Positions 1 to 64,000 of a stretch of 64,000 bases of DNA are shown piece by piece. The DNA is from a virus (Duplodnaviria > Caudoviricetes), in the IMG/VR virus record IMGVR_UViG_3300020403_004398, positions 1 through 64,000 of that record. One strand, 5' to 3'. The position numbers were made by a program, and so were the translations under genes. The notes below the pieces were generated by a model. That model searched no databases. It was not told the origin of the DNA and worked only from the letters and a program-made list of their open reading frames with translations. Positions within the stretch are counted from its first letter, which is position 1, and each line of letters starts with the position of its first letter.

Positions 1-52
1 GAGCATCCGGCTCATAACCGGCAGGTTCGCGGTTCAAGTCCGCGGAGGCCCA
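1..52 (+). tRNA. tRNA-Ile2 (CAU anticodon, lysidine type), 5' end cut by the window edge
   Basis: Anticodon arm CCGG-CTCATAA-CCGG with CAT at 13-15. T arm CGCGG-TTCAAGT-CCGCG at 28-44. Acceptor 3' strand GAGGCCC plus discriminator A52, followed by CTA rather than CCA. C70/G69 fits Ile2 better than Met. Confidence 0.85.
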
Positions 53-80
53 CTAAAATATAAGACAAAGGAGAAAACAG

Positions 81-257
81 ATGATTGTAGAAAAGTTAAA
101 AAATATTTTAGAAAAACTTTGTGAAGCAGAGGTGGACGCTCAAAAATGCGAGTCAGGAAATGCATCTGCTGGCCGAAGGCTTCGCAAGGTTTCAATGGAG
201 ACTATTAAAGAGTTGAAAGATCTCCGCGCCGCAGTACTAGAACAAACAAGGAAATAA
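81..257 (+). CDS. Histone H1-like protein Hc1 family, 58 aa (not in the ORF track)
   Basis: Manual translation MIVEKLKNILEKLCEAEVDAQKCESGNASAGRRLRKVSMETIKELKDLRAAVLEQTRK. AAGGAG SD upstream. The DA.K...GN.SAG.R.RK pattern resembles the Hc1 family. Confidence 0.7.
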   Translation: MIVEKLKNILEKLCEAEVDAQKCESGNASAGRRLRKVSMETIKELKDLRAAVLEQTRK

Positions 258-258
258 C

Positions 259-894
259 ATGAGAGATTCTTTTTGGGGAACCATGGACCCGGACTCTACT
301 GCTCCACTAACACCACATCAGGTGGCTAGCGAATCAAGAGCCAGCTCGTCGAAAGACAATAATGTCGTAGAAATGAGTCACAACAGGATATATTTCTATT
401 CGGGCGTAACTCGCCCAAAGATATTGCAACTAAATAAGAATATTTTTTCTTTAAATACTAATTTGCTTGCCAAATCTGTGCCACTAGAATACACGCCACC
501 ACCAATTAAAATACATATTAATAGTTACGGTGGTTCTGTCTTCGCCGGTCTTGCTGCGGTTGACTATATAAAAGGATCAAAAATTCCAGTACATACAATA
601 ATTGACGGCTGCGCAGCTTCAGCTGCTACTTTGATCTCTTGCGTAGCGGAGAGAAGATATATGCATAGGAACGCCTGTATGTTGGTACACCAACTATCAG
701 GTCTCATGTGGGGAAAGTTTGAAGAAATGAAAGATGATATGCAAAATTCAGAAATGTTAATGAAGAAGATAAAATCTATATATAAAGAACACACTAAAAT
801 TCCACAAAGAGAACTGGACAAAATTTTAAAACACGACCTCTGGTGGGAGGCTGAAAAGTGTTTAGAATATGGCTTAGTTGATGAAATTTTATAG
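259..894 (+). CDS. clpP: ClpP-like protease subunit
   Basis: Motifs HINSYGGSVFAG, GCAASAATLI (catalytic Ser), MLVHQLS (His), HDLWWEAEKCLEYGLVDEI. Confidence 0.9.
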   Translation: MRDSFWGTMDPDSTAPLTPHQVASESRASSSKDNNVVEMSHNRIYFYSGVTRPKILQLNKNIFSLNTNLLAKSVPLEYTPPPIKIHINSYGGSVFAGLAAVDYIKGSKIPVHTIIDGCAASAATLISCVAERRYMHRNACMLVHQLSGLMWGKFEEMKDDMQNSEMLMKKIKSIYKEHTKIPQRELDKILKHDLWWEAEKCLEYGLVDEIL

Positions 895-1195
895 CAAACT
901 GCCTGAACCCGACGACATGACAAAAGAAAAATCCCTCAAAATCATAGAAAAGTATATAGCAAAAGATAACTTTTTGGGGTTTAGAAACCACTCAAAGTAT
1001 TCAAACGAAAAGAACACTTTTCGTTTTACTCTAATGGCCTTGAATTTTGAATTTATTCAGTCACTAGAGAAAGACCCAATGGTAAAGAAGGTTTATTGGC
1101 ACCCATCAGCTCCGCCGCCTGGTGGAGGCATGGACGGAATATCAATGAGGTACCGCGTTTACGTCAAATATCATTCAAAAGGAAAAGACAAGTGA
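878..1195 (+). CDS. Hypothetical protein
   Basis: 105 aa ORF overlapping its neighbours in operon fashion. Confidence 0.6.
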   Translation: MMKFYSKLPEPDDMTKEKSLKIIEKYIAKDNFLGFRNHSKYSNEKNTFRFTLMALNFEFIQSLEKDPMVKKVYWHPSAPPPGGGMDGISMRYRVYVKYHSKGKDK

Positions 1196-1371
1196 GCAGT
1201 TACGCTAAAAGAAGAAACAAAAAAATAAGATTAAAAAAAGAAATAGACAGCCTAAAAGAAACCCTAGAGAAAGTGTCGCAACAAGAAAAGCCCTTTTTTC
1301 AGAAAAGACTAAAAATGATACTAGATTCTAAATTAAAGGAAATGGAAAAGATTAGTGTAGATAATTTTTAA
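1192..1371 (+). CDS. Small basic coiled-coil hypothetical protein
   Basis: GTGA start/stop overlap at 1192-1195. Translation MSSYAKRRNKKIRLKKEIDSL... Confidence 0.55.
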   Translation: MSSYAKRRNKKIRLKKEIDSLKETLEKVSQQEKPFFQKRLKMILDSKLKEMEKISVDNF

Positions 1372-2108
1372 TTAGAAGAGATTAATTTTTTTCTAGCTCT
1401 TATCAAAAAAGATAGAGTTGCTTTGTAATCAGTAGCAATAGTTATATGATTGAGTCCAGGGTGCACTGCAAACAAGACACCAACAACCTTATTATTGTTT
1501 GTCATTATTGCCGAGCCGGAAGCACCCGGCGCCCCCGGCACTGTGAAGAGTGAAGAAGAGTCACTAATTTTTCCACTAAATATACCTTTAAAAATAGGAA
1601 CAGTCGGTGGGTGATAAACCCCCCAAGGCGCGCCCATGTAAAAAACTTCTTCACCAACTTTTGGGGCCCTAGTTGAAAATAATACAGGCCTAGCTTTTAA
1701 CGTTGGGACCCATAATAAACAAAGGTCTGTTTTGCCTTTTATTTTGGGGTCCAATAAAGTGAAGTGTACCACGTGAGCTTGATGTTCGACATTTTTAGAA
1801 TCGAGAACCTTTAAAGTCTGTATACTGTGATCCACATGTTTTGGTAATTCGGCATGGCAAACGTGACCTGCTGTCAATACAGTTGGTTCTTTTAGTCCTA
1901 GGTTTATCGCAATACCACTACCAGTAGAACGAAAGCCTCCTGTCGGACATTTTTTTTGATTCTTTTTGCAACTTGTAATTTTTACATCAAGAAAAACTTT
2001 TACGAAACTGGAAACAGGAGGGGTAATTCTAGTGCTATTTTGGGAAACTGTGCACCCATAATTTAAAATTAGGAATAATATCAATAAAATGTTACTTTTT
2101 TTGATCAT
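1368..2108 (-). CDS. Trypsin-like (S1) serine protease with signal peptide, possible lipoprotein
   Basis: Catalytic triad motifs TAGHVC, DLCLL and GASGSAI. Hydrophobic N-terminus ILLILFLILNYGC. Confidence 0.9.
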   Translation of the reverse strand: MIKKSNILLILFLILNYGCTVSQNSTRITPPVSSFVKVFLDVKITSCKKNQKKCPTGGFRSTGSGIAINLGLKEPTVLTAGHVCHAELPKHVDHSIQTLKVLDSKNVEHQAHVVHFTLLDPKIKGKTDLCLLWVPTLKARPVLFSTRAPKVGEEVFYMGAPWGVYHPPTVPIFKGIFSGKISDSSSLFTVPGAPGASGSAIMTNNNKVVGVLFAVHPGLNHITIATDYKATLSFLIRARKKLISSN

Positions 2109-2158
2109 ATATTATAAATATATTATAAAATTGCTTTTATATAAAGGAGAAACAAAAA

Positions 2159-2338
2159 ATGACTGAAGTATTCGCAATACTTTTTTACTTTCAGGTCACA
2201 TCGCTGATACCATTAGACGAAATAAAAAATAAGCAAATTGGTGTTTTGCCGCGGCAACTAGAGCAAACATGCAGCAAATTATACCCTTTTAAAAAGATAC
2301 CGACCCCTTGGATAAAAATAGATAAAAATTCTAATTAA
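2159..2338 (+). CDS. Small hypothetical protein, 59 aa (not in the ORF track)
   Basis: AAGGAG SD, then ATG. Translation MTEVFAILFYFQVTSLIPLDEIKNKQ...IDKNSN, stop TAA. Confidence 0.5.
   Translation: MTEVFAILFYFQVTSLIPLDEIKNKQIGVLPRQLEQTCSKLYPFKKIPTPWIKIDKNSN
2331..2337 (+). promoter_or_regulatory. CTAHTTA motif (CTAATTA), candidate phage-sigma promoter
   Basis: Same 7-mer recurs upstream of several gene starts; here 41 nt before phoH. Confidence 0.35.
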
Positions 2339-2378
2339 TAATGTTATTATATAATAAATTTACGAAAAGGACATTGAT

Positions 2379-3698
2379 TTGGCAAAAAAAACATATGTTT
2401 TAGATACTAGTGTTTATTTGACTGACGCTAATTGTATAACTTGTTTTCAAAATAACGACATTGTTATACCGTTAAAAGTTTTAGAAGAAATAGACAAGCA
2501 TAAAAAAAGACAAGACTCGGTGGGTTCCCAGGCTCGCTCTATAATAAGAAAACTAGACGATCTAAGAACAAGAGGAAGTCTCTCAAGGGGAGTTCGAATA
2601 GAGAAAGGAATGGGAATTTTAAAGGTCTCATCTTATAATCCACTGTGTTTACCTGATGACCTTGATATGGAGGACTCCGACAACCAAATAATCGCAACAG
2701 CTCTTTCTGAACAGGAAGTAGCGCCCAAAAGTAGAAAAGTAGTGGTTGTCTCTCGTGATATTAACATGAGAGTAAAATGCGACGCCCTAGGTCTTTTAAC
2801 AGAGGACTATAACGCAGAGCAAGTAGTTGATAAAGCCGATGGGCTATACACAGGACTATCAAAAATATTAGTTGACGAGCAGATTATTGATAAGTTCTAT
2901 TCCGGTGATGATGTTTTTCTCAATCAGGAGGACCATCCGATTTTGTATCCAAATCAATTTATTATGTTAATATCTAATTCAAACGATAAGAAAACAGCAT
3001 TGGCCCGGTTTGTTGAATTTTGCCTACCATTAAACAAAGTAACAAAAATTTCAGCAGGAGTTTGGAAAACACAACCCCGCAACAAAGAGCAGCAGTTTGC
3101 TCTTGACTTGTTGATGGATCCAAAAATTCCGGTAGTTACGCTCGTCGGCCGAGCTGGTTCTGGTAAAACATTATTAGCATTAGCTTCTGGTTTGGAGCAG
3201 ACGTTTGGATCTGAGTCCCTTTATAAAAAGATAGTCGTAACAAAGCCAGTAGAACCAGTGGGTAAAGATATTGGTTTTCTACCTGGCTCTATGGAAGATA
3301 AAATGTTGCCTTGGCTAGCGCCAATACAAGATAACTTGCAATTTCTTATGGGAGATGACAAATCAACTTTAGAATTGTACATGGAAAAAGGACAGATTGA
3401 AGTCGAAGCAATGACCTTTATCAGAGGTAGATCAATATCAAATGCTTTTATAGTTATAGACGAGGTTCAAAACATGACACAGCATGAAATAAAAACAGTG
3501 CTCACCAGAGTTGGGGAAGGTACAAAAATAGTATTAACAGGTGATATTGAACAAATTGATAATGTTTATATTGACGCTACCAATAATGGCCTTTCATATG
3601 TTGTGGAAAGATTAAAAGAAGAAACAATTTCCGGCCACATAACTTTATTGAGAGGAGAAAGATCGAAGGTGGCAACGATCGCAGCGACAAAATTATAA
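2379..3698 (+). CDS. phoH: PIN domain plus PhoH ATPase fusion (PhoH2/PhoL type)
   Basis: PIN motifs YVLDTS, VLEEIDKHK, DNQII, SRDINMR. Walker A GRAGSGKT, RGRS, IDEVQN, GDIEQID. TTG start with AAGGA SD. Confidence 0.92.
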   Translation: MAKKTYVLDTSVYLTDANCITCFQNNDIVIPLKVLEEIDKHKKRQDSVGSQARSIIRKLDDLRTRGSLSRGVRIEKGMGILKVSSYNPLCLPDDLDMEDSDNQIIATALSEQEVAPKSRKVVVVSRDINMRVKCDALGLLTEDYNAEQVVDKADGLYTGLSKILVDEQIIDKFYSGDDVFLNQEDHPILYPNQFIMLISNSNDKKTALARFVEFCLPLNKVTKISAGVWKTQPRNKEQQFALDLLMDPKIPVVTLVGRAGSGKTLLALASGLEQTFGSESLYKKIVVTKPVEPVGKDIGFLPGSMEDKMLPWLAPIQDNLQFLMGDDKSTLELYMEKGQIEVEAMTFIRGRSISNAFIVIDEVQNMTQHEIKTVLTRVGEGTKIVLTGDIEQIDNVYIDATNNGLSYVVERLKEETISGHITLLRGERSKVATIAATKL

Positions 3699-3699
3699 A

Positions 3700-3984
3700 A
3701 TGAAAAATGAAGATTTAACAAAATCAGTGAACTCAGACGAATCAGGTCTTAAAAATATAATAGTCAATTATGTAGGAAACACATTAAATCCTGAAAGTGA
3801 TGAAATCACAGTAGAACAAGTAATAGAGGTTTTCGCAGAAGACTTTCCAGAATTTTTGCTAGTTGTAGCAGAGGAGAACTGGATAAATGGCTACACTCAG
3901 GCTTTAAAAGACACCGAGTATTTAGAGAAAGAAAATAAAAGTAAAAATGACCCTGAAGAAGTACATACAAAACAAGAAGGTTGA
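3700..3984 (+). CDS. Hypothetical protein
   Basis: Acidic 94 aa ORF starting 1 nt after the phoH stop. Confidence 0.65.
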   Translation: MKNEDLTKSVNSDESGLKNIIVNYVGNTLNPESDEITVEQVIEVFAEDFPEFLLVVAEENWINGYTQALKDTEYLEKENKSKNDPEEVHTKQEG

Positions 3985-4612
3985 TAATTTTACAATTTCC
4001 GGAATACAAGTTTTTGTAAAAGATCAGATTACAAACGAGATATCCGCCAAAGCTGTCTTAAATAAGTTGCTTAAGATGGTGCCTTCGCACCTTTTGAGAA
4101 ACGTTGAGTCGATATATATTGGAAGTTTTAAGACTCTAGAAGATAAAGACTTGCAAGCAATGTATGAGAATTCTTCAATTTTTGTTACAAACGAACAGAC
4201 CGATGAACAAGACATGTTAGACGATCTTGTGCATGAGGTAGCACACTCAGTGGAAGAAATGTATAAAATTGAACTTTATCAAGACAAACAAATTGAAAAA
4301 GAATTTTTAATAAAAAGAAAGCAATTGTGGGAAGAATTAAATAGAGAAGGCCTGGCCGCAGATCTAAATTACTTTCTAGAAGTAGAGTATAGCAGAGTTT
4401 TTGATGAATATCTGTACATGCAGATTGGATACCCAACGTTATCAATGGCAACAACAAATATATTTTACTCGCCTTATGCTGCAACATCTTTAAGAGAATA
4501 CTTTGCTAATGGATTTGAGGCTTTTTTTATGAAAGAGGATATTAATCGCCTTAAGATATTGAGCCCAAATCTTTTTAAAAAAATAATTAAATTGTTGGAG
4601 AAACCAGAGTGA
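3947..4612 (+). CDS. Zincin-like metallopeptidase (HExxH...E)
   Basis: LVHEVAHSVE plus downstream REYFANGFEAFF, an ATLF/Pro-Pro endopeptidase-like arrangement. Confidence 0.65.
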   Translation: MTLKKYIQNKKVDNFTISGIQVFVKDQITNEISAKAVLNKLLKMVPSHLLRNVESIYIGSFKTLEDKDLQAMYENSSIFVTNEQTDEQDMLDDLVHEVAHSVEEMYKIELYQDKQIEKEFLIKRKQLWEELNREGLAADLNYFLEVEYSRVFDEYLYMQIGYPTLSMATTNIFYSPYAATSLREYFANGFEAFFMKEDINRLKILSPNLFKKIIKLLEKPE

Positions 4613-4929
4613 ATGAAGAAGAAATAATTAAAGATGTAAAAATAGTAAAAGACGAAATAATAATCACAATAACACTAAAATATAGAAAATATTCTATAGA
4701 ACCTTGGATAATTTTTGATAAGACAAAGATAGTAGATCTAATACCTGATAAATATAAGGGCAAAGTCTCTTTAATTTCTGCACCCGATAAAATCGTATCA
4801 AATTTAAGGAATTCCCCAAACAAGTATGTTAATCCTGGTGTTTGGCGCTTTAAGATAAATAAAGCAACTAGAAGTAGAAAAACGACCAAGCCTCAAAAGC
4901 CACTTGACAAAAAAGACAATACCAAGTAA
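4609..4929 (+). CDS. Hypothetical protein
   Basis: GTGA overlap with the previous gene; 106 aa. Confidence 0.6.
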   Translation: MNEEEIIKDVKIVKDEIIITITLKYRKYSIEPWIIFDKTKIVDLIPDKYKGKVSLISAPDKIVSNLRNSPNKYVNPGVWRFKINKATRSRKTTKPQKPLDKKDNTK

Positions 4930-4932
4930 TAT
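4904..4932 (+). promoter_or_regulatory. Sigma70-type promoter
   Basis: TTGACA (4904-4909), 17 bp spacer, TAATAT (4927-4932). A perfect TATAAT also lies at 4930-4935. Confidence 0.7.
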
Positions 4933-4952
4933 AATATAAAAGAAAAGAAAAT

Positions 4953-5735
4953 ATGAACGAAATAAAAAGAATCAGTTTTTCGGAATTGAAAAACTGGAAA
5001 GAGTGTCCTTACAGGCACAAGCTTATTTATGTAGATAAGATTCCCTACTTTTCAGGGAATGAATTTACTGCATTCGGAACGGCTATTCATACAGCATGTG
5101 AACATATATTGCCAAACCCAGAAACTAACGCGTTAAAAGTCTTTGAAGAAGTTTTTCTTGAAGAGCTGAGGATACTAAAAAACGAAGGCTTCACTTTAAA
5201 TAACCAGCTTGTGACAGCCATGCGTCAACAAGCTATTCCAATTTGTGAACAAATCCTTCCTTCTGTAAAAAAGTATTTTAATAATTTTGAAATTTTTTCA
5301 ATAGAAGAAGAGTTGATGGAAGATATGTCCGATATTGAATCGTACGGAAAAAAGTTTAAAGGCTTTATAGATCTTGTTATAAAAACTCCTGATGGAAAAT
5401 ACCACATAATAGATTGGAAAACGTGTTCTTGGGGCTGGAATCAACAAAAGAAAAGCGACCAAATGACAACTAATCAGCTAACTTACTACAAGAACTACTT
5501 CTCAAAAAAACACAACATCGAGACTTCAAAAATTGAAACTTATTTTGCCCTGTTGAAAAGGACAGCAAAAAAAGAAAATGTAGAAATATTTAAAACACTT
5601 TCGGGCGAAAGAAAAACCAAAAATGCTTTAAAAGTTTTGCAAAATGCTGTTATAAATATTGAAAGAGGAGTCAAAATAAAAAATAGACTTTCTTGCAAAT
5701 ACTGCAAATTTCACAACACAGAGCACTGCACATGA
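4953..5735 (+). CDS. PD-(D/E)XK nuclease, Cas4/AddB-like with Fe-S staple
   Basis: N-terminal CPYRHK, core KGFIDLV...IIDWKT, QLTYY, C-terminal CKYCKFHNTEHC. Confidence 0.85.
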   Translation: MNEIKRISFSELKNWKECPYRHKLIYVDKIPYFSGNEFTAFGTAIHTACEHILPNPETNALKVFEEVFLEELRILKNEGFTLNNQLVTAMRQQAIPICEQILPSVKKYFNNFEIFSIEEELMEDMSDIESYGKKFKGFIDLVIKTPDGKYHIIDWKTCSWGWNQQKKSDQMTTNQLTYYKNYFSKKHNIETSKIETYFALLKRTAKKENVEIFKTLSGERKTKNALKVLQNAVINIERGVKIKNRLSCKYCKFHNTEHCT

Positions 5736-6994
5736 CCGAAATAAAACAAAAAAAAAGAATTTTAGTAATAGCCGATAGCCCCCTTGCTCCATCTGGAGTA
5801 GGTACTCAGACCCGCTACATGATTGAATCTATGCTGCGCACAGGAGAGTTCTCTTTTGTTTGCCTCGCCGGCGCCATAAGACACGAGAACTACACTCCAA
5901 TGCATGTTGAACCATACAAGGAAGATTGGGTTATTCACCCTGTAGATGGATATGGCGACCCGCAAATTGTAAGAAATATGATAATTCAGTATAAACCTGA
6001 TGCACTGTGGTTTATGACTGACCCTAGATTTTATGTTTGGTTATGGGATATGGAGGATGAAATAAGGCAGAATATACCAATGATTTATTATCATGTTTGG
6101 GACAATTATCCGTATCCAACATTTAATAAACTTTTTTATGATTCTAACGATGTGGTAGCCACCATTAGTAAAGTTACGGATGACATTGTTAAGACAGTAT
6201 CACCAAACGTAAAAAGCATTAGAATACCTCACACTGTCGATACCAAAGTATTTAAGAAAAGAGATCCCGAAGAAACAGAAAAGATGAAAAAGGCCATGAA
6301 CCCGGATGATAAAATGGTTTTTTTCTGGAATAATCGCAATGCAAGAAGAAAACAATCTGGAACTTTAATATTTTGGTTCAAGGAATTTTTGGATATAGTT
6401 GGTCACGACAAAGCACTGTTGTGTATGCATACGGAGCCCAGAGACCCACATGGTCAGGACCTGCAGGCGATTATAACAGAATTGGGCTTAGATAAAGGTC
6501 AAGTGTTATTTTCTACGACAAAAATGGAAGCTCTTGATTTGTCAAAAGTATATAACGTTGCAGATTGCACTATAAACATTTCAGATGCAGAAGGATTCGG
6601 ACTTGCTACTCTTGAGTCATTGGCTTGCGAAACGCCAATTATTGTAAATATGACAGGTGGCCTACAAGAGCAGGTGACAGATGGAAACCAGTGGTTTGGT
6701 ATTGGAATTGAACCATCCTCTAAAGCGGTAATAGGATCTCAAGAGGTCCCTTTTATTTACGAAGACAGGATAAGTAAACAAAACTTTTTAGATGCAATGG
6801 TCGAGTTTTTTAACAAATCAAAAGAAGAAAGAGAAGAGTTAGGTTCTGCAGGCCGCAATCACGTTTTAAAAAATTATGGTCATGCACAATTTTCAGGCCT
6901 GTGGTATCAAACATTTCAAGATGTTTTTAAAGAGTTTGGATCTTGGGATACTAGAAAAAACCACAAAAGATGGCATTTGATGGAGTTAAGATGA
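5732..6994 (+). CDS. Glycosyltransferase, GT-B/GT4-like
   Basis: DSPLAPSGVG, NRNARRK, AEGFGLATLESLACETPII. Start placed at the ATGA overlap. Confidence 0.9.
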   Translation: MTEIKQKKRILVIADSPLAPSGVGTQTRYMIESMLRTGEFSFVCLAGAIRHENYTPMHVEPYKEDWVIHPVDGYGDPQIVRNMIIQYKPDALWFMTDPRFYVWLWDMEDEIRQNIPMIYYHVWDNYPYPTFNKLFYDSNDVVATISKVTDDIVKTVSPNVKSIRIPHTVDTKVFKKRDPEETEKMKKAMNPDDKMVFFWNNRNARRKQSGTLIFWFKEFLDIVGHDKALLCMHTEPRDPHGQDLQAIITELGLDKGQVLFSTTKMEALDLSKVYNVADCTINISDAEGFGLATLESLACETPIIVNMTGGLQEQVTDGNQWFGIGIEPSSKAVIGSQEVPFIYEDRISKQNFLDAMVEFFNKSKEEREELGSAGRNHVLKNYGHAQFSGLWYQTFQDVFKEFGSWDTRKNHKRWHLMELR

Positions 6995-8274
6995 AAATAC
7001 TTTTAGAAGCACCTATATTGACACAATCTGGGTATGGGGAACATTCTCGATTAATCTTCGAGTCGTTAAAAGGCACAAACCACGAAATTTACACCAACCC
7101 ATTAAACTGGGGCAACACACCGTGGATACAGATAACTGAGCACGAAATATATAAAAATTCAATTATTGAATTTTACAAGTATGTAAATGATTGCAAACAA
7201 TCAAATCAAGAAGTTTCTTTTGATATGCAGATCCATGTAGGTATACCTAATGAATTTGAAAAGAAAGCCCCTTACTCTGTCTGCGTGACAGCAGGCATAG
7301 AAACAGACAGGGTTTCTCCGAATTGGTTAATGAAAACTCATCAGGGCATAGACAAAATTATAGTCCCGTCAGAACACTCAAAATCCGGGTTCACGTCTGT
7401 AAACTACGAAGTTGTGAATAACAGCAACAACACCAAGACCTTATTAAAGTGTAACTGCCCAATAGAAGTTGTGCCGTATCCTGTTAAACAGTTTGACGAC
7501 GTCGAACTGCAACTAGATTTAAAGACAGAGTTTAATTTTCTGTCGGTCGCCCTCTTGGGCCCAAGAAAAAATATAGAGAATTCAATTATTTGGTTTTTAC
7601 AAGAATTTAAAGATAATCCTGAAGTCGGATTAATATTAAAGACTGCAAGGTCAAAATCAAGCTTAATGGACAAGAGGTACACAAAAGATTACATAAACAG
7701 CATCCTAGACAAATATAAAGACAGTAAGTGCAAGGTCTATTTGCTGCACGGGTCGTTAACGCCCGCAGAGATGAATTGTCTTTATAACAACCCAAAAATA
7801 AAAGTTTTAATGTCGGCAACCCATGGAGAAGGCTATGGTCTTCCGCTTTTTGAAGCAGCCTATAACGCGATGCCAGTAGTGGTCACAGATTGGAGCTCTC
7901 ATCTTGATTTTTTGACAACAGAAGTTAAGCAAAAGAGTGGAAAAACAAAAGAAAGAAAACTTTTTGCAAGAGTTGACTACAACTTAGGAGAAGTGCCAAA
8001 AGAGGTCCTATGGAAAGATATCATTGTTGAAGGCTCCCGCTGGGCTTATCCTAAAGAAAGATCCTTTAAGGAGCAAATAAGAAAAGTTTATAAAGACTAT
8101 GGGATGTATAAAAAGTGGGCAAAAGTTCTTCAGTCCAAGATCGTAAAAGAATATTCAAAAGACATTGTTCTAGAAAAAATGAAAAATGCTCTCATACCAG
8201 AAAACATGAGAATAACAGAGGAAGAAATTTCAGAAGAGATAGACGAAATGTTTGCATCGCTATCAAGGGAGTAG
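6991..8274 (+). CDS. Glycosyltransferase, GT-B/GT4-like
   Basis: TQSGYG, PRKN, GEGYGLPLFEAAYNAMPVV. Confidence 0.88.
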   Translation: MKILLEAPILTQSGYGEHSRLIFESLKGTNHEIYTNPLNWGNTPWIQITEHEIYKNSIIEFYKYVNDCKQSNQEVSFDMQIHVGIPNEFEKKAPYSVCVTAGIETDRVSPNWLMKTHQGIDKIIVPSEHSKSGFTSVNYEVVNNSNNTKTLLKCNCPIEVVPYPVKQFDDVELQLDLKTEFNFLSVALLGPRKNIENSIIWFLQEFKDNPEVGLILKTARSKSSLMDKRYTKDYINSILDKYKDSKCKVYLLHGSLTPAEMNCLYNNPKIKVLMSATHGEGYGLPLFEAAYNAMPVVVTDWSSHLDFLTTEVKQKSGKTKERKLFARVDYNLGEVPKEVLWKDIIVEGSRWAYPKERSFKEQIRKVYKDYGMYKKWAKVLQSKIVKEYSKDIVLEKMKNALIPENMRITEEEISEEIDEMFASLSRE

Positions 8275-8277
8275 TTC

Positions 8278-9903
8278 ATGTTTGTGTTCGTTTCAGATTT
8301 GTTTGTTGAAGATTATGTTGGCGGAGCTGAATTAACCACCGATGCAATTTTACAAGAAATTGACATCCCGGTCTTAACAATTAAAAGCGCAGATCTCAAT
8401 AAAAAAATCATAGATACGTTAAAAGATAGATATTGGATATTTGGAAACTTTGCTTCTTTATCTACAGAGTTGATATTATATTGCTGCAAGAATTTACAAT
8501 ATTCAGTAATTGAATATGATTACAAATACTGTAAGTATAGACTTCCACAAAAGCACATTGCCGCCGAAGGTGCATGCGAGTGTGAGTTTTCTCCAAGAGG
8601 CAAGCTAACATCTATCTTCCTTGCAAAAGCAAATAGTTTGTGGTTTATGTCGTTAGCCCAAAAGCAGTTTTATATTGACAAATTTCCATTTTTAGATAAA
8701 ACTACAACAAGAGTTTTAAGCTCTGTTTTTGATAAAAAAACGTTAGAATACATATCTTCTTTGGAAGTAACGAAAAAAAATGAAACATGGCTGATACAGG
8801 ATTCAAGCTCTTGGGTTAAAGGAACTGAATCTTCCGTCTCCTACGCTGAGAAGAACAATTTACCATATGAATCTTTTCGAGATTTAAAATACGAACAAAT
8901 GCTGCAAAAATTTGCAAAATATAAAGGATTTTTATTTTTGCCCCGCAGTTTTGACACCTGCCCGAGGACGGTTATAGAGGCAAAATTGCTGGACTGTCAG
9001 TTAATCTTGAACGAAAATGTGCAACACAAGGATGAGCCTTGGTTTACTGGTTCAAAAGAAGAAGTTTTGCAATATCTTACAAACCGGGCAAGTTTTTTTT
9101 GGGAAAAAGTAATAGAAGATATCGACGCGTTGCCAAACTTTAAACAGCAAAGTAAAGAGGAAACGCACTTTAAAATTATCATACCTGTTTACAATTCAGA
9201 AGGTTGGATAAATAAATGTCTAGAAAGTGTTAAAAACCAAAATTATTCTAATTTTGAATGTATTGTGTGTGATGACATGTCAACAGACGGCACATGGCAA
9301 AATATAGAAAAATTAAACTTAGACAATCGATTCATTAGGGTTAAGAATGTAGAAAAAAAGTATGCTTTAAAAAATATAAACGATGGAATAGAAATTCTAA
9401 AACCATCCAAACAAGATGTCATCCTAGTGCTTGATGGCGATGATTGGCTGTCAACGCCGGGAGTTCTTTCAGAAATAAACAATATTTATAATGAAAAAGA
9501 ATGCTGGATGACATATGGTAGTTTTATAAGATTTCCTGACGGAGTAGTTGGCGAAGAAGCGACTGCTTATCCCGAGAGTGTCGTAAAAGACAACTCTTTT
9601 AGAACAGATCTGTGGAGGGCTTCTCACTTAAAGACTTTCAAATATTTTTTATGGAACAATATAGACAAGAAAGACTTGAAAGACGAAAATGGTAAATTTT
9701 ATGAAGTTTCTTACGATCAGGCGATGATGCTTCCTATGTTGGAAATGTCTGGACACAAATCATCATATGTTGAAAAAATAACTTACGTTTACAATGTCGA
9801 CAACCCAAATGCAGTGAATAAGTCAAAGGCAAAAAAACAATACGATACGATGCTGCAAATAAGAAAGAAAAATACTTATTCAAGGCTGAAAAAGGAGGAA
9901 TAA
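8278..9903 (+). CDS. Fusion of a GT-B-like domain and a GT2 glycosyltransferase
   Basis: N-half has GGAE and DTCPRTVIEAKLLDC. C-half has IIIPVYNS, CDDMSTDGT and LDGDDWL (DxD). Confidence 0.85.
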   Translation: MFVFVSDLFVEDYVGGAELTTDAILQEIDIPVLTIKSADLNKKIIDTLKDRYWIFGNFASLSTELILYCCKNLQYSVIEYDYKYCKYRLPQKHIAAEGACECEFSPRGKLTSIFLAKANSLWFMSLAQKQFYIDKFPFLDKTTTRVLSSVFDKKTLEYISSLEVTKKNETWLIQDSSSWVKGTESSVSYAEKNNLPYESFRDLKYEQMLQKFAKYKGFLFLPRSFDTCPRTVIEAKLLDCQLILNENVQHKDEPWFTGSKEEVLQYLTNRASFFWEKVIEDIDALPNFKQQSKEETHFKIIIPVYNSEGWINKCLESVKNQNYSNFECIVCDDMSTDGTWQNIEKLNLDNRFIRVKNVEKKYALKNINDGIEILKPSKQDVILVLDGDDWLSTPGVLSEINNIYNEKECWMTYGSFIRFPDGVVGEEATAYPESVVKDNSFRTDLWRASHLKTFKYFLWNNIDKKDLKDENGKFYEVSYDQAMMLPMLEMSGHKSSYVEKITYVYNVDNPNAVNKSKAKKQYDTMLQIRKKNTYSRLKKEE

Positions 9904-9905
9904 TA

Positions 9906-10775
9906 GTGAAAGCATTAGTTACCGGCTATCGTGGATACATAGGCTCTAATCTGATAAGAGCGCTGAACGATAAGGGTATTGATTGGATCGGCGTAGACCT
10001 CAAAGACGGCCATGCAGCCGATGATCTTTGTAAGGGCATAGCTCATTGGGTAAAACAAAACAAAATTGATGTGATTTTTCACCTGGCAGCAATACCCAGA
10101 GTTGCATATAGTGTAGAAAATCCCCTGGAAGTCATGAAAAACAACATAAACTCTACCTCTGTAGTTTTAGAGTATGCAAAAGAAAATAACATACCAGTAA
10201 TTTACAGTAGCTCTTCTTCTGTGGTAGGAAACGGTTCAGGCCCAGCTAGTCCGTACGCTCTTTCAAAATATGTAGGAGAAATGGAAACTTTGCTGTATAA
10301 TAAGTTGTACGGCCTTAAAACAGTAGCATTGAGATATTTTAATGTATATTCTTATGATCAAGTCGCCGATAGCGAATATGCAACTGTTGTTTGTAACTGG
10401 AAAAAGCATATAACATCACCAGAGTTGACTCCATATATTACAGGCACAGGTGAGCAAAGGAGAGACATGACACATGTAGAAGACATTGTTTCGGCAAATA
10501 TTTTTTGCGCCGAGAACATAGAAAATGAAGAATTATGGGGTGAGTGGTACGATGTAGGTTCAGGCGAAAATATAAGTCTAAACGAACTAAAAGACATAGT
10601 TTTAAAGTATTTTCCCAGCCAAAAATTTGAATACGTACCGGCCCGAGCAGGGGACGTCATGTATACAAAAGCAGATTTAAATAAATTTAAAAAACACGGA
10701 TGGAGCAGCGAGGTACCATTACGAGAAGGTCTATGCAGTGTTTATGAAAGATTAAAAAATGAAACTGGCTCTTGA
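9906..10775 (+). CDS. NAD-dependent epimerase/dehydratase (SDR)
   Basis: GYRGYIGS, SPYALSK, LRYFNVY, RDMTHVED. Confidence 0.9.
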   Translation: MKALVTGYRGYIGSNLIRALNDKGIDWIGVDLKDGHAADDLCKGIAHWVKQNKIDVIFHLAAIPRVAYSVENPLEVMKNNINSTSVVLEYAKENNIPVIYSSSSSVVGNGSGPASPYALSKYVGEMETLLYNKLYGLKTVALRYFNVYSYDQVADSEYATVVCNWKKHITSPELTPYITGTGEQRRDMTHVEDIVSANIFCAENIENEELWGEWYDVGSGENISLNELKDIVLKYFPSQKFEYVPARAGDVMYTKADLNKFKKHGWSSEVPLREGLCSVYERLKNETGS

Positions 10776-11649
10776 GAACGTTGATCTGTCAAGTTCTTCA
10801 GGTCCCAATTCTTTTGCAAAAAAAATAATACCTAGCCTAGAAGAAGAGGGTTGTGAATTGGTAGGTTTACAAAAAGCAGAAGTTTCTTTGTGCTTTATAG
10901 AATCTTACATGAAAATTAAATGTCCTAGGATACTACGCTTAGATGGTATATATTTTAACACGAAACAAGATTACAAGAACCTGAACTTAAACATAAAAAA
11001 AACTTTCAACAATTCAGCAGGAGTAGTGTTTCAGAGCGAATTTAATAAAAGGCTTATAACAAAATTTTTTGGAGAAAAAGACAATAACATAGTAATCCAC
11101 AACGGCGCAGATATTGAGACGATTGAACAAACCCCGCCAATGCAAAATGATAAATTTAACAACATCTGGTGCGCAGCATCATCCTGGCGCCCACACAAAA
11201 GATTAAAAGAGAACATTAGATATTTTCTAGAACATAAAGAAGATAATGATTTGTTGATAATAGCAGGACATGTCAAACCACAAGAGCAGATAAAAGACTC
11301 TTCAATAGTCTATTTTGGAAATTTGCAACAAAAACAACTATACTCTTTATATAAGGCAAGTAAATATTTTTTACATTTAGCATGGCTTGACCACTGCCCA
11401 AATGTTGTTGCAGACGCCCGCGCCGCCGGGTGTCATATTATCTGTTCTTCGGACGGAGGAACAAAAGAAATAGCAGGACTAGACGCAACGGTAATTGCAG
11501 AATATGAGGACTGGAACTTTGAACCTACTAGGCTTTATGAACCTCCAAAAATGGATTTCACCCGTAAAGCTAAGAATGTTTTGAATTCAGAAAACAACAT
11601 AAAAAAAACAGCAAAATTATATAAAAACTTTATGGAGTCAGTAATATGA
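10759..11649 (+). CDS. Glycosyltransferase, GT4-like
   Basis: SGPNSF, NGAD, RPHKRL, DHCPNVVADARAAG. Confidence 0.8.
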   Translation: MKLALENVDLSSSSGPNSFAKKIIPSLEEEGCELVGLQKAEVSLCFIESYMKIKCPRILRLDGIYFNTKQDYKNLNLNIKKTFNNSAGVVFQSEFNKRLITKFFGEKDNNIVIHNGADIETIEQTPPMQNDKFNNIWCAASSWRPHKRLKENIRYFLEHKEDNDLLIIAGHVKPQEQIKDSSIVYFGNLQQKQLYSLYKASKYFLHLAWLDHCPNVVADARAAGCHIICSSDGGTKEIAGLDATVIAEYEDWNFEPTRLYEPPKMDFTRKAKNVLNSENNIKKTAKLYKNFMESVI

Positions 11650-12653
11650 AGGTAGCCATTATTGGATGCGGAAAGATTTTTCCTAGACATTTTGAATCTA
11701 TACAAAAAAATAAAAACTTTTCTTTGGTTGCTTTATGTGACACAAACAAAGAAATAGTTGAAAATTTATCACGAAAACACAAAGTTAGTGGGTATGTTTT
11801 TTATAAAGAAATGCTAAAAAAGGAGAGTATAGACCTTGCAGTTATTGCAACTCCAAATTCAATGCACTTTAAACAAGCAAAACATTGTTTAAGAAGCGGA
11901 GTAGATGTCTTAATAGAAAAGCCAGCATCACTAAGTCCAGAAAAAATAAAAAAAATAGAAAAGATAGCAAAACAAAATAAAAAAAACGCTTATTGTGTCT
12001 TGCAAGTGCGTCTCAATCCTGTTGTGCAAAAAGTTAAAAAACTCTTAGAAAAGAATATATTGGGCGAAATTAGAGGAATCAGTCTAGTTCAAAGGTGGCA
12101 GCGCCCAGTTGAATATTTTTCAGATTGGAGAGGCGACCCAACCATCGGCGGCGGTACCTTGCATGAGTGTGGGATTCACTATTTAGACATATTGTGTTAT
12201 CTTTTTGGTCGTCCAGAGATTGTTTCTTCAAAATCGTATAATACGAAACACAAAGCCACACAAATAGAGGATACAATTTATTCTATTTTGGACTATGGAA
12301 AATTTGGTGGAACAGTTGAGGTTACTATTTCTGCAGAGCCGAAAAACATAGAGTGCTCAATATCTATTTTAACTGACAGGGCTTTTCTAAAAATAGGAGG
12401 CCTGGCCCTGGACAAAGTTGAAGAAGTAAAGTTTTTAGACAATGAAGTTAAATTTAAGAAAAAATATGATAAACTAATGAAAGACCTATCAAATCCTAGA
12501 GAAATTAATTCTTATGGTGCCTATTCAGGGTCGTGTCCGAATCATCCAGAATTATATCGCAATTTAGATGATTTTAACATCTCAGAGGCGTATAGTTCGT
12601 TAAAAATGATTGAGAAAATTTATGAAAAATGTGGAGTAGAATACAGTGAGTAA
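11646..12653 (+). CDS. Gfo/Idh/MocA oxidoreductase (WlbA/WbpB-like sugar oxidase)
   Basis: IGCGKI, ATPNSMH, EKP, RLNP, GGGTLHECGIHYLD. Confidence 0.88.
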   Translation: MKVAIIGCGKIFPRHFESIQKNKNFSLVALCDTNKEIVENLSRKHKVSGYVFYKEMLKKESIDLAVIATPNSMHFKQAKHCLRSGVDVLIEKPASLSPEKIKKIEKIAKQNKKNAYCVLQVRLNPVVQKVKKLLEKNILGEIRGISLVQRWQRPVEYFSDWRGDPTIGGGTLHECGIHYLDILCYLFGRPEIVSSKSYNTKHKATQIEDTIYSILDYGKFGGTVEVTISAEPKNIECSISILTDRAFLKIGGLALDKVEEVKFLDNEVKFKKKYDKLMKDLSNPREINSYGAYSGSCPNHPELYRNLDDFNISEAYSSLKMIEKIYEKCGVEYSE

Positions 12654-13548
12654 TAAGATAAAAGGTTGCATAACATACATATCATCGAGAAAAAAATGTA
12701 TAGGTTTGAGTATAGAGTCTCTTTGGAAAAACTTCAACCACAAACACGACTATCCAGTATACGTGCATTATTTTGACGACATATATGATGACGAAAATTT
12801 TAGAAAAGAGATAAGACAAAAGACTAGTGAAAATGTTCACTTCATATCGATACCATACGAGACACCATCATTCCTAAAAGAGGAAGAGCTTTTTTACAAC
12901 AGAAGAGATGTCTGGTATGCCCGAACTCAATTCCCTATTAGCAGAAAGGGGTATCTACACATGTGTCATTTTATGTCCAATTATTATGGATACCCAAACA
13001 CTGAATTCGAAAAATATGATTATGTTATGAGTTTGGATGATGAATCAATGTTCGTAAAAGAGCTTCCTTATGATCCATTTGAAATAATGTCCACCAGGCC
13101 CGAGGATATGGGTGCTCTGAAAGTCTACGACCAGAGAAAGAAGTTACCACATCAAGGAAATTTTGATACTAGGATCAACCTGTGGCCCTTTATAAAAGGT
13201 TATTTGAAACATTACAACATAGAGCCTAAATCTCAATTTATGAAAGATTTAGTAAAAGATCCAGAGAGTGACAAGAACTTCCACTTTTATCCCTGTGCAG
13301 ATTCTTATGTCGTAAAGACTAAACTTTTTAAAAGTAAAGAGTGGACACAGTGGATTGAAGCCGTCAATAAATATGGGGGAATATATAAATATCGCTGGGG
13401 AGATAATGACATAAATAGTCTTTTCTATCTGATACACTATGAAGAAGACATATATGATCTGAAAACAGTAGAGGACGGTTATCACAACCAGGGAGCCTTG
13501 AGACACCTTGTAGACTACGCTCCAGGGGTCAAGGACAACACAAAGTGA
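12646..13548 (+). CDS. GT15 (Kre2/Mnt1-like) mannosyltransferase-like protein
   Basis: GYLHMCHF, SLDDES, YDPF, GGIYKYRWGD match the KTR/Mnt1 signatures YrhMCRF and GgfyyeRWGD. Confidence 0.72.
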   Translation: MSNKIKGCITYISSRKKCIGLSIESLWKNFNHKHDYPVYVHYFDDIYDDENFRKEIRQKTSENVHFISIPYETPSFLKEEELFYNRRDVWYARTQFPISRKGYLHMCHFMSNYYGYPNTEFEKYDYVMSLDDESMFVKELPYDPFEIMSTRPEDMGALKVYDQRKKLPHQGNFDTRINLWPFIKGYLKHYNIEPKSQFMKDLVKDPESDKNFHFYPCADSYVVKTKLFKSKEWTQWIEAVNKYGGIYKYRWGDNDINSLFYLIHYEEDIYDLKTVEDGYHNQGALRHLVDYAPGVKDNTK

Positions 13549-14486
13549 ACATCTTATATGTAGACTCCGGAGGAACAGTTTCAGATGGATACATGTATCA
13601 GTACTACGGAGACTTGTTTAGAGAAATTAAGGAACTTGCAAGTGTTTATTTGTATGAGGGCCCTGTTGAAAATTTGACTCATTTGGTGAAATCATCCGAG
13701 ATAGAATTTGAAGCAATTATTTTTGGCCTAGGGTTTTTTGCAAATACTGCAAAAACTAGCTTTAGCAAAATTCCGGACCTCGACACTCTGGCTGCAAAAA
13801 AAGTTTGTATGCTGCACAAGCCACAGACTCTTTTAGAAGAAAAATTAAATTTTTGCAAGTTAAATAACGTAGATATACTTTTAGATTATTTTGATAATTC
13901 AAAATCAAATGTAGCAAAAAAGAATATTAAGTCTTGGTTTACGGCAAAACCAGAAATTTATAAACCAAGAGACAAAGTAAAAGTTCAGTACGATATCGGT
14001 TTTTCTGGAGCTTTGCATGGGAAAGGTAAAATTACCGGACCTACCAGAGACCTCAGGCCTAGAATTGGAGAATTTCTAGAAAAAAATAAAAAATACAAAA
14101 CATTCTGGAATTCTGGAAACACTTTAAAATATAGAATAAATTCAGTCGAAGAATATGCTAAAAAGATAAATGAGTGCAAGATCTGGTTAGCAACAACAGG
14201 GCCAGTTGAGGATATAAGTCCTAGATATTTTGAAGTTGCACTTTCTAAAACTTTGTTGTTTTGTAATGACATGCCAAAACAAAATGGAAATATTTTTCTT
14301 GACGGTCAAACGTGTGTTACATTCAATAACGATTTGAGTGATTTCGAAGAAAAGTTAGATTTTTATCTAAATAATGACGCTGCTCGTAATCGTATTATTA
14401 AAAACGCTTATGATTTAGTAAGTAACAAATACACTTGGAAGCATTTAGCAGAAAATCTATTATTTCACATAAAACAAAAGGAGTAG
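13545..14486 (+). CDS. Glycosyltransferase (Glyco_trans_1_2 / CgeB-like)
   Basis: YDIGFSG, EEYAKKINECKIWL, PRYFEVALSKTLL, NKYTWKH. Confidence 0.8.
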   Translation: MNILYVDSGGTVSDGYMYQYYGDLFREIKELASVYLYEGPVENLTHLVKSSEIEFEAIIFGLGFFANTAKTSFSKIPDLDTLAAKKVCMLHKPQTLLEEKLNFCKLNNVDILLDYFDNSKSNVAKKNIKSWFTAKPEIYKPRDKVKVQYDIGFSGALHGKGKITGPTRDLRPRIGEFLEKNKKYKTFWNSGNTLKYRINSVEEYAKKINECKIWLATTGPVEDISPRYFEVALSKTLLFCNDMPKQNGNIFLDGQTCVTFNNDLSDFEEKLDFYLNNDAARNRIIKNAYDLVSNKYTWKHLAENLLFHIKQKE

Positions 14487-14490
14487 AACA

Positions 14491-15087
14491 ATGTCTTTTC
14501 AAGTAATAAAGGAATTTGAAAATGAAATAGCTGAATTTTTTGGTGCTCCACACGCAGTGGCTGTAGATTGCTGCACGCACGGATTAGAGTTGTGTCTAAG
14601 GCACAAAAAATCTAAAAAGATAAAAGTACCAAAGCATACTTATCTTTCAGTGCCAATGTTGGCAAATAAATTAAACTTAGAGCTGGTTTGGACAGAAGAC
14701 AAGTGGGAAGACTTTTATTATATAACAGACAACATTATAGATGCAGCAGTTAACTGGAAAAGAGACAGTTATATTCCAGGAACTTACATGTGCGTTAGTT
14801 TTCAATTTAGAAAACATTTAAGTCTAGGCCGCGGCGGCATTATTTTATTTGATAAAAAAGAAGATTTTGATATTCTCAAAAAAATGTCGTATGACGGCCG
14901 TAACCCTGATCAATCATGGTCTGTGCAGAATATAAAGACGATGGGATATCATTATTATATGACTCCGGAAACAGCGGAGCTTGGCCTGAAGAAGTTACCA
15001 GAGGCTATAAATAGAAAGCCAAAAAAATGGAAGTACACCGATTGGCCAGACTTGACTAAGATGGATTTTTTTAAAAATGCCCTATAA
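14491..15087 (+). CDS. Short DegT/DnrJ/EryC1/StrS PLP aminotransferase
   Basis: AVAVDCCTHGLELCL, DAA, SFQFRKHLSLGRGG (PLP Lys), GYHYYMT. Only 198 aa. Confidence 0.82.
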   Translation: MSFQVIKEFENEIAEFFGAPHAVAVDCCTHGLELCLRHKKSKKIKVPKHTYLSVPMLANKLNLELVWTEDKWEDFYYITDNIIDAAVNWKRDSYIPGTYMCVSFQFRKHLSLGRGGIILFDKKEDFDILKKMSYDGRNPDQSWSVQNIKTMGYHYYMTPETAELGLKKLPEAINRKPKKWKYTDWPDLTKMDFFKNAL

Positions 15088-15769
15088 TGTATTGTTAATT
15101 GGCTTTGAAGATTGTGAGCACTGCAAACGAGCCCAGCACTTATTGGAATCAAAAGAATTTAAAGTGACAACAGCTTGGACATCAAGAGATCGACGCACCC
15201 CTTCATCCGGGAAGATTGAGACTTGGAAGGGTGATTACATTTTTCATCTAAAGTCTTATTGCATATTGCCAAAAACAGTATTAGATTCCGCCGCACACGG
15301 AGCAATAAATTTTCACCCTTCACCTCCACGCTATCCAGGTTCTGGAGGAATAAACTGGGGACTCTATAACAAAGATACAACATCGGGAGTTACGGTGCAC
15401 TACATGAATCAAAAGATAGATAACGGTGATATAATATCTTTTCACCCTGTGCCTGTTTTTGTTGATGACGACGTAGAGTCGTTGCTTACTCGAGTTCACA
15501 TTGAACAATATAACGCTTTTGAGTCTGTTGTAAACGCGATATGCGAACACGGCCCTAGATATTTAAAAGACAAATCGAATATCTATTCTGGTGAACCATG
15601 GGGTCCGAAATTGGGAAGAATAAAGGACATTGATTCATTGCAAAAAATTACAGCAGACATAGGAAAAGAAGAATTGGATCGTAGAATTAGAGCCACCGCG
15701 TTTGGTAAATTTGGTCCCAATTTAGTAATACATGGAAAAACTTTTAAATACACAGGAGAAGAAACATGA
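15077..15769 (+). CDS. Formyltransferase (probable NDP-sugar N-formyltransferase)
   Basis: INFHPSPPRYPG (Asn-x-His) and GVTVHYMNQKIDNGDII (Asp). Confidence 0.85.
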   Translation: MPYNVLLIGFEDCEHCKRAQHLLESKEFKVTTAWTSRDRRTPSSGKIETWKGDYIFHLKSYCILPKTVLDSAAHGAINFHPSPPRYPGSGGINWGLYNKDTTSGVTVHYMNQKIDNGDIISFHPVPVFVDDDVESLLTRVHIEQYNAFESVVNAICEHGPRYLKDKSNIYSGEPWGPKLGRIKDIDSLQKITADIGKEELDRRIRATAFGKFGPNLVIHGKTFKYTGEET

Positions 15770-16683
15770 AGGTTTTAGTTTTAGGTGGAACAGGCTTTGT
15801 AGGCAAGAATCTAGTTGAAAGATTGAACAACGATAATCACGAAGTGGTGGTTTGTTCACGTTCAACGGGAGTAGACTTATTAGACTATGAACAAACGCAC
15901 AAGGCAATAGAGGATTGCAAACCAGAGATAATATTTAACTTGTCTTCGCACGGAGGAAGCATGCTATACGTAAGAGAATTTGCTGCTGACGTCTTGTCTG
16001 ATAACACAAAAATGACCATAAACCTCTATGAAGCAGTTAAGAATGTAGACAAAGAAATAAGGATAATACAGCCTTTTTCAAATTGTTCTTATCCCGGCGA
16101 CAGCTCAATACAAAAAGAAGAGGACTGGTTACACGGAAAGGTGCACGATTCTGTACTTTCGTTTGGAAACTCAAAGAGAGTAATGTATTACGTATCACAA
16201 TGTTATTACAACCAATACGGAATTAAGACAGTCAATTTATTGCTTCCAAACACGTATGGACCAGGAGACTCTTGTGATCCAAAGAAAACACACGCTTTAA
16301 ACGGAATGATCATAAGGATGATTGAGGCCCAAAGAAAAGGTGATTCTGAATTTGTTGTCTGGGGTACCGGAAAGCCGATAAGAGAATGGGCATATATAGA
16401 CGATTTTGTCCAAGCGTTGGTCTTGGCAATGAACATAGATCATATGGAGTATCCAATAAACATTGGCCAGGAAAAGGGTTACTCTATAGCTGAGTCTGCG
16501 GCCTTGATCAAGAGGGCCCTGGGGTTTGAAGGACCCATACGATTTGATACAAGTTATCCAGATGGAGATCCAGTAAAGATTTTATCAAGAGAAAAATTTA
16601 ATAAATTTTTTACTGATTTTACTTTTTTTGATCACGAAAAGGGTATACAGAAAACTGTAGAATTTTATAAAAAAATGTTATAA
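15766..16683 (+). CDS. GDP-L-fucose synthase-like SDR with atypical active site
   Basis: GGTGFVG, NCSYP, PNTYGPGD, HAL, VWGTGKPIREWAYIDD. FGNSK replaces YxxxK. Confidence 0.8.
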   Translation: MKVLVLGGTGFVGKNLVERLNNDNHEVVVCSRSTGVDLLDYEQTHKAIEDCKPEIIFNLSSHGGSMLYVREFAADVLSDNTKMTINLYEAVKNVDKEIRIIQPFSNCSYPGDSSIQKEEDWLHGKVHDSVLSFGNSKRVMYYVSQCYYNQYGIKTVNLLLPNTYGPGDSCDPKKTHALNGMIIRMIEAQRKGDSEFVVWGTGKPIREWAYIDDFVQALVLAMNIDHMEYPINIGQEKGYSIAESAALIKRALGFEGPIRFDTSYPDGDPVKILSREKFNKFFTDFTFFDHEKGIQKTVEFYKKML

Positions 16684-16699
16684 TGAAAAGGAAAATGTT

Positions 16700-17629
16700 A
16701 TGAGTAAAAAAGTTTTTGTTACTGGAGGTTGCGGATATATTGGGACCTCTTTAGTGCCCCTCCTTTTAAGCGAGGGATATGAGGTTACAGTCTATGATAT
16801 ATTGAACGCCGGCGGGGATGGTATAGTTCACAACTTTGCCAGCCCTAACTTTAAATTTATAAAGGGCGATATTTTAGATAAAGATTTGTTAAAAAAGTCA
16901 ATAAAAGGTCACGATATAGTTGTTCATTTAGCGGCAATCGTTGGTCTCGCCGCGTGCAATAGAAACCCAGATTTAACTTACGAGATAAATCATCAGGGAA
17001 CTAAAAATATAATAGAATGCTTAGACGGTACACAGTTTTTAATATATGGATCCACCGGGTCAAATTATGGCGCCGTAAAGGGTGTGTGCACAGAAAAAAC
17101 CCCATTAAACCCATTAAGTGTCTACGGGAAAAGTAAAACCCTGGGAGAACAAGAGGTTATGAAATACGGAAACTCTACAGCGTTTCGTTTTGCCACAGCT
17201 TTTGGTGTGAGTCCTCGGATGAGGTTGGACCTTTTGGTAAATGACCTTTCCTATTTGGCTTCAACACAAAAGTATCTTGTGATTTACGAGTCGCATTTTA
17301 TGAGAACGTTCATTCATGTAAGAGATATAGCAAACGTATTTAAATTTACTATCGAAAATAAAGAAAAAATGTCCGGTGAGGTTTACAACGTAGGCTCTGA
17401 GTCAATGAATTATTCCAAAAAAGACATTTGTGAACTTATACAAAAAAAGACAGGATGCTATGTACACTATGCAGAGTTTGATGGAGATGTCGATAAGAGG
17501 GATTATGTGGTCTCGTATAATAAAATAAATTCCCTAGGTTTTGAAACATCAATAGATGTTTCAGAAGGAGTAGATGAATTGCTGCAAGTTTTTCCACTTA
17601 TAAAAATAGAAAACAAATATCAAAATTAA
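16700..17629 (+). CDS. NAD-dependent epimerase/dehydratase (SDR)
   Basis: GGCGYIG, VYGKSK, RFATAFGVSPRMRLDLLVN, RTFIHVRD. Confidence 0.9.
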   Translation: MSKKVFVTGGCGYIGTSLVPLLLSEGYEVTVYDILNAGGDGIVHNFASPNFKFIKGDILDKDLLKKSIKGHDIVVHLAAIVGLAACNRNPDLTYEINHQGTKNIIECLDGTQFLIYGSTGSNYGAVKGVCTEKTPLNPLSVYGKSKTLGEQEVMKYGNSTAFRFATAFGVSPRMRLDLLVNDLSYLASTQKYLVIYESHFMRTFIHVRDIANVFKFTIENKEKMSGEVYNVGSESMNYSKKDICELIQKKTGCYVHYAEFDGDVDKRDYVVSYNKINSLGFETSIDVSEGVDELLQVFPLIKIENKYQN

Positions 17630-17644
17630 AAGAGGAGATTCAAA

Positions 17645-17938
17645 ATGAATATTAAACAATATTATCAATATTACTTGACTTTACACCAAAATCCAAAATG
17701 TAGATTGTTACATTTTATAGGGCAATGGTTTACGTTATTCTTTACAGCGTTTGTTTTGTACAACTGGTACTGGTATTTGATTCCTTTAATACCTTTTGTA
17801 ATTTATCCTTTTGCCTGGTCCGGACATTACTTTTTTGAGAAAAACACTCCGGCAGCCTTTTCAAATCCTCTATATGCAAAAATATCTGATTGGATTATGT
17901 TTAAAGATATATTGATCGGTAAGTTAAAAATATGGTAG
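17645..17938 (+). CDS. DUF962 / Mpo1-like membrane protein
   Basis: YLTLHQNPKCRLLHFIG, hydrophobic core, AWSGHYFFEKNTPA. Confidence 0.85.
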   Translation: MNIKQYYQYYLTLHQNPKCRLLHFIGQWFTLFFTAFVLYNWYWYLIPLIPFVIYPFAWSGHYFFEKNTPAAFSNPLYAKISDWIMFKDILIGKLKIW

Positions 17939-18870
17939 AAAAAAATATTCTTATAATGGGGGGCTGTGGGTATATAGGAAGTCGGCTTTATGAGAGCTTG
18001 TCCAAGAAATACAAAGTTGATTCCTGGGATCTTGAATGGTATGGCAACCCTGCAAATATAAAAAACAAAAAAGTAGACTTGCAACACATAACGCGAGAGG
18101 ATATCTCTAGCTACACTCACGTTATTTTACTCGCAGGCCATTCAAGCGTGAAGATGTGTGAAAACAACTCTCTTTCAACCATCAAAAACAACGTTATAAA
18201 CTTTATAAAAATATTAGAACTTTTAACAAAAGAGCAGATTTTTATATACGCAAGTAGTTCATCTGTTTATGGCGACACAGAGACACGTAAAGTAAATGAG
18301 GAGTATATTAGTTTTAGGCCAAACAATTTTTATGACCTATCGAAACATGAGGTGGACTCATATGCTCAGCTTTCTCAAAAAGCGTATTTTGGGTTAAGAT
18401 TTGGCACGGTCAACGGGCCTTCTCCCAATCTGAGGAACGACATAATGATAAATGCGATGACATACAACGCTATCGAGAACGGAAAAATATTTTGTTTCAA
18501 CCCAGAGATTAATAGGCCAATATTAGGTATCTCTGACCTGTGCCGCGCTTTTGACGTTTTGATAGAAAAAGCAAAGTTTTCTAATAGGGGGATTTACAAC
18601 TTAGCATCGTTTAATTCAGACGTCCGTACGATCGCCTCAAAGGTAGCGAGTGAGACTGGCGCAGAATTAGAAGTAGTGGACTCCCCTCCAGATAATATTA
18701 CAAATGTAAAGTTGCAATCAAAAACTTACGATTTTTTAATTGATAGCACAAAATTTGTTAAAAAGTTTGATTTCTCTTTTGAGGATACAGTAGGGACAAT
18801 AGTGAAATCATTAGTTGATAAATATCATGAATTACGTAAAGGAAATAGATCAAATGCAAAATTATACTGA
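17932..18870 (+). CDS. NAD-dependent epimerase/dehydratase (SDR)
   Basis: GGCGYIG, FYDLSK, LRFGTVNGPSPNLRND. Confidence 0.88.
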   Translation: MVEKNILIMGGCGYIGSRLYESLSKKYKVDSWDLEWYGNPANIKNKKVDLQHITREDISSYTHVILLAGHSSVKMCENNSLSTIKNNVINFIKILELLTKEQIFIYASSSSVYGDTETRKVNEEYISFRPNNFYDLSKHEVDSYAQLSQKAYFGLRFGTVNGPSPNLRNDIMINAMTYNAIENGKIFCFNPEINRPILGISDLCRAFDVLIEKAKFSNRGIYNLASFNSDVRTIASKVASETGAELEVVDSPPDNITNVKLQSKTYDFLIDSTKFVKKFDFSFEDTVGTIVKSLVDKYHELRKGNRSNAKLY

Positions 18871-20053
18871 AATAAACGAGTGTCGAGTTTGTAGCAGCAG
18901 CAACCTGCAGGAAGTACTAGATTTAAATGAACAGCCCTTGGCAAACAGCTATCACAAGGGAGAACCCTTGGAAAGCTTTCCTTTGAAGATCAACGTTTGC
19001 GAAGAATGTCACCACGTTCAACTAAGTGTCGTTGTAGATCCAGATTTGATGTTTAAAGAGTACCTTTATGTTAGTGGTACCAGTAAAACACTGCATGAGT
19101 ACTTTGAAAATTTTGTTTCACTATGCGAAGAGTATGTGCATTCAAAAGGAAATGTGCTAGATATTGCCTGCAATGACGGAACTCAACTTGATAAATTTAA
19201 AGCAAGGGGTTGGAACACTTTCGGAGTCGACCCGGCGGTTAACTTATATCCTTTAAGCAGTAAACAACATAGTATCGAGTGTGATTATTGGGACGAACAA
19301 GTTGCACTAAATTTTGAACAAAAATTTAAAATAATCACCGCACAAAATGTTTTTGCACACGTACATGATATACATGATTTTTTGAAGTGTTGTCACTTGT
19401 CTCTTGAGGAGGATGGCCACTTGTTCATACAAACTTCGCAAGCAGATATGATCATAAATGATCAATTCGACACCGTGTATCACGAGCATTTATCATTTTT
19501 TAACTCAAAATCGATGAAAAAGGCAGCAAATCTTAATGGTTTTTCACTTATAGACGTTCGTAATGAAGATATTCACGGCGGCAGTTACGTGTTTGTCTTG
19601 AGAAAGGGTAGGCACAGCGAAGCGAAATCCATGAAAAAGATACTAAAAGAGGCAAAAACAGGCCTGTTTTTACCTGAAACTTATGTAAAATATGCACAAA
19701 ACTGCTTAAAAGTGGTAAAAGATTTCCAAAAACAAGTGGAAGAACACAGAAGAAATGGCTTTAAGGTGGTCGGATACGGCGCCGCCGCAAAAGGTAATAC
19801 TTTTTTAAACTTCGCAAACATAAAATTAGATTATATTGTAGACGACAACCCACTAAAACAAGGCTTAAGCACCCCAGGAATGAACATACCTATAAAAAAC
19901 CCGAACACGATAGGTGAGGAAGAGCACGAAAAATTAGTGATAGTGCCTTTAGCATGGAACTTTTTTGAAGAAATAAGGAATAAAGCAAATACTATCGCGG
20001 GTAAAAGCTTGCGTTTTATAAAATATTTTCCAAAAATGGAGATTGTAACATGA
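18854..20053 (+). CDS. NDP-sugar C-methyltransferase (Zn-binding, SAM-dependent)
   Basis: CRVC...CEECHHVQL, DIACNDG, NVFAH, YHEH, HGGS, GYGAAAKG. Start placed at ATG 18854. Confidence 0.9.
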   Translation: MQNYTEINECRVCSSSNLQEVLDLNEQPLANSYHKGEPLESFPLKINVCEECHHVQLSVVVDPDLMFKEYLYVSGTSKTLHEYFENFVSLCEEYVHSKGNVLDIACNDGTQLDKFKARGWNTFGVDPAVNLYPLSSKQHSIECDYWDEQVALNFEQKFKIITAQNVFAHVHDIHDFLKCCHLSLEEDGHLFIQTSQADMIINDQFDTVYHEHLSFFNSKSMKKAANLNGFSLIDVRNEDIHGGSYVFVLRKGRHSEAKSMKKILKEAKTGLFLPETYVKYAQNCLKVVKDFQKQVEEHRRNGFKVVGYGAAAKGNTFLNFANIKLDYIVDDNPLKQGLSTPGMNIPIKNPNTIGEEEHEKLVIVPLAWNFFEEIRNKANTIAGKSLRFIKYFPKMEIVT

Positions 20054-20841
20054 AAATCGCAGTGCTTATAACAGGGCAAATGAGAGATTACAAAGTTAAT
20101 GCAAACAATCACTTGAAACATGTGATAGAAAACAACGATGCTGATGTTTTCGTATATGCTTGCAACAAAAACACATTACACACAGTAGGGAGAAACATAG
20201 ACCAAAAATATGTAGAGACAACCTCTGCCACAAAAGAAGCACTAAAAAAAGAAATACAAGAAATTTATGGAGAAAATTTAAAAAGAGTTTTTGTCGACGA
20301 AAATGAAAATTTAGATGACAGCGATTTTGGAACCCTTGGTTATTTTAAAAGAAAAATGAACAATCAGATGTCAAATATAAGAAAAGGTTTTCAGATGGCC
20401 ATGTCCCATTCAGAAGAAAATAAATTTGAATACGATATAGTTGTTAGGTTGCGTCCCGACAATTCTATGTTACCATTACCACTATCTTTAAAAAATTTAA
20501 AGTTGCAAGAAGGGGTTTTGTATAGTACAATATATCCAAGTGGCCATCGGGATCCCTGGTTCTTTTCTTTTGCAAAGCCGTCAACATTTGAAAAGTACTG
20601 CTCGTTTGTTTATATGGATGGTTGCGATGAAAGTAGAACAGACAACAACTTTGATTGCCCTGAGTTGGCACTAGAGAAGTTTCTAGCAGAAAAACAAATA
20701 GAAATAGCTTTGCTGAACAGTGTGTGTCTGCCTTTTTATCAGTATGACAAGACCAAACCAATAACAAATTTTCCGTATGTCAATATACAAGAAAAGCTGA
20801 TAGATGCTTCTGGAAATTTGGTTGATGTGAAGACAGGATAA
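20050..20841 (+). CDS. Putative glycosyltransferase-like protein
   Basis: KIAVLITGQMR...YDIVVRLRPD pattern typical of viral glyco-cluster proteins; supported by context. Confidence 0.55.
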   Translation: MKIAVLITGQMRDYKVNANNHLKHVIENNDADVFVYACNKNTLHTVGRNIDQKYVETTSATKEALKKEIQEIYGENLKRVFVDENENLDDSDFGTLGYFKRKMNNQMSNIRKGFQMAMSHSEENKFEYDIVVRLRPDNSMLPLPLSLKNLKLQEGVLYSTIYPSGHRDPWFFSFAKPSTFEKYCSFVYMDGCDESRTDNNFDCPELALEKFLAEKQIEIALLNSVCLPFYQYDKTKPITNFPYVNIQEKLIDASGNLVDVKTG

Positions 20842-20845
20842 AAAG

Positions 20846-21679
20846 ATGGTTTTAGTGCAATTAACAAATGGCTTTGGAAACAACTTGTTTCAATACAATG
20901 CCGCAAGGCTTTTAGCTGAATATCACAATCAAGATGTTTATGCAATACCGCCGAGTCAAGATTACTATGCTGTGCCTTGTCTCAAAAAGTTAGGAATCAA
21001 GTTTTTTGACGGGCAAGATAAGGTGTCTTCTTTGATTGGTGTGAATGACGCGAACTATAATTATTTTTTTGATAAGCAGTTTTTAAGTTATAACTTTATG
21101 CTAAATGGATATTTTGAGGATTACACCTACTATAAAGAGCACATTCAAGATATTAAAAAGTGGTACCCAAAAGTAAACAAGAGAGGGAATAACGATCTAG
21201 TGATTCATTTCCGTGCCGGCGACAGATTGTTTTACAAAAACGAATTTGATTCAAAGCCTTCGGTAAAATCATACCTGAAAGCAATAGAACAGTTTGACTT
21301 TGAAGATTTACACATTGTTACAGATATGCCAAAATGGGAAGAGATAACAGAGTTAGATCTAGCAAAGATGAAATTTCACAAGGATGTGCCAAAAGAACAG
21401 AGCGTGGCCCCTGCGGATTCTGTCAGGTATTTTAATTCGTTCGTCGAAGGTCTTTCGAAGTACAATCCGACAGTTAAAAAAAGAACAGTAGGAGAAGATT
21501 TTGAATTCATTAGAACGTTCAACAATATCCTCTTTCAGCACGGCACTCTGGGCTGGTGGGCCGCCGCATTGAGCGAGGCACAGCATGTTGGAGTGTACGG
21601 ACCATGGCGACCATGGAAAGCACAATCAAATAAAAATTTAAGTGAAGTAGGCCTTGAAGGGTGGTTTAAATGGAAATAG
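20846..21679 (+). CDS. Alpha-1,2-fucosyltransferase-like (GT11)
   Basis: NGFGNNLFQY, GYFED, IHFRAGD, GTLGWWAA. Confidence 0.82.
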   Translation: MVLVQLTNGFGNNLFQYNAARLLAEYHNQDVYAIPPSQDYYAVPCLKKLGIKFFDGQDKVSSLIGVNDANYNYFFDKQFLSYNFMLNGYFEDYTYYKEHIQDIKKWYPKVNKRGNNDLVIHFRAGDRLFYKNEFDSKPSVKSYLKAIEQFDFEDLHIVTDMPKWEEITELDLAKMKFHKDVPKEQSVAPADSVRYFNSFVEGLSKYNPTVKKRTVGEDFEFIRTFNNILFQHGTLGWWAAALSEAQHVGVYGPWRPWKAQSNKNLSEVGLEGWFKWK

Positions 21680-22611
21680 AGAATAAAAAAATATTAATAA
21701 CTGGAGCTTCTGGCATGGTGGGTGCTGCTGTAAGAAGCCTGCTTCCGCATGCTTTTTGCCCCACCAGAAAAGAATTAAACTTATTATCTCAAAAAGATGT
21801 AGAATCATATTTTAATGCCCACTCTTTTGATGCGGTAATACACCTCGCAGCAAAGGTAGGAGGGGTGCAAGCAAACACAAAATATGTAGCAGACTTTTAC
21901 GCAGAAAATATTTTAATGAATACAAATGTGTTAAGGTCGTCTGTTGATTCAAAAGTGAAAAAAGTAGTGTCACTTTTATCAACCTGTGTATATCCAGACA
22001 ATCCGCAATACCCATTAACAGAAGATCAGCTTCATTCCGGCCCGCCACATAGCTCAAACTATGGCTATGCGTACGCAAAGAGAATGCTGGAAGTACAATC
22101 GCGTACTTTGCAAGAACAGCACGGATTAAATTTTATTTGTGCGATACCTAACAATCTGTATGGAGAGAACGACAATTTTGACTTGGAGAACGGTCACGTT
22201 ATCCCTGCTTTAATGAGGAGAATTTGGGAAGCTAAATTAGCAGGAAGAGATTCTGTTGTGGCTTGGGGGGATGGTACTCCCCGCCGCGAGTTTACTTATT
22301 CCAAAGACATCGCAGAGATACTTGTATTTTTGTTACAAGAGTACGATAAAAGACCAGCAATAAACATTGGTAGCACTGAAGAGTGCTCCATAAGAGAAGT
22401 GGCAGAAGCAATAAAATCAAACCTTGGTTTCACCGGGCAAATTATCTGGGACTCACACAAACCTTCAGGTCAGTTTAGGAAACCAAGTAGTAACGAGTTA
22501 CTTATTTCTAGCGGGTGGGACAAAGATAAGTACACTCCTCTAAAAAATGGATTAAAAAAAGCATGCAAATGGTTTATGATAAACTATCCACACAACACTA
22601 GAGGAGTATAG
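21670..22611 (+). CDS. fcl: GDP-L-fucose synthase
   Basis: GASGMVG, HLAAKVGG, STCVYP, YAYAKR, PNNLYG, HVIPAL, REF. Confidence 0.93.
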   Translation: MEIENKKILITGASGMVGAAVRSLLPHAFCPTRKELNLLSQKDVESYFNAHSFDAVIHLAAKVGGVQANTKYVADFYAENILMNTNVLRSSVDSKVKKVVSLLSTCVYPDNPQYPLTEDQLHSGPPHSSNYGYAYAKRMLEVQSRTLQEQHGLNFICAIPNNLYGENDNFDLENGHVIPALMRRIWEAKLAGRDSVVAWGDGTPRREFTYSKDIAEILVFLLQEYDKRPAINIGSTEECSIREVAEAIKSNLGFTGQIIWDSHKPSGQFRKPSSNELLISSGWDKDKYTPLKNGLKKACKWFMINYPHNTRGV

Positions 22612-22614
22612 GCG

Positions 22615-23595
22615 ATGAGACCGAAGACTGCACTCATAACAGGAATCACCGGTCAAGATGGTTCGTATTTAAGTGAATTTCTCTTAAAGAAAGGCTACAA
22701 AGTAATAGGCTTAAAAAGAAGATCATCCTCTTTTAACACGGAAAGAGTAGACCATATATATGGCCACCCCAGGTTTCACATGGAGTTTTTTGACTTAAAC
22801 TGTGCAGGAAGCATATGGAGACTTATCAATAAATATCAGCCTGACGAATTCTACAATTTAGCAGCACAATCTCACGTGAGAGTTTCATTCGACATTCCAG
22901 AAAATACTGTTGATGGGATTGCTCTGGGTACAATGAGGATTATGAACGCCATAAGAGAAATAAAACCAAAGTGTAGATTTTATCAAGCAAGTTCCTCAGA
23001 GATGTTTGGAGACAATCCAGAATTTCCACAAAGCGAAAACACTAACTTTCACCCTGCCTCTCCTTATGCTTGCGCTAAGCTTTTCGCGCATAATCTAGTT
23101 AACAACTATAGAGAAAGTTATAACCTTCATGCTTCATCTGGTATATTATTTAATCACGAATCCCCACGACGTGGTGAGACTTTTGTGACTAGAAAAATAA
23201 CTCTGGCTGCAGCCAGAATAAAACTAGGCTTGCAGAAACAAATTTACCTAGGAAACCTCGATGCGAAAAGAGACTGGGGCTTCGCCGGAGATTATGTTGA
23301 AGCAATGTGGATGATGTTGCAACAAGATCACCCGGATGATTATGTTATATCCACAGGGGAAACTCACACAGTAAGAGATTTCTTAGATGCAGTATTTGAT
23401 CATGCAGGCTTGGATCCGGACAAGTTTTTGAAATCTGATCCTCGTCTCTTCAGGCCGCATGAAGTGCCCTTGTTGCAAGGAGACAGCACTAAAGCCAAAC
23501 TTGCTTTAGGGTGGGAACCAAAAGTAAAATTTAAAGAATTAGCAATAATGATGTACGAGAGCGATCTCGAACAAGTAAAAAAGGAGATTAAGTAA
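22615..23595 (+). CDS. gmd: GDP-mannose 4,6-dehydratase
   Basis: [50 protein letters not shown]. Confidence 0.96.
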
Positions 23596-23596
23596 A

Positions 23597-23815
23597 ATGA
23601 AGCTATCAAATCAAGCAATGGGAGCCATCATGATGGCTCTGCAGAAGTCATTATTAGAACAGTCGGATATAGTCCCAACACTAAGATCTTTTGTGTTTGA
23701 GGTGTCCGAAACGGAGGAAGAAGAGTTAACAATTAAAAATCCTCCATGTTTTAAAATAGATGGGGAGATTTTCAACCCAGAACCTGAACACCCTCGCGCC
23801 GCGGGGTCTGATTAG
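23597..23815 (+). CDS. Hypothetical protein
   Basis: 72 aa ORF tightly packed between gmd and the FmdB-like gene. Confidence 0.6.
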   Translation: MKLSNQAMGAIMMALQKSLLEQSDIVPTLRSFVFEVSETEEEELTIKNPPCFKIDGEIFNPEPEHPRAAGSD

Positions 23816-24075
23816 TGCCAATTTATACATACAAGTGCGAGACTTGTAGAGAGATTTTTGATGTCCGGCACGGCATGTTTTTTGAAGGCCAGAGGTGTGT
23901 AAACCCAGAGTGCAGATCAGAACATGTGTTTAGGTTGCCGGCCCTTGCCGACACAAACATTAAAAACAAAACTTTTAGTAAAAGCAAAGTAGGTTCTGTT
24001 GTCGATAAGTATATAAAAGACGCAAAAGAAGAAATTAAAACAGAGAAAAAAAAGTTGAAATCGGAGGAGATGTAA
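23815..24075 (+). CDS. FmdB-family zinc ribbon protein
   Basis: MPIYTYKCETC...CVNPEC. Confidence 0.85.
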   Translation: MPIYTYKCETCREIFDVRHGMFFEGQRCVNPECRSEHVFRLPALADTNIKNKTFSKSKVGSVVDKYIKDAKEEIKTEKKKLKSEEM

Positions 24076-24371
24076 TGTGGCTGTGGCTTTTTATATCAAG
24101 CGCTTTGTTGAACCTGTTTTTGTTTCTGTACATAAGGTGGTTGTTGCAATCTTTGAGCTCAATCGGAGAAGAGGTACAGAAAGTGTACAGTATGGTATCT
24201 GATTTTGCTGCCCATACAAAGACAGTTCATGAGTTAGAAATGTTTTACGGCGATGAAACATTGAAAAAACTGATGATTCACGCTAATGAAATATCTCAAA
24301 GACTTGAAGAAATAGATCTCTTAACAGATGAGGATGAAGATGTTGAAACAGAAATTGAAGAAACCACGTAG
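24075..24371 (+). CDS. Single-pass membrane protein
   Basis: Hydrophobic N-terminus WLWLFISSALLNLFLFLYI followed by an acidic coiled coil. Confidence 0.65.
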   Translation: MWLWLFISSALLNLFLFLYIRWLLQSLSSIGEEVQKVYSMVSDFAAHTKTVHELEMFYGDETLKKLMIHANEISQRLEEIDLLTDEDEDVETEIEETT

Positions 24372-25047
24372 AAAAAGAACCAAAAATAATTATTTCACTA
24401 AAGTACACGAAGAAGCGATCGTAAAGTATGCACTTTCAAGCTGCAGAAAAGAAAAGACAGATCTGTATGGAAAGTTGATACAGCCGGCTTTTGATGAAAT
24501 GGTGAACAAAATAATTTTTACATATAAATTCAATAACTTACCAAACATAGATTGTTTAAGAGATGACTGTAAAGTATGGCTTACAACGATATTAGATAAG
24601 TACGATCCAAATAAGGGCTCAAAAGCTTTCTCTTATTTTTCTGTTGTCACAAAAAACTGGTTCATTCATAAGGTTAAAAAAAATTCAAAGAGAATAAAGA
24701 AAGAAGTTTCATTCGAGGGTCTTGTCGAACGCGGCGGTCCGGGAGTCTTAGGCACTTCAGACAACACAATGAATTATGTTGACCAAAGAGAAGAAGCAGA
24801 GTTTTGGTCATGTTTGCTAGTCCAAGTAGACAGGTGGGATACAGGCAATCTGAAGGTGAACGAAAAAGCAGTTTTGGATGCAGTGAGGGTCTTATTGCAC
24901 AATATAGAAGATATAGAAATTTTTAACAAAAAAGCAATTTATCTTTACTTAAGAGAACTCACAGGTTTAAACACAAAGCAGGTTGTAAACAATTTAAATA
25001 AACTTAGAGAAAAATACAGACTTTTTAAAACCAAGTGGGAAAAGTAA
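24340..25047 (+). CDS. Phage sigma factor, T4 gp55-like (sigma region 2)
   Basis: NYFT...AIVKY, LDKYDPNKGSKAFSYFSVVTKNWFI (region-2 signature), C-terminal helix-turn-helix-like segment. Start chosen from the GAGG SD. Confidence 0.72.
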   Translation: MLKQKLKKPRRKRTKNNYFTKVHEEAIVKYALSSCRKEKTDLYGKLIQPAFDEMVNKIIFTYKFNNLPNIDCLRDDCKVWLTTILDKYDPNKGSKAFSYFSVVTKNWFIHKVKKNSKRIKKEVSFEGLVERGGPGVLGTSDNTMNYVDQREEAEFWSCLLVQVDRWDTGNLKVNEKAVLDAVRVLLHNIEDIEIFNKKAIYLYLRELTGLNTKQVVNNLNKLREKYRLFKTKWEK

Positions 25048-25063
25048 TAAATTTTATTATTTT

Positions 25064-25070
25064 CTAATTA
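25064..25070 (+). promoter_or_regulatory. CTAHTTA motif (CTAATTA)
   Basis: 4 nt before ATG 25075; no SD present. Confidence 0.4.
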
Positions 25071-25074
25071 TTTT

Positions 25075-25386
25075 ATGGCAAAAAACACACTAGAAGATTT
25101 TATCGAGCAGGCAACAAAAAACATTATCGATGACCGTGCTGCAACAAAATCATTATTAATGGGTATTATGAAGTACATGAAAATCGGTGACGAGCGTCAT
25201 CGCGAAGTGGGACTCATAGCAGCAAAATATTTAGAAACACTTCAGAGATCAAACGAACAACTAGTGAAATTAGCAACGTTGCGGCAAAAAGGCCAAGAAA
25301 AGAATCAAGGAATCTCAGACCAAGATAAGCAAGAATTGTTTGATTTGATAAACGCAGAAAGCGAGGAAAACAAAAATGAATCATAA
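25075..25386 (+). CDS. Hypothetical helical protein
   Basis: 103 aa ORF at the start of the structural block. Confidence 0.65.
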   Translation: MAKNTLEDFIEQATKNIIDDRAATKSLLMGIMKYMKIGDERHREVGLIAAKYLETLQRSNEQLVKLATLRQKGQEKNQGISDQDKQELFDLINAESEENKNES

Positions 25387-25951
25387 AGTCCCATCAAACA
25401 AAACCAGCGTTCAGGACCAAAGTAAACAGAGAAAAGGCTATAAAAACAAACTAAGAGACAAATTGAGAGCCATTTTAGACGACGCAAAGAAAAACCCCAG
25501 GACCGATAAAAATAAAAACGGCCCTTTTTTTGGCCTAGTGTTGGATTCAAAACAACTAACAGTTGATGAGTTTGTTGAACTGTATGGGTCTAACAAGCCA
25601 TTTAAAGAACAGATTGTAGGAAAGAGGACAAAAGGAACAGTGCAAGAGGTGTCGGTACACGTTCCAGAAATCACAGGCGTTCTACCATTTCCAGATGACG
25701 AGTGGGCAGAGCTAAAAGACGAAGCTAACAAGATCTTGACCGGTGAAACACTGGCACAAGATGTATCAAAAGTTAAAGCCCTAATAACAAAGATTGAAAA
25801 AACAATAAATATTATTTCTATGTATCCTAAATTTTATATTTACCAACAGGCAACAATAACACCAGATTCTTTGTGCCAAGTTAAATTTACAGACAATCTT
25901 GAATCTAAAGGCGCAGGAGAATTTATAAGCGTAAAAGAGCAGGTCTCTTAA
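25376..25951 (+). CDS. Putative baseplate spike N-terminal (gp5/GpV OB-fold-like) protein
   Basis: FFGLVL...VSVHVPE...P...CQVKFTDN pattern and position before the gp25/gp6 genes. Confidence 0.4.
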   Translation: MNHKVPSNKTSVQDQSKQRKGYKNKLRDKLRAILDDAKKNPRTDKNKNGPFFGLVLDSKQLTVDEFVELYGSNKPFKEQIVGKRTKGTVQEVSVHVPEITGVLPFPDDEWAELKDEANKILTGETLAQDVSKVKALITKIEKTINIISMYPKFYIYQQATITPDSLCQVKFTDNLESKGAGEFISVKEQVS

Positions 25952-25974
25952 AATTAAAAAAAAGAGGTTTAACG

Positions 25975-27102
25975 ATGTCCACAGGCAAAAAAATAGAAAA
26001 AAAGAATCATATAAATTATAAGCCATATGAAAAAGCGAATGGAACAGGAAACAGTGTTTTACACGAGCCGGTACCCGAGTATCAAAAAATTCCAGGTGAA
26101 ACAATCCTTCGAGCCAGTGACTTTAAAGGCGGAGTAGACAACAACACCATGATAATCATGGGCCGCTCTAGAAAACCCTTTAGAAAAAACAGAGAAGGCA
26201 AAAAGCTGGCATTTGATGAGGATAAATTAAATGTGTCAGAGACGGGATTTGCCAGCCACATGGGCGCAGGAATGATGGACCTCGTCGTCGGCCGCGGCGC
26301 ACCATATCCGGTAAAAGATCCTTTCAACCCAACCGGCGAACCGATTTCAGTTGCACCACCACGGTATTTGCCGCCATTATACATTTCCGAAGTTGATGCA
26401 AATATAAGAAAGAATGTAACTCTTTCCGACGAAAGTAAACACTCTGGATTGTTGATGGACGCGGCCCGGGTTTATATAAGTCAAATGTGCGACGTTGATT
26501 CTCTCTTTGAGATACACAAAACCAAGAAAGACTCCCCAGTTCAGCTTGGTGCTTCATCCACTGTGGTTGTAAAAGCGGATAAACTTAGGTTTCATGCTCG
26601 TAGGGACATAAAGATTGTGGCTGGCGGAGACTCAATACGAGGCGCAACACTCAACCCTATAAACCCCGATGGCACTGATTCTAACGGCCACCGCATCGAC
26701 GTCCGCGGATCAATACATCTCATCGCCGGAAACGGAAAATATAGAAGCAAGAAAAACAAATTAGAAGAACAACAACCAATACCAAAAGGCGATAATCTTG
26801 TTTTGTGCCTGAAGGCACTAATGGCAGAAGTAAGGGCCCTTGGTGTTATTATGGGAAACGTAGTAAAGAATCAAAAACAACTTAATAAGGTTATGGCAAA
26901 ATCACCTCAATACACCGCAACCGGCGCCACCCTTGTCAGCCCATTCCTTGGTTTACAAGGAATGATTTCTTGCATTTCAGAGATGAAAGACATGTTACAG
27001 CTTTACAATCAGACCACCGCAAATTCAGTAAGTTTTGAAGATAAATTTTTAGAAAAACACGGAGAGAACTATATTAACAGTAGATACAATACTACTAATT
27101 AA
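25975..27102 (+). CDS. Putative baseplate hub/spike-related structural protein
   Basis: Beta-rich VVVKADKLRFHARRDIKIVAG...SIHLIAG segments followed by a helical tail; supported by context. Confidence 0.45.
   Translation: MSTGKKIEKKNHINYKPYEKANGTGNSVLHEPVPEYQKIPGETILRASDFKGGVDNNTMIIMGRSRKPFRKNREGKKLAFDEDKLNVSETGFASHMGAGMMDLVVGRGAPYPVKDPFNPTGEPISVAPPRYLPPLYISEVDANIRKNVTLSDESKHSGLLMDAARVYISQMCDVDSLFEIHKTKKDSPVQLGASSTVVVKADKLRFHARRDIKIVAGGDSIRGATLNPINPDGTDSNGHRIDVRGSIHLIAGNGKYRSKKNKLEEQQPIPKGDNLVLCLKALMAEVRALGVIMGNVVKNQKQLNKVMAKSPQYTATGATLVSPFLGLQGMISCISEMKDMLQLYNQTTANSVSFEDKFLEKHGENYINSRYNTTN
27095..27101 (+). promoter_or_regulatory. CTAHTTA motif (CTAATTA)
   Basis: 16 nt before ATG 27118. Confidence 0.4.
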
Positions 27103-27117
27103 TTGTTGACTAAGATC

Positions 27118-30100
27118 ATGGCAGAACCAGCAAGAGCTTTTAAATTAGAAATAACAATAGACGATAAAACTATTGCATTCGGACCTAGAAGTATTGGCCA
27201 AGTGGGCAGGGATATATTGGCTATTAAGGTTGCTTTAGGTATTGTTCAGTCGCAAGAAGACATGCTGCAGGGAGTGGATGACCCGAATTCAGAGTCTAAT
27301 GGCGCCTCGGGTTCCCCGACTATACCACTAGATAAACAGAATTGGTTTGAGTGTGGCACAGGATTGGGTATAGACATCCTCAAGGCATCCACTTATGATA
27401 ATAGGCTGCACAATGCTTTGATTAACTTTCAAATCAAAAATCAGTTTTTAATTGTATTATATTATTTTCAAAAATATGGAGTGAAAGAATTAATAAAAGT
27501 CAGTAAGGAAAAGTTTGGCCCGCGGCCAGATGAAGGAATGCCGGACTACCGAGCCAGATCAGAAAGTGGTATGATCAAAACAATAGAATCAGCCAGAATT
27601 CTTTTTGAGTCAGAGTTTCAAAGCTTAGGAGAGGCAACTATTGCTCTATTACACGGCTGGATGCCATACACTGTAGTCAGAAACGACGGTTACAATCACA
27701 ACAATGTCTTCCGCAGTCCCGACTATGGGTCTGTGATGGTACTGGACCTGATTCCGGAAGCGCTAGGTTTGCAATTCGAGGCAGGTGATTTTGGCCAAAC
27801 TTATCAAGATCTGGTTGATGATGAGCGCCTAGTGTTATACCCCCCAGAAAATCTTCCGCGACCAATTGCATACAGCGACCCAGCAGACCTAGAGTGGTAC
27901 GAAAAACACACACCTGAAAGCTTTAAATGGACCGGCCCAGCTAGAGCAGCAGCTGATGACGACTTAACAGCAAGATATGCTTCCATACACTGGAGATACG
28001 TTAGAGGAGGCTCTTCAAGGCTCTATAGAGCGTGTCAAAAGGTAGTGCAATATTCTTTTGAGGAAGCACCAGAAAGTTTGTTAACACCCGAAGAACGCGC
28101 CGCAAACCTCGAACGGGCCTTTTATCCTGATCCTTTTGTAAACCCGGACCCCTTCATCATAAACAACACGCAGATAGGTTTTTTTGATGAGACAGAATTT
28201 TTACTAGCTCCGGATTCTGATTTGTTGCCAAATAACGATGAAGAAACAATACGGCGCCTAGAGGATATTGCCCTGACAAAAGTCTTAGACCATTATGGTA
28301 AGCCAGAAATATGGAACTTTTATAAAAATGATCGAAGCTTTAATATCGCTTATTTCTTGGATTTAAATTCAGAAGATTTCAGTTTATCTCCTAACCACTC
28401 AGGACATTACCCTATAGACATGTCATACCCAGGTGAAAAGCTTTTAGAATATGAGCATCCAAAGTACACGGAATTAGTAGCCTTATTAGAAAAATATAAA
28501 AAAATGCTAAAGGATCATCTTGATCCTGATCAAGAAGAGTGGTACGGCGAGGCGCCTGAAGTTCTGCGAGATGCCGATGATGGTAACGATCTCCTATCCT
28601 CCGGCGCGCCATATTCTGAAAGATGGTTACAGGTAAAAGAAAAACTTGAAAGAGTCGTAGAGGCTCTACAGTTTCAGCTGCCGTATTTTTTTGGGAACAA
28701 TCGGATCCAATTGCCTGGGATTGCAGATCTCTTTGAAACTCGCCGCGACGAAGTTTTGAACAGAAACATAAGATATCTTGAAGATCCTGACAAGAGATCG
28801 TTACTAGAAGCAACAGATGAAGAAAAGAAAAAAGATTTTTGGGTGCTTTCTACTGATAAACATGTAGAATCTGATCGATCTCGGGACAAAGTTGAAACCT
28901 GGCGCACTGTAGAGGATGTCCCCGGTGTCGAGCCATTGATAAAATTTATAGAATATAGAACACCTTCGTTGCGACCCGGCCAAAAGTACAGAGCGTTTTT
29001 CAAAATAAACAAAGAAAAACTAGATCTAATATCTGACGGACTAGTTTTTCCGTTGGTTGTCGAAGAAGAGGAGCCAGCTGTAGAACAGCAGACTGAGGAA
29101 TGTGCCGACCAAAACTCTGAACAATCCCTGAGAACGTACCAAGAATATCAAATTCATGCTCGTAAAAAAAGAAGAGAACTAGTAAGAAAAATTAGAAGCG
29201 AAGTGGCAAAACAAAACACCCCTGGCCAAACAAAAATTGATCTTGGAACTTACGGTCCGTTTAATATGAATGAAGCTTTTCAGCCACTCGCGGGAACTGG
29301 CCCAATGAGCGATTACGAATACACAAAAAAAGTACTCTCAACAACAGTCCAAGGAGCTGAAGCGTTGTGGGAAAGCACCTTTGGCTCGACCGAACTGGAA
29401 AGTCTAAATTCTTTAGTGGAAGAGTCTAACAATAAATTAACTTCGGACTCTCCAGAAGAAAATAAAATTGAAATATCTTTAAAAGAGTTAAAAGACAGAG
29501 TCAAGTCAGCAAGTAAAGATTTAAAAAAAGCAGCAGAAATAGTAAGAAAAGAACAGATACAATTCGCTCCAGGATCCAATTTTGATGGAGAAAATGAAGC
29601 ATCAAAGCTGAGTCAAATTCCTGATCTATTGCGTAAACTGGCAGAATCAGCTGATTCTGCTCTTGCTGCTTGGCAAGATCAAAACATCAATATCGTTTTA
29701 GAATTTAAAACAACTCGCCCACAATCAGGCGTCGCCGGCCCGAAAAACGGAAAGAAAATAACAAAATTGATTTTTCAAGCATTTGAAAAAAAGCCCTCAG
29801 AAATAAAATTTTTTGCTAAACCCAAATTGAAAAGCATTAACTCAGAGTCTCTTTTATTACGTCCTCGAACAATAAACTATTTAAACAAAATATATGAAAT
29901 GACAGGCGGTAAAGAGTGGTATAAGCGCGCCTTCAATGTGGCTAACCAAAAGTCTGTTATTAGTGAGTATTTCTTGGACCCACGCGGCTCATGTAAGGAA
30001 TTGGGAATAAACCTCGACCAAACACTTGCAAGAAGCTACGTGGCAAATTATACCTCAGGCCTCTCAGTTATTGTCCCAGACGAAGAAAATCTTGGAGAAG

Positions 30101-33100
30101 CTTTCATTACGTGGGGAGGCAAGGCCTTCGTGGATCCTGTAATCAAATACGCTCGTCAAACTAGAGATAATTTTAATGAGGGTTTAAAAGACACATATGA
30201 TGAAAAAAAGGCCCTCAGTCTTCTGGGGAAGCAGCTTGATTTAGATGAAATATATGACGGATTCATCAGTAAACTTAGTATAACATCTTTGTTGTGTGAT
30301 TACATAAAATGCATGAAGATTCCAGAGTTTGAAATAAAAGCTCCAAATCTGTATTTTCCGCCTCCGCCCCCAATACCTATTCTTGGGTGGTACGCCGGAC
30401 TGTTTAAAGCAATTAAAAACACTTGGCTAGACGCTATAAAAAGAATTATAATGACCTTTGTCAAGACTATAATTGATAAGCTTTCTTTTCCTTTTTGTGA
30501 AGATCAGCTAGCTGAATTCATCGCTGCCGGCTCCACTTCGAGTCCGCTCTTTAACCAGGCAGTAGTAGATTCTTTGATAAACACTGGTATCATGGCGAAG
30601 GATAAGGAAAAGGCAAAGACATTTTTTGACGAATCAGTTAACTTGTTAACTCCTCAAGAATTGTGCCACTTGTTCTCTGGAAAAGAAATAGATCCCGCTG
30701 GCATGTTAATGTTGCGCCAGCGTGTCGATTCTCTAGGTCTTGGGGACGATTTAGATTCTAACGAGGCTATTGAAAACTTTTTTGGAGTCATAGGTTCTTA
30801 TGTTCCTTCAAACATATGTGATGAATACTCAAGATTCTCAGATTTACCAGAGGTGGCATCTTGTGAGGAGACAACAGATCTATTGAGAGCAATTCGAAAT
30901 CGATTGCAGACAGGAGACAGTACCCTAACGGAAGAAGAAATAGAGGCAGTGATACAACAGGCAAAAGACAATTTAGAAAGCTCTAGGGCTTCTTTGCAGG
31001 CATTGACATCTGAAGACGTTTCTTCGCTGGCTCCCACAATGTATGGTATAGGGGACAAAACGGCAGCAATATCAGATTTCCCTAAGTTTCTAAAGGACGA
31101 GCTAGAAAACACAAACAAAACTGTTTTTTCTTCTGCGAAACTTTCGTATATCTCCGCTTTAAATTTTTATATTCCTGCAATGGCGATGACATTGCCCGAT
31201 GCTCCGAAAGCAGGAGATAGCTCTTACAGTGAGCATGATGTTTTGGAAATGGAATCTATTTTAGAAACCTTACAAAGGTACACTCAATTGGTAGCTTCAG
31301 AGAACCCCACAACAGATGACGGCCTGAACAGGGAAGATCTCGAAGCGGCAATAGATGAGGCAGAACGCTGGCTAGCGGCTTTTAAAGCAGGCCGAGCAGT
31401 GACAGTTACAATGCCTGATGAAAGTGGTAATATGCTGACTTCTCGAATAGAGGTTAGGATTGTTTGCCCTGACTCTAGCGGGGAAGTGCAGTTTATGACA
31501 TACAATGAACTCACGGCCGAAATGCGCTTGTTGCGTCCGGGTCGACAAGAATACCCGGATGGCGAAGTCCATGACAACCCGGTGCTCACGGATGAAACCG
31601 CGCCAATTTTTAACTCTATGCATACCGCACTGAGTACTCTGGATGCTATACCAGAGTTTCAGCAAAAACTCGCCCGCCGCACTGATATGGGCCGGCGCCT
31701 CAGGGATCTCGCCATTGCCCCCGACCCGGGCGAGATCTTTTTTCGTCGAGCGCAAGTATTGCACACTCTTTATGAAGTAACCGAACGAAAAAAAGGAGGT
31801 AATCCTGATAATTGGCATTATGTCCACAGGTTTAAGCAGGTCTCTAACAACCCAGAAGACACTACTTTAAACGGTGGTGCATTCGCGAATCCATCCGGAA
31901 CTGAATATACATACGATGAGTTTATAGAGCAAAGCCGAAACGTACGACCAGATCAGAGCTTCAATCCTAGATTGTCCGTCTTTGAAGATGCGGATAAAAG
32001 ATTTTCTTTAGTCAGGTTTTACCCCCCACTGGTCACCAGGGCCATCTCACCCGGCCGCGCGCTGAATGAAGATCGCATGGAAGAGGAACACGCTGAAGCG
32101 CTGGCACTCTTTGCAAATGTTTCAGCTGCCGGCATACCAGCCGAGGATAAATTTATTTCAGATAGATTAAACTTCCTCTCAACACGACTAACAGAAATTT
32201 TGCAAAGAAGATTAGACGCGAAAACAAGTGTTCACTTGCCAGTCGTCCGTGATATTTTTAATAGAACACTTGAACGCGCGCGCGAAAATATTAATGCAGA
32301 CGCTGACCCAGAAGGCCTTGGAATAAGAGGTAGCAATCAAATATATTTTGATTTTCAATCTGATGCATATAAGCCAAAAATGCACATGACAGAGTTTCTG
32401 GATCCAGACGGACCCCCCGGTGTTGATAAATACAAAATAACAACTCAAGAAGACTTCTTTATAGGCCACCGACAAGGCGACGCCAACGCCACTAAGACGT
32501 GGGAGTATTGCGAAAAGCTTCCGGAGGGCTTAGTGGAAAATAATTCCGAACCAGATGTTTTGCCAAAAAGAGAAGGATTTGCAAATATGGCACTAGACGC
32601 TATATCTACTGTTATACCAAACTTCCGTGCACTTAACCAATCAAGGGCAGTAAAGAGGGGATTCTACGGAGAAACCTATAAAGGCACCTTTGAAAGCGTC
32701 ATGGAAAATGTTTTGTTTTCATTAGGCTCATCACCAATGTTTGAAGAACAATACGCATCTGATATTTCAAAAAGAATTTCAGGTAAGCTCTTGAGAGATT
32801 TTAATTGCGTGACGAACAGGTATAACTTGGGCTCTGAATCTATACTTTCTTTCGAAAAAGTAATCTTGGGAGATACCATGTCGGAAGTAATGAAAATGAT
32901 GTCAAAGTCAGAAAACAACCCAGTTTTTCAAGATTTTAACTCACCGGGTCCGTATGACCAGGCACTACAAGCAATTGCTATCAAGGCACTTGTTAGATTG
33001 TGTTTGATAGATTTGTTACTCAAAGGAGGGCTTGCTTATGCAGTTTGGGACATAGAACCGGTTTTAGGTGACAGATTCTTTTTGGATTACGCCGTGACAC

Positions 33101-35688
33101 ATGTCAAGGTAGAAATTGTTAAAAGAAATATACCTTGGCGCGAAATGATTATATTGGCTATGGAAATAGAGGATCCAAATGTGGCACTTGATACTCTTGT
33201 AAGGCAAGAAATTTTAAAACTTGGAAGCTATTCTAAGCAAATTTTTCACCCACTGCGACAACAGGAGGATTGGTACAATTGGTACACAAAACAATATATT
33301 CCTAGAAAACAAGTTTCATCAAAAGTGAGCGTTGTTGGTACCCCTAACGGCGATCAGGTTGCGATATGGGAATCGGAATTAACTGTGCTTAATCGAGGCT
33401 CAACAACTGAAATAATTGCATTGCCCGATCAGGGGATCAACGATGCATACAGGGCCGCGATAGAAAAGAGAAAAGCTTTTGTTTTAGAAAAGTATGTAAG
33501 AATTCCACCAGAAATTGTTAATACATTTAGCAGTCTAGCAGATTCTGCAATTCCAGAAATAGAACTAACAGAAGATGAAGTACTTAGGACCGAAATCGGC
33601 GCCGATTGTAAAGAACTGCAGAGATTATTGCACTCTCGTTGGATCTTGAAGAATTCCTCCCGAGATGAGTTTTATGAAAATTTTGTTACAGATGATATAT
33701 ACGAAGCATTTAGCGATCGGTTCGAACTCAAGGAGCTATTCGACAGTATCGAGTGTGACGAGACATACTCAGCCTGGCACCGAGGACAAACAGTAGTAAT
33801 AAATTGTCCTGATCTCGGGGGCTTGTCAAAAGGTGCTTGGTTGGAGGCCAATGGGCACCCGACCTTACAAGAACTAAACCTAAACATCAAACAGTTGGAT
33901 CATTGCATAGACGCATATCTTAGCCAAAGGGTAGCAGAATTAACGCGCCGCGTTCACGCGCACTGCCACCGCAAGGGCTGGAGAATAGTTATAAGAATTT
34001 ATCGCGAGAATCACAACGGTCAGGCTGAACTCTGCATGCCGGCGTTTAGCGAACGGTTTCCCGCTGTACAGATACCAAGAGCTGATAGAGTGTTGCCTAT
34101 CGCGTCGACTGAAAAGGTGCCTTTGCACCTAGGTGCCGGCCCCGAAGCAAAATGGGTTGGGACAAAGAACGGCCCTAGGACAAGATATATCCCCGCTCCA
34201 GTGCGCGCCCATCGAGAAGCCCTCCGCCGGGCCGAATTAGAAGAAGAAGCAGGCCCAGACCGCGATTGGCAACATGTCCAATGGCAAACTTTGTATGAAG
34301 AGGCCATAGTTGCTCAAAACCTTGAAAGAGCAAGGAGAGAACAAATTGAGCAAGAAAACATTGAGGGTCTCGAAGATAATAGAAGAGTAGATTATATAGC
34401 TACTTACGGTCAATTTATTGCTGTGCTGAGAAGAATTAGGCAACACCTTGGATTTCCAGAAGCGCGCCGCCTACTAACAGAACACAAAGCAAAGCAAGGC
34501 GTACGCCTTGTCCATTTTGGGTTTGACACAAACTTTACAAAAACAATGTTAGAAGATGAAAGGTGGAAGGCTGCAGCACTGAACGAAAAGACCTGGCAAA
34601 TGTCTAGCCCTATCGATGAAGCAGAAAATATAGTCAACGACCCAGCGACAAGTAATAAAATCTTAGCTTGTATACCTTTTGCAAAGTTTGAAAGAGTTTT
34701 GGACTTTGAAGAATGTTATTCTGTCGGAACGTTTCATGGTCAAAATTTAACCGATGCAGATGTGTATATGGAACAAGAAATACTAAAAAAAGATGAAACA
34801 AAGTATATTTTTGAACACATATTCCCAGCAAGAAGATTTATGGCTATATCCACTGCGTTCTCTACTTCTGTTTTAAGCGGCTTTAATCAACTTCCTGGGA
34901 TTTTAGATTCCGCAAAAGTGATGACAGCCTATGCAGGGTTAATCGCAGCTTCTCCGGTAATGACTAGGGATAGGATGGTATCAGAATACCAGGATGAATT
35001 TCAAAAAAGAATGAACGAAAACTATCCTTCTGATCCTGAGTCGGTAGACTGTTTTGACTTTCCAGATTTATCATACGAGATATTCGTCAAGTTTCTTCAA
35101 GATTTGAAAAAACTTTTATCGGAGTTTCCCTCAATTTTGTTGAGAGGCCTTGCGAACAATCTAGATCCTGCATACAAGGAGATGAGAAAACACTATATGA
35201 ATTGCGACATAGAAAACCTTACCTATGACGGCTTAAAATTATCATCAGGAGCAGCCAAATTGGTTAATGGTTTGTATTTACCACGTGGAGAACAAGATAG
35301 AAAACAACAAAAAGGAAAATACGTCTCGATTTTACCCGCCGGAATTACGGATTTTGGTCAAGGTTTGTCTCACTTGTTTTATGGAGACGGAACAGTGCTA
35401 GGAGCGTACGTATTAAAAATGATCTCATATGTTTATAGTGGTACTGCTCCCTTTTTAGATCCATTAGTTGCATTTAGAGTGCCTTGCCTCGGTATAGACA
35501 GTGATAATGAGGATAATATCAAAAACTGGACAGAGAATGGCAAGTATGATTTCGGTAAATTTGGCAGATATGGACACCCACTATCGCCTTTAACGTTGCT
35601 GGCATTAGTAACTGACCAGCTAGAAAGCGATAAAAACCTAAGAGAAAATGCCTGCGTAGAGATCTTAAATGATTGTGAAGATGTTTAA
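27118..35688 (+). CDS. Giant virion-associated protein (~2860 aa) with a degenerate N-terminal peptidoglycan-binding-like domain
   Basis: Continuous ORF (track start TTG 27103). GRDILAIKVALG...YDNRLHNALINFQIKN...LGEATIALL resembles PG_binding_1 with inserts. Confidence 0.6.
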   Translation: MAEPARAFKLEITIDDKTIAFGPRSIGQVGRDILAIKVALGIVQSQEDMLQGVDDPNSESNGASGSPTIPLDKQNWFECGTGLGIDILKASTYDNRLHNALINFQIKNQFLIVLYYFQKYGVKELIKVSKEKFGPRPDEGMPDYRARSESGMIKTIESARILFESEFQSLGEATIALLHGWMPYTVVRNDGYNHNNVFRSPDYGSVMVLDLIPEALGLQFEAGDFGQTYQDLVDDERLVLYPPENLPRPIAYSDPADLEWYEKHTPESFKWTGPARAAADDDLTARYASIHWRYVRGGSSRLYRACQKVVQYSFEEAPESLLTPEERAANLERAFYPDPFVNPDPFIINNTQIGFFDETEFLLAPDSDLLPNNDEETIRRLEDIALTKVLDHYGKPEIWNFYKNDRSFNIAYFLDLNSEDFSLSPNHSGHYPIDMSYPGEKLLEYEHPKYTELVALLEKYKKMLKDHLDPDQEEWYGEAPEVLRDADDGNDLLSSGAPYSERWLQVKEKLERVVEALQFQLPYFFGNNRIQLPGIADLFETRRDEVLNRNIRYLEDPDKRSLLEATDEEKKKDFWVLSTDKHVESDRSRDKVETWRTVEDVPGVEPLIKFIEYRTPSLRPGQKYRAFFKINKEKLDLISDGLVFPLVVEEEEPAVEQQTEECADQNSEQSLRTYQEYQIHARKKRRELVRKIRSEVAKQNTPGQTKIDLGTYGPFNMNEAFQPLAGTGPMSDYEYTKKVLSTTVQGAEALWESTFGSTELESLNSLVEESNNKLTSDSPEENKIEISLKELKDRVKSASKDLKKAAEIVRKEQIQFAPGSNFDGENEASKLSQIPDLLRKLAESADSALAAWQDQNINIVLEFKTTRPQSGVAGPKNGKKITKLIFQAFEKKPSEIKFFAKPKLKSINSESLLLRPRTINYLNKIYEMTGGKEWYKRAFNVANQKSVISEYFLDPRGSCKELGINLDQTLARSYVANYTSGLSVIVPDEENLGEAFITWGGKAFVDPVIKYARQTRDNFNEGLKDTYDEKKALSLLGKQLDLDEIYDGFISKLSITSLLCDYIKCMKIPEFEIKAPNLYFPPPPPIPILGWYAGLFKAIKNTWLDAIKRIIMTFVKTIIDKLSFPFCEDQLAEFIAAGSTSSPLFNQAVVDSLINTGIMAKDKEKAKTFFDESVNLLTPQELCHLFSGKEIDPAGMLMLRQRVDSLGLGDDLDSNEAIENFFGVIGSYVPSNICDEYSRFSDLPEVASCEETTDLLRAIRNRLQTGDSTLTEEEIEAVIQQAKDNLESSRASLQALTSEDVSSLAPTMYGIGDKTAAISDFPKFLKDELENTNKTVFSSAKLSYISALNFYIPAMAMTLPDAPKAGDSSYSEHDVLEMESILETLQRYTQLVASENPTTDDGLNREDLEAAIDEAERWLAAFKAGRAVTVTMPDESGNMLTSRIEVRIVCPDSSGEVQFMTYNELTAEMRLLRPGRQEYPDGEVHDNPVLTDETAPIFNSMHTALSTLDAIPEFQQKLARRTDMGRRLRDLAIAPDPGEIFFRRAQVLHTLYEVTERKKGGNPDNWHYVHRFKQVSNNPEDTTLNGGAFANPSGTEYTYDEFIEQSRNVRPDQSFNPRLSVFEDADKRFSLVRFYPPLVTRAISPGRALNEDRMEEEHAEALALFANVSAAGIPAEDKFISDRLNFLSTRLTEILQRRLDAKTSVHLPVVRDIFNRTLERARENINADADPEGLGIRGSNQIYFDFQSDAYKPKMHMTEFLDPDGPPGVDKYKITTQEDFFIGHRQGDANATKTWEYCEKLPEGLVENNSEPDVLPKREGFANMALDAISTVIPNFRALNQSRAVKRGFYGETYKGTFESVMENVLFSLGSSPMFEEQYASDISKRISGKLLRDFNCVTNRYNLGSESILSFEKVILGDTMSEVMKMMSKSENNPVFQDFNSPGPYDQALQAIAIKALVRLCLIDLLLKGGLAYAVWDIEPVLGDRFFLDYAVTHVKVEIVKRNIPWREMIILAMEIEDPNVALDTLVRQEILKLGSYSKQIFHPLRQQEDWYNWYTKQYIPRKQVSSKVSVVGTPNGDQVAIWESELTVLNRGSTTEIIALPDQGINDAYRAAIEKRKAFVLEKYVRIPPEIVNTFSSLADSAIPEIELTEDEVLRTEIGADCKELQRLLHSRWILKNSSRDEFYENFVTDDIYEAFSDRFELKELFDSIECDETYSAWHRGQTVVINCPDLGGLSKGAWLEANGHPTLQELNLNIKQLDHCIDAYLSQRVAELTRRVHAHCHRKGWRIVIRIYRENHNGQAELCMPAFSERFPAVQIPRADRVLPIASTEKVPLHLGAGPEAKWVGTKNGPRTRYIPAPVRAHREALRRAELEEEAGPDRDWQHVQWQTLYEEAIVAQNLERARREQIEQENIEGLEDNRRVDYIATYGQFIAVLRRIRQHLGFPEARRLLTEHKAKQGVRLVHFGFDTNFTKTMLEDERWKAAALNEKTWQMSSPIDEAENIVNDPATSNKILACIPFAKFERVLDFEECYSVGTFHGQNLTDADVYMEQEILKKDETKYIFEHIFPARRFMAISTAFSTSVLSGFNQLPGILDSAKVMTAYAGLIAASPVMTRDRMVSEYQDEFQKRMNENYPSDPESVDCFDFPDLSYEIFVKFLQDLKKLLSEFPSILLRGLANNLDPAYKEMRKHYMNCDIENLTYDGLKLSSGAAKLVNGLYLPRGEQDRKQQKGKYVSILPAGITDFGQGLSHLFYGDGTVLGAYVLKMISYVYSGTAPFLDPLVAFRVPCLGIDSDNEDNIKNWTENGKYDFGKFGRYGHPLSPLTLLALVTDQLESDKNLRENACVEILNDCEDV

Positions 35689-35695
35689 AAGTGTA

Positions 35696-35702
35696 CTACT
35701 TA
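35696..35702 (+). promoter_or_regulatory. CTAHTTA motif (CTACTTA)
   Basis: Intergenic, 18 nt before the gp25-like ATG. Confidence 0.45.
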
Positions 35703-35720
35703 ATAACAGAGGGCTTCTAA

Positions 35721-36248
35721 ATGACTTTTTTAAACAAAACTATTTTTGATGATGAAAGTAGAATCATAAAAGAAAAGTGGCAGCCGAAGTTTCCTTTAAA
35801 GTACAGTGGAATCTACGGACCTTACGAGCCTATAACACAACTAGAAGAATCTCTTCAAAAGAATTTTGAGAATCTTTTAATGACTTCGCCCGGCGAATGG
35901 CCTATGAATCCTGATCTTGGCGTAGGTCTGAGAAGGTATCTTTTCGAAAGACATGGGTCACCAATGCTTGTAGGTCTGCAGGCCGCGATACAAAGGCAGT
36001 TGGATAAATATTTGCCTCACATAGATATTTTGTCTGTCGATACTGACGCAACCGAGGATGAAAAAGACAGTAATTTTGCAAAGATTACAATAAGATATTC
36101 TATTATGAAGGTTACGGTGTACGATTTTATAGCACAATTATCCCCAGTTGGGGCGTTGGCCATAACACAAGAAACGATTCAAGCTATTGCCGGTAACAGG
36201 GACCCTTTTGATGGTGTTTTCTTAGGTAGTAGTGTATTAACAATATAG
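35721..36248 (+). CDS. Baseplate wedge subunit, GPW/gp25-like
   Basis: NLLMTSPGEWPMNPDLGVGLRRYLFE...YLPHIDI...ITIRY. Confidence 0.88.
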   Translation: MTFLNKTIFDDESRIIKEKWQPKFPLKYSGIYGPYEPITQLEESLQKNFENLLMTSPGEWPMNPDLGVGLRRYLFERHGSPMLVGLQAAIQRQLDKYLPHIDILSVDTDATEDEKDSNFAKITIRYSIMKVTVYDFIAQLSPVGALAITQETIQAIAGNRDPFDGVFLGSSVLTI

Positions 36249-36262
36249 AGAGTGATATTTTT

Positions 36263-38074
36263 ATGAGTGGTGAAAGAAGAGGAGTAACAAGCACTGATTT
36301 TACGCAACTGACTTTTGAAGAGATAAAACAAAAGTTAGTAGATTATGCGCAAACGCACTATCCTGAAACATATAAAGATTTTAATGATTCAAGCTTTGGA
36401 TCAATGATGTTTGATCTGGTCTCGATGGTTAGCGAGCAGTTAAATTTTTATACCCAATTTGTCGCAAATGAAAGTTTTGTACAATATGGAAGATCTCAGT
36501 TTGCATTGTCTGCACACGAAAGGGAAAAAACTGGGAAATCTACAAGAGCAACACATGCATTGACCGCGACAGGAGACGTTAAATTTTACACTTTCGCACC
36601 AGCGGATCCAATATTGTCTTCGGTAGATTTAAGATATAAACATAAAATTCTTCGCGGCGCCAAAATTACTTCGCCCGATGGAGCAATATTCACTACAATC
36701 GAAGATGGCGTAGTTGATTTGGATCCTCAAAATCTAATAGGGACACACTTTTCAGAGGACGGAACTAGAGCAACATACTATATTTACGAAACAACAATTC
36801 CAGTGATATCTGGAGAAGATCGAGTGATGCAGGCATCTATTGGCACATATGAGAAGTTTTTAAAAATTGAAATAAGAGACCCTGCAGCGACAGAGACCTT
36901 AAAAGTAGTAGATTCAAACGGTAATGAATATTTTGAAGTAGAGCATCTAGGTCAGGATACAGTATGGAAGCCCTTGGTGGACAGAAACATCAGTAGTTCT
37001 AAAGTCTCTGCAAAGATGGTGCCTTTTCCTGTTCCTCGTCGTTTCTGCACAGAACACGAAGGCGACAAAACTTTTTTGGTATTTGGGTTTGGAAGTGAAT
37101 CTGATCTAAAAACAAAACACGTTGCAGATCCTGCGGAAATTTCAATGAAACAAACCGCGCGGCCGCATGTTGAAGAAGTGGAATTTGATTCAAGCAAGCT
37201 GCTTTCTACAGACAAGTTTGGTGTCGCCCCGCAGAATACGACTTTAACAATAGACTACAAGGCTAACACCATCGATAACTCTCACGCTGCAGCAGGCACT
37301 GTAAACTCAGTGGTTAGTTCTGAAATAGTTTTTGAGGATGAACCTAGTCTCGACGCGTCAAAAACTTCATATATACGAGCAAATATATCAACCACCAACA
37401 AAGAACCAATTAACGGCACTGAGATTATAAGCACAACACAAGAGTATGCCCAAAAGATTAGAGCTTCTCTTGGTACACAAAGCAGAGCAGTAACATTAAA
37501 GGATTACGTCGCCGCAGCATATTTGATGCCCGCAAAGTTTGGAACAATCCGAAGAGCTGCAGCGGTAAGGGATGAATTTAATTTAAACAAAAATATCAAT
37601 ATGTATATAATATCTCAGAACGCTGAAAGTAAACTGGAAACAGCAAGTTCGGCACTTAAAAGGAATCTTAAATCTCATTTAGGAAAGATCAAAATGATAT
37701 CTGATACTATAGACGTTTATGATGCGCTAATTGTAAACTTTGGACTTAAAATTGATGTCAATGTTAACAATAGAACAGATTTTGCCACAGCGCTGGCAAA
37801 GATAAGACAAAAAGTTTTCGAGGAGATAAACAATATAACACCAGAAATAGGACAAGCTTTTTCTGTGGGGGAAGTGGAAAAAATATTGAATAGCATGCCA
37901 GACATTAATAGGGTTAATAGTGTAAGAGTAGTAAATAAAATAGGATCCGGCTACTCAGATACCAGATTAGACGTTCCTTCTAATTTGTCTCCGGATGGCG
38001 GATTAGTATACTTGCCAGAAAATTGCATCTGGGAAATCAAAAATAGCCTGGATATAACAGGGATGATAAGATAA
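36263..38074 (+). CDS. Baseplate wedge subunit, T4 gp6 / baseplate J-like
   Basis: TDFTQLTFEEIKQKL, YKDFNDSSFGSMMFDL, FGFG, RAVTLKDY. Confidence 0.88.
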   Translation: MSGERRGVTSTDFTQLTFEEIKQKLVDYAQTHYPETYKDFNDSSFGSMMFDLVSMVSEQLNFYTQFVANESFVQYGRSQFALSAHEREKTGKSTRATHALTATGDVKFYTFAPADPILSSVDLRYKHKILRGAKITSPDGAIFTTIEDGVVDLDPQNLIGTHFSEDGTRATYYIYETTIPVISGEDRVMQASIGTYEKFLKIEIRDPAATETLKVVDSNGNEYFEVEHLGQDTVWKPLVDRNISSSKVSAKMVPFPVPRRFCTEHEGDKTFLVFGFGSESDLKTKHVADPAEISMKQTARPHVEEVEFDSSKLLSTDKFGVAPQNTTLTIDYKANTIDNSHAAAGTVNSVVSSEIVFEDEPSLDASKTSYIRANISTTNKEPINGTEIISTTQEYAQKIRASLGTQSRAVTLKDYVAAAYLMPAKFGTIRRAAAVRDEFNLNKNINMYIISQNAESKLETASSALKRNLKSHLGKIKMISDTIDVYDALIVNFGLKIDVNVNNRTDFATALAKIRQKVFEEINNITPEIGQAFSVGEVEKILNSMPDINRVNSVRVVNKIGSGYSDTRLDVPSNLSPDGGLVYLPENCIWEIKNSLDITGMIR

Positions 38075-39903
38075 TGTCAATTAAAAGGTATACAGCAGAT
38101 AAAGACAACACAATCACCGATTCTTTTGGCTCTAGCGGTGGCACTAGGGCCACTGGATCAAACTGTGGAGCCTCAGACGTCATGGAGATGTTTTCAATTT
38201 ACAGCGGGATGTTCCAAGGGTCTATAGAAAAGGCAAGGTCTTTGATTGAGTTCCCAATAAGTCAAATATCGTCAGATAGAGATTCGGAAAAGATACCAGC
38301 TTCTGGTTCAGTAAACTTTAAGCTAAAATTGTTTAATGCGCCCCATGGAGAAACAGCCCCTAGAAATTATTATGCACATGTTTGTCCCGTGCTTGAATCC
38401 TGGTCAGAGGGAACGGGCACTGACATGATAGATTTTATACACAAGGGAGCAAGTAATTGGATCTCTGCGAGCACAGGTCAACCATGGGTTTCTTCGGGGG
38501 GAAGTATTCCTTCGGCCTCTCTCATGGCTAATGAAACAGGTCCAGTTTTACCAGTTGAGTACAGCAAATTTTTTGATTCGGGGACTGAAGATTTAGAAGT
38601 AGATATAACATCGCTAGTAGAAGAATGGCTAAAACATTATAAAAGCACCTCAGTCTATGCAACAGCCTCTCTGACCTTTAACAATTCATCTACTGCAGGT
38701 CAAAAGATAACATTAACAAAAACTAATGGAGACTTTACTATCTTTGAATACACCGCCGGCGAAGCGAGTGTAAGTGGCAAGACTGTTTTTGTTCCAGCGG
38801 GGAACAACGCAACCAATTCAGCGATAAATTTTTATGCAAGAGTTGTGGCTGACACTAATTTTACTGCCCACCGCCGCGGCGACGTGGTTCATGTGGTGCA
38901 GCCAACCCCTGGTTTTTATGGAAACACAATAATTTCTTCTACCGCAAATAATGTCGCAATAGTTAATTTTCGAAACGGTACTGGGGTTGTTAATAACGGA
39001 GTTTTGGTAAAGTTAAGTGGCTCGTATGAAGACGGATCCGAGCAGCGCTCATATTATACTAAAAAGTTTTATACAAGAAGTTCCCAAAATGCTTTACTTC
39101 GTCCTGTCATTGAGGCTCAATACGACCTCGCAATAAAAGACGATCGAGGGGACATTATGAAATCTAGTTCTCTGGCCCCTGCGTCTGACAATTTAAATAC
39201 AATATATCTTTATAACAAAGTACGAGGCTCGATGAAAGATATCCCTTCGCCAGGAGGAGGAAATTTTTATGTTCAATTAGTGCCATCCGAAGGTTCTAAT
39301 CCCGTAGGGCTCGTAGGAGTAGGAAATGACGCTAATTTTAACACATTCATTACAGCGTCAAAGCACTCAACAGGAATATATAAAGCCCAGTTTGCATATT
39401 CGGGATCAGAAACAACCCTTAGAGATGTTTGGCAACATTCTACAGACGGATCGACGTATACTCAATTGCATACTGGGTCCGCTTTCTCTGTGCGCGGTTA
39501 TGACCCAGGTGCTTCCAGAGAAACACCGTCTTACGTCACTAGCATAACAAATCTAAAGGATTCGTACAGGTGGGATGAAGAGGTTAGATTTAGAATTTAC
39601 ACACGAGATAAAAACTGGAATCCAAACGCATATACAGTTGCATCTAAGGACGCCCCGGTCAGTACAATCAGGCAGGCTTATTATAAAATCACTAGAAAGG
39701 CAGATAATTTAGAAGTAATACAATACTCTACAGGAAGTAGCCCTAGTTATTCTTCATTATCTTACGATGCTAGTGGCTCTTATTTTGATTTAGATATGTC
39801 AATTTTAGAACCAAACTATTTATATGAGATAAGCATCTTGTACAAAGACGACAGCAAATACGTTGAGCAGAAAGAGAAATTTAAGTTTAGAATAGACCCA
39901 TGA
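38074..39903 (+). CDS. Baseplate-associated protein with DNRLRE/CBM96-like and Ig-like domains
   Basis: DNTI...GSNCG...ARSLIEF...KLKL...ESWSEGTG...W pattern, an inserted beta module, and a C-terminal Ig-like beta sandwich. Confidence 0.55.
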   Translation: MSIKRYTADKDNTITDSFGSSGGTRATGSNCGASDVMEMFSIYSGMFQGSIEKARSLIEFPISQISSDRDSEKIPASGSVNFKLKLFNAPHGETAPRNYYAHVCPVLESWSEGTGTDMIDFIHKGASNWISASTGQPWVSSGGSIPSASLMANETGPVLPVEYSKFFDSGTEDLEVDITSLVEEWLKHYKSTSVYATASLTFNNSSTAGQKITLTKTNGDFTIFEYTAGEASVSGKTVFVPAGNNATNSAINFYARVVADTNFTAHRRGDVVHVVQPTPGFYGNTIISSTANNVAIVNFRNGTGVVNNGVLVKLSGSYEDGSEQRSYYTKKFYTRSSQNALLRPVIEAQYDLAIKDDRGDIMKSSSLAPASDNLNTIYLYNKVRGSMKDIPSPGGGNFYVQLVPSEGSNPVGLVGVGNDANFNTFITASKHSTGIYKAQFAYSGSETTLRDVWQHSTDGSTYTQLHTGSAFSVRGYDPGASRETPSYVTSITNLKDSYRWDEEVRFRIYTRDKNWNPNAYTVASKDAPVSTIRQAYYKITRKADNLEVIQYSTGSSPSYSSLSYDASGSYFDLDMSILEPNYLYEISILYKDDSKYVEQKEKFKFRIDP

Positions 39904-42900
39904 CTGATTATAAAAATATACCCCCCAAGAGTAAGTTGTCTGAAAAAAGGGAAAAACAATTTTTAAAAAGAAAAAGACACTCTATAAACGAATCTTCGGG
40001 CCTAATTTCAAAAAATTTAGAATCAGACAAGGTTCTACAGGCTTACGGGAACTATGTAAAAACTTTTCGCCCTGATGTAAAAGTCAAGGACCCTTCGACA
40101 TTTGCTTGTTTCGGTAGTGCTGAAAAGTACTACAATGATGCAGCCTACAATATAGTGAACTACTATCCATTCGACGGAACCCGCGAGCAGCTGTTGGCCT
40201 GGCACACATCTTCAAACCCATTAGATGTTGCAATATTAAAAAACAATTGGCCCGCTTCTGTAGGACACTTAGCTTTTAATAAAAGTGAATATGTGACCTT
40301 TTATGCAGGCCCTCAATATCTCGCCTCGGCAAATTTTGTAGGTGACATACACAAAGAAGAAACTTCATTAACGATGAACCCAACCAAGGGCAATACTGCG
40401 GAGTTTTGGTTAAAAAAAGAAGCATTCAACGAACAAGAATCTCACGCAGAGGTGCTTTTCGATATTGGTTCGTATCCGGGAAAACTTTCTGATTCACAGA
40501 CTGGAATTTTTAAGCTTTATTTAAATGCTTCAAGTTCAGGGTCGCCTTTCTATTTAACCTACAAGTCCGGTTCCGTGGGAATCACAGATTTGCAAATTGG
40601 CTCATCTACGCATACAACTTCTTCAATAATAGATTCAAAGTGGCACCATTACGCAGTTAGCGTTTGGAAAGAATCATCTAAAATACATGTAAAGTTTTAC
40701 GTAGATGGTGTTTATGATTCTCATCACCAAGTTAGCGATGCTGCGTATGAAACAATGGGCAAAGTGGACGCCTATATGGGCGGGTCCCTGGGTGCGGCCC
40801 AAGCGTTTACTTCAGGGTCTTTATCGGGGTCCATGGATGACTTTAGATATTGGAAAGGAAAAAGGACAGCTAAAGAAATAGGCAAATATTACGACAAGAG
40901 AGTGTTCGCAAGTGACAAGACAAGTGACGACTATACTAGCCGCCTAGGCGCCTATTTTAAATTCAACAGAAGTAAAACAGGAGACACTTCAAAAGATTCA
41001 ATAGCGGTTGATTATTCGGGAAACAACCTTTTTGGAACAATAAAGAACTATGCATCTTCCTGCAGAGTTAGCACATCTGCAATAACATTGAGTGACATAT
41101 CAAAAAACTCAGAACAAAAAGACCCCATACTTGATTCGAGCCATCAACAGGTTTCATCCCTAATATCAGAATACTCAGCAATCGGTAAACAATTTGACAA
41201 CCATAACCAATCTACGCTTACAAGATTCTTGCCAGAATGGGCCCAACCTGATCGCATTGACGCTGCTTCACAGGATTCAAAAGATTTTGCAACCTTGCTG
41301 CATATGATGTCGTCTGAGTTTGACAGAATTAAAGCCGGCATAGACGCACTCGTTCGACACCGCGGAATAAAATATGCCGATCCAATCACTAAAATTGGCG
41401 CCAACGGCGTAATCGTAGAAACAACATCAAGCTATATTGATAATAATACCATTGAGTGTGCAGAGCACCGTGATCTTGACCCATGGACAGCAGGCAACCG
41501 TGCATACTGGCCATCAAGAAATTTAGAGGAGACGGGCCTCCAAGTAGAAGCTCAGCCGATAATATCTGAGGTCACAGCTGAAGAATATGTAGAAAATGAA
41601 TTAATACACGTAATGGAGCTTTCATTTGCAGATTTAAAAAATTTAATTATTGAAAATATAAATATCACTGCAAATTCCACACTGAAAAAAAAGGGTAGCA
41701 AAAGAGCCTTTGATTCTATTTTGCACTCTTACGGGGTTGATCAAAACAACATCTCAACAAAGTTATATGGACACAATGCAGACCTCTTCATAACAAGCAG
41801 CAAGGTTGATTTCGTCTCAGAAAAAAAGAGATCTTTATTTTTAGGGGATAACAAGTCTGCAACTTTATTTATGTCATCCAGCTCTCCAGAGACCCAGAAG
41901 ACATTTTTAAAAGCAGACACGAGAGAGACAGAATATACTTTTGAAGGTAATTTTATTTTTCCCAACATAACATCGTCATCAGGTTTTGTCACTAGCGCTT
42001 CTATCTTTGGTGCGCACGAAGTTAGTGCTTCTAACAATAGCTTTGTAGTCACTGACCCTGATGGGGCAAGTTTTCAAGTGTCGTCTACAAAAACAGGATT
42101 AACTGACCATGGCGATGTTAAATTTTCTTTATCCTCTTCGGCGTTGTTGCTTTCATTAAACACAGAATTGACTTCTCCCTCGATGCCAAATGTTTATAAA
42201 AACTCTTTGTGGAACTTGTCTGTGAGGATTTCTAAGAACGCGGACAATAAATTCGTTTATAACCCAACCCCGACATATAAAGTTCAATTCAGTGGTTATA
42301 ATTATGTTTTAGATAATCTAGAAAACTATTTTGAAACTTCGAGCGTAATCACTTCGGACGTATATGAGAGGTTTAAATCTGCCAACAAAACAGTCTTCGT
42401 CGGGGCACACAGGGATAACATCACAGGGTCTGTGACAAAAGAGACTGATATAAAAATAATCAACTTCAATGTGTGGAACGATAGTCTGTCGACATTGGAG
42501 CTGCAAGCGCGCTCTCAGAGTCCATCAATTGTGGGACGCTCGAAGGCGTTTATGTATGAGGACAGCTATGCTTCAAGTAACCGGCCAATAGAGCAAAGTT
42601 TAATTTTTGGCTGGCAGTTTTCAAACTTGCAGACAGCCTCAGTTGACAACACAATAATAGTGGAAGATTTATCTTCAGGTTCCGCAGAGATGGTTAGCAA
42701 ATACGGAAACTTGATAGGGTATAAGTATCCTGCAAAATCTACAGCTTTAAGTCACAAAACCTCAAATGTGCTGCAAGAAGAATTTTTACCGGTCGTGCGC
42801 TTTTCTCCTATTGATGCAACTCATGGCCTTGAATCTGTATCAGTTAAGAAATCAGAAATAGAAAAATTTCAACAGCAAACAAAGCCGGATTCAATATTAA

Positions 42901-45900
42901 TATCTTTTGAAAAAAGCATGTATGAGGCAATTTCTCGAGAGATGGTAAACTTCTTAGGTGGTGTAGAGTCGTTCAACAATTTGATTGGGGAGCCTGTTAA
43001 TAAGTACCGTAAAACTTACAAGTTTTTGGACCACTTAAGAGGTAAATTTTTCCAAACAGTCGAAAGTCAAAACCAATTTGAAAGATACGTAAGATATTAT
43101 AGATGGATAGAGTCGTCAATTGGTACATTTTTGAGACAATTGGTACCAGCTTCCATGGATTCACATACCGGAATTGAAAACGTTGTAGAGAGTCATGTTT
43201 TGGAGAGAAACAAATATGATTACAAACTACCAAAAATAAATAGAAAAGACCCAAACTTATCAACTTCCCTGCTCTCAATTAACGAATTACTTTATGATTG
43301 GGAACATGGCCACATATCAGACTCTGAAGACGATCACTGTTTGTGGAACAAAGACAGAAAAGAGAGAGTTACAATTGGAGATAGGGAAACCATAAGGAAG
43401 GTTTTAACAACTGTGGTGACAGGCTCTGGGTGGACCCCTGCAAGAAACTATGTATTGAGAAACTTAGTAAAACCTTACAAGTATTCAACAGATCTGCAAA
43501 GAGTGTACAATCAGGGTTCGAACAGAAATGCAAATAAAATAAAAGATTTTTACAAAATAATCAATGAAGGAAAAAATATAGAAATAAACTCAACTGACTT
43601 GTATGAATTTAAGAAATGCAATGATGTTATAAATCCACAGCAAGAAAAAATCTATACAGTTAAAACAAATACAGTAGGTACAGATGGTTATCTTGATGGT
43701 GATGCCGACTTGCTACTTCCTTTTACTTTTTATAGCTCCTCTGCAGGAGTGGATTTTTCTGTATTTAAACAGAATTTGTCTATAACAAATAATCACGATG
43801 ATGCGCCAACTCTGCAGGGCCCATTTGTTCGCGATAAGGTAGGAGGGATGCCACACAGAAGAGTAAAAATCGGAACAGCACATAAAGACCGGCCAGAGGC
43901 CTATGAAATTGAAACAACTTCCAACAAGCTAACTATAAAGGCTTCTCAAAAAGCAAAGTCAATGTTCCACCGCGATCTCGGCGGCGCCCGTTTTTACCAT
44001 ATAGGGAATGTTAAAACCACCACTGAGCCTTTGTTGTTGGGAAATTATTCTAAAGATTATGAAATCGTTCAAACTGCGGGTCGGCATATTAACAATTGCC
44101 ATCTTGTCAACTCTGGAGGGGTAGATTTGACAGGACAATACTCGAACTCAACATACATTACAGATCTTGCCAGTACGACAAAATTAATAGATTTTGCAGT
44201 ACCAAACCGAGGCCGCAGCGAGCACGTATTTGTAAATAGATTTTCAGCCCCAGGTTCGCCAGAAACTTTGAGTCCAAGCTCTTTGGACAGGGAATCAGCA
44301 GAATATTCAGTTTACAATACGGTAAACTACAGAAATGTTGGTGTACGCAGCGCATTGAATTTATTTTCTAAAGAATATTCTGGGCAATTTGGATACAGAA
44401 GTTCCAGCGCGACACAGGGCTCAGTTCACAAAACAAACAGAAATCCGCTAAGGTACACTGGTTCAGCAGGAAAAGAGAAAAATTATGACAACTCTTTTGT
44501 TCAACATCAGATACCACAAAATGACTTCGGATATGCATGGGTAACCTCTAGTGCGAATGAAGACGTTTATAGTTTTTTGAACAAAAATTCAAATTTTGGA
44601 CATCAACACAAGTTTGAGATTTCAGGATCTTTGAAGTCTTCAGAGACAATATCTTTTACTTCTCGATCATCAAGACTAACCGCGTATAACGCAGCAGATT
44701 TCGCAGGTATTCAAACTTGGAATAATTACACGATAGATAAAGAATTAAACACTCAAGCCTACAATTCACCAATAACTCACCTAAATGATGTAATTTTAGG
44801 CCTCCAGGGCCCGTATTCGTGGCCAACTTGGAAACAAATAAGAGGGTCTGAGCACCCGATCGTACGCGCTCACAAGAAAAGTAATGATTTTTCAGTTGTT
44901 TTCACTGGGGATATCCCTTTCACTTTTTCGTATCCGGGAGTCAAATACGATTATAGCAACACGCAAGAAAACAACAACCTTATAAATACACCTAGATCTG
45001 TCAGGAATTACAAGGAAATATTAGTAACGTCAAAATTTAATCCAGTTACGGTGAGCCTGCACGAAATATTAGAAGAGGATATGGTAGAATTTTTAAGTCA
45101 AAACGATTTTCTACCCTCGACACTTTCGCAAGCTAAATTGTCTCAGTTGTGGTATAACGATGAGTTTATGCATGAGTTTTTGTCTAAAAACGCTTCAAGT
45201 GATATGCCAAGCATCTCTTTGAGAGCTACAGTGCAAAATGATGTTACGGGCTTTGCAAATCAAGACTTGACAGACGACATAGATTTTTCTGAGCAAGAAT
45301 TTTTAAAAAATAAAAACTTAGAAAAAATAAACAGTTATTTAGAGTTCTTAGAAGGTCCAATGGCAAAAGATCTTCAACTTAGCGAACTAAACTACATAGA
45401 GACAATATACCCCAGAGAAATCAACACTTACACAAAAAATGCAAGAACAAGAGAAAACTTTGAGTTTTTCGGCTGGAACTCGTCAAGAAATTCTAGAAAT
45501 TTAATATTAACAGGAAATGTGCTATATGATGGATTTTTAATTAACAACGCAACACAAAAATTCTTCCTTAAGCCAACAGCGAGTTTTCAAGAAGACAATT
45601 TTAAGACCTCTTATTTTAATTCTATAGAGGTTGTAGATTTAATTTCTACCGGATCAACTTCGAGCATCGCGACAGCAGCGAGTAAATATATAACCGGCAG
45701 TACTTGGGTACTAGACTCAAGAAAAGATATTAATACCACTCCATTAAGTTTGACTTCATCTTTCTTTTTAGACGGAGATACGTTCCTTGCGAACAGAGAA
45801 CAAGCGACTCTAGGAGAAGGTATTCTTCAGAACGATTATAGCATATTTGCTTTGGGTATGAACGCTGCCAGGGGCGCTCCCCCGTTCGCGCCATTGTACA

Positions 45901-48900
45901 ACAGAAGAATTCCACAAGCATATAACGGAGACTTTTTCTTATCAGGAGAAGCAAAATGGTCAGCAGCAGACGGTCGCACAGGACCCTTCTTCGATAATTA
46001 CGACGTTTACGCTGAAGAGATTCGACTTATTGGGCAAGAATATTCGTTGATTCCTGAATATCGAGTGAGTGAGTTTGTGGAAGATATATATTCTTCTAAA
46101 GATAGGAACGCTTCTGCAAGAAGAGAAGATTTCTTACAACTAACAGGGGCTATATATGACAAATCATCAGGAGAACTATCGGTAGGTAGTAGGTTTTTTA
46201 AGACATATTCAACCAGTGACTTTATGAAGTACTTCCAGCCAGTTAGAGAAAATCTTGAAAATAATAATTTTTCATTAGATCCTGGTCGCTTAACCTTGCG
46301 CTGTCAAGCAGTAAAGAGATTTTTACCCTACAGAGGTTTTTATCCAGCAGAACGCGTAGTTCAAATTTCTGAAATTTTTCATAGAGGATACATGAAATCG
46401 GGCTCGTTTTCTGCAAAATATTTAGAGAATGATCTAATAACAGAAACAGAAGCAAGAAACTTGTTAAATTTAAGAATTGAAAACTCAAAAGCCCAGGTAT
46501 TTAAGCCTATAGGTGCCCCCGGTGTGCTTTTAAATTCGATTAAAGCAGGTGTGGCAGTAGATTATCCTATTTTTCATTCAGTGATCACCGGCGCCATAGA
46601 GTCTATACTTGATACAAAATATGATACGCCAATTATAAATCATTCTTTTATGTCGCTAGGTTCAGATGTTTGCTTTACGGGTTCTTCAATAAACTCAACA
46701 GTAGACGCAGGTATTCCTAGGCTTACTGGTTCAGTTTCTCACCGGGTCACGTTTGAAGACATGTTGACACCTGAAAATTTAATGACAGAGGTTATTCATG
46801 ACAACGAGCCTCACCCAAGCGCAAGCCTGTTGTATGGAACGGCTGATTTCGTCAAAGTACTCGAAAGACCGGCCAGGTTTGGTATGCTTGATCAGACAGA
46901 AGTTAAAAACAAAATAGCTATATCTTTTGGCAATTTAAAAGAAAGTTTTGGTCATGCACTGAAGCCATATAAGAGCGCTATAAACAACTTTACTGCGGAA
47001 ACGGTTAATTTTTTCTTGGAAGAAGGCAAGCTACAGACATTAATATCGGAACCAACTGCACCTTTGTTATCTGCAGGTACGACTTATAAAATGAAAGTTT
47101 ATCTTCTTAATGAAGACACAGTCATGTACGATAGACATTCTGCATTCGGTCCACCTGTCGACGACGGTCATGTTGGGGTCACTACGTATGAGGAAGCTAC
47201 CACTGGCATATCTGGTATTGCATCTAGCGCAAGCATAACTTTTGATCACACAAACCAAGATCCCCTTCGCCGCGAGCCAACTAATCTTGTGCCGTACTCG
47301 TTAAGTGGGGCTACGACATTGTCTAGCCACGCTGTTGGGTTTACATTCACTGCGTCTAATGGCACTGGCTTAAGCATAGGGTATTACGACTCTTTGAATT
47401 ATACCGGCTCAATGGCGCGCTTTGAATTTAAGGAGCCTTCGCAATATTCCGCCACGGTTGACGATTATATTGATGACAATGCCACTTTTCCGCTTCTGGG
47501 GCTTTCTGGTTCCAGCGGATCTGTAAGCCTCTTCTTTTACAACTCCGTACAGTTTGGATCAACTCTGACTGGCAAATATGTTGATGTTAGTGATGGCGCT
47601 TCAGGGTTCAAAACTGCGACACAGGTTGCGACAGAGGTTAAAAACATACTCTCCTCTTCTTTAAGTAGCTCTTTTATGTTCTTTCAAGACGGTGCAAATT
47701 TTACTGCTTTTTCTAGGACTAGAGCTGTGAACGAAGACACGGCCATCTTGACAGGAAGCAATGCAACCGTCGCGCCATCAGCTTTTGGTGGCCTAGGAAA
47801 TAACGCAAAAAATATTGCAAACATATCCCAGACCGGCTCTCAAACTGGTACTTTTGGTACCGAGCTTTTTGATTATGAAGTCGTCGCCGGCGTCGACTGG
47901 CCGACATATGCACTGTCTTTCAACAGTAATACCGTAAGGTATGTGGACATTCATCGTGTTGCCACCGATGTTTTTGGTGCCTCGACAGTTGCAGATGACA
48001 CTAGAGATGCAATAATAACCTTGTCAGGCGCAGTAGGCGATTACATGATAACAGCCTCAGCCCCGGGGTCGACCTCTACTGTGACGATAACCAGATTGAA
48101 CACCGGATCAGCTGGCAATCAGCCGCTCGGCCAAATGTCACTCCCTATCAACACAACTGATCTCGTTTCCAGCTTCCCTTCAGCCTTTACCGGAGGAAGA
48201 GATTCATTCTTAGTGACTTCGCTATCTGCAAGTGTTACAGTTAAATCAGGTTCGCATGGTCACTTGCCTTATGTGCCGCCATTTTTAGATCCACATACGA
48301 GGCCTTATATCGAATTAAGCTTTACACCAAACAAAGATAAGGTATATACAATACCAGAAATTATTGATAATGTAACAGCGTCATATTATAATATTGCAGA
48401 ACCAAGCAACGCAGAGACTAACACAAATTACAAAGAAGCTATGTCGTTGTCAGCAAGTATTGACTTTAAGAAGTATGTAAAACTTATAAGTGATAACTAT
48501 ACTGTTTCTGAATCGGGCCATCGGACCCCTCTGGATCCAAGTTCTACCGAAAAGTTTAGATGGGTTATACAACCAAAGTGGGAAACTCCGATCATGGACT
48601 TTCAAGATAGGGAGGTGCAAACTTTAAATCTTAACAATGGAACAGTGGTCTCAACTAGTAAATCGCCCTGGAAGACAAGATATCAAACAACCTATTACGA
48701 AGAGTTCAATGAATCTGGAACCCCATACCTAACCTCCTCTACAGGCATGTGGCACCAATCCGGAAGTGTAATAACAAAAACAGAACAAAAAGGCTATTAT
48801 TTGACAATCGAATCAGCAGATTATGATCCGCAAAACAATGTAGCAGACTTGGCATCAATCGTAGGATTTGTTCCAGAACCTCATTTATCGGGCCGCCGCC

Positions 48901-50171
48901 GAAAGAGCGGTAACTCTTATAGCTTTAAAAAGCTAGGGCAACTGGCAGAGAGGAAAAAGATAAGTGAAGCAGTCGTTGCAATACCTTATTATATAACATA
49001 TCAAAATCGTAAAAATGTAGTAAAGCTTTTTTCGCTAAATCAAACAGCGTTTCATCAAGCGCAAGATTTAAATATAGCAAAAAAAGAATTCCTAACAAAA
49101 AACCTTCAGGACTCGCCCTCGATCGACGACGCGCGTCTAATAAAAGAAAGTTATGAAGAGTGGCACGAAAAATGCGGCCAGGACGCAGTCGAGAATATAG
49201 CCTATCAATTGAGAATGATGGAAAAATATATATTGCCACCTCAATTTGATTTCTTGCAAAATCCTGAAGATGTTGATCCTCATGTGGCATATATTTTTCA
49301 ATTTAAGAGTGAATTGACTAGAGAGGACTTAGCAAGCATATGGCAAAATATGTATCCCGTATCCACAAGCCTTGCATCGAAGCCGCAGCATTCAACTGTG
49401 AGTTCGGACTCTTCTGAGTCCGATACTGAATACGTTACGAGCTTTTTGGAGCCCGGAGATATAGGGATTTTTAAAGATAAAGAATCTAACTATAAAGATG
49501 CAAAACAATTCTTGAATGAGGAGGTTAGGTGGCTGGTGTTCAAGGCAAAATTAAGAGCTAGTTCTCATTATTATGAAATAGTTGAAAACTCTGTAAGCGA
49601 CACATTGGGAGATATAGAAAACCTCGAAGGAACAGAGTATCAAGGCGACGAAAGATATTTGGCAAGAGATGAAAGAACAGAGTTCGGCGAATATGGATAC
49701 AATTGGCCTTATGATTACTTTTCGCTAGTTGAACTAATTAAGGTTGAAAGTAAAGTTGATTTTTATTCTAAGTCCGTCGCCAAGAAAGATGGTAATTCGT
49801 TTAGAACACAAGAGGCTAGATTTGAAATGCAAGAAGGACCACAAGAGACAGAAGTATTAGAAATAAGTGAAGCTGGTGCAGGCAGCAGTTATTCGCTTGA
49901 GCCAGAAAGTCAATCTTCTGATTCGTCTGCAACTATAGAAATGGTTGTAAGAGAGACCCTCAAGGCAGATGATGACCCAATACCCACACCAGCAGATACA
50001 CTAACAGTCGCGACAGCAACAATAAAATCGGGAACAGAGTCTCTGTATGTCAACGGAATGTTGCAGTCTTACGGGGCTTCAAGGGATTATACCATACTAG
50101 GAAACACAATAACTTTGACGTACGACTTAGAAGCTTCAGACGCAGTTTATATAACTTACATAAAGGAGTAA
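39900..50171 (+). CDS. Giant (3423 aa) gp7/GpI-like baseplate protein with LamG (ConA-like) domains
   Basis: LamG motifs TAEFWLK, KWHHYAVS, FYVDG, GSMDDFRYW. Wedge-like RFLPEW...EFD and KKKGSKRAFDSIL. C-terminal LYVNG..Q..DYT..GNTITL domain. Confidence 0.7.
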   Translation: MTDYKNIPPKSKLSEKREKQFLKRKRHSINESSGLISKNLESDKVLQAYGNYVKTFRPDVKVKDPSTFACFGSAEKYYNDAAYNIVNYYPFDGTREQLLAWHTSSNPLDVAILKNNWPASVGHLAFNKSEYVTFYAGPQYLASANFVGDIHKEETSLTMNPTKGNTAEFWLKKEAFNEQESHAEVLFDIGSYPGKLSDSQTGIFKLYLNASSSGSPFYLTYKSGSVGITDLQIGSSTHTTSSIIDSKWHHYAVSVWKESSKIHVKFYVDGVYDSHHQVSDAAYETMGKVDAYMGGSLGAAQAFTSGSLSGSMDDFRYWKGKRTAKEIGKYYDKRVFASDKTSDDYTSRLGAYFKFNRSKTGDTSKDSIAVDYSGNNLFGTIKNYASSCRVSTSAITLSDISKNSEQKDPILDSSHQQVSSLISEYSAIGKQFDNHNQSTLTRFLPEWAQPDRIDAASQDSKDFATLLHMMSSEFDRIKAGIDALVRHRGIKYADPITKIGANGVIVETTSSYIDNNTIECAEHRDLDPWTAGNRAYWPSRNLEETGLQVEAQPIISEVTAEEYVENELIHVMELSFADLKNLIIENINITANSTLKKKGSKRAFDSILHSYGVDQNNISTKLYGHNADLFITSSKVDFVSEKKRSLFLGDNKSATLFMSSSSPETQKTFLKADTRETEYTFEGNFIFPNITSSSGFVTSASIFGAHEVSASNNSFVVTDPDGASFQVSSTKTGLTDHGDVKFSLSSSALLLSLNTELTSPSMPNVYKNSLWNLSVRISKNADNKFVYNPTPTYKVQFSGYNYVLDNLENYFETSSVITSDVYERFKSANKTVFVGAHRDNITGSVTKETDIKIINFNVWNDSLSTLELQARSQSPSIVGRSKAFMYEDSYASSNRPIEQSLIFGWQFSNLQTASVDNTIIVEDLSSGSAEMVSKYGNLIGYKYPAKSTALSHKTSNVLQEEFLPVVRFSPIDATHGLESVSVKKSEIEKFQQQTKPDSILISFEKSMYEAISREMVNFLGGVESFNNLIGEPVNKYRKTYKFLDHLRGKFFQTVESQNQFERYVRYYRWIESSIGTFLRQLVPASMDSHTGIENVVESHVLERNKYDYKLPKINRKDPNLSTSLLSINELLYDWEHGHISDSEDDHCLWNKDRKERVTIGDRETIRKVLTTVVTGSGWTPARNYVLRNLVKPYKYSTDLQRVYNQGSNRNANKIKDFYKIINEGKNIEINSTDLYEFKKCNDVINPQQEKIYTVKTNTVGTDGYLDGDADLLLPFTFYSSSAGVDFSVFKQNLSITNNHDDAPTLQGPFVRDKVGGMPHRRVKIGTAHKDRPEAYEIETTSNKLTIKASQKAKSMFHRDLGGARFYHIGNVKTTTEPLLLGNYSKDYEIVQTAGRHINNCHLVNSGGVDLTGQYSNSTYITDLASTTKLIDFAVPNRGRSEHVFVNRFSAPGSPETLSPSSLDRESAEYSVYNTVNYRNVGVRSALNLFSKEYSGQFGYRSSSATQGSVHKTNRNPLRYTGSAGKEKNYDNSFVQHQIPQNDFGYAWVTSSANEDVYSFLNKNSNFGHQHKFEISGSLKSSETISFTSRSSRLTAYNAADFAGIQTWNNYTIDKELNTQAYNSPITHLNDVILGLQGPYSWPTWKQIRGSEHPIVRAHKKSNDFSVVFTGDIPFTFSYPGVKYDYSNTQENNNLINTPRSVRNYKEILVTSKFNPVTVSLHEILEEDMVEFLSQNDFLPSTLSQAKLSQLWYNDEFMHEFLSKNASSDMPSISLRATVQNDVTGFANQDLTDDIDFSEQEFLKNKNLEKINSYLEFLEGPMAKDLQLSELNYIETIYPREINTYTKNARTRENFEFFGWNSSRNSRNLILTGNVLYDGFLINNATQKFFLKPTASFQEDNFKTSYFNSIEVVDLISTGSTSSIATAASKYITGSTWVLDSRKDINTTPLSLTSSFFLDGDTFLANREQATLGEGILQNDYSIFALGMNAARGAPPFAPLYNRRIPQAYNGDFFLSGEAKWSAADGRTGPFFDNYDVYAEEIRLIGQEYSLIPEYRVSEFVEDIYSSKDRNASARREDFLQLTGAIYDKSSGELSVGSRFFKTYSTSDFMKYFQPVRENLENNNFSLDPGRLTLRCQAVKRFLPYRGFYPAERVVQISEIFHRGYMKSGSFSAKYLENDLITETEARNLLNLRIENSKAQVFKPIGAPGVLLNSIKAGVAVDYPIFHSVITGAIESILDTKYDTPIINHSFMSLGSDVCFTGSSINSTVDAGIPRLTGSVSHRVTFEDMLTPENLMTEVIHDNEPHPSASLLYGTADFVKVLERPARFGMLDQTEVKNKIAISFGNLKESFGHALKPYKSAINNFTAETVNFFLEEGKLQTLISEPTAPLLSAGTTYKMKVYLLNEDTVMYDRHSAFGPPVDDGHVGVTTYEEATTGISGIASSASITFDHTNQDPLRREPTNLVPYSLSGATTLSSHAVGFTFTASNGTGLSIGYYDSLNYTGSMARFEFKEPSQYSATVDDYIDDNATFPLLGLSGSSGSVSLFFYNSVQFGSTLTGKYVDVSDGASGFKTATQVATEVKNILSSSLSSSFMFFQDGANFTAFSRTRAVNEDTAILTGSNATVAPSAFGGLGNNAKNIANISQTGSQTGTFGTELFDYEVVAGVDWPTYALSFNSNTVRYVDIHRVATDVFGASTVADDTRDAIITLSGAVGDYMITASAPGSTSTVTITRLNTGSAGNQPLGQMSLPINTTDLVSSFPSAFTGGRDSFLVTSLSASVTVKSGSHGHLPYVPPFLDPHTRPYIELSFTPNKDKVYTIPEIIDNVTASYYNIAEPSNAETNTNYKEAMSLSASIDFKKYVKLISDNYTVSESGHRTPLDPSSTEKFRWVIQPKWETPIMDFQDREVQTLNLNNGTVVSTSKSPWKTRYQTTYYEEFNESGTPYLTSSTGMWHQSGSVITKTEQKGYYLTIESADYDPQNNVADLASIVGFVPEPHLSGRRRKSGNSYSFKKLGQLAERKKISEAVVAIPYYITYQNRKNVVKLFSLNQTAFHQAQDLNIAKKEFLTKNLQDSPSIDDARLIKESYEEWHEKCGQDAVENIAYQLRMMEKYILPPQFDFLQNPEDVDPHVAYIFQFKSELTREDLASIWQNMYPVSTSLASKPQHSTVSSDSSESDTEYVTSFLEPGDIGIFKDKESNYKDAKQFLNEEVRWLVFKAKLRASSHYYEIVENSVSDTLGDIENLEGTEYQGDERYLARDERTEFGEYGYNWPYDYFSLVELIKVESKVDFYSKSVAKKDGNSFRTQEARFEMQEGPQETEVLEISEAGAGSSYSLEPESQSSDSSATIEMVVRETLKADDDPIPTPADTLTVATATIKSGTESLYVNGMLQSYGASRDYTILGNTITLTYDLEASDAVYITYIKE

Positions 50172-50177
50172 AGATAA

Positions 50178-51038
50178 GTGTCGTTTTTTAATAGCAAGGA
50201 AGAAGTAATAGATATTAAGCTTACGCAGTTTGGTAAAAATTTGTTGTCAAGAGGCTATTTTAAACCAGTGTATTATAGGTTTTTTGATGATGATATATTG
50301 TATGACTCGGATTATGCAAATTTTGCAGAACACCAGAACGACACCGAAATTAGAATTCTTGAAAACACGCCTCGACTAAAGACTAGACACGTATCCTATC
50401 CGGTAGAACAGTCTTATTTAGACGAGCAAGAAGTGGCAGACAACACAGAGTCCGACCGCCGGCGCCATAGTTTAATATTTAAAGAAATAAAGAGAGATTT
50501 AGATCCACTAATCCAAGAAAGATTACTTCTGTACCCTCTTCATTCAAAAGAGATACAAAATGAAAAAGCGCCAAGAATACAGGTTAGAACATTGGATCAG
50601 AGAATATCTGGAAGTATTACTATGTTAAACTTAACGTCTTCTGGAATAATAAAAAATATCCCTCAAATTACAATAAATCCTGAATACAGGATAGAAGAAA
50701 ATAGAATGAACCTTCAACCTCGTAAAATGGTAAATCAAGAGTCGTATTTCGATTTATCTTCTAGAGAAGTTGTTTTCGCCGATAATTCTAAAATCAACGT
50801 TCTTTCAAAGGACATAGTTATTGACATAGAAGAGGTAAATGCATTTTTCGGCAATGACAATTTTGAAATAGAGGTCTATGAAGTAATAGAGGTCGACGGC
50901 CGCGACGATGACCTGAGAAGAATAGAAGATCTAGAAGAAGTAGGAAAATTTTTTCACATTAGGACAGACGAGGACATTCCCGGTTTCACTATCGAATCAG
51001 GAAGAAAAAAGAATTACTACAGAAGAGGTGAAAGCTAG
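50178..51038 (+). CDS. Structural-module hypothetical protein
   Basis: N-terminus IDIKLTQFGKNLLSRGYFKPVYYRFFDDDILY is paralogous to the N-terminus of 57145. Confidence 0.65.
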   Translation: MSFFNSKEEVIDIKLTQFGKNLLSRGYFKPVYYRFFDDDILYDSDYANFAEHQNDTEIRILENTPRLKTRHVSYPVEQSYLDEQEVADNTESDRRRHSLIFKEIKRDLDPLIQERLLLYPLHSKEIQNEKAPRIQVRTLDQRISGSITMLNLTSSGIIKNIPQITINPEYRIEENRMNLQPRKMVNQESYFDLSSREVVFADNSKINVLSKDIVIDIEEVNAFFGNDNFEIEVYEVIEVDGRDDDLRRIEDLEEVGKFFHIRTDEDIPGFTIESGRKKNYYRRGES

Positions 51039-54000
51039 TGGCAAATTATTATGGCGAAGACGCGTTCCCAATTATTACTACAAAAAGAATTAGAATAGTT
51101 GACTCCCACCAGCAAAAGGTAAAAGTTGAGTACGCCCTTAGATTACCGCAAGGCATAGACTCCGGTACACTCCTGCGCGATTTTTCATCAATTGGAGATA
51201 TTAGAATATTTTTTGTTATTTTAGATGATACAAGTTACTCTCTAATAACGAACCTGATGAATGTCCGCACCCGGCAGGCAGCAATAGATATGATAAACAG
51301 AGAACAGCAGAAATTATTAGCTGAAGACCTCAATCAACTACCAAGCTTTGCAATTAATCGCATAGCGGATTCCAAAGCCATGGCCTCGATGGCTTTCGAG
51401 GAAGTATTGCAAAATCAGAGAACAATGAGGGTTTCAGCTTCAGATCTTGGGGGTGAGTACTACCATGATGTGTATGGAGAGATAGAAATACCATATGATC
51501 CACCTACAAGTTATTCTGAAATGTCAACAAATCGACTACATTTAGTGTCATTTTTTCATGTATTAGTAGAAGAAGATAAGTATACCGACGCACTAGGGGG
51601 AGGTTTGGTGTATGATTTGTTGTTAGAGAGGGCGGAAAATGGAAGGCTAACTATTCCAAACTTTATAAATGCGTTTTTTGTGGATGATCCAAGCGCTGGA
51701 ATGATACCCTATTATGGCCCTGCACACTACCACGGCCCTAATAATTCAGCTGACGGTTATGTTGGCTGGATGGCTGGCCATATGGAAGGAGAAATGGGCC
51801 CAAGGCTTACAGTACATCAAGTTAGAAATTATAAAATCTCCTCAGATGTTTCGTTTGGGGCTCACCGCTCAATAGTTGGGACTCCGGCGGCCAATCGGTT
51901 GGCTGCCCACGCTGGATCCTCTCGTGCACCCGCCGGCCAGGAAGTAGAGGGTTTTTTAAATTCTTTTTTTGACCAAAATACTTTGCTGGACAAACAAGAA
52001 AAGATCCGCAGAATGGCCATCGCGTCTTTGTATTCTGATAGAATAAATAATTTAAATGTAGTACAACACGGCACAGCTAATACCGCGCATATAAATGTTA
52101 TTGTAGATGAGACGAACACCGCCGTACCGTCGTTAGCTAATAGTAACCATGCTTTCGTGCTAGGTATCAACATATTAGATATAATAAAATCAGAATCTTC
52201 TTTTGGGCACATTGTAAACTTTCACGATGAAAGAGGAAACACCTCCTTTGTGTCGGAAGCAGTAAGATACAGTAAGATAGCAGGAATAAAAATAACCAGA
52301 AGAAGAGTGGATAGCATACCATATTCATCAAATAAGCTAGCTACACCAGAATATCCAAGGTACAATTCAGAAGATACTGACATGTTTTTAATTTCATCAG
52401 CTGACGAAACTCGATCTTTAAACCAAAGAGTATTTGGCCGCTCCCGTAACTCTGGTCCTTCCCTCGGTCTTGCGGCCGCAGAGACACCAAGGGGTTCCAT
52501 TGAAGAAGTGGAGGTGCTAAGTTTTCGAAATTTTCTTGATTCTTCATCCCGCCCAAGAACACATCACCGGCATTTTTTAATAAAAGATTTTGATTTATTT
52601 CACAACGTCGAAAGTGGAAAATACACCTACTTGTTAGAGCTGATTTTACACGATGGTACGCGGGATGTAATATCTATAATGTTTAATAGACTAAAAGACA
52701 GTTTAAAAGATTTTCAAGAATATATAAAAGAGGCATCTACTGCAGCTGTTCGCAACCCAGCAGGCGATGACTATTTGCATGGTAATTATGATTATTTAAT
52801 AGGTGATCACACACCAGCATTTAAAAATAGTACAAATTTTGAAAACACAATCAAAAAAGCAGTGGACTCCTACTGTGAGATTGTGAGATTTATTGGTTCG
52901 ACACCAGTGCATTATTCGGTGAAAGAAAGGTTATATAATTTTTTAAGCCCGATTGGGGTTAGCTTAGAAACTCTACACCAGTTTGAAGATTTGCTGTCAT
53001 CTCTAGCTTCCACTTTAAAAGATGTGCTTTACACAGGGGTCGAAAAATCTTTCGACGGCTTTATAAGTCACGGACAAGAAATAAGTGTTCCCGATAGTCC
53101 AGCACATATACAAAGGCAGATAACAGTATCTTCAAAAACCAATGTCTTCATCGACGCGTTTTCAAAGACTAGCGTTCTGGCTGACTATTCTCAAACAAGG
53201 GGGGTTTTTCAATCTATAGTTTCATCTCAAGACTTATATCTGAGATTAAACTCAAACCCAGAAACGTTTAATGATATAACTCCCTCAAGGTATATCCTGT
53301 GTGACCCTGTAGCGTTTAAGGAAAAACAAGTAAACGTCGTTCAAAAAACTGGCAGACGGCCAGAGATTAACTCAGGCAGAATGAAAGACATAGAACACAG
53401 GACGGAAGGACATATTCAAATTATATCAACGTTCGAAGATTACAGCACTTCCAGCCCCCTTAGAAGAGAATTTATAGACACAAAAATGAACGTACTTAGA
53501 AAACTCGATGCGGAAAACACTGCGATGGCGGAAAAAGAGGAGTCTTTTTTTCCTCAAATGTTACAAACCTTTTCAGGGTTAGCGCTTGGAACATCTACAG
53601 GAGTTAGTTTTACCAGTCCTTTATCGATGGCGCGCTCGTTAAATTTATTTGATAATTCGCCCAACATGTCAGAAGAGGTTCAAGAGGCGATTTGTGAAGC
53701 TGCTTACAAAGGTACAGATAAAGATTTTTTTGTTAATTCTATAAGTAGCACATACAAAGATTTGGTACAAACAAGAAAGCAGCTCGGAAATTTGTACGAC
53801 CAAATGAATAAAATATTTGGACTGTTCGATTCCATTGTTTCTCAAGGTGCCACTAACTCAAATTTTAAGGCCAGATTCTTAGGCACCGGGCCCGGCAAGG
53901 TTTCTAGAAATATAAATTTGCCTGGATCAACTTATGATCGCGATGCGTCTACTGCTTTTATGGTTGGCCCTGGTGTGGAAAAGTCAACCGCGAACTTAGC

Positions 54001-54130
54001 CATTGTACTTAAGCAGGGAAGAAAAATGTCGACCCAAACAAGAAAGAAGTTTGTAATTCTAAAGTATGAACCAGAAAGAGAAAAGGACAATATAATACCA
54101 GTTAACAATGTAATGATGGTGGAGGTATAA
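51038..54130 (+). CDS. Large hypothetical virion protein (1030 aa)
   Basis: Long ORF coupled to its neighbours inside the structural block; no recognised motif. Confidence 0.65.
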   Translation: MANYYGEDAFPIITTKRIRIVDSHQQKVKVEYALRLPQGIDSGTLLRDFSSIGDIRIFFVILDDTSYSLITNLMNVRTRQAAIDMINREQQKLLAEDLNQLPSFAINRIADSKAMASMAFEEVLQNQRTMRVSASDLGGEYYHDVYGEIEIPYDPPTSYSEMSTNRLHLVSFFHVLVEEDKYTDALGGGLVYDLLLERAENGRLTIPNFINAFFVDDPSAGMIPYYGPAHYHGPNNSADGYVGWMAGHMEGEMGPRLTVHQVRNYKISSDVSFGAHRSIVGTPAANRLAAHAGSSRAPAGQEVEGFLNSFFDQNTLLDKQEKIRRMAIASLYSDRINNLNVVQHGTANTAHINVIVDETNTAVPSLANSNHAFVLGINILDIIKSESSFGHIVNFHDERGNTSFVSEAVRYSKIAGIKITRRRVDSIPYSSNKLATPEYPRYNSEDTDMFLISSADETRSLNQRVFGRSRNSGPSLGLAAAETPRGSIEEVEVLSFRNFLDSSSRPRTHHRHFLIKDFDLFHNVESGKYTYLLELILHDGTRDVISIMFNRLKDSLKDFQEYIKEASTAAVRNPAGDDYLHGNYDYLIGDHTPAFKNSTNFENTIKKAVDSYCEIVRFIGSTPVHYSVKERLYNFLSPIGVSLETLHQFEDLLSSLASTLKDVLYTGVEKSFDGFISHGQEISVPDSPAHIQRQITVSSKTNVFIDAFSKTSVLADYSQTRGVFQSIVSSQDLYLRLNSNPETFNDITPSRYILCDPVAFKEKQVNVVQKTGRRPEINSGRMKDIEHRTEGHIQIISTFEDYSTSSPLRREFIDTKMNVLRKLDAENTAMAEKEESFFPQMLQTFSGLALGTSTGVSFTSPLSMARSLNLFDNSPNMSEEVQEAICEAAYKGTDKDFFVNSISSTYKDLVQTRKQLGNLYDQMNKIFGLFDSIVSQGATNSNFKARFLGTGPGKVSRNINLPGSTYDRDASTAFMVGPGVEKSTANLAIVLKQGRKMSTQTRKKFVILKYEPEREKDNIIPVNNVMMVEV

Positions 54131-54132
54131 AC

Positions 54133-57045
54133 ATGGAAGACGACAATTGCAGATACATTCCAGAACCTTGTGATCCGCCTGTAGACGATCCACCCGGCGG
54201 CGGCGGAGGCGGCACACCCCCAGGTGATCCTAGTGAAGAGGCGCCCCAACCTGCAGTCCCGGCCTTCCCAGAGAGGGATACGCGAGATTTAACTAGAAGT
54301 ACACCCGGCGCCCTTAGAGAAACTGTCTTGGTAGAAAGGCAGAACTATACTAGCCAAGCGCCAGAGGCCGTCTATCGAGCTCCGGCTCAGATGGTCCAAG
54401 AACTTTCAACTCATTTGGGCGACGGATTTGAGAGAATGGACATTTTCCGCCATGTTGCAGGTTCATTGTGGACCTTTGAAGAGGGAGAGCTAAGAACAAT
54501 TATTGGACCTCACTTTGTTGGGGAGGCAGCTTTGCATCTGGCTATTCGCACACCTCCATCCAACGCCAGCCGCGGCGTCCCATTTTCTGTGGGTGTAAAA
54601 CCCGCAGTAAGAATTCCAGCTACTAAGGTTTTTCAAGAAGACGTTTTTTTGGTGGTCCACAGAGACAGTATCGAAGCTTTATTCTCAGATAATGATAATT
54701 ATGAAGATTTGTTCCTGCCTGATCCCGGCAGCCCGCGCGAAGAGTACAACGCCGCCTCGAGGCTATCCATAGCGGCGAATCCATTCAGAGGCTTGCCACA
54801 CATCAACGATGTTAACCAGGGGAGATGGCGCACACGTATATCAGACGACCCAGACTTTGAGGAGGCCGACCTGCCGCGCGGCTCATCGATCCCAGTAGGT
54901 TTTCCATTGTCAAGTTACAAGTTTGATTCGTCGTTTAAAGCTCCAGCAGCTTATTTTCGAGCAGAAACTATACAAGAAGGAGAAGTGATAAAAGACAACG
55001 TCTTGTTAGAGTCTGTTTCCGACTCGTCAACTGAATATCCTGAAGGCTTGTCGGAGTTGGACTTGTTGAAAAGTGCTTATAGAATATATGCTATAACCGA
55101 ATTGGGCATGGAGGCTGATCCCACGATTAGTACACACGATGACTTCAACCAAAAATTTCCCGCAGAACAAGTTGAATTAATCGCCAGTGCAAATTCCTGG
55201 ATACAGCAAAGCTTAGAACAGCCAAGATACCAGACTGCTTTAGCAGAATCTGACATAGGCACCCATGTAAAAATATCATTTAACATGCATCATGACAGCG
55301 ATATCGCGGCCGTTTTTAAAAATCAGGAGCTGGATAAAGTTCTTTTAGATATGATAACTAAAGAAGAAAACAAACAAGAGATATTATTTACTCAAGTTTT
55401 GAACCAGCAAGATGATAGAACCGGCGAAGTTTTAAACGACAAAGTAGTAACAGAGTACACTCCTAACAACTATCAAATAAGCAGGCGTGATATTAATCGA
55501 TATTTACGCGGTGACGCCAATGACATGTCTTACGGTGATGAAACTATGATGAAAAACGAATTTCCTTTAGGTTATGCACTAAACACAACATTAATTCCAG
55601 CTGTTATGGGCATGTTCGCCCGGACTCAGGAAAGATTAATAGCAGAACATCATAGAACTTTTGCAAAAATATTAAATGAAGATCTTGCTTACTCTCAAGT
55701 TGTAGCTTACAAAATTGAAAAAAGAGACGCGGAGACAGGGGAAGTTATACAAAACTTTTATCTGTTCAATGATCCAGATACCGAAGAATTTGAATTTATT
55801 GATGCACAAGTGTTTCCATTCAAGAGGTACACTTATAGCATATATACTATAAACTACGTTTTGGGTTCAAAATATCGATACCAAAACATGTTTCTTTCAA
55901 CTGGTGCCCTCGAAAATCTTGAGAATAATCAAGAGCTTCTAACAGGTAAACAGCTTCTACTCAGAGATGATCTCTCTAACACCGACCTTGTTGCTAGATA
56001 CGTCGGCGCGGCCGGGGATGTCGGCCGCCGGATATTTGATAACAAAGCAGCAACAGCGTTTAGAGTTAGAACGGAAAGGGTAGAAAGTTATATTGAAGCA
56101 CCTTATTTTAAAGATACTATAAGAGTTTCTAACCTACCCCCTCTTTATCCGAACGTGACAGTGGAGGAAGCACAAGACAATCAATCTGGCCGCACAAGAA
56201 TGGCAGAAGATAGAGTGAATATGTTTTTTAGCCAAAGAAGTGGGTTTGAATTTGAAAAACCATATGGAATCTTAGAAGAGGATATACAAATATTCGAAAA
56301 CATGAGAAGAGATCAACCCTTCGACAGAAGGGGAAGGATATCTTATGAAACAGACAATAGCTCGGTAGAATATGAGGCTTTTTTGCTTGACACCATACCG
56401 ACATCATATTCTGATTTTGCGAATGGACAAAGAAGGGTGACAAGCGTTCCAGCAATTAGTTTACAGATTAGACCAAACCACAGATATTATATGACGTTTA
56501 GAACAAGAGATAAAGATGGGATCTCTAATCCTAGTGAAATATACACATTAATGATAGTAAGTACAGACACTGAATTAAGGCTAGAATGGGATCTTTTTGA
56601 ACAACAAACAGAGCAGCATCAAGCCATAACAGTCCAACGTGCATTTAGTATTGAAGTTTCGCCAGAGCAAGCAGAGGTCAACTACGAGGCTGCACCTGTA
56701 CGATCAGACATACCAGAAGAAGAGAATAGAGAGTCCGTCTATACTAATGCGCCTCAAAACGAAGAATTTTATTACACAGCTCCCGCAGTGGAAAATCTTT
56801 TCCTTGGCCCGGGTACAAGTGCGGAATCTGTTTGGGGTAAAAAATTTAAGTTTAGAATCAGATCAAAAACAACAGGAAAAACACTAGATATAAATGCGAA
56901 GTTTCAAGCCAAAAGAACAAAGAAGTTCCCGCAGATTTTAGGGCAACGAATTGCACCAGAAGTTCAGAGAAACGTGCAGTCCACTGCAGCCTGGTTTGCT
57001 GAACGTGAAGGTAGAGTAGCTCCGGTCGAAGATGATGGCTATTGA
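54133..57045 (+). CDS. Large hypothetical virion protein (970 aa) with Pro/Gly-rich N-terminus and FN3-like strands
   Basis: PPVDDPPGGGGGGTPP; KRYTYSIY; RYYMTFRTRDKDGISNPSEIY. Confidence 0.6.
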   Translation: MEDDNCRYIPEPCDPPVDDPPGGGGGGTPPGDPSEEAPQPAVPAFPERDTRDLTRSTPGALRETVLVERQNYTSQAPEAVYRAPAQMVQELSTHLGDGFERMDIFRHVAGSLWTFEEGELRTIIGPHFVGEAALHLAIRTPPSNASRGVPFSVGVKPAVRIPATKVFQEDVFLVVHRDSIEALFSDNDNYEDLFLPDPGSPREEYNAASRLSIAANPFRGLPHINDVNQGRWRTRISDDPDFEEADLPRGSSIPVGFPLSSYKFDSSFKAPAAYFRAETIQEGEVIKDNVLLESVSDSSTEYPEGLSELDLLKSAYRIYAITELGMEADPTISTHDDFNQKFPAEQVELIASANSWIQQSLEQPRYQTALAESDIGTHVKISFNMHHDSDIAAVFKNQELDKVLLDMITKEENKQEILFTQVLNQQDDRTGEVLNDKVVTEYTPNNYQISRRDINRYLRGDANDMSYGDETMMKNEFPLGYALNTTLIPAVMGMFARTQERLIAEHHRTFAKILNEDLAYSQVVAYKIEKRDAETGEVIQNFYLFNDPDTEEFEFIDAQVFPFKRYTYSIYTINYVLGSKYRYQNMFLSTGALENLENNQELLTGKQLLLRDDLSNTDLVARYVGAAGDVGRRIFDNKAATAFRVRTERVESYIEAPYFKDTIRVSNLPPLYPNVTVEEAQDNQSGRTRMAEDRVNMFFSQRSGFEFEKPYGILEEDIQIFENMRRDQPFDRRGRISYETDNSSVEYEAFLLDTIPTSYSDFANGQRRVTSVPAISLQIRPNHRYYMTFRTRDKDGISNPSEIYTLMIVSTDTELRLEWDLFEQQTEQHQAITVQRAFSIEVSPEQAEVNYEAAPVRSDIPEEENRESVYTNAPQNEEFYYTAPAVENLFLGPGTSAESVWGKKFKFRIRSKTTGKTLDINAKFQAKRTKKFPQILGQRIAPEVQRNVQSTAAWFAEREGRVAPVEDDGY

Positions 57046-57105
57046 TTCTTGGACATTTGTACATCGCTAAGGTAAAAAATAAAAAGAATTATTAGAAACA
57101 AAATA

Positions 57106-57112
57106 CTATTTA
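57106..57112 (+). promoter_or_regulatory. CTAHTTA motif (CTATTTA)
   Basis: In the 99 nt intergenic gap, 32 nt before ATG 57145. Confidence 0.45.
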
Positions 57113-57144
57113 TTAGTGATTTTGTTAACAGAAGGAGCGTTATA

Positions 57145-58161
57145 ATGGCATTTTTGGACAATTCAGGAGATATTATATTAGACGCAGTCTTAACAGACTT
57201 GGGTCGACAAAAACTTGCAAAGGGCAATTTTAGAATTCAAAAATTTGCTCTAGGAGACGAAGAGATAAACTATGCGCTTTTTGACTCTAGCGATAATAGA
57301 GGTTCGGCGTTTTATGACTTAGAGATAATGCAAACGCCATTACTTGAAGCATTCACTAGTGATCAGTCTCTTATGCATTCTAGATTGATGACCTTTGAGA
57401 GAAATAACATTCTTTATTTGCCAATTTTAAAAGCCAATAATAAAATTGACAGCTGCAGACCCAATGTGTCATTAGGCGGCTGGAATCTAATAGCAGACAA
57501 CCACACTTACACAGGAAACAACACCCTTAACCAGCCCGCGGAATTTGGATTTTTACACGGAGTGTCTGGAGAATTTGCTTCTACAACCACCCACATCTGT
57601 GTGGACCAGGGCATAGACTCCGCAGCTAATGGGATGAGTATTGCAACTGAGATTGATGAAAATCTATTAGATAGATCATTCTTGATAAAGATGGACTCAA
57701 GATTGTTGAAGTTAGAATCTTTTGTGGGGGAAGGCAATGCACAGCCTGTTAACGATTTTCACTTTGACGACGATGGTATTGTAACATATAGGTTGACTCA
57801 AGGAAGGGGAAATGCATCAATTATGGGACCACGAGATTCCATTCCAGAGCGGAGAAGAGACGATATAGACTCTTCAATGGATGACAACCAGCTAGCGCCA
57901 ATAGCAGCAACGGAAATGTTTGCAGGCCCGCTAGGAAATGTTTTAAGGATTGTACCAAGAACCACCCAAGAAGTCCAGCTATCAACATCTTTGTTTGATG
58001 AGTTGGGAAATGATGGCATCGATCTTGCTTTCAAGGGTGTAAACAACGGAATAGATGTCTACAAGTTCATTGATACGACAATAAGCGTAATGGGCGTAGA
58101 CACAGGATTCAAATTAGACCTGCCGATTCGAATCATAAAGGGCAGCGCATTCGGCTCGTAA
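57145..58161 (+). CDS. Structural protein; N-terminus resembles the first half of a tail-collar/fibre attachment domain
   Basis: DAVLTDLGRQKLAKGNFRIQKFALGDEEINY; AGGAG SD. Confidence 0.55.
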   Translation: MAFLDNSGDIILDAVLTDLGRQKLAKGNFRIQKFALGDEEINYALFDSSDNRGSAFYDLEIMQTPLLEAFTSDQSLMHSRLMTFERNNILYLPILKANNKIDSCRPNVSLGGWNLIADNHTYTGNNTLNQPAEFGFLHGVSGEFASTTTHICVDQGIDSAANGMSIATEIDENLLDRSFLIKMDSRLLKLESFVGEGNAQPVNDFHFDDDGIVTYRLTQGRGNASIMGPRDSIPERRRDDIDSSMDDNQLAPIAATEMFAGPLGNVLRIVPRTTQEVQLSTSLFDELGNDGIDLAFKGVNNGIDVYKFIDTTISVMGVDTGFKLDLPIRIIKGSAFGS

Positions 58162-58188
58162 TTACCGCATAAGACTTAGGAGAAGAAA

Positions 58189-59316
58189 ATGGCCGTAACA
58201 TTTAAACCAATATCTCACGCAGACAGAACACATTCAAGAACTTTACTGCACGAGAATATACCAATAACAGGTGCTTTAGTTTCAGGAAGCACATATACAA
58301 ACATTGCTATAACAGCAGAGAACGGGGTATCCGCCCGGGCCGACAACATTAAAACGTTTTCACACGGCATGTTTCAGTCTGTCTACGACTACCCATACGC
58401 TAGCTCTTCAGCGAACCACTTGTTCGACGTGACTTTAGGATGCAGCACCCGACCAGAATCGCTTTCATCATCAACAGCTTGGGCCACTACTGCTCAAAGA
58501 TCAAAGAAAGTAAACATTTATAATCAAATGGCTCAGGTGCTTGCAGGTTACAACACTGGAAGTCTAGTTAGGACCTTCGATCTTTCTGGTTCGTTTGAAG
58601 CCCCTGCTGCAGGCGAAAACTATAGAGAAATAAATGAAGCAGTGTTTTTAAATTTTTCAAGACTTTTGACGAAAGATGAAATTAAGAAGGGGTCTTTTTC
58701 TATGACTGTGGTAACCTCTTCTGTTTATGCTAACATAGAACAAAAGGCACATTTAGAATCAAAGACTATTACTGATGTCAGTGCAAGTAATTCCTACAAG
58801 GTTAATTCACCCGCAGGAGAGTATGGCGTCTTAACTAACGGTACCCATCCCGTGGGTCTTTTGTATTACCAAGCCGGTATAGCTGTTTTGACTGCTTCTG
58901 TTTTTGAAGGAGCAACAACAGCAACTCAGCTTGCAGGTTTAACGCCGGGAGGGATAAAGACCACTGCGCTAATCACAGGTTCGACAATTAACTCATTTGC
59001 AGATGCGGCAAGAAAAAGAATATTTAATATATCTTTTAACAATACTACAGAACTGAATTCTACAATTTATTTTTGTCGAGCCCATCATCATGAGTTTAAT
59101 TATAGCTCTAACCCAACGTACTTGTCAGGAAGCAAAATAAGAGTGAAAGAAGGATCAGATAACTCAAATGAGATGCTTAACCCGCCACGTTCTTACGTTA
59201 CAACAGTCGGGCTCTATTCTCCAAATAATGAGCTTTTGGCAGTAGCAAAACTTTCAGAACCATTACGTAAGGATCCAACAGTTGAGCTTAATTTGAGAGT
59301 TAGACTGGATTATTAA
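58189..59316 (+). CDS. Structural protein; C-terminus resembles the second half of a tail-collar domain
   Basis: YVTTVGLYSPNNELLAVAKLSEPLRKD...VRLDY; AGGAG SD. Confidence 0.55.
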   Translation: MAVTFKPISHADRTHSRTLLHENIPITGALVSGSTYTNIAITAENGVSARADNIKTFSHGMFQSVYDYPYASSSANHLFDVTLGCSTRPESLSSSTAWATTAQRSKKVNIYNQMAQVLAGYNTGSLVRTFDLSGSFEAPAAGENYREINEAVFLNFSRLLTKDEIKKGSFSMTVVTSSVYANIEQKAHLESKTITDVSASNSYKVNSPAGEYGVLTNGTHPVGLLYYQAGIAVLTASVFEGATTATQLAGLTPGGIKTTALITGSTINSFADAARKRIFNISFNNTTELNSTIYFCRAHHHEFNYSSNPTYLSGSKIRVKEGSDNSNEMLNPPRSYVTTVGLYSPNNELLAVAKLSEPLRKDPTVELNLRVRLDY

Positions 59317-59318
59317 AA

Positions 59319-60500
59319 ATGAGCTTCAAAAGGTTTAGGCATAAAGATATAGTTAACAACACTATAGTAGCTAAGCCTGAGTTCGATTTTGTCGTACACA
59401 GCGGCAGCACCTATCTCAACAGGGAACGTTCAGTAGACGGCGACTATTCAAACAAAATCAAGCACATTCCATCCGGCCACATAAGTTTGCATGAACTTAA
59501 CATTAATCGGCCTTCAGGGTCTTTGATTACTGCTTTTGTGGAAAAAAACAGTAGCAGATATTCTTTAAAAGCGGTTAGTACAAGAGAATTTGACGACGCA
59601 GAAATTTATGCTTTTGGGGACACAGTAACCCAAACATACCCATTAAGCGCCTCCCTAAGTAGGATATACGTCCCAGCCGGCCAAGAATTCAGCTCTAGTG
59701 TTTCGGATGCTCATACAAACAAAAAATATATTAGAGCTTTAAAGAATGTAATAGAGTCTAGTAACAAAGTCGGCCGTAGAATAAACTATGGAAACCTAGG
59801 AACAAGTGCTGTCAATATGGTTTGTATTCCTGGTATTTTTTATGGGTCAGAAGTTGAAAAGAAGACTTTGGAGCTAAATTACTACATAACAGGTACACTT
59901 GTTGCAACTGCGAAAGATTTAAATGGTGATGGTAGGTTGGTAGAGACCTATGGCCCTTCTTCCGGTCAAGAAGTTGGGCTAGCTCTTTACACACAAGGTC
60001 TTTTGTTGCTAACAAGTTCCACAAATCTTGAACCAAACCATCAGGATTATTTTTTTTCTACAAGCTCCTTATCGAACCCTTCGTGGTTGTCGTTTGGCAC
60101 AGGAACAGGACAAGCAGGGCAAGCACTGGAGCACACTTCAGTAATTAGTTCTTCTTATTCTGTGTTCTTCAGAGGGGTCAACAAAATACCATCAATTACT
60201 ATGTTTGCGTTTTCGGAAAAAGGAGAACATAACTTCTCTCATAATCCCACTTTTGTAAGTAGATCTGCAGGGACGTTTCACCAATCTGGTTCGCAATATA
60301 TAGAGGCTAGAAAGGATTTGAAAAAAATAAACAAATCAGATTATGTAAGTTACGAAGAAGATTTTGAAGGAGTAACTTACATTTCGAAAGTTGGTATATA
60401 TGATAAAGATAAGAATCTTATAGCAATTGCATCTCTTGCAAATCCAATTAAAAAGACAGAGAAAAGAGATTTCATGATTAAAATGAAATTAGATTTCTAA
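59319..60500 (+). CDS. Structural protein, paralogue of 58189
   Basis: HNFSHNPTF vs EFNYSSNPTY; YISKVGIYDKDKNLIAIASLANPIKK...MKLDF. Confidence 0.55.
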   Translation: MSFKRFRHKDIVNNTIVAKPEFDFVVHSGSTYLNRERSVDGDYSNKIKHIPSGHISLHELNINRPSGSLITAFVEKNSSRYSLKAVSTREFDDAEIYAFGDTVTQTYPLSASLSRIYVPAGQEFSSSVSDAHTNKKYIRALKNVIESSNKVGRRINYGNLGTSAVNMVCIPGIFYGSEVEKKTLELNYYITGTLVATAKDLNGDGRLVETYGPSSGQEVGLALYTQGLLLLTSSTNLEPNHQDYFFSTSSLSNPSWLSFGTGTGQAGQALEHTSVISSSYSVFFRGVNKIPSITMFAFSEKGEHNFSHNPTFVSRSAGTFHQSGSQYIEARKDLKKINKSDYVSYEEDFEGVTYISKVGIYDKDKNLIAIASLANPIKKTEKRDFMIKMKLDF

Positions 60501-60502
60501 TC

Positions 60503-61186
60503 ATGTCGGAATTTAAAAAAGGAAAAATAAAGTTTTTAGCAGTAAAATTGTCAGCGTTACAAGCAGAACTAAAAGTATCAAAGGAGATTCTTGCTTCTGC
60601 CTCACGTGAAGTGAACGCAATGTTTAAAAGAAAATATTTTCCAGAAGTGCCGCAGGCTGCACCCCCCGAGGAACCGCCTGGGCCGATTGCCCACCCCAGT
60701 GATGAAGTAAAAGAATCGGAAAACAAACAAGAAACCCATCAAACACAGCAAGAAAACGAAAAGGCATCTGACACTGCAGAAGAAGAGGAAAGAATAGAAA
60801 TTTCAGAAAAAGACGTAGACCCTGAAGTTAAAAAACTTTTTAGAAGAATTGCTCTTAAAATTCACCCTGATAAATTATTGCACTTGAATGAAGGATACGA
60901 AAAAGAAAAAAAGGAAAAACTATATCTAAAAGCAGTAGAAGCTATGGACAATAATGATTTGCTTGCCATGGCAGATGTCGCCATCGATATAGATCTGGAG
61001 GTGCCAGAGATTGATGAAATAAGGTTAAAAAAAACAGAAAGTAAAATAAAAGATATAAAAAAAGAACTAGAAATGATAGAGTCTACTGTAGTATGGCATT
61101 GGTTTTTTTGCACAGACCCAGAACAAAAAGACAAAATACTTTCAAGTTTATTCGAGGCAATGTATGCTAATCACACTAGGTCTTGA
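60503..61186 (+). CDS. J-domain (DnaJ-like) protein
   Basis: VKKLFRRIALKIHPDK, flanked by coiled coils and a Pro/acidic linker. Confidence 0.8.
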   Translation: MSEFKKGKIKFLAVKLSALQAELKVSKEILASASREVNAMFKRKYFPEVPQAAPPEEPPGPIAHPSDEVKESENKQETHQTQQENEKASDTAEEEERIEISEKDVDPEVKKLFRRIALKIHPDKLLHLNEGYEKEKKEKLYLKAVEAMDNNDLLAMADVAIDIDLEVPEIDEIRLKKTESKIKDIKKELEMIESTVVWHWFFCTDPEQKDKILSSLFEAMYANHTRS

Positions 61187-61703
61187 CATATCAACCTCTA
61201 TCACCGGCGCCACAATAATGAAAGATGGCAAAATAGTCGAAGCTGTCTTTTGGGATACCAGAAACAAGCGAAAATTTCCTTCTTTATATGAAAAATCCTC
61301 TTTTTTGAAGTGTAATTTAAACACCCTCAAAGAAAAATATAACATAACTAACATATTTATAGAGCAGTCTCTACATTCTTTTCGATCTGGATTCTCCTCC
61401 GCCCAGACTCTTTCAACTCTTTCGAGGTTTAACGGAATTGTTTCGTGGTTATGTTACGAGATTTTTGACATTCAACCATCGATGTTAGCCGCTACCAGCG
61501 CGCGCAAGCAAGCCGGCCTGACCGTCAAAAGAGGTGAAAACGCGAAACAAAAAGTTCTTGAGTTTATACTTGACAAACACCCTGCAGTTGCGATAGAATA
61601 TACAAAACATGGAAACCCCAAACCCGGTATGTATGATTTGTGCGATAGCATAATTATCGCATTAGCAGGAGACAAAATTGCCAGAGAAGCTGAATCTACT
61701 TAA
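61164..61703 (+). CDS. RuvC-like Holliday junction resolvase
   Basis: LGLDISTSITG, IFIEQ, AKQKV, DLCDSIIIA. Confidence 0.85.
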   Translation: MLITLGLDISTSITGATIMKDGKIVEAVFWDTRNKRKFPSLYEKSSFLKCNLNTLKEKYNITNIFIEQSLHSFRSGFSSAQTLSTLSRFNGIVSWLCYEIFDIQPSMLAATSARKQAGLTVKRGENAKQKVLEFILDKHPAVAIEYTKHGNPKPGMYDLCDSIIIALAGDKIAREAEST

Positions 61704-62601
61704 AAAAGCACTAGGAAGTTGTTGGACTAACAATGAAGAACACCTGTTTCACTGCCCTAGGTGTAGCCATCACAAACGAAAACTTTCAGTCAACATAGAA
61801 AGGGATGTTTTTAAGTGTTGGATTTGCGACTATTCAGGAACTAAAATTTCTCAATTAATAAAAAAGTACGCACCAGGATACTACGCTGATTGGAAGCAAC
61901 TTAGAGGAGAGGTTGACCTTTCGGAATACGAGAACTTATTTGGCCCGCCACAACACAAAATAGACGTACCAGTTGATCTCCCCGATAATTTTCAGACTTT
62001 AACTGGAAAAAAGACAAAAGTAAAACAGAAGGCGCTAAATTATCTTTACGACCGCGGTATTACAGATCAGGATATACTATTCTGGCGCATGGGGTTTTCT
62101 GATTACGGAGAATACAAAGGCAGGATAATAATACCAAGTTTCGACACCACGGGCAAATTAGACTACTTTATCGCAAGATCGTACACTGAGGACTGGATGA
62201 AATACAAAAACCCCAAAGTTAGTAAGGATATAATCTTTAATGATCTAAATATAGACTGGTCCAAAGACATTATGTTGGTAGAGGGAGTGTTCGACGCTAT
62301 AAAATGCGACAACGCGATACCCCTTTTGGGCTCCACTTTAAAAGAAACTTCAACGCTTTTTAGAAAGATCTGTAACCTGCGTCCAAACGTATACTTAGCT
62401 CTTGATACAGATGCAAAAGATAAGGAGTTTGCCATAGCGAAAAAATTAAAAGAATATGGCATTGTTGCAAGGACTGTTCCAGTTTTTCCTTATAATGATG
62501 TAGGGGAGATGTCGAAGCAAACTGTAAAGTTGCAAAAACAAAAAGCACTTATCGTTAATGATTTGGATTTTTTAGAGAATAGCATTAAATTTCACATTTG
62601 A
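61678..62601 (+). CDS. DNA primase (T4 gp61-like, Zn finger plus Toprim)
   Basis: CPRC...CWIC, RIIIPSFD, YFIARS, EGVFDA, ALDTDA. Confidence 0.92.
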   Translation: MPEKLNLLKKALGSCWTNNEEHLFHCPRCSHHKRKLSVNIERDVFKCWICDYSGTKISQLIKKYAPGYYADWKQLRGEVDLSEYENLFGPPQHKIDVPVDLPDNFQTLTGKKTKVKQKALNYLYDRGITDQDILFWRMGFSDYGEYKGRIIIPSFDTTGKLDYFIARSYTEDWMKYKNPKVSKDIIFNDLNIDWSKDIMLVEGVFDAIKCDNAIPLLGSTLKETSTLFRKICNLRPNVYLALDTDAKDKEFAIAKKLKEYGIVARTVPVFPYNDVGEMSKQTVKLQKQKALIVNDLDFLENSIKFHI

Positions 62602-62635
62602 CAGTGTTACAATAAGTGGCGAAAGAGAGGATAAA

Positions 62636-63346
62636 ATGTCATACCACGGACTTATTCCAATGATGAAGGCTCATCTTTTGGACCTTAAAGAACTTTACGC
62701 CGAAAGGGCCCTGTCTCACGGCGGGCACCCCCTGCACCCACGTGTATTAGAGATCGGTATAGATAAGGGACAAACACTCATACCTTTGTATTCTTTTTTG
62801 CAAAATAATTTTAAACTCTTCGAAATTATAGGGTGCGATATTTATGTTAGGCCTCACGTCGGAACAATTTTAGCCGCGATGCAAAGTGACGCTAGCCCAT
62901 CGCAACTTGCCTACTTGCAAGAGGAATCAAGCCTTACAATGTTGCCAAGATGTCTAGAAATAAAAACAGACAACAATGATAGGGGGTTCGACCTAATTTT
63001 AATAGATGGGGATCACAACTATCGTACAGTAAAAGAAGAGTTACATTTTTGTACAAATCTACTCGCTCCTGCCGGAATTATCGTTTTGGATGATTATAAC
63101 GGTAAGCACGCAAATAAAGACATGTTCTATTCTGAGGACAAAGAGACTATAGACAACACGGATCTAGCGACCCCAGCGCCAACGGAAGAGTCTTCAAAGC
63201 AGGGAGTAAAAACAGCGGTAGACGAATTCCTTGAAAATAATTTAGCCTGGTCTCTGGCAGAGTGTTTTCTAGGGCACACCACCAAGCTGGAACCCGCAAT
63301 CTTATATAGAAACAGAGAGTGGCAGATCGAAGATGTAGTGTTGTGA
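62636..63346 (+). CDS. Class I SAM-dependent methyltransferase (Methyltransf_24-like)
   Basis: VLEIGIDKG, FDLILIDGDHNY, GIIVLDDY. Confidence 0.85.
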   Translation: MSYHGLIPMMKAHLLDLKELYAERALSHGGHPLHPRVLEIGIDKGQTLIPLYSFLQNNFKLFEIIGCDIYVRPHVGTILAAMQSDASPSQLAYLQEESSLTMLPRCLEIKTDNNDRGFDLILIDGDHNYRTVKEELHFCTNLLAPAGIIVLDDYNGKHANKDMFYSEDKETIDNTDLATPAPTEESSKQGVKTAVDEFLENNLAWSLAECFLGHTTKLEPAILYRNREWQIEDVVL

Positions 63347-63380
63347 AGTTAAAAGGGTTGGTTTTAACCCTAGACTCGTA

Positions 63381-63387
63381 CTATTTA
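63381..63387 (+). promoter_or_regulatory. CTAHTTA motif (CTATTTA)
   Basis: Intergenic, 31 nt before ATG 63419. Confidence 0.45.
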
Positions 63388-63418
63388 CAATACAAACTTG
63401 ATTTTTAGGAGAGTAACA

Positions 63419-63589
63419 ATGGAAATCACAAAAAGAAGATTAAAAGAAATCATTTCAGAAGAAATGGCTCTTTTAGCAGAGACCGGAGATATTAATATAA
63501 TCTCAGAGGCTGAGAAAAAAGCATTTGCTATCATCCTCGAAAAACTTACACCAAAAGAGCTTGAAGAATTAGGTGTTAAAAGAATTTAG
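63419..63589 (+). CDS. Small hypothetical protein MEITKRRLKEIISEEM..., 56 aa
   Basis: AGGAG SD precedes ATG 63419. Confidence 0.7.
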   Translation: MEITKRRLKEIISEEMALLAETGDINIISEAEKKAFAIILEKLTPKELEELGVKRI

Positions 63590-63618
63590 TTGACATCCCC
63601 TGTTAACCTTGATATAGT
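63590..63618 (+). promoter_or_regulatory. Sigma70-type promoter
   Basis: TTGACA (63590-63595), 17 bp spacer, TATAGT (63613-63618). A CTATTTA copy also lies at 63632-63638. Confidence 0.75.
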
Positions 63619-63648
63619 AAAGATACTATAACTATTTACGGAGAATAA

Positions 63649-64000
63649 ATGAGATTTGCTCATATTGCGGATACCCACATCCGAAATTTAAAATACCACT
63701 TTGAATACAAAGAGGTGTTTAAACAGCTGTATAAATCATTAAAAGAAGAAAAAGTCGACTATATTATCCATTGTGGAGACATCGCACACACAAAGACTCA
63801 AATATCGCCAGAGTTTGTAGATCTCTGTCGTGATTTTTTTGAAAATCTTAGCGCCATCGCGCCGACGTATATCATATTAGGCAATCATGACGGCAACTTA
63901 AGAAACGAAAGCAGGCAGGATGCTTTGTCTCCTATCGTAAAAGCGATAAATTCCCCAAATCTTGTACTAATTAAAAATGCAGGAGAGGTTAACTTAAAGG
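63649..64000 (+). CDS. Mre11/SbcD/T4 gp47-like metallophosphoesterase nuclease (3' truncated by the window edge)
   Basis: Manual translation MRFAHIADTH...HCGDIAH...ILGNHDG; GGAG SD. Confidence 0.9.
   Translation, partial: MRFAHIADTHIRNLKYHFEYKEVFKQLYKSLKEEKVDYIIHCGDIAHTKTQISPEFVDLCRDFFENLSAIAPTYIILGNHDGNLRNESRQDALSPIVKAINSPNLVLIKNAGEVNLK

Follow-up and report, generated by a model that had tools for sequence, protein, structure and literature searches.

On which acceptor would a phage that encodes 19 consecutive glycosylation-related genes build its glycan? The question is raised by a cluster in the window (the whole stretch of DNA analysed, 64,000 nucleotides), which belongs to a 77,012-bp contig of an uncultured marine phage. 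The preliminary description of this DNA had assigned it to a jumbo phage. However, CheckV estimated the completeness of the contig at 39%, and relatives measure 175 kb at 96% completeness, which implies a full genome of ~180–200 kb, and the jumbo label was therefore dropped. The phage is a large marine myovirus related to Flavobacterium phage immuto, and its host is probably a member of Flavobacteriia.

Our reanalysis recovered the reported layout of 19 contiguous plus-strand genes (5693/5732 to 23595), with sigma-like and baseplate genes directly downstream. The eight glycosyltransferase (GT) genes, together encoding nine GT-type domains, were likewise found, with unequal support per domain from Pfam, PHROG, motifs and AF2/VIA, and Pfam and NCBIfam profiles confirmed ten sugar-nucleotide enzymes and one Mpo1-like protein. 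All features described below lie on the plus strand.

A conserved GT4 pair precedes a hypervariable island

The locus was compared with five close and six distant relatives (11 related loci) and with the cultured phages immuto and Mel-JY01. Its conserved left flank is a PD-(D/E)XK nuclease gene (4953–5735; Pfam PDDEXK_1, E 9.8e-21), whose product is 62–74% identical in the five close relatives and 33–40% identical in the six distant ones. In each relative examined, Flavobacterium phage immuto and Microcystis phage Mel-JY01 among them, two GT4 genes directly follow this nuclease gene, at identities of 47–69% and 33–40% in the close and distant relatives, respectively.

The first of these genes (5732–6994; Pfam Glycos_transf_1, 44.9 bits) encodes a retaining GT-B enzyme with an invariant EX7E motif (EGFGL...E). 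Its AF2 model (pLDDT 83) adopts the GT-B fold, and Foldseek matched it to MshA and chlorovirus B736L (E ~1e-19). The gene is present in 11/11 related loci, as well as in immuto, Mel-JY01 and phage RM378, and 237 representative homologues were found at E ≤ 1e-30. Among the best 150 of these representatives, ~13 carry inteins at two sites inside the catalytic motif; since inteins tend to occupy conserved positions in genes of importance, this invasion fits a first GT4 that matters to the phage. The second gene (6970–8274; phrog_2170, E 1.1e-19) is a divergent paralogue of the first, with a Pfam score of 25.1 bits, slightly below the cut-off, and an invariant GEGYGLP..E (EX7E) motif. It is kept in all relatives and is fused to a GT2 domain in relative G005.

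Only these two GT4 genes (5732 and 6970) are lineage-core, a finding new to this analysis. The 15 kb downstream of them (8278–23595), encoding six further GTs and 11 sugar-tailoring proteins, form a hypervariable island that is swapped between relatives, which is also new here. In the six distant relatives, the nuclease, both GTs and the sigma gene lie close together, spanning ~2.9 kb from nuclease to sigma. In the five close relatives, this distance is 10.8–25.2 kb, and their islands share almost no genes, encoding instead DegT, GT2, transketolase halves, WecB, a sulfotransferase, a FUT8-like protein, RmlC and FdtA. The same layout of nuclease, GT, GT and island recurs in two cultured phages, immuto, which infects Bacteroidota, and Mel-JY01, which infects Cyanobacteria. 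The cluster is best explained as this phage's own form of a hypervariable island for glycan synthesis that occurs throughout a lineage of large marine myoviruses related to immuto.

The right flank and predicted expression

On its right, the island is bordered by three small conserved ORFs (23597–24371), kept in all close relatives and encoding a 72-aa protein, an 86-aa zinc ribbon (Zn_ribbon_8, E 1.5e-8) and a 98-aa protein with an N-terminal hydrophobic helix (residues 2–20). The right anchor of the slot is a candidate gp55-like late sigma factor (24328–25047), weakly matched by phrog_234 (E 4.8e-4), with 78–83% identity in close and 28–35% in distant relatives. In the latter, the sigma-like gene lies within a few hundred bases of the GT4 pair; in locus L012, one small ORF separates the two.

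The genes are tightly packed: every intergenic gap between 4953 and 25047 is shorter than 18 nt, and there is no promoter-like gap inside this block. A sigma-70-like site (TTGACA-17-TAATAT, 4904–4932) was identified ahead of it. Together with the sigma gene at the block's end, these features suggest that the block is expressed before the late virion genes and not together with them.

Predicted glycan and its building blocks

The eight GTs belong to six families. In the variable part, the first (8278–9903) joins a GT-B-like N-terminal half to a GT2 domain (residues 300–419; Pfam Glycos_transf_2, 75.6 bits, E 5.7e-21). Its N-terminal 290 residues have structural neighbours in the GT9 and GT1 clusters of the Atlas (TM 0.87–0.94), and its counterparts in G001 and G002 are 23–26% identical. 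It is followed by a short, 296-aa GT4-like enzyme (10759–11649; Pfam Glycos_transf_1, 30.8 bits; phrog_2170, E 5.6e-11), a GT15 (Kre2/Mnt1-type) mannosyltransferase-like protein (12646–13548; Pfam Glyco_transf_15, E 1.7e-17, profile positions 70–306 of 325) and a protein with a CgeB-like Glyco_trans_1_2 GT-B C-terminal domain (13545–14486; PF13524, E 6.4e-15). A hydropathy scan of the GT15-like protein found no hydrophobic segment or membrane anchor, and tblastn against 50,697 phage records returned no match to it.

The remaining two GTs adjoin the fucose genes. One (20050–20841) is a GT-A-fold nucleotide-sugar transferase of the virus-only family phrog_13607 (AF2 pLDDT 92.3), with no Pfam match and at least 163 metagenomic homologues, several of them in Tara Oceans samples. 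Foldseek related it to BoGT6a (E 3e-6), and VIA gave Z scores of 11.8 to the fucosyltransferase WrtF, 11.6 to BoGT6a and 10.4–11.1 to IspD-type nucleotidyltransferases; from these models, it may alternatively act as a nucleotidyltransferase of the latter type. The other (20846–21679) is weakly supported as GT11-like (alpha-1,2-fucosyltransferase-type), by a full-length phrog_2644 glycosyltransferase match (E 6.8e-5), a Pfam GT11 match at the C-terminal motif (E 0.073) and an HFRAGD (HxRxGD) motif.

The gene content supports, as an expectation, the proposal that a complex deoxy-sugar glycan is made in the cytoplasm. The cluster had also been called self-contained, a description that fails, as no nucleotidyltransferase is encoded in it and host GDP-mannose and UDP-sugars are therefore required. 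On these host pools, GDP-mannose 4,6-dehydratase (Gmd; 22615–23595), which clears its equivalog cut-off (TIGR01472, 462.9 bits versus 415) and is 80% identical in G005 at the same position and 69% in L035, would produce GDP-4-keto-6-deoxymannose. A GDP-L-fucose synthase (Fcl)-like short-chain dehydrogenase/reductase (SDR; 21670–22611) with an intact Y-x3-K site (YAYAK) would convert this to GDP-L-fucose, from which the neighbouring GT11-like and GT-A enzymes would transfer fucose. Its NF047922 match (282.8 bits, E 3.6e-84) lies below the cut-off of 500. The second reported Fcl-like protein (15766–16683; NF047922, 163.6 bits versus 500) is indeed an Fcl-like SDR, but a divergent one, in which FGNSK aligns with YAYAK of its paralogue (BLASTP), placing F-x3-K at the catalytic Y-x3-K site.

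A C-methyl-branched 6-deoxyhexose would arise from an NDP-hexose C-methyltransferase (18815–20053; Pfam Methyltransf_14, E 5.2e-34; Methyltransf_13, E 1.1e-18; and Methyltransf_23), comprising a zinc-binding N-terminus, a SAM domain and a C-MT C-terminal domain, together with an SDR. The gene order C-methyltransferase, Fcl, Gmd is found again in L035. Three further extended SDRs are encoded: an epimerase/dehydratase (9906–10775; Pfam Epimerase, E 9.4e-42) that reaches no NCBIfam equivalog cut-off, a GalE/4,6-dehydratase-like enzyme (16700–17629; E 3.4e-36) and a candidate 4-ketoreductase or epimerase (17932–18870; E 4.6e-27). A Gfo/Idh/MocA oxidoreductase (11646–12653; Pfam GFO_IDH_MocA, E 1.7e-25) is nearest to UDP-GlcNAc 3-dehydrogenases (NF040723, E 1.2e-28, below its cut-off).

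The least certain branch may yield an N-formyl amino sugar. The N-formyltransferase (15077–15769; Pfam Formyl_trans_N, E 4.5e-20) retains the N-x-H...D catalytic residues, and among the sugar formyltransferases of the PDB it comes closest to GDP-perosamine N-formyltransferase (5vyr, E 4.7e-8). Its presumed partner (14491–15087) belongs to the DegT family, as reported (E 3.6e-17, in two stretches), but is a 198-aa mini form that keeps the SFxxxK PLP-lysine motif but, in PDB alignments to 4zwv and 4xau, is missing ~50 residues from its middle and all of the C-terminal domain; similar forms of 206–227 aa occur in G001, G005 and immuto (gp98). Given this truncated aminotransferase and the Fcl paralogue without its catalytic Tyr, some steps of the sugar chemistry outlined here may not proceed as written.

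The Mpo1-like (DUF962) protein (17645–17938, 97 aa; Pfam E 4.4e-28) has two aromatic/hydrophobic stretches (maximum 19-residue Kyte–Doolittle hydropathy 1.53) and is probably a two-helix membrane protein, contrary to the claim that all products are soluble. A 60% identical copy occurs in L002, beside a 37% identical counterpart of the 16700 SDR.

Phage proteins as the favoured acceptor

Glycosylation of phage proteins is, in our view, the best reading, one that we hold tentatively and at slightly less than even confidence. Under this reading, soluble GTs would carry out the assembly in the cytoplasm: the core GT4 pair would begin the glycan on a conserved phage-encoded acceptor, and the variable GTs would give each phage a strain-specific glycan. 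Conservation of the pair in phages whose hosts belong to different phyla argues for such an acceptor. Two further results favour the virion-protein part of the earlier proposal, which had named virion proteins or possibly DNA: the serotype-like swapping of the island between relatives, and the location of distant homologues of the first GT4 within the head-gene module of the small cyanosiphovirus S-CBS4, where they are accompanied by another GT and a methyltransferase and flanked by the genes for the portal and the head protease. The most likely acceptors would be proteins of the virion, for example the large baseplate or fibre proteins encoded downstream. Four structural proteins encoded there contain more [ST]GS tripeptides than expected (22 versus 4.3 in a 3423-aa protein, z 8.4), making these proteins candidate acceptors, although the enrichment may merely mirror repeat architecture. 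The suggested expression ahead of the late virion genes counts against a virion-protein target.

Possible, but on balance unlikely, is that undecaprenyl-linked intermediates of the host are modified by the phage enzymes on the inner side of the host membrane, and that the O-antigen, capsule or protein O-glycan altered in this way is then exported by host Wzx/Wzy, an ABC transporter or a ligase. The surface of the infected cell would thereby change, excluding superinfecting phages or avoiding the trapping of progeny. The preliminary description had left this use of host carrier and export machinery unweighed. Gmd, Fcl, DegT, formyltransferase, GT2, GT4 and GT11 are all families of bacterial O-antigen loci, and the block may be transcribed early or midway from the sigma-70-like promoter along with the sigma gene. 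Consistent with the reported absence of lipid-carrier and export steps, the contig, the islands of five relatives and the 96%-complete relative yielded no initiating phosphoglycosyltransferase, flippase, polymerase, ligase or ABC permease, and a hydropathy scan of the same set (77 kb, five islands, 175 kb) detected no multi-pass membrane protein. A 6-TM ORF in G003 is a PHO4-type phosphate transporter. Peripheral GT4 and GT2 enzymes can, however, act on undecaprenyl-linked intermediates of the host with no need for a membrane protein from the phage, and the missing export genes are therefore compatible with a host-surface product. Against such a product, the GT4 pair is common to phages infecting Bacteroidota and phages infecting Cyanobacteria, two groups with different lipid-linked acceptors, and a lytic phage would have to count on the host flippase and polymerase tolerating a foreign eight-GT glycan.

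We consider it improbable that the product is a soluble or lipid-linked small glycoconjugate of the infected cell (a glycolipid, osmolyte-like glycoside or secondary metabolite), attached to neither phage protein nor host envelope polymer. Among enzymes of solved structure, those closest to the first core GT4 use small acceptors (MshA, BshA, sucrose-phosphate synthase and PimB'), but structural likeness is a poor guide to what a GT4 enzyme glycosylates, and fold searches have no power to identify the acceptor. The recurrence of the Mpo1-like protein with its SDR in L002 would also suit this explanation, the yeast relative of the former being a fatty-acid dioxygenase, as would the secondary-metabolite-type sugar clusters proposed for cyanophages. 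Eight GTs of six families and serotype-like swapping point instead to an exposed polymeric glycan under diversifying selection.

Less probable still is that the GTs glycosylate modified bases of phage DNA to evade restriction, as the T4 alpha- and beta-glucosyltransferases do. The GT pair has a nuclease gene as its neighbour and the gp55-like sigma gene close by, an arrangement similar to that of T4 alpha-gt, which adjoins gene 55. Hypermodification of DNA with varied glycans by virus-encoded GTs also has precedent (Pyle et al. 2024, as cited in PMC12619734). Yet neither the contig nor relatives that are 79%, 88% and 96% complete yielded a gene of the ThyA/dCMP-hydroxymethylase family (PF00303), and immuto, which carries a homologous GT pair and island, has DNA in which published LC-UV-MS/MS identified only dA, dC, dT and fdPreQ1, with no glycosylated base. 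DNA is thus an unlikely target, and an eight-GT glycan with fucose-type sugars is unlike known DNA sugars.

Fusion of a bacterial O-antigen locus to phage DNA by mis-assembly, for which gene families typical of bacterial loci and an island G+C of 0.35–0.37 (slightly below the structural region) might speak, has negligible probability and is effectively refuted by flat read depth (~13x over flanks and island), an independent assembly in which a 15.6-kb contig spans 5687–21309 and further contigs overlap both its ends, near-identical pieces along the island in a marine run of a second, independent study, and sugar genes filling the same slot in five relatives and two cultured phages; the island is no assembly artefact.

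Comparison with published phage clusters

Clusters comparable to the present one have already been published for cyanomyoviruses and pelagimyophages. The 15-gene cluster of P-SSM2 and the 22 cell-wall genes of S-SCSM2R are read there as remodelling the host surface, and so is the GT-rich host-recognition cluster of pelagimyophages, which, like the island described here, is polymorphic between related phages. This standard reading lends support to host-envelope remodelling at our locus as well, and differs from the modification of virion proteins that we favour here.

Genomic setting and transcription of the island

The source contig is a linear marine metagenomic sequence of 77,012 bp without a terminal repeat, the window being its first 64 kb. 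Nearly all genes of the window lie on the + strand, and no tRNA genes were found in it. The phage had been described as jumbo (>200 kb); however, the contig is 39% complete by CheckV, and the lengths and completeness of its closer IMG/VR relatives, namely 175 kb (96% complete), 159 kb (88%) and 144 kb (79%), imply a genome of about 180–200 kb. Recounting gave the same 19 contiguous + strand genes at 5732–23595, with no intergenic gap of 18 nt or more within 4953–25047. While the longest ORF of the first gene begins with TTG at 5693, alignment of the orthologues favours the ATG at 5732 that had been chosen previously. The position ascribed to the island, just upstream of the sigma and baseplate genes, was likewise borne out: it is preceded by a prohead protease (259–894), PhoH (2379–3698) and, as the immediate flank, a PD-(D/E)XK nuclease (4953–5735), and followed by a weakly gp55-like sigma candidate (24328–25047), baseplate wedge proteins (starting at 35721 and 36263) and two giant proteins of 2861 and 3423 aa. 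In a separate assembly made from the probable source run, depth stays flat at about 13 and one contig of 15.6 kb spans 5687–21309, and near-identical pieces along the island were present in a run of another study; the island is genuine and not an assembly artefact.

A near-consensus sigma-70-type site (TTGACA-17-TAATAT, 4904–4932) was identified in the 23-nt gap before the nuclease gene, which is the only promoter-like gap ahead of a block of 20 kb that has no gaps and whose last gene is the sigma gene. Scans of 2000–28000 for sigma-70 promoters and terminators returned chance levels (73 against 67.3 and 13 against 12.2 expected, respectively), and the WWCTAHTTA motif was not enriched across the window (19 against 14.2 expected). 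CTA[ATC]TTA-type motifs were found 10–50 nt upstream of the gene starts at 2329, 25062, 27093, 35694, 57104, 63379 and 63630 and at 68.2 kb of the contig, and none precedes a gene start within the island or within 4953–25047. The sigma-70-like promoter ahead of the block and the sigma gene at its end hint that the block may be expressed before the late genes.

A conserved GT4 pair flanks a swappable island

Window proteins were compared by tblastn with 11 related loci, five from close and six from distant relatives. Both core GT4 genes (GT1, 5732–6994, and core GT4 no. 2, 6970–8274) were found in all 11, at 47–69% identity in the close and 33–40% in the distant relatives. In the six distant relatives, the nuclease, the two GTs and the sigma gene are tightly grouped, with nuclease and sigma some 2.9 kb apart (in one of them, L012, a small ORF precedes the sigma gene), and the extra sugar genes, encoding a GT2, a carbamoyltransferase, a UDP-glucose dehydrogenase and an SDR, are found past the nuclease, on its far side. 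Among the five close relatives this span measures 10.8, 12.1, 14.3, 15.0 and 25.2 kb, compared with 18.6 kb in the window. These relatives have in common a left flank of nuclease, GT1 and core GT4 no. 2 and a right flank of three small ORFs plus the sigma gene, joined in some of them by Gmd, while almost no gene between the flanks is common to them and the window. Comparing cluster content across related contigs thus revealed shared flanks and polymorphic island contents. Among the matches listed, which cover 25 of 46 Pfam families, the relatives' islands encode DegT, GT2, a split transketolase, UDP-GlcNAc 2-epimerase, RpiB, PhyH, sulfotransferases, GNATs, a FUT8-like protein, nucleotidyltransferases, RmlC and FdtA.

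The EX7E motif is invariant in the 11 orthologues of each core GT. The AF2 model of GT1 (pLDDT 83) has MshA, B736L, PimB' and BshA as top Foldseek matches, and by this model GT1 is a standard GT4 enzyme of GT-B fold. Both features by which CAZy defines GT4 were therefore found, the GT-B fold in the GT1 model and the C-terminal EX7E in both core GTs. Fold searches with GT1 against PDB and BFVD returned generic GT4 enzymes only and did not identify the acceptor. A GtfA/GtfB-like arrangement with one degenerate partner was ruled out, as EX7E is kept in both proteins. In the 175-kb relative G005 (L007:12873–14942), core GT4 no. 2 is a fusion protein of 689 aa with a GT2-type domain at its C-terminus.

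One further locus, L035 (JABHTA010000206.1, 6.7 kb), binned within a Flavobacteriales MAG, carries a C-methyltransferase, Fcl, Gmd, three small ORFs and a sigma gene, and is a fragment of a related phage; its binning may point weakly to a host among the Flavobacteriales, or may be erroneous. Inference of the host from Gmd was discarded, since its bacterial matches (59–64% identity) span many phyla and the best match (69%) is L035 itself.

The layout of nuclease, two GT4 genes and sugar island is also common to two cultured phages, Flavobacterium phage immuto and Microcystis phage Mel-JY01. Their GT1 proteins are 32–35% identical to that of the window, and the GT4 pair is likewise followed by a GT2, aminotransferases (including a short one of 214 aa), a methyltransferase, an SDR and further GTs, although the island contents differ. 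Both islands are annotated; we found no discussion of them in the literature searched, and no paper on Mel-JY01.

Glycosyltransferases of the island

The reported count of eight GT genes with nine domains, from about six families, holds, with unequal support among the genes (named here by start coordinate). Pfam detected GT4-type domains in 5732, 10759 and, slightly below threshold, 6970; a GT2 domain in 8278, whose N-terminal half has GT9/GT1-type structural neighbours in the ESM Atlas; GT15 in 12646 (E 1.7e-17); and Glyco_trans_1_2 in 13545. The protein encoded at 12646–13548 resembles GT15 (Kre2/Mnt1-type) mannosyltransferases and has no membrane anchor. GT15 is known mainly from fungal Golgi enzymes. 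No match to this protein was obtained by tblastn against 50,697 phage records, and phmmer against PDB gave none for it or for core GT4 no. 2.

No Pfam family reached its cut-off for 20050 or 20846. The latter scored E 0.073 against GT11, far under the gathering score, and E 6.8e-5 against a PHROG glycosyltransferase family, and contains an HFRAGD motif (compare the HxRRGD type); together these weakly suggest a GT11-like protein of fucosyltransferase type. Gene 20050 is a member of a virus-only family, of which at least 163 metagenomic homologues were found, several in Tara Oceans samples, and a profile of this family had no match among PDB sequences. Its AF2 model (pLDDT 92.3) adopts a GT-A fold, with VIA-align Z scores of 11.8 to the WrtF fucosyltransferase and 11.6 to BoGT6a, nearly equalled by IspD-type nucleotidyltransferases.

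Sugar enzymes and proposed chemistry

All ten sugar enzymes, six SDRs among them, were supported at the family level, with caveats for three, namely the DegT protein, the second Fcl-like protein and the formyltransferase. Gmd scores above its equivalog threshold; for the Fcl at 21670 the score is 283 bits. The DegT protein (14491–15087) retains the SFQFRK lysine motif, but at 198 aa it is not a full-length two-domain enzyme: a complete DegT/DnrJ/EryC1 protein is a fold-type I PLP enzyme of about 360–400 aa with both domains and the catalytic lysine, whereas here some 50 central residues and the entire C-terminal domain are missing. Forms of 198–227 aa recur (L028:7602–8222, L025:1259–1942 and immuto gp98, besides the window), and short versions are present in the relatives G001 and G005 as well as in immuto, which argues against random truncation and suggests that the short family is functional and the gene not broken. 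The second Fcl-like protein (15766–16683) has FGNSK opposite the YAYAK of the canonical copy and has lost the catalytic Tyr of Y-x3-K; it may only epimerise, or be inactive. The formyltransferase retains the N-x-H...D residues, and its nearest sugar-specific relative in PDB is GDP-perosamine formyltransferase.

In the proposed chemistry, Gmd would form GDP-4-keto-6-deoxymannose, which Fcl would convert to GDP-L-fucose, to be used by the GT11-like and GT-A enzymes encoded alongside. The C-methyltransferase and an SDR would yield a C-methyl 6-deoxyhexose; the gene order C-methyltransferase, Fcl, Gmd recurs in L035. The mini-DegT, formyltransferase and Tyr-less Fcl paralogue would possibly produce an N-formyl amino sugar, the weakest branch, as the aminotransferase is truncated. 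In addition, the presence of the Gfo/Idh/MocA enzyme hints at a branch leading to a 3-keto or 3-amino sugar. The pathway had been termed self-contained; however, no nucleotidyltransferase or sugar-phosphate enzyme is encoded in the island, so that it depends on GDP-mannose and UDP-sugars of the host. Its description as soluble applies to the cluster except for the Mpo1-like (DUF962) protein (17645–17938), for which two hydrophobic, aromatic helices, presumed membrane segments, are predicted. The pair formed by this protein and an SDR (16700–17629) is conserved in a second island (L002:2701–3890; 60% and 37% identity).

Inteins at the catalytic motif of some GT1 homologues

A search of representative proteins identified 237 strong GT1 homologues (E≤1e-30), the best 150 of which were examined for inteins. 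In at least 13 of these 150, an intein lies within the catalytic EGFGL...E motif or immediately ahead of it (P0124, P0125, P0127, P0130, P0142, P0155, P0156, P0204 and P0139; P0159, P0170, P0182 and P0184), twelve of them being 785–911 aa long. Two insertion sites with canonical junctions were recognised, 'EGFGL|C...HN|S/C/T' and '...HN|CNEGFGL', and four further homologues (two of about 800–825 aa and two of about 565–575 aa) had no readable junction. Pfam detected Intein_splicing and LAGLIDADG domains in all three long forms scanned (P0124, P0125 and P0155) and a mini-intein in P0139. The 800–900-aa homologues were therefore not GT1–GT2 fusions, as had been considered, but GT1 proteins interrupted by inteins; the window's own copy has none. 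An intein within the active site of a glycosyltransferase is unusual. Inteins typically occupy conserved sites of important genes, which fits GT1 serving a core phage function.

Membrane steps are absent from the island

Wzx, Wzy, ABC and WecA-type genes had been noted as absent, and this was borne out as far as the data reach. In a crude Kyte–Doolittle window scan, no protein with three or more hydrophobic segments was found on the 77-kb contig (from a genome just 39% complete) or in the islands of five relatives, and the 175-kb, 96%-complete relative has no protein with five or more, just small ORFs with two to four. No WecA/WbaP-type family occurs among the Pfam matches of the window or, among the 25 of 46 families listed, of the relatives' islands. 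A single ORF with six TM segments was found in the related loci, outside the island: a fragment of a PHO4-type phosphate transporter (L005:731–1666 of the relative G003, E 4.5e-8) upstream of the head protease region.

Bacterial O-antigen and capsule loci of the Wzx/Wzy or ABC type likewise pack sugar-nucleotide genes and GTs into one operon and exchange the middle between conserved flanks in a serotype-like manner. In contrast to them, the island encodes no initiating phosphoglycosyltransferase, flippase, polymerase, chain-length regulator or ABC transporter, and thus lacks the membrane steps that define such a locus.

Likely acceptor of the glycan

We tentatively favour a phage-encoded protein as the acceptor. 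The GT pair is kept in phages of both Bacteroidota and Cyanobacteria, whose envelope intermediates differ, and no export step is encoded; both observations argue for this acceptor, as do the swapping of the island in the manner of a serotype locus and the distant GT1 homologues of the cyanosiphovirus S-CBS4, which share the interval from portal to head-protease gene with another GT and a methyltransferase. Remodelling of the host envelope is a more doubtful reading, although comparable clusters have been read in the literature as host-surface modification, host lipid-linked intermediates and host exporters could be used by peripheral GTs, and the sigma-70-like promoter and terminal sigma gene hint at expression before the late genes. 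As for gene position, the island of the window adjoins the sigma and baseplate genes, whereas in immuto about 22 kb of small ORFs intervene, and the block is possibly transcribed before the late genes. That the product is some other glycoconjugate is improbable. DNA, which the preliminary description had entertained, is highly improbable, since neither the contig nor relatives of up to 96% completeness have a ThyA-family hydroxymethylase gene (PF00303; absent from G000, G001, G002 and G005; controls scored in 10 of 14 genomes), and the DNA of immuto, despite its homologous GT pair, contains only the non-glycosylated nucleosides dA, dC, dT and fdPreQ1 by LC-UV-MS/MS (bioRxiv 10.1101/2023.04.13.536721).

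With regard to phage proteins as acceptors, [ST]GS tripeptides occur 22 times in the 3423-aa protein against 4.3 expected from composition-shuffled sequences (z 8.4), and in three further structural proteins 7, 5 and 3 times against 1.3, 0.6 and 0.7 expected. The four enriched proteins (starting at 38074, 39900, 58189 and 59319, within 38074–60500) are candidate acceptors, while the tripeptide is absent from other large structural proteins; the enrichment may mark a sequon or just reflect their repeat architecture. A fuller picture, which we hold a little more loosely than the protein acceptor itself, is that the GT4 pair primes virion proteins of the baseplate or fibres and that the swappable island (8278–23595) adds a strain-specific coat of fucose, a C-methyl sugar and an N-formyl amino sugar. 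Virion glycotypes under diversifying selection would then be general in one abundant group of marine myoviruses of Bacteroidota and Cyanobacteria, and GT1 would be important enough for inteins to have colonised its catalytic motif.

Significance and comparison with known systems

Large sugar and GT clusters of marine phages have been catalogued since P-SSM2, and to our knowledge what they glycosylate has never been shown; their default reading, modification of host LPS, rests on family names alone. Here, the question is narrowed, as the GT4 pair that anchors the island is kept in phages whose hosts belong to different phyla, and DNA can largely be set aside as target. The homologous module in the cultured phages immuto (Flavobacterium sp. 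LMO8) and Mel-JY01 (Microcystis) makes virion glycoproteomics feasible. Were the virion the site of the glycan, phage particles would vary in their glycans much as serotypes do. Such diversity would matter for host recognition, for the grazing and aggregation of particles in seawater and for the interpretation of 'auxiliary metabolic' sugar genes in viromes.

By the proposed mode of action, the nearest proven systems would be the capsid-glycosylation machinery of chloroviruses and the virion glycosylation of mycobacteriophages. In chlorovirus PBCV-1, the viral Gmd, GDP-fucose synthase and soluble viral GTs act on the major capsid protein. As proposed for the island, Gmd and Fcl of the virus feed soluble cytoplasmic GTs and methyltransferases without a membrane glycosylation pathway, and the chlorovirus GT4 protein B736L (PDB 3oy2) is among the top structural matches of GT1. 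However, PBCV-1 is a eukaryotic algal virus with a chemically proven target, and no orthology extends past the family level. In mycobacteriophages, as summarised in PMC12619734 and PMC12801897, which cite Freeman et al. 2023, soluble phage GTs, some with a methyltransferase, decorate virion proteins, and the GT–GT–methyltransferase cassette of S-CBS4 is comparable. In these summaries the hosts are actinobacterial, the glycans sit on the C-termini of capsid and tail-tube proteins, and the cassettes comprise two to four genes with no sugar-nucleotide pathway, compared with 19 genes in the window.

In gene content, the contiguous block with six SDRs and eight GT genes, polymorphic among relatives, matches the 'LPS-type' clusters of marine myoviruses. 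Such polymorphic SDR and GT clusters have been documented in P-SSM2, S-SCSM1, S-SCSM2R and pelagimyophages, and core GT families in 'moraphages'. The cell-wall or 'LPS' clusters of T4-like cyanomyoviruses (15 genes in P-SSM2; S-SCSM1; 22 genes with 13 GTs in S-SCSM2R; PMC7824862, PMC12801897) similarly bring together, within a single block of a large marine myovirus, paralogous NAD-dependent epimerase/dehydratases and GTs from many families, vary among related phages and have no reported phage export genes. The hypervariable host-recognition cluster of pelagimyophages (PMC7029224) likewise forms a large island without synteny within the structural region of marine myoviruses and abounds in GTs and O-chain-type sugar genes, but it lies between VrlC and gp14, includes tail-fibre genes, is dominated by GT8 and has been interpreted as modifying the host O-chain. 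Unlike the cyanomyovirus clusters, the present island contains GT15, a C-methyltransferase, a formyltransferase and the mini-DegT, and belongs to a different lineage (identity between the baseplate protein and its best cultured match is about 25%, and megablast of 5000–24000 against 50,697 phage records gave no match). In this lineage, distinct from those of the known clusters, the architecture of a fixed GT4 pair, anchored beside the nuclease and sigma genes, with a swappable island is unusually clear.
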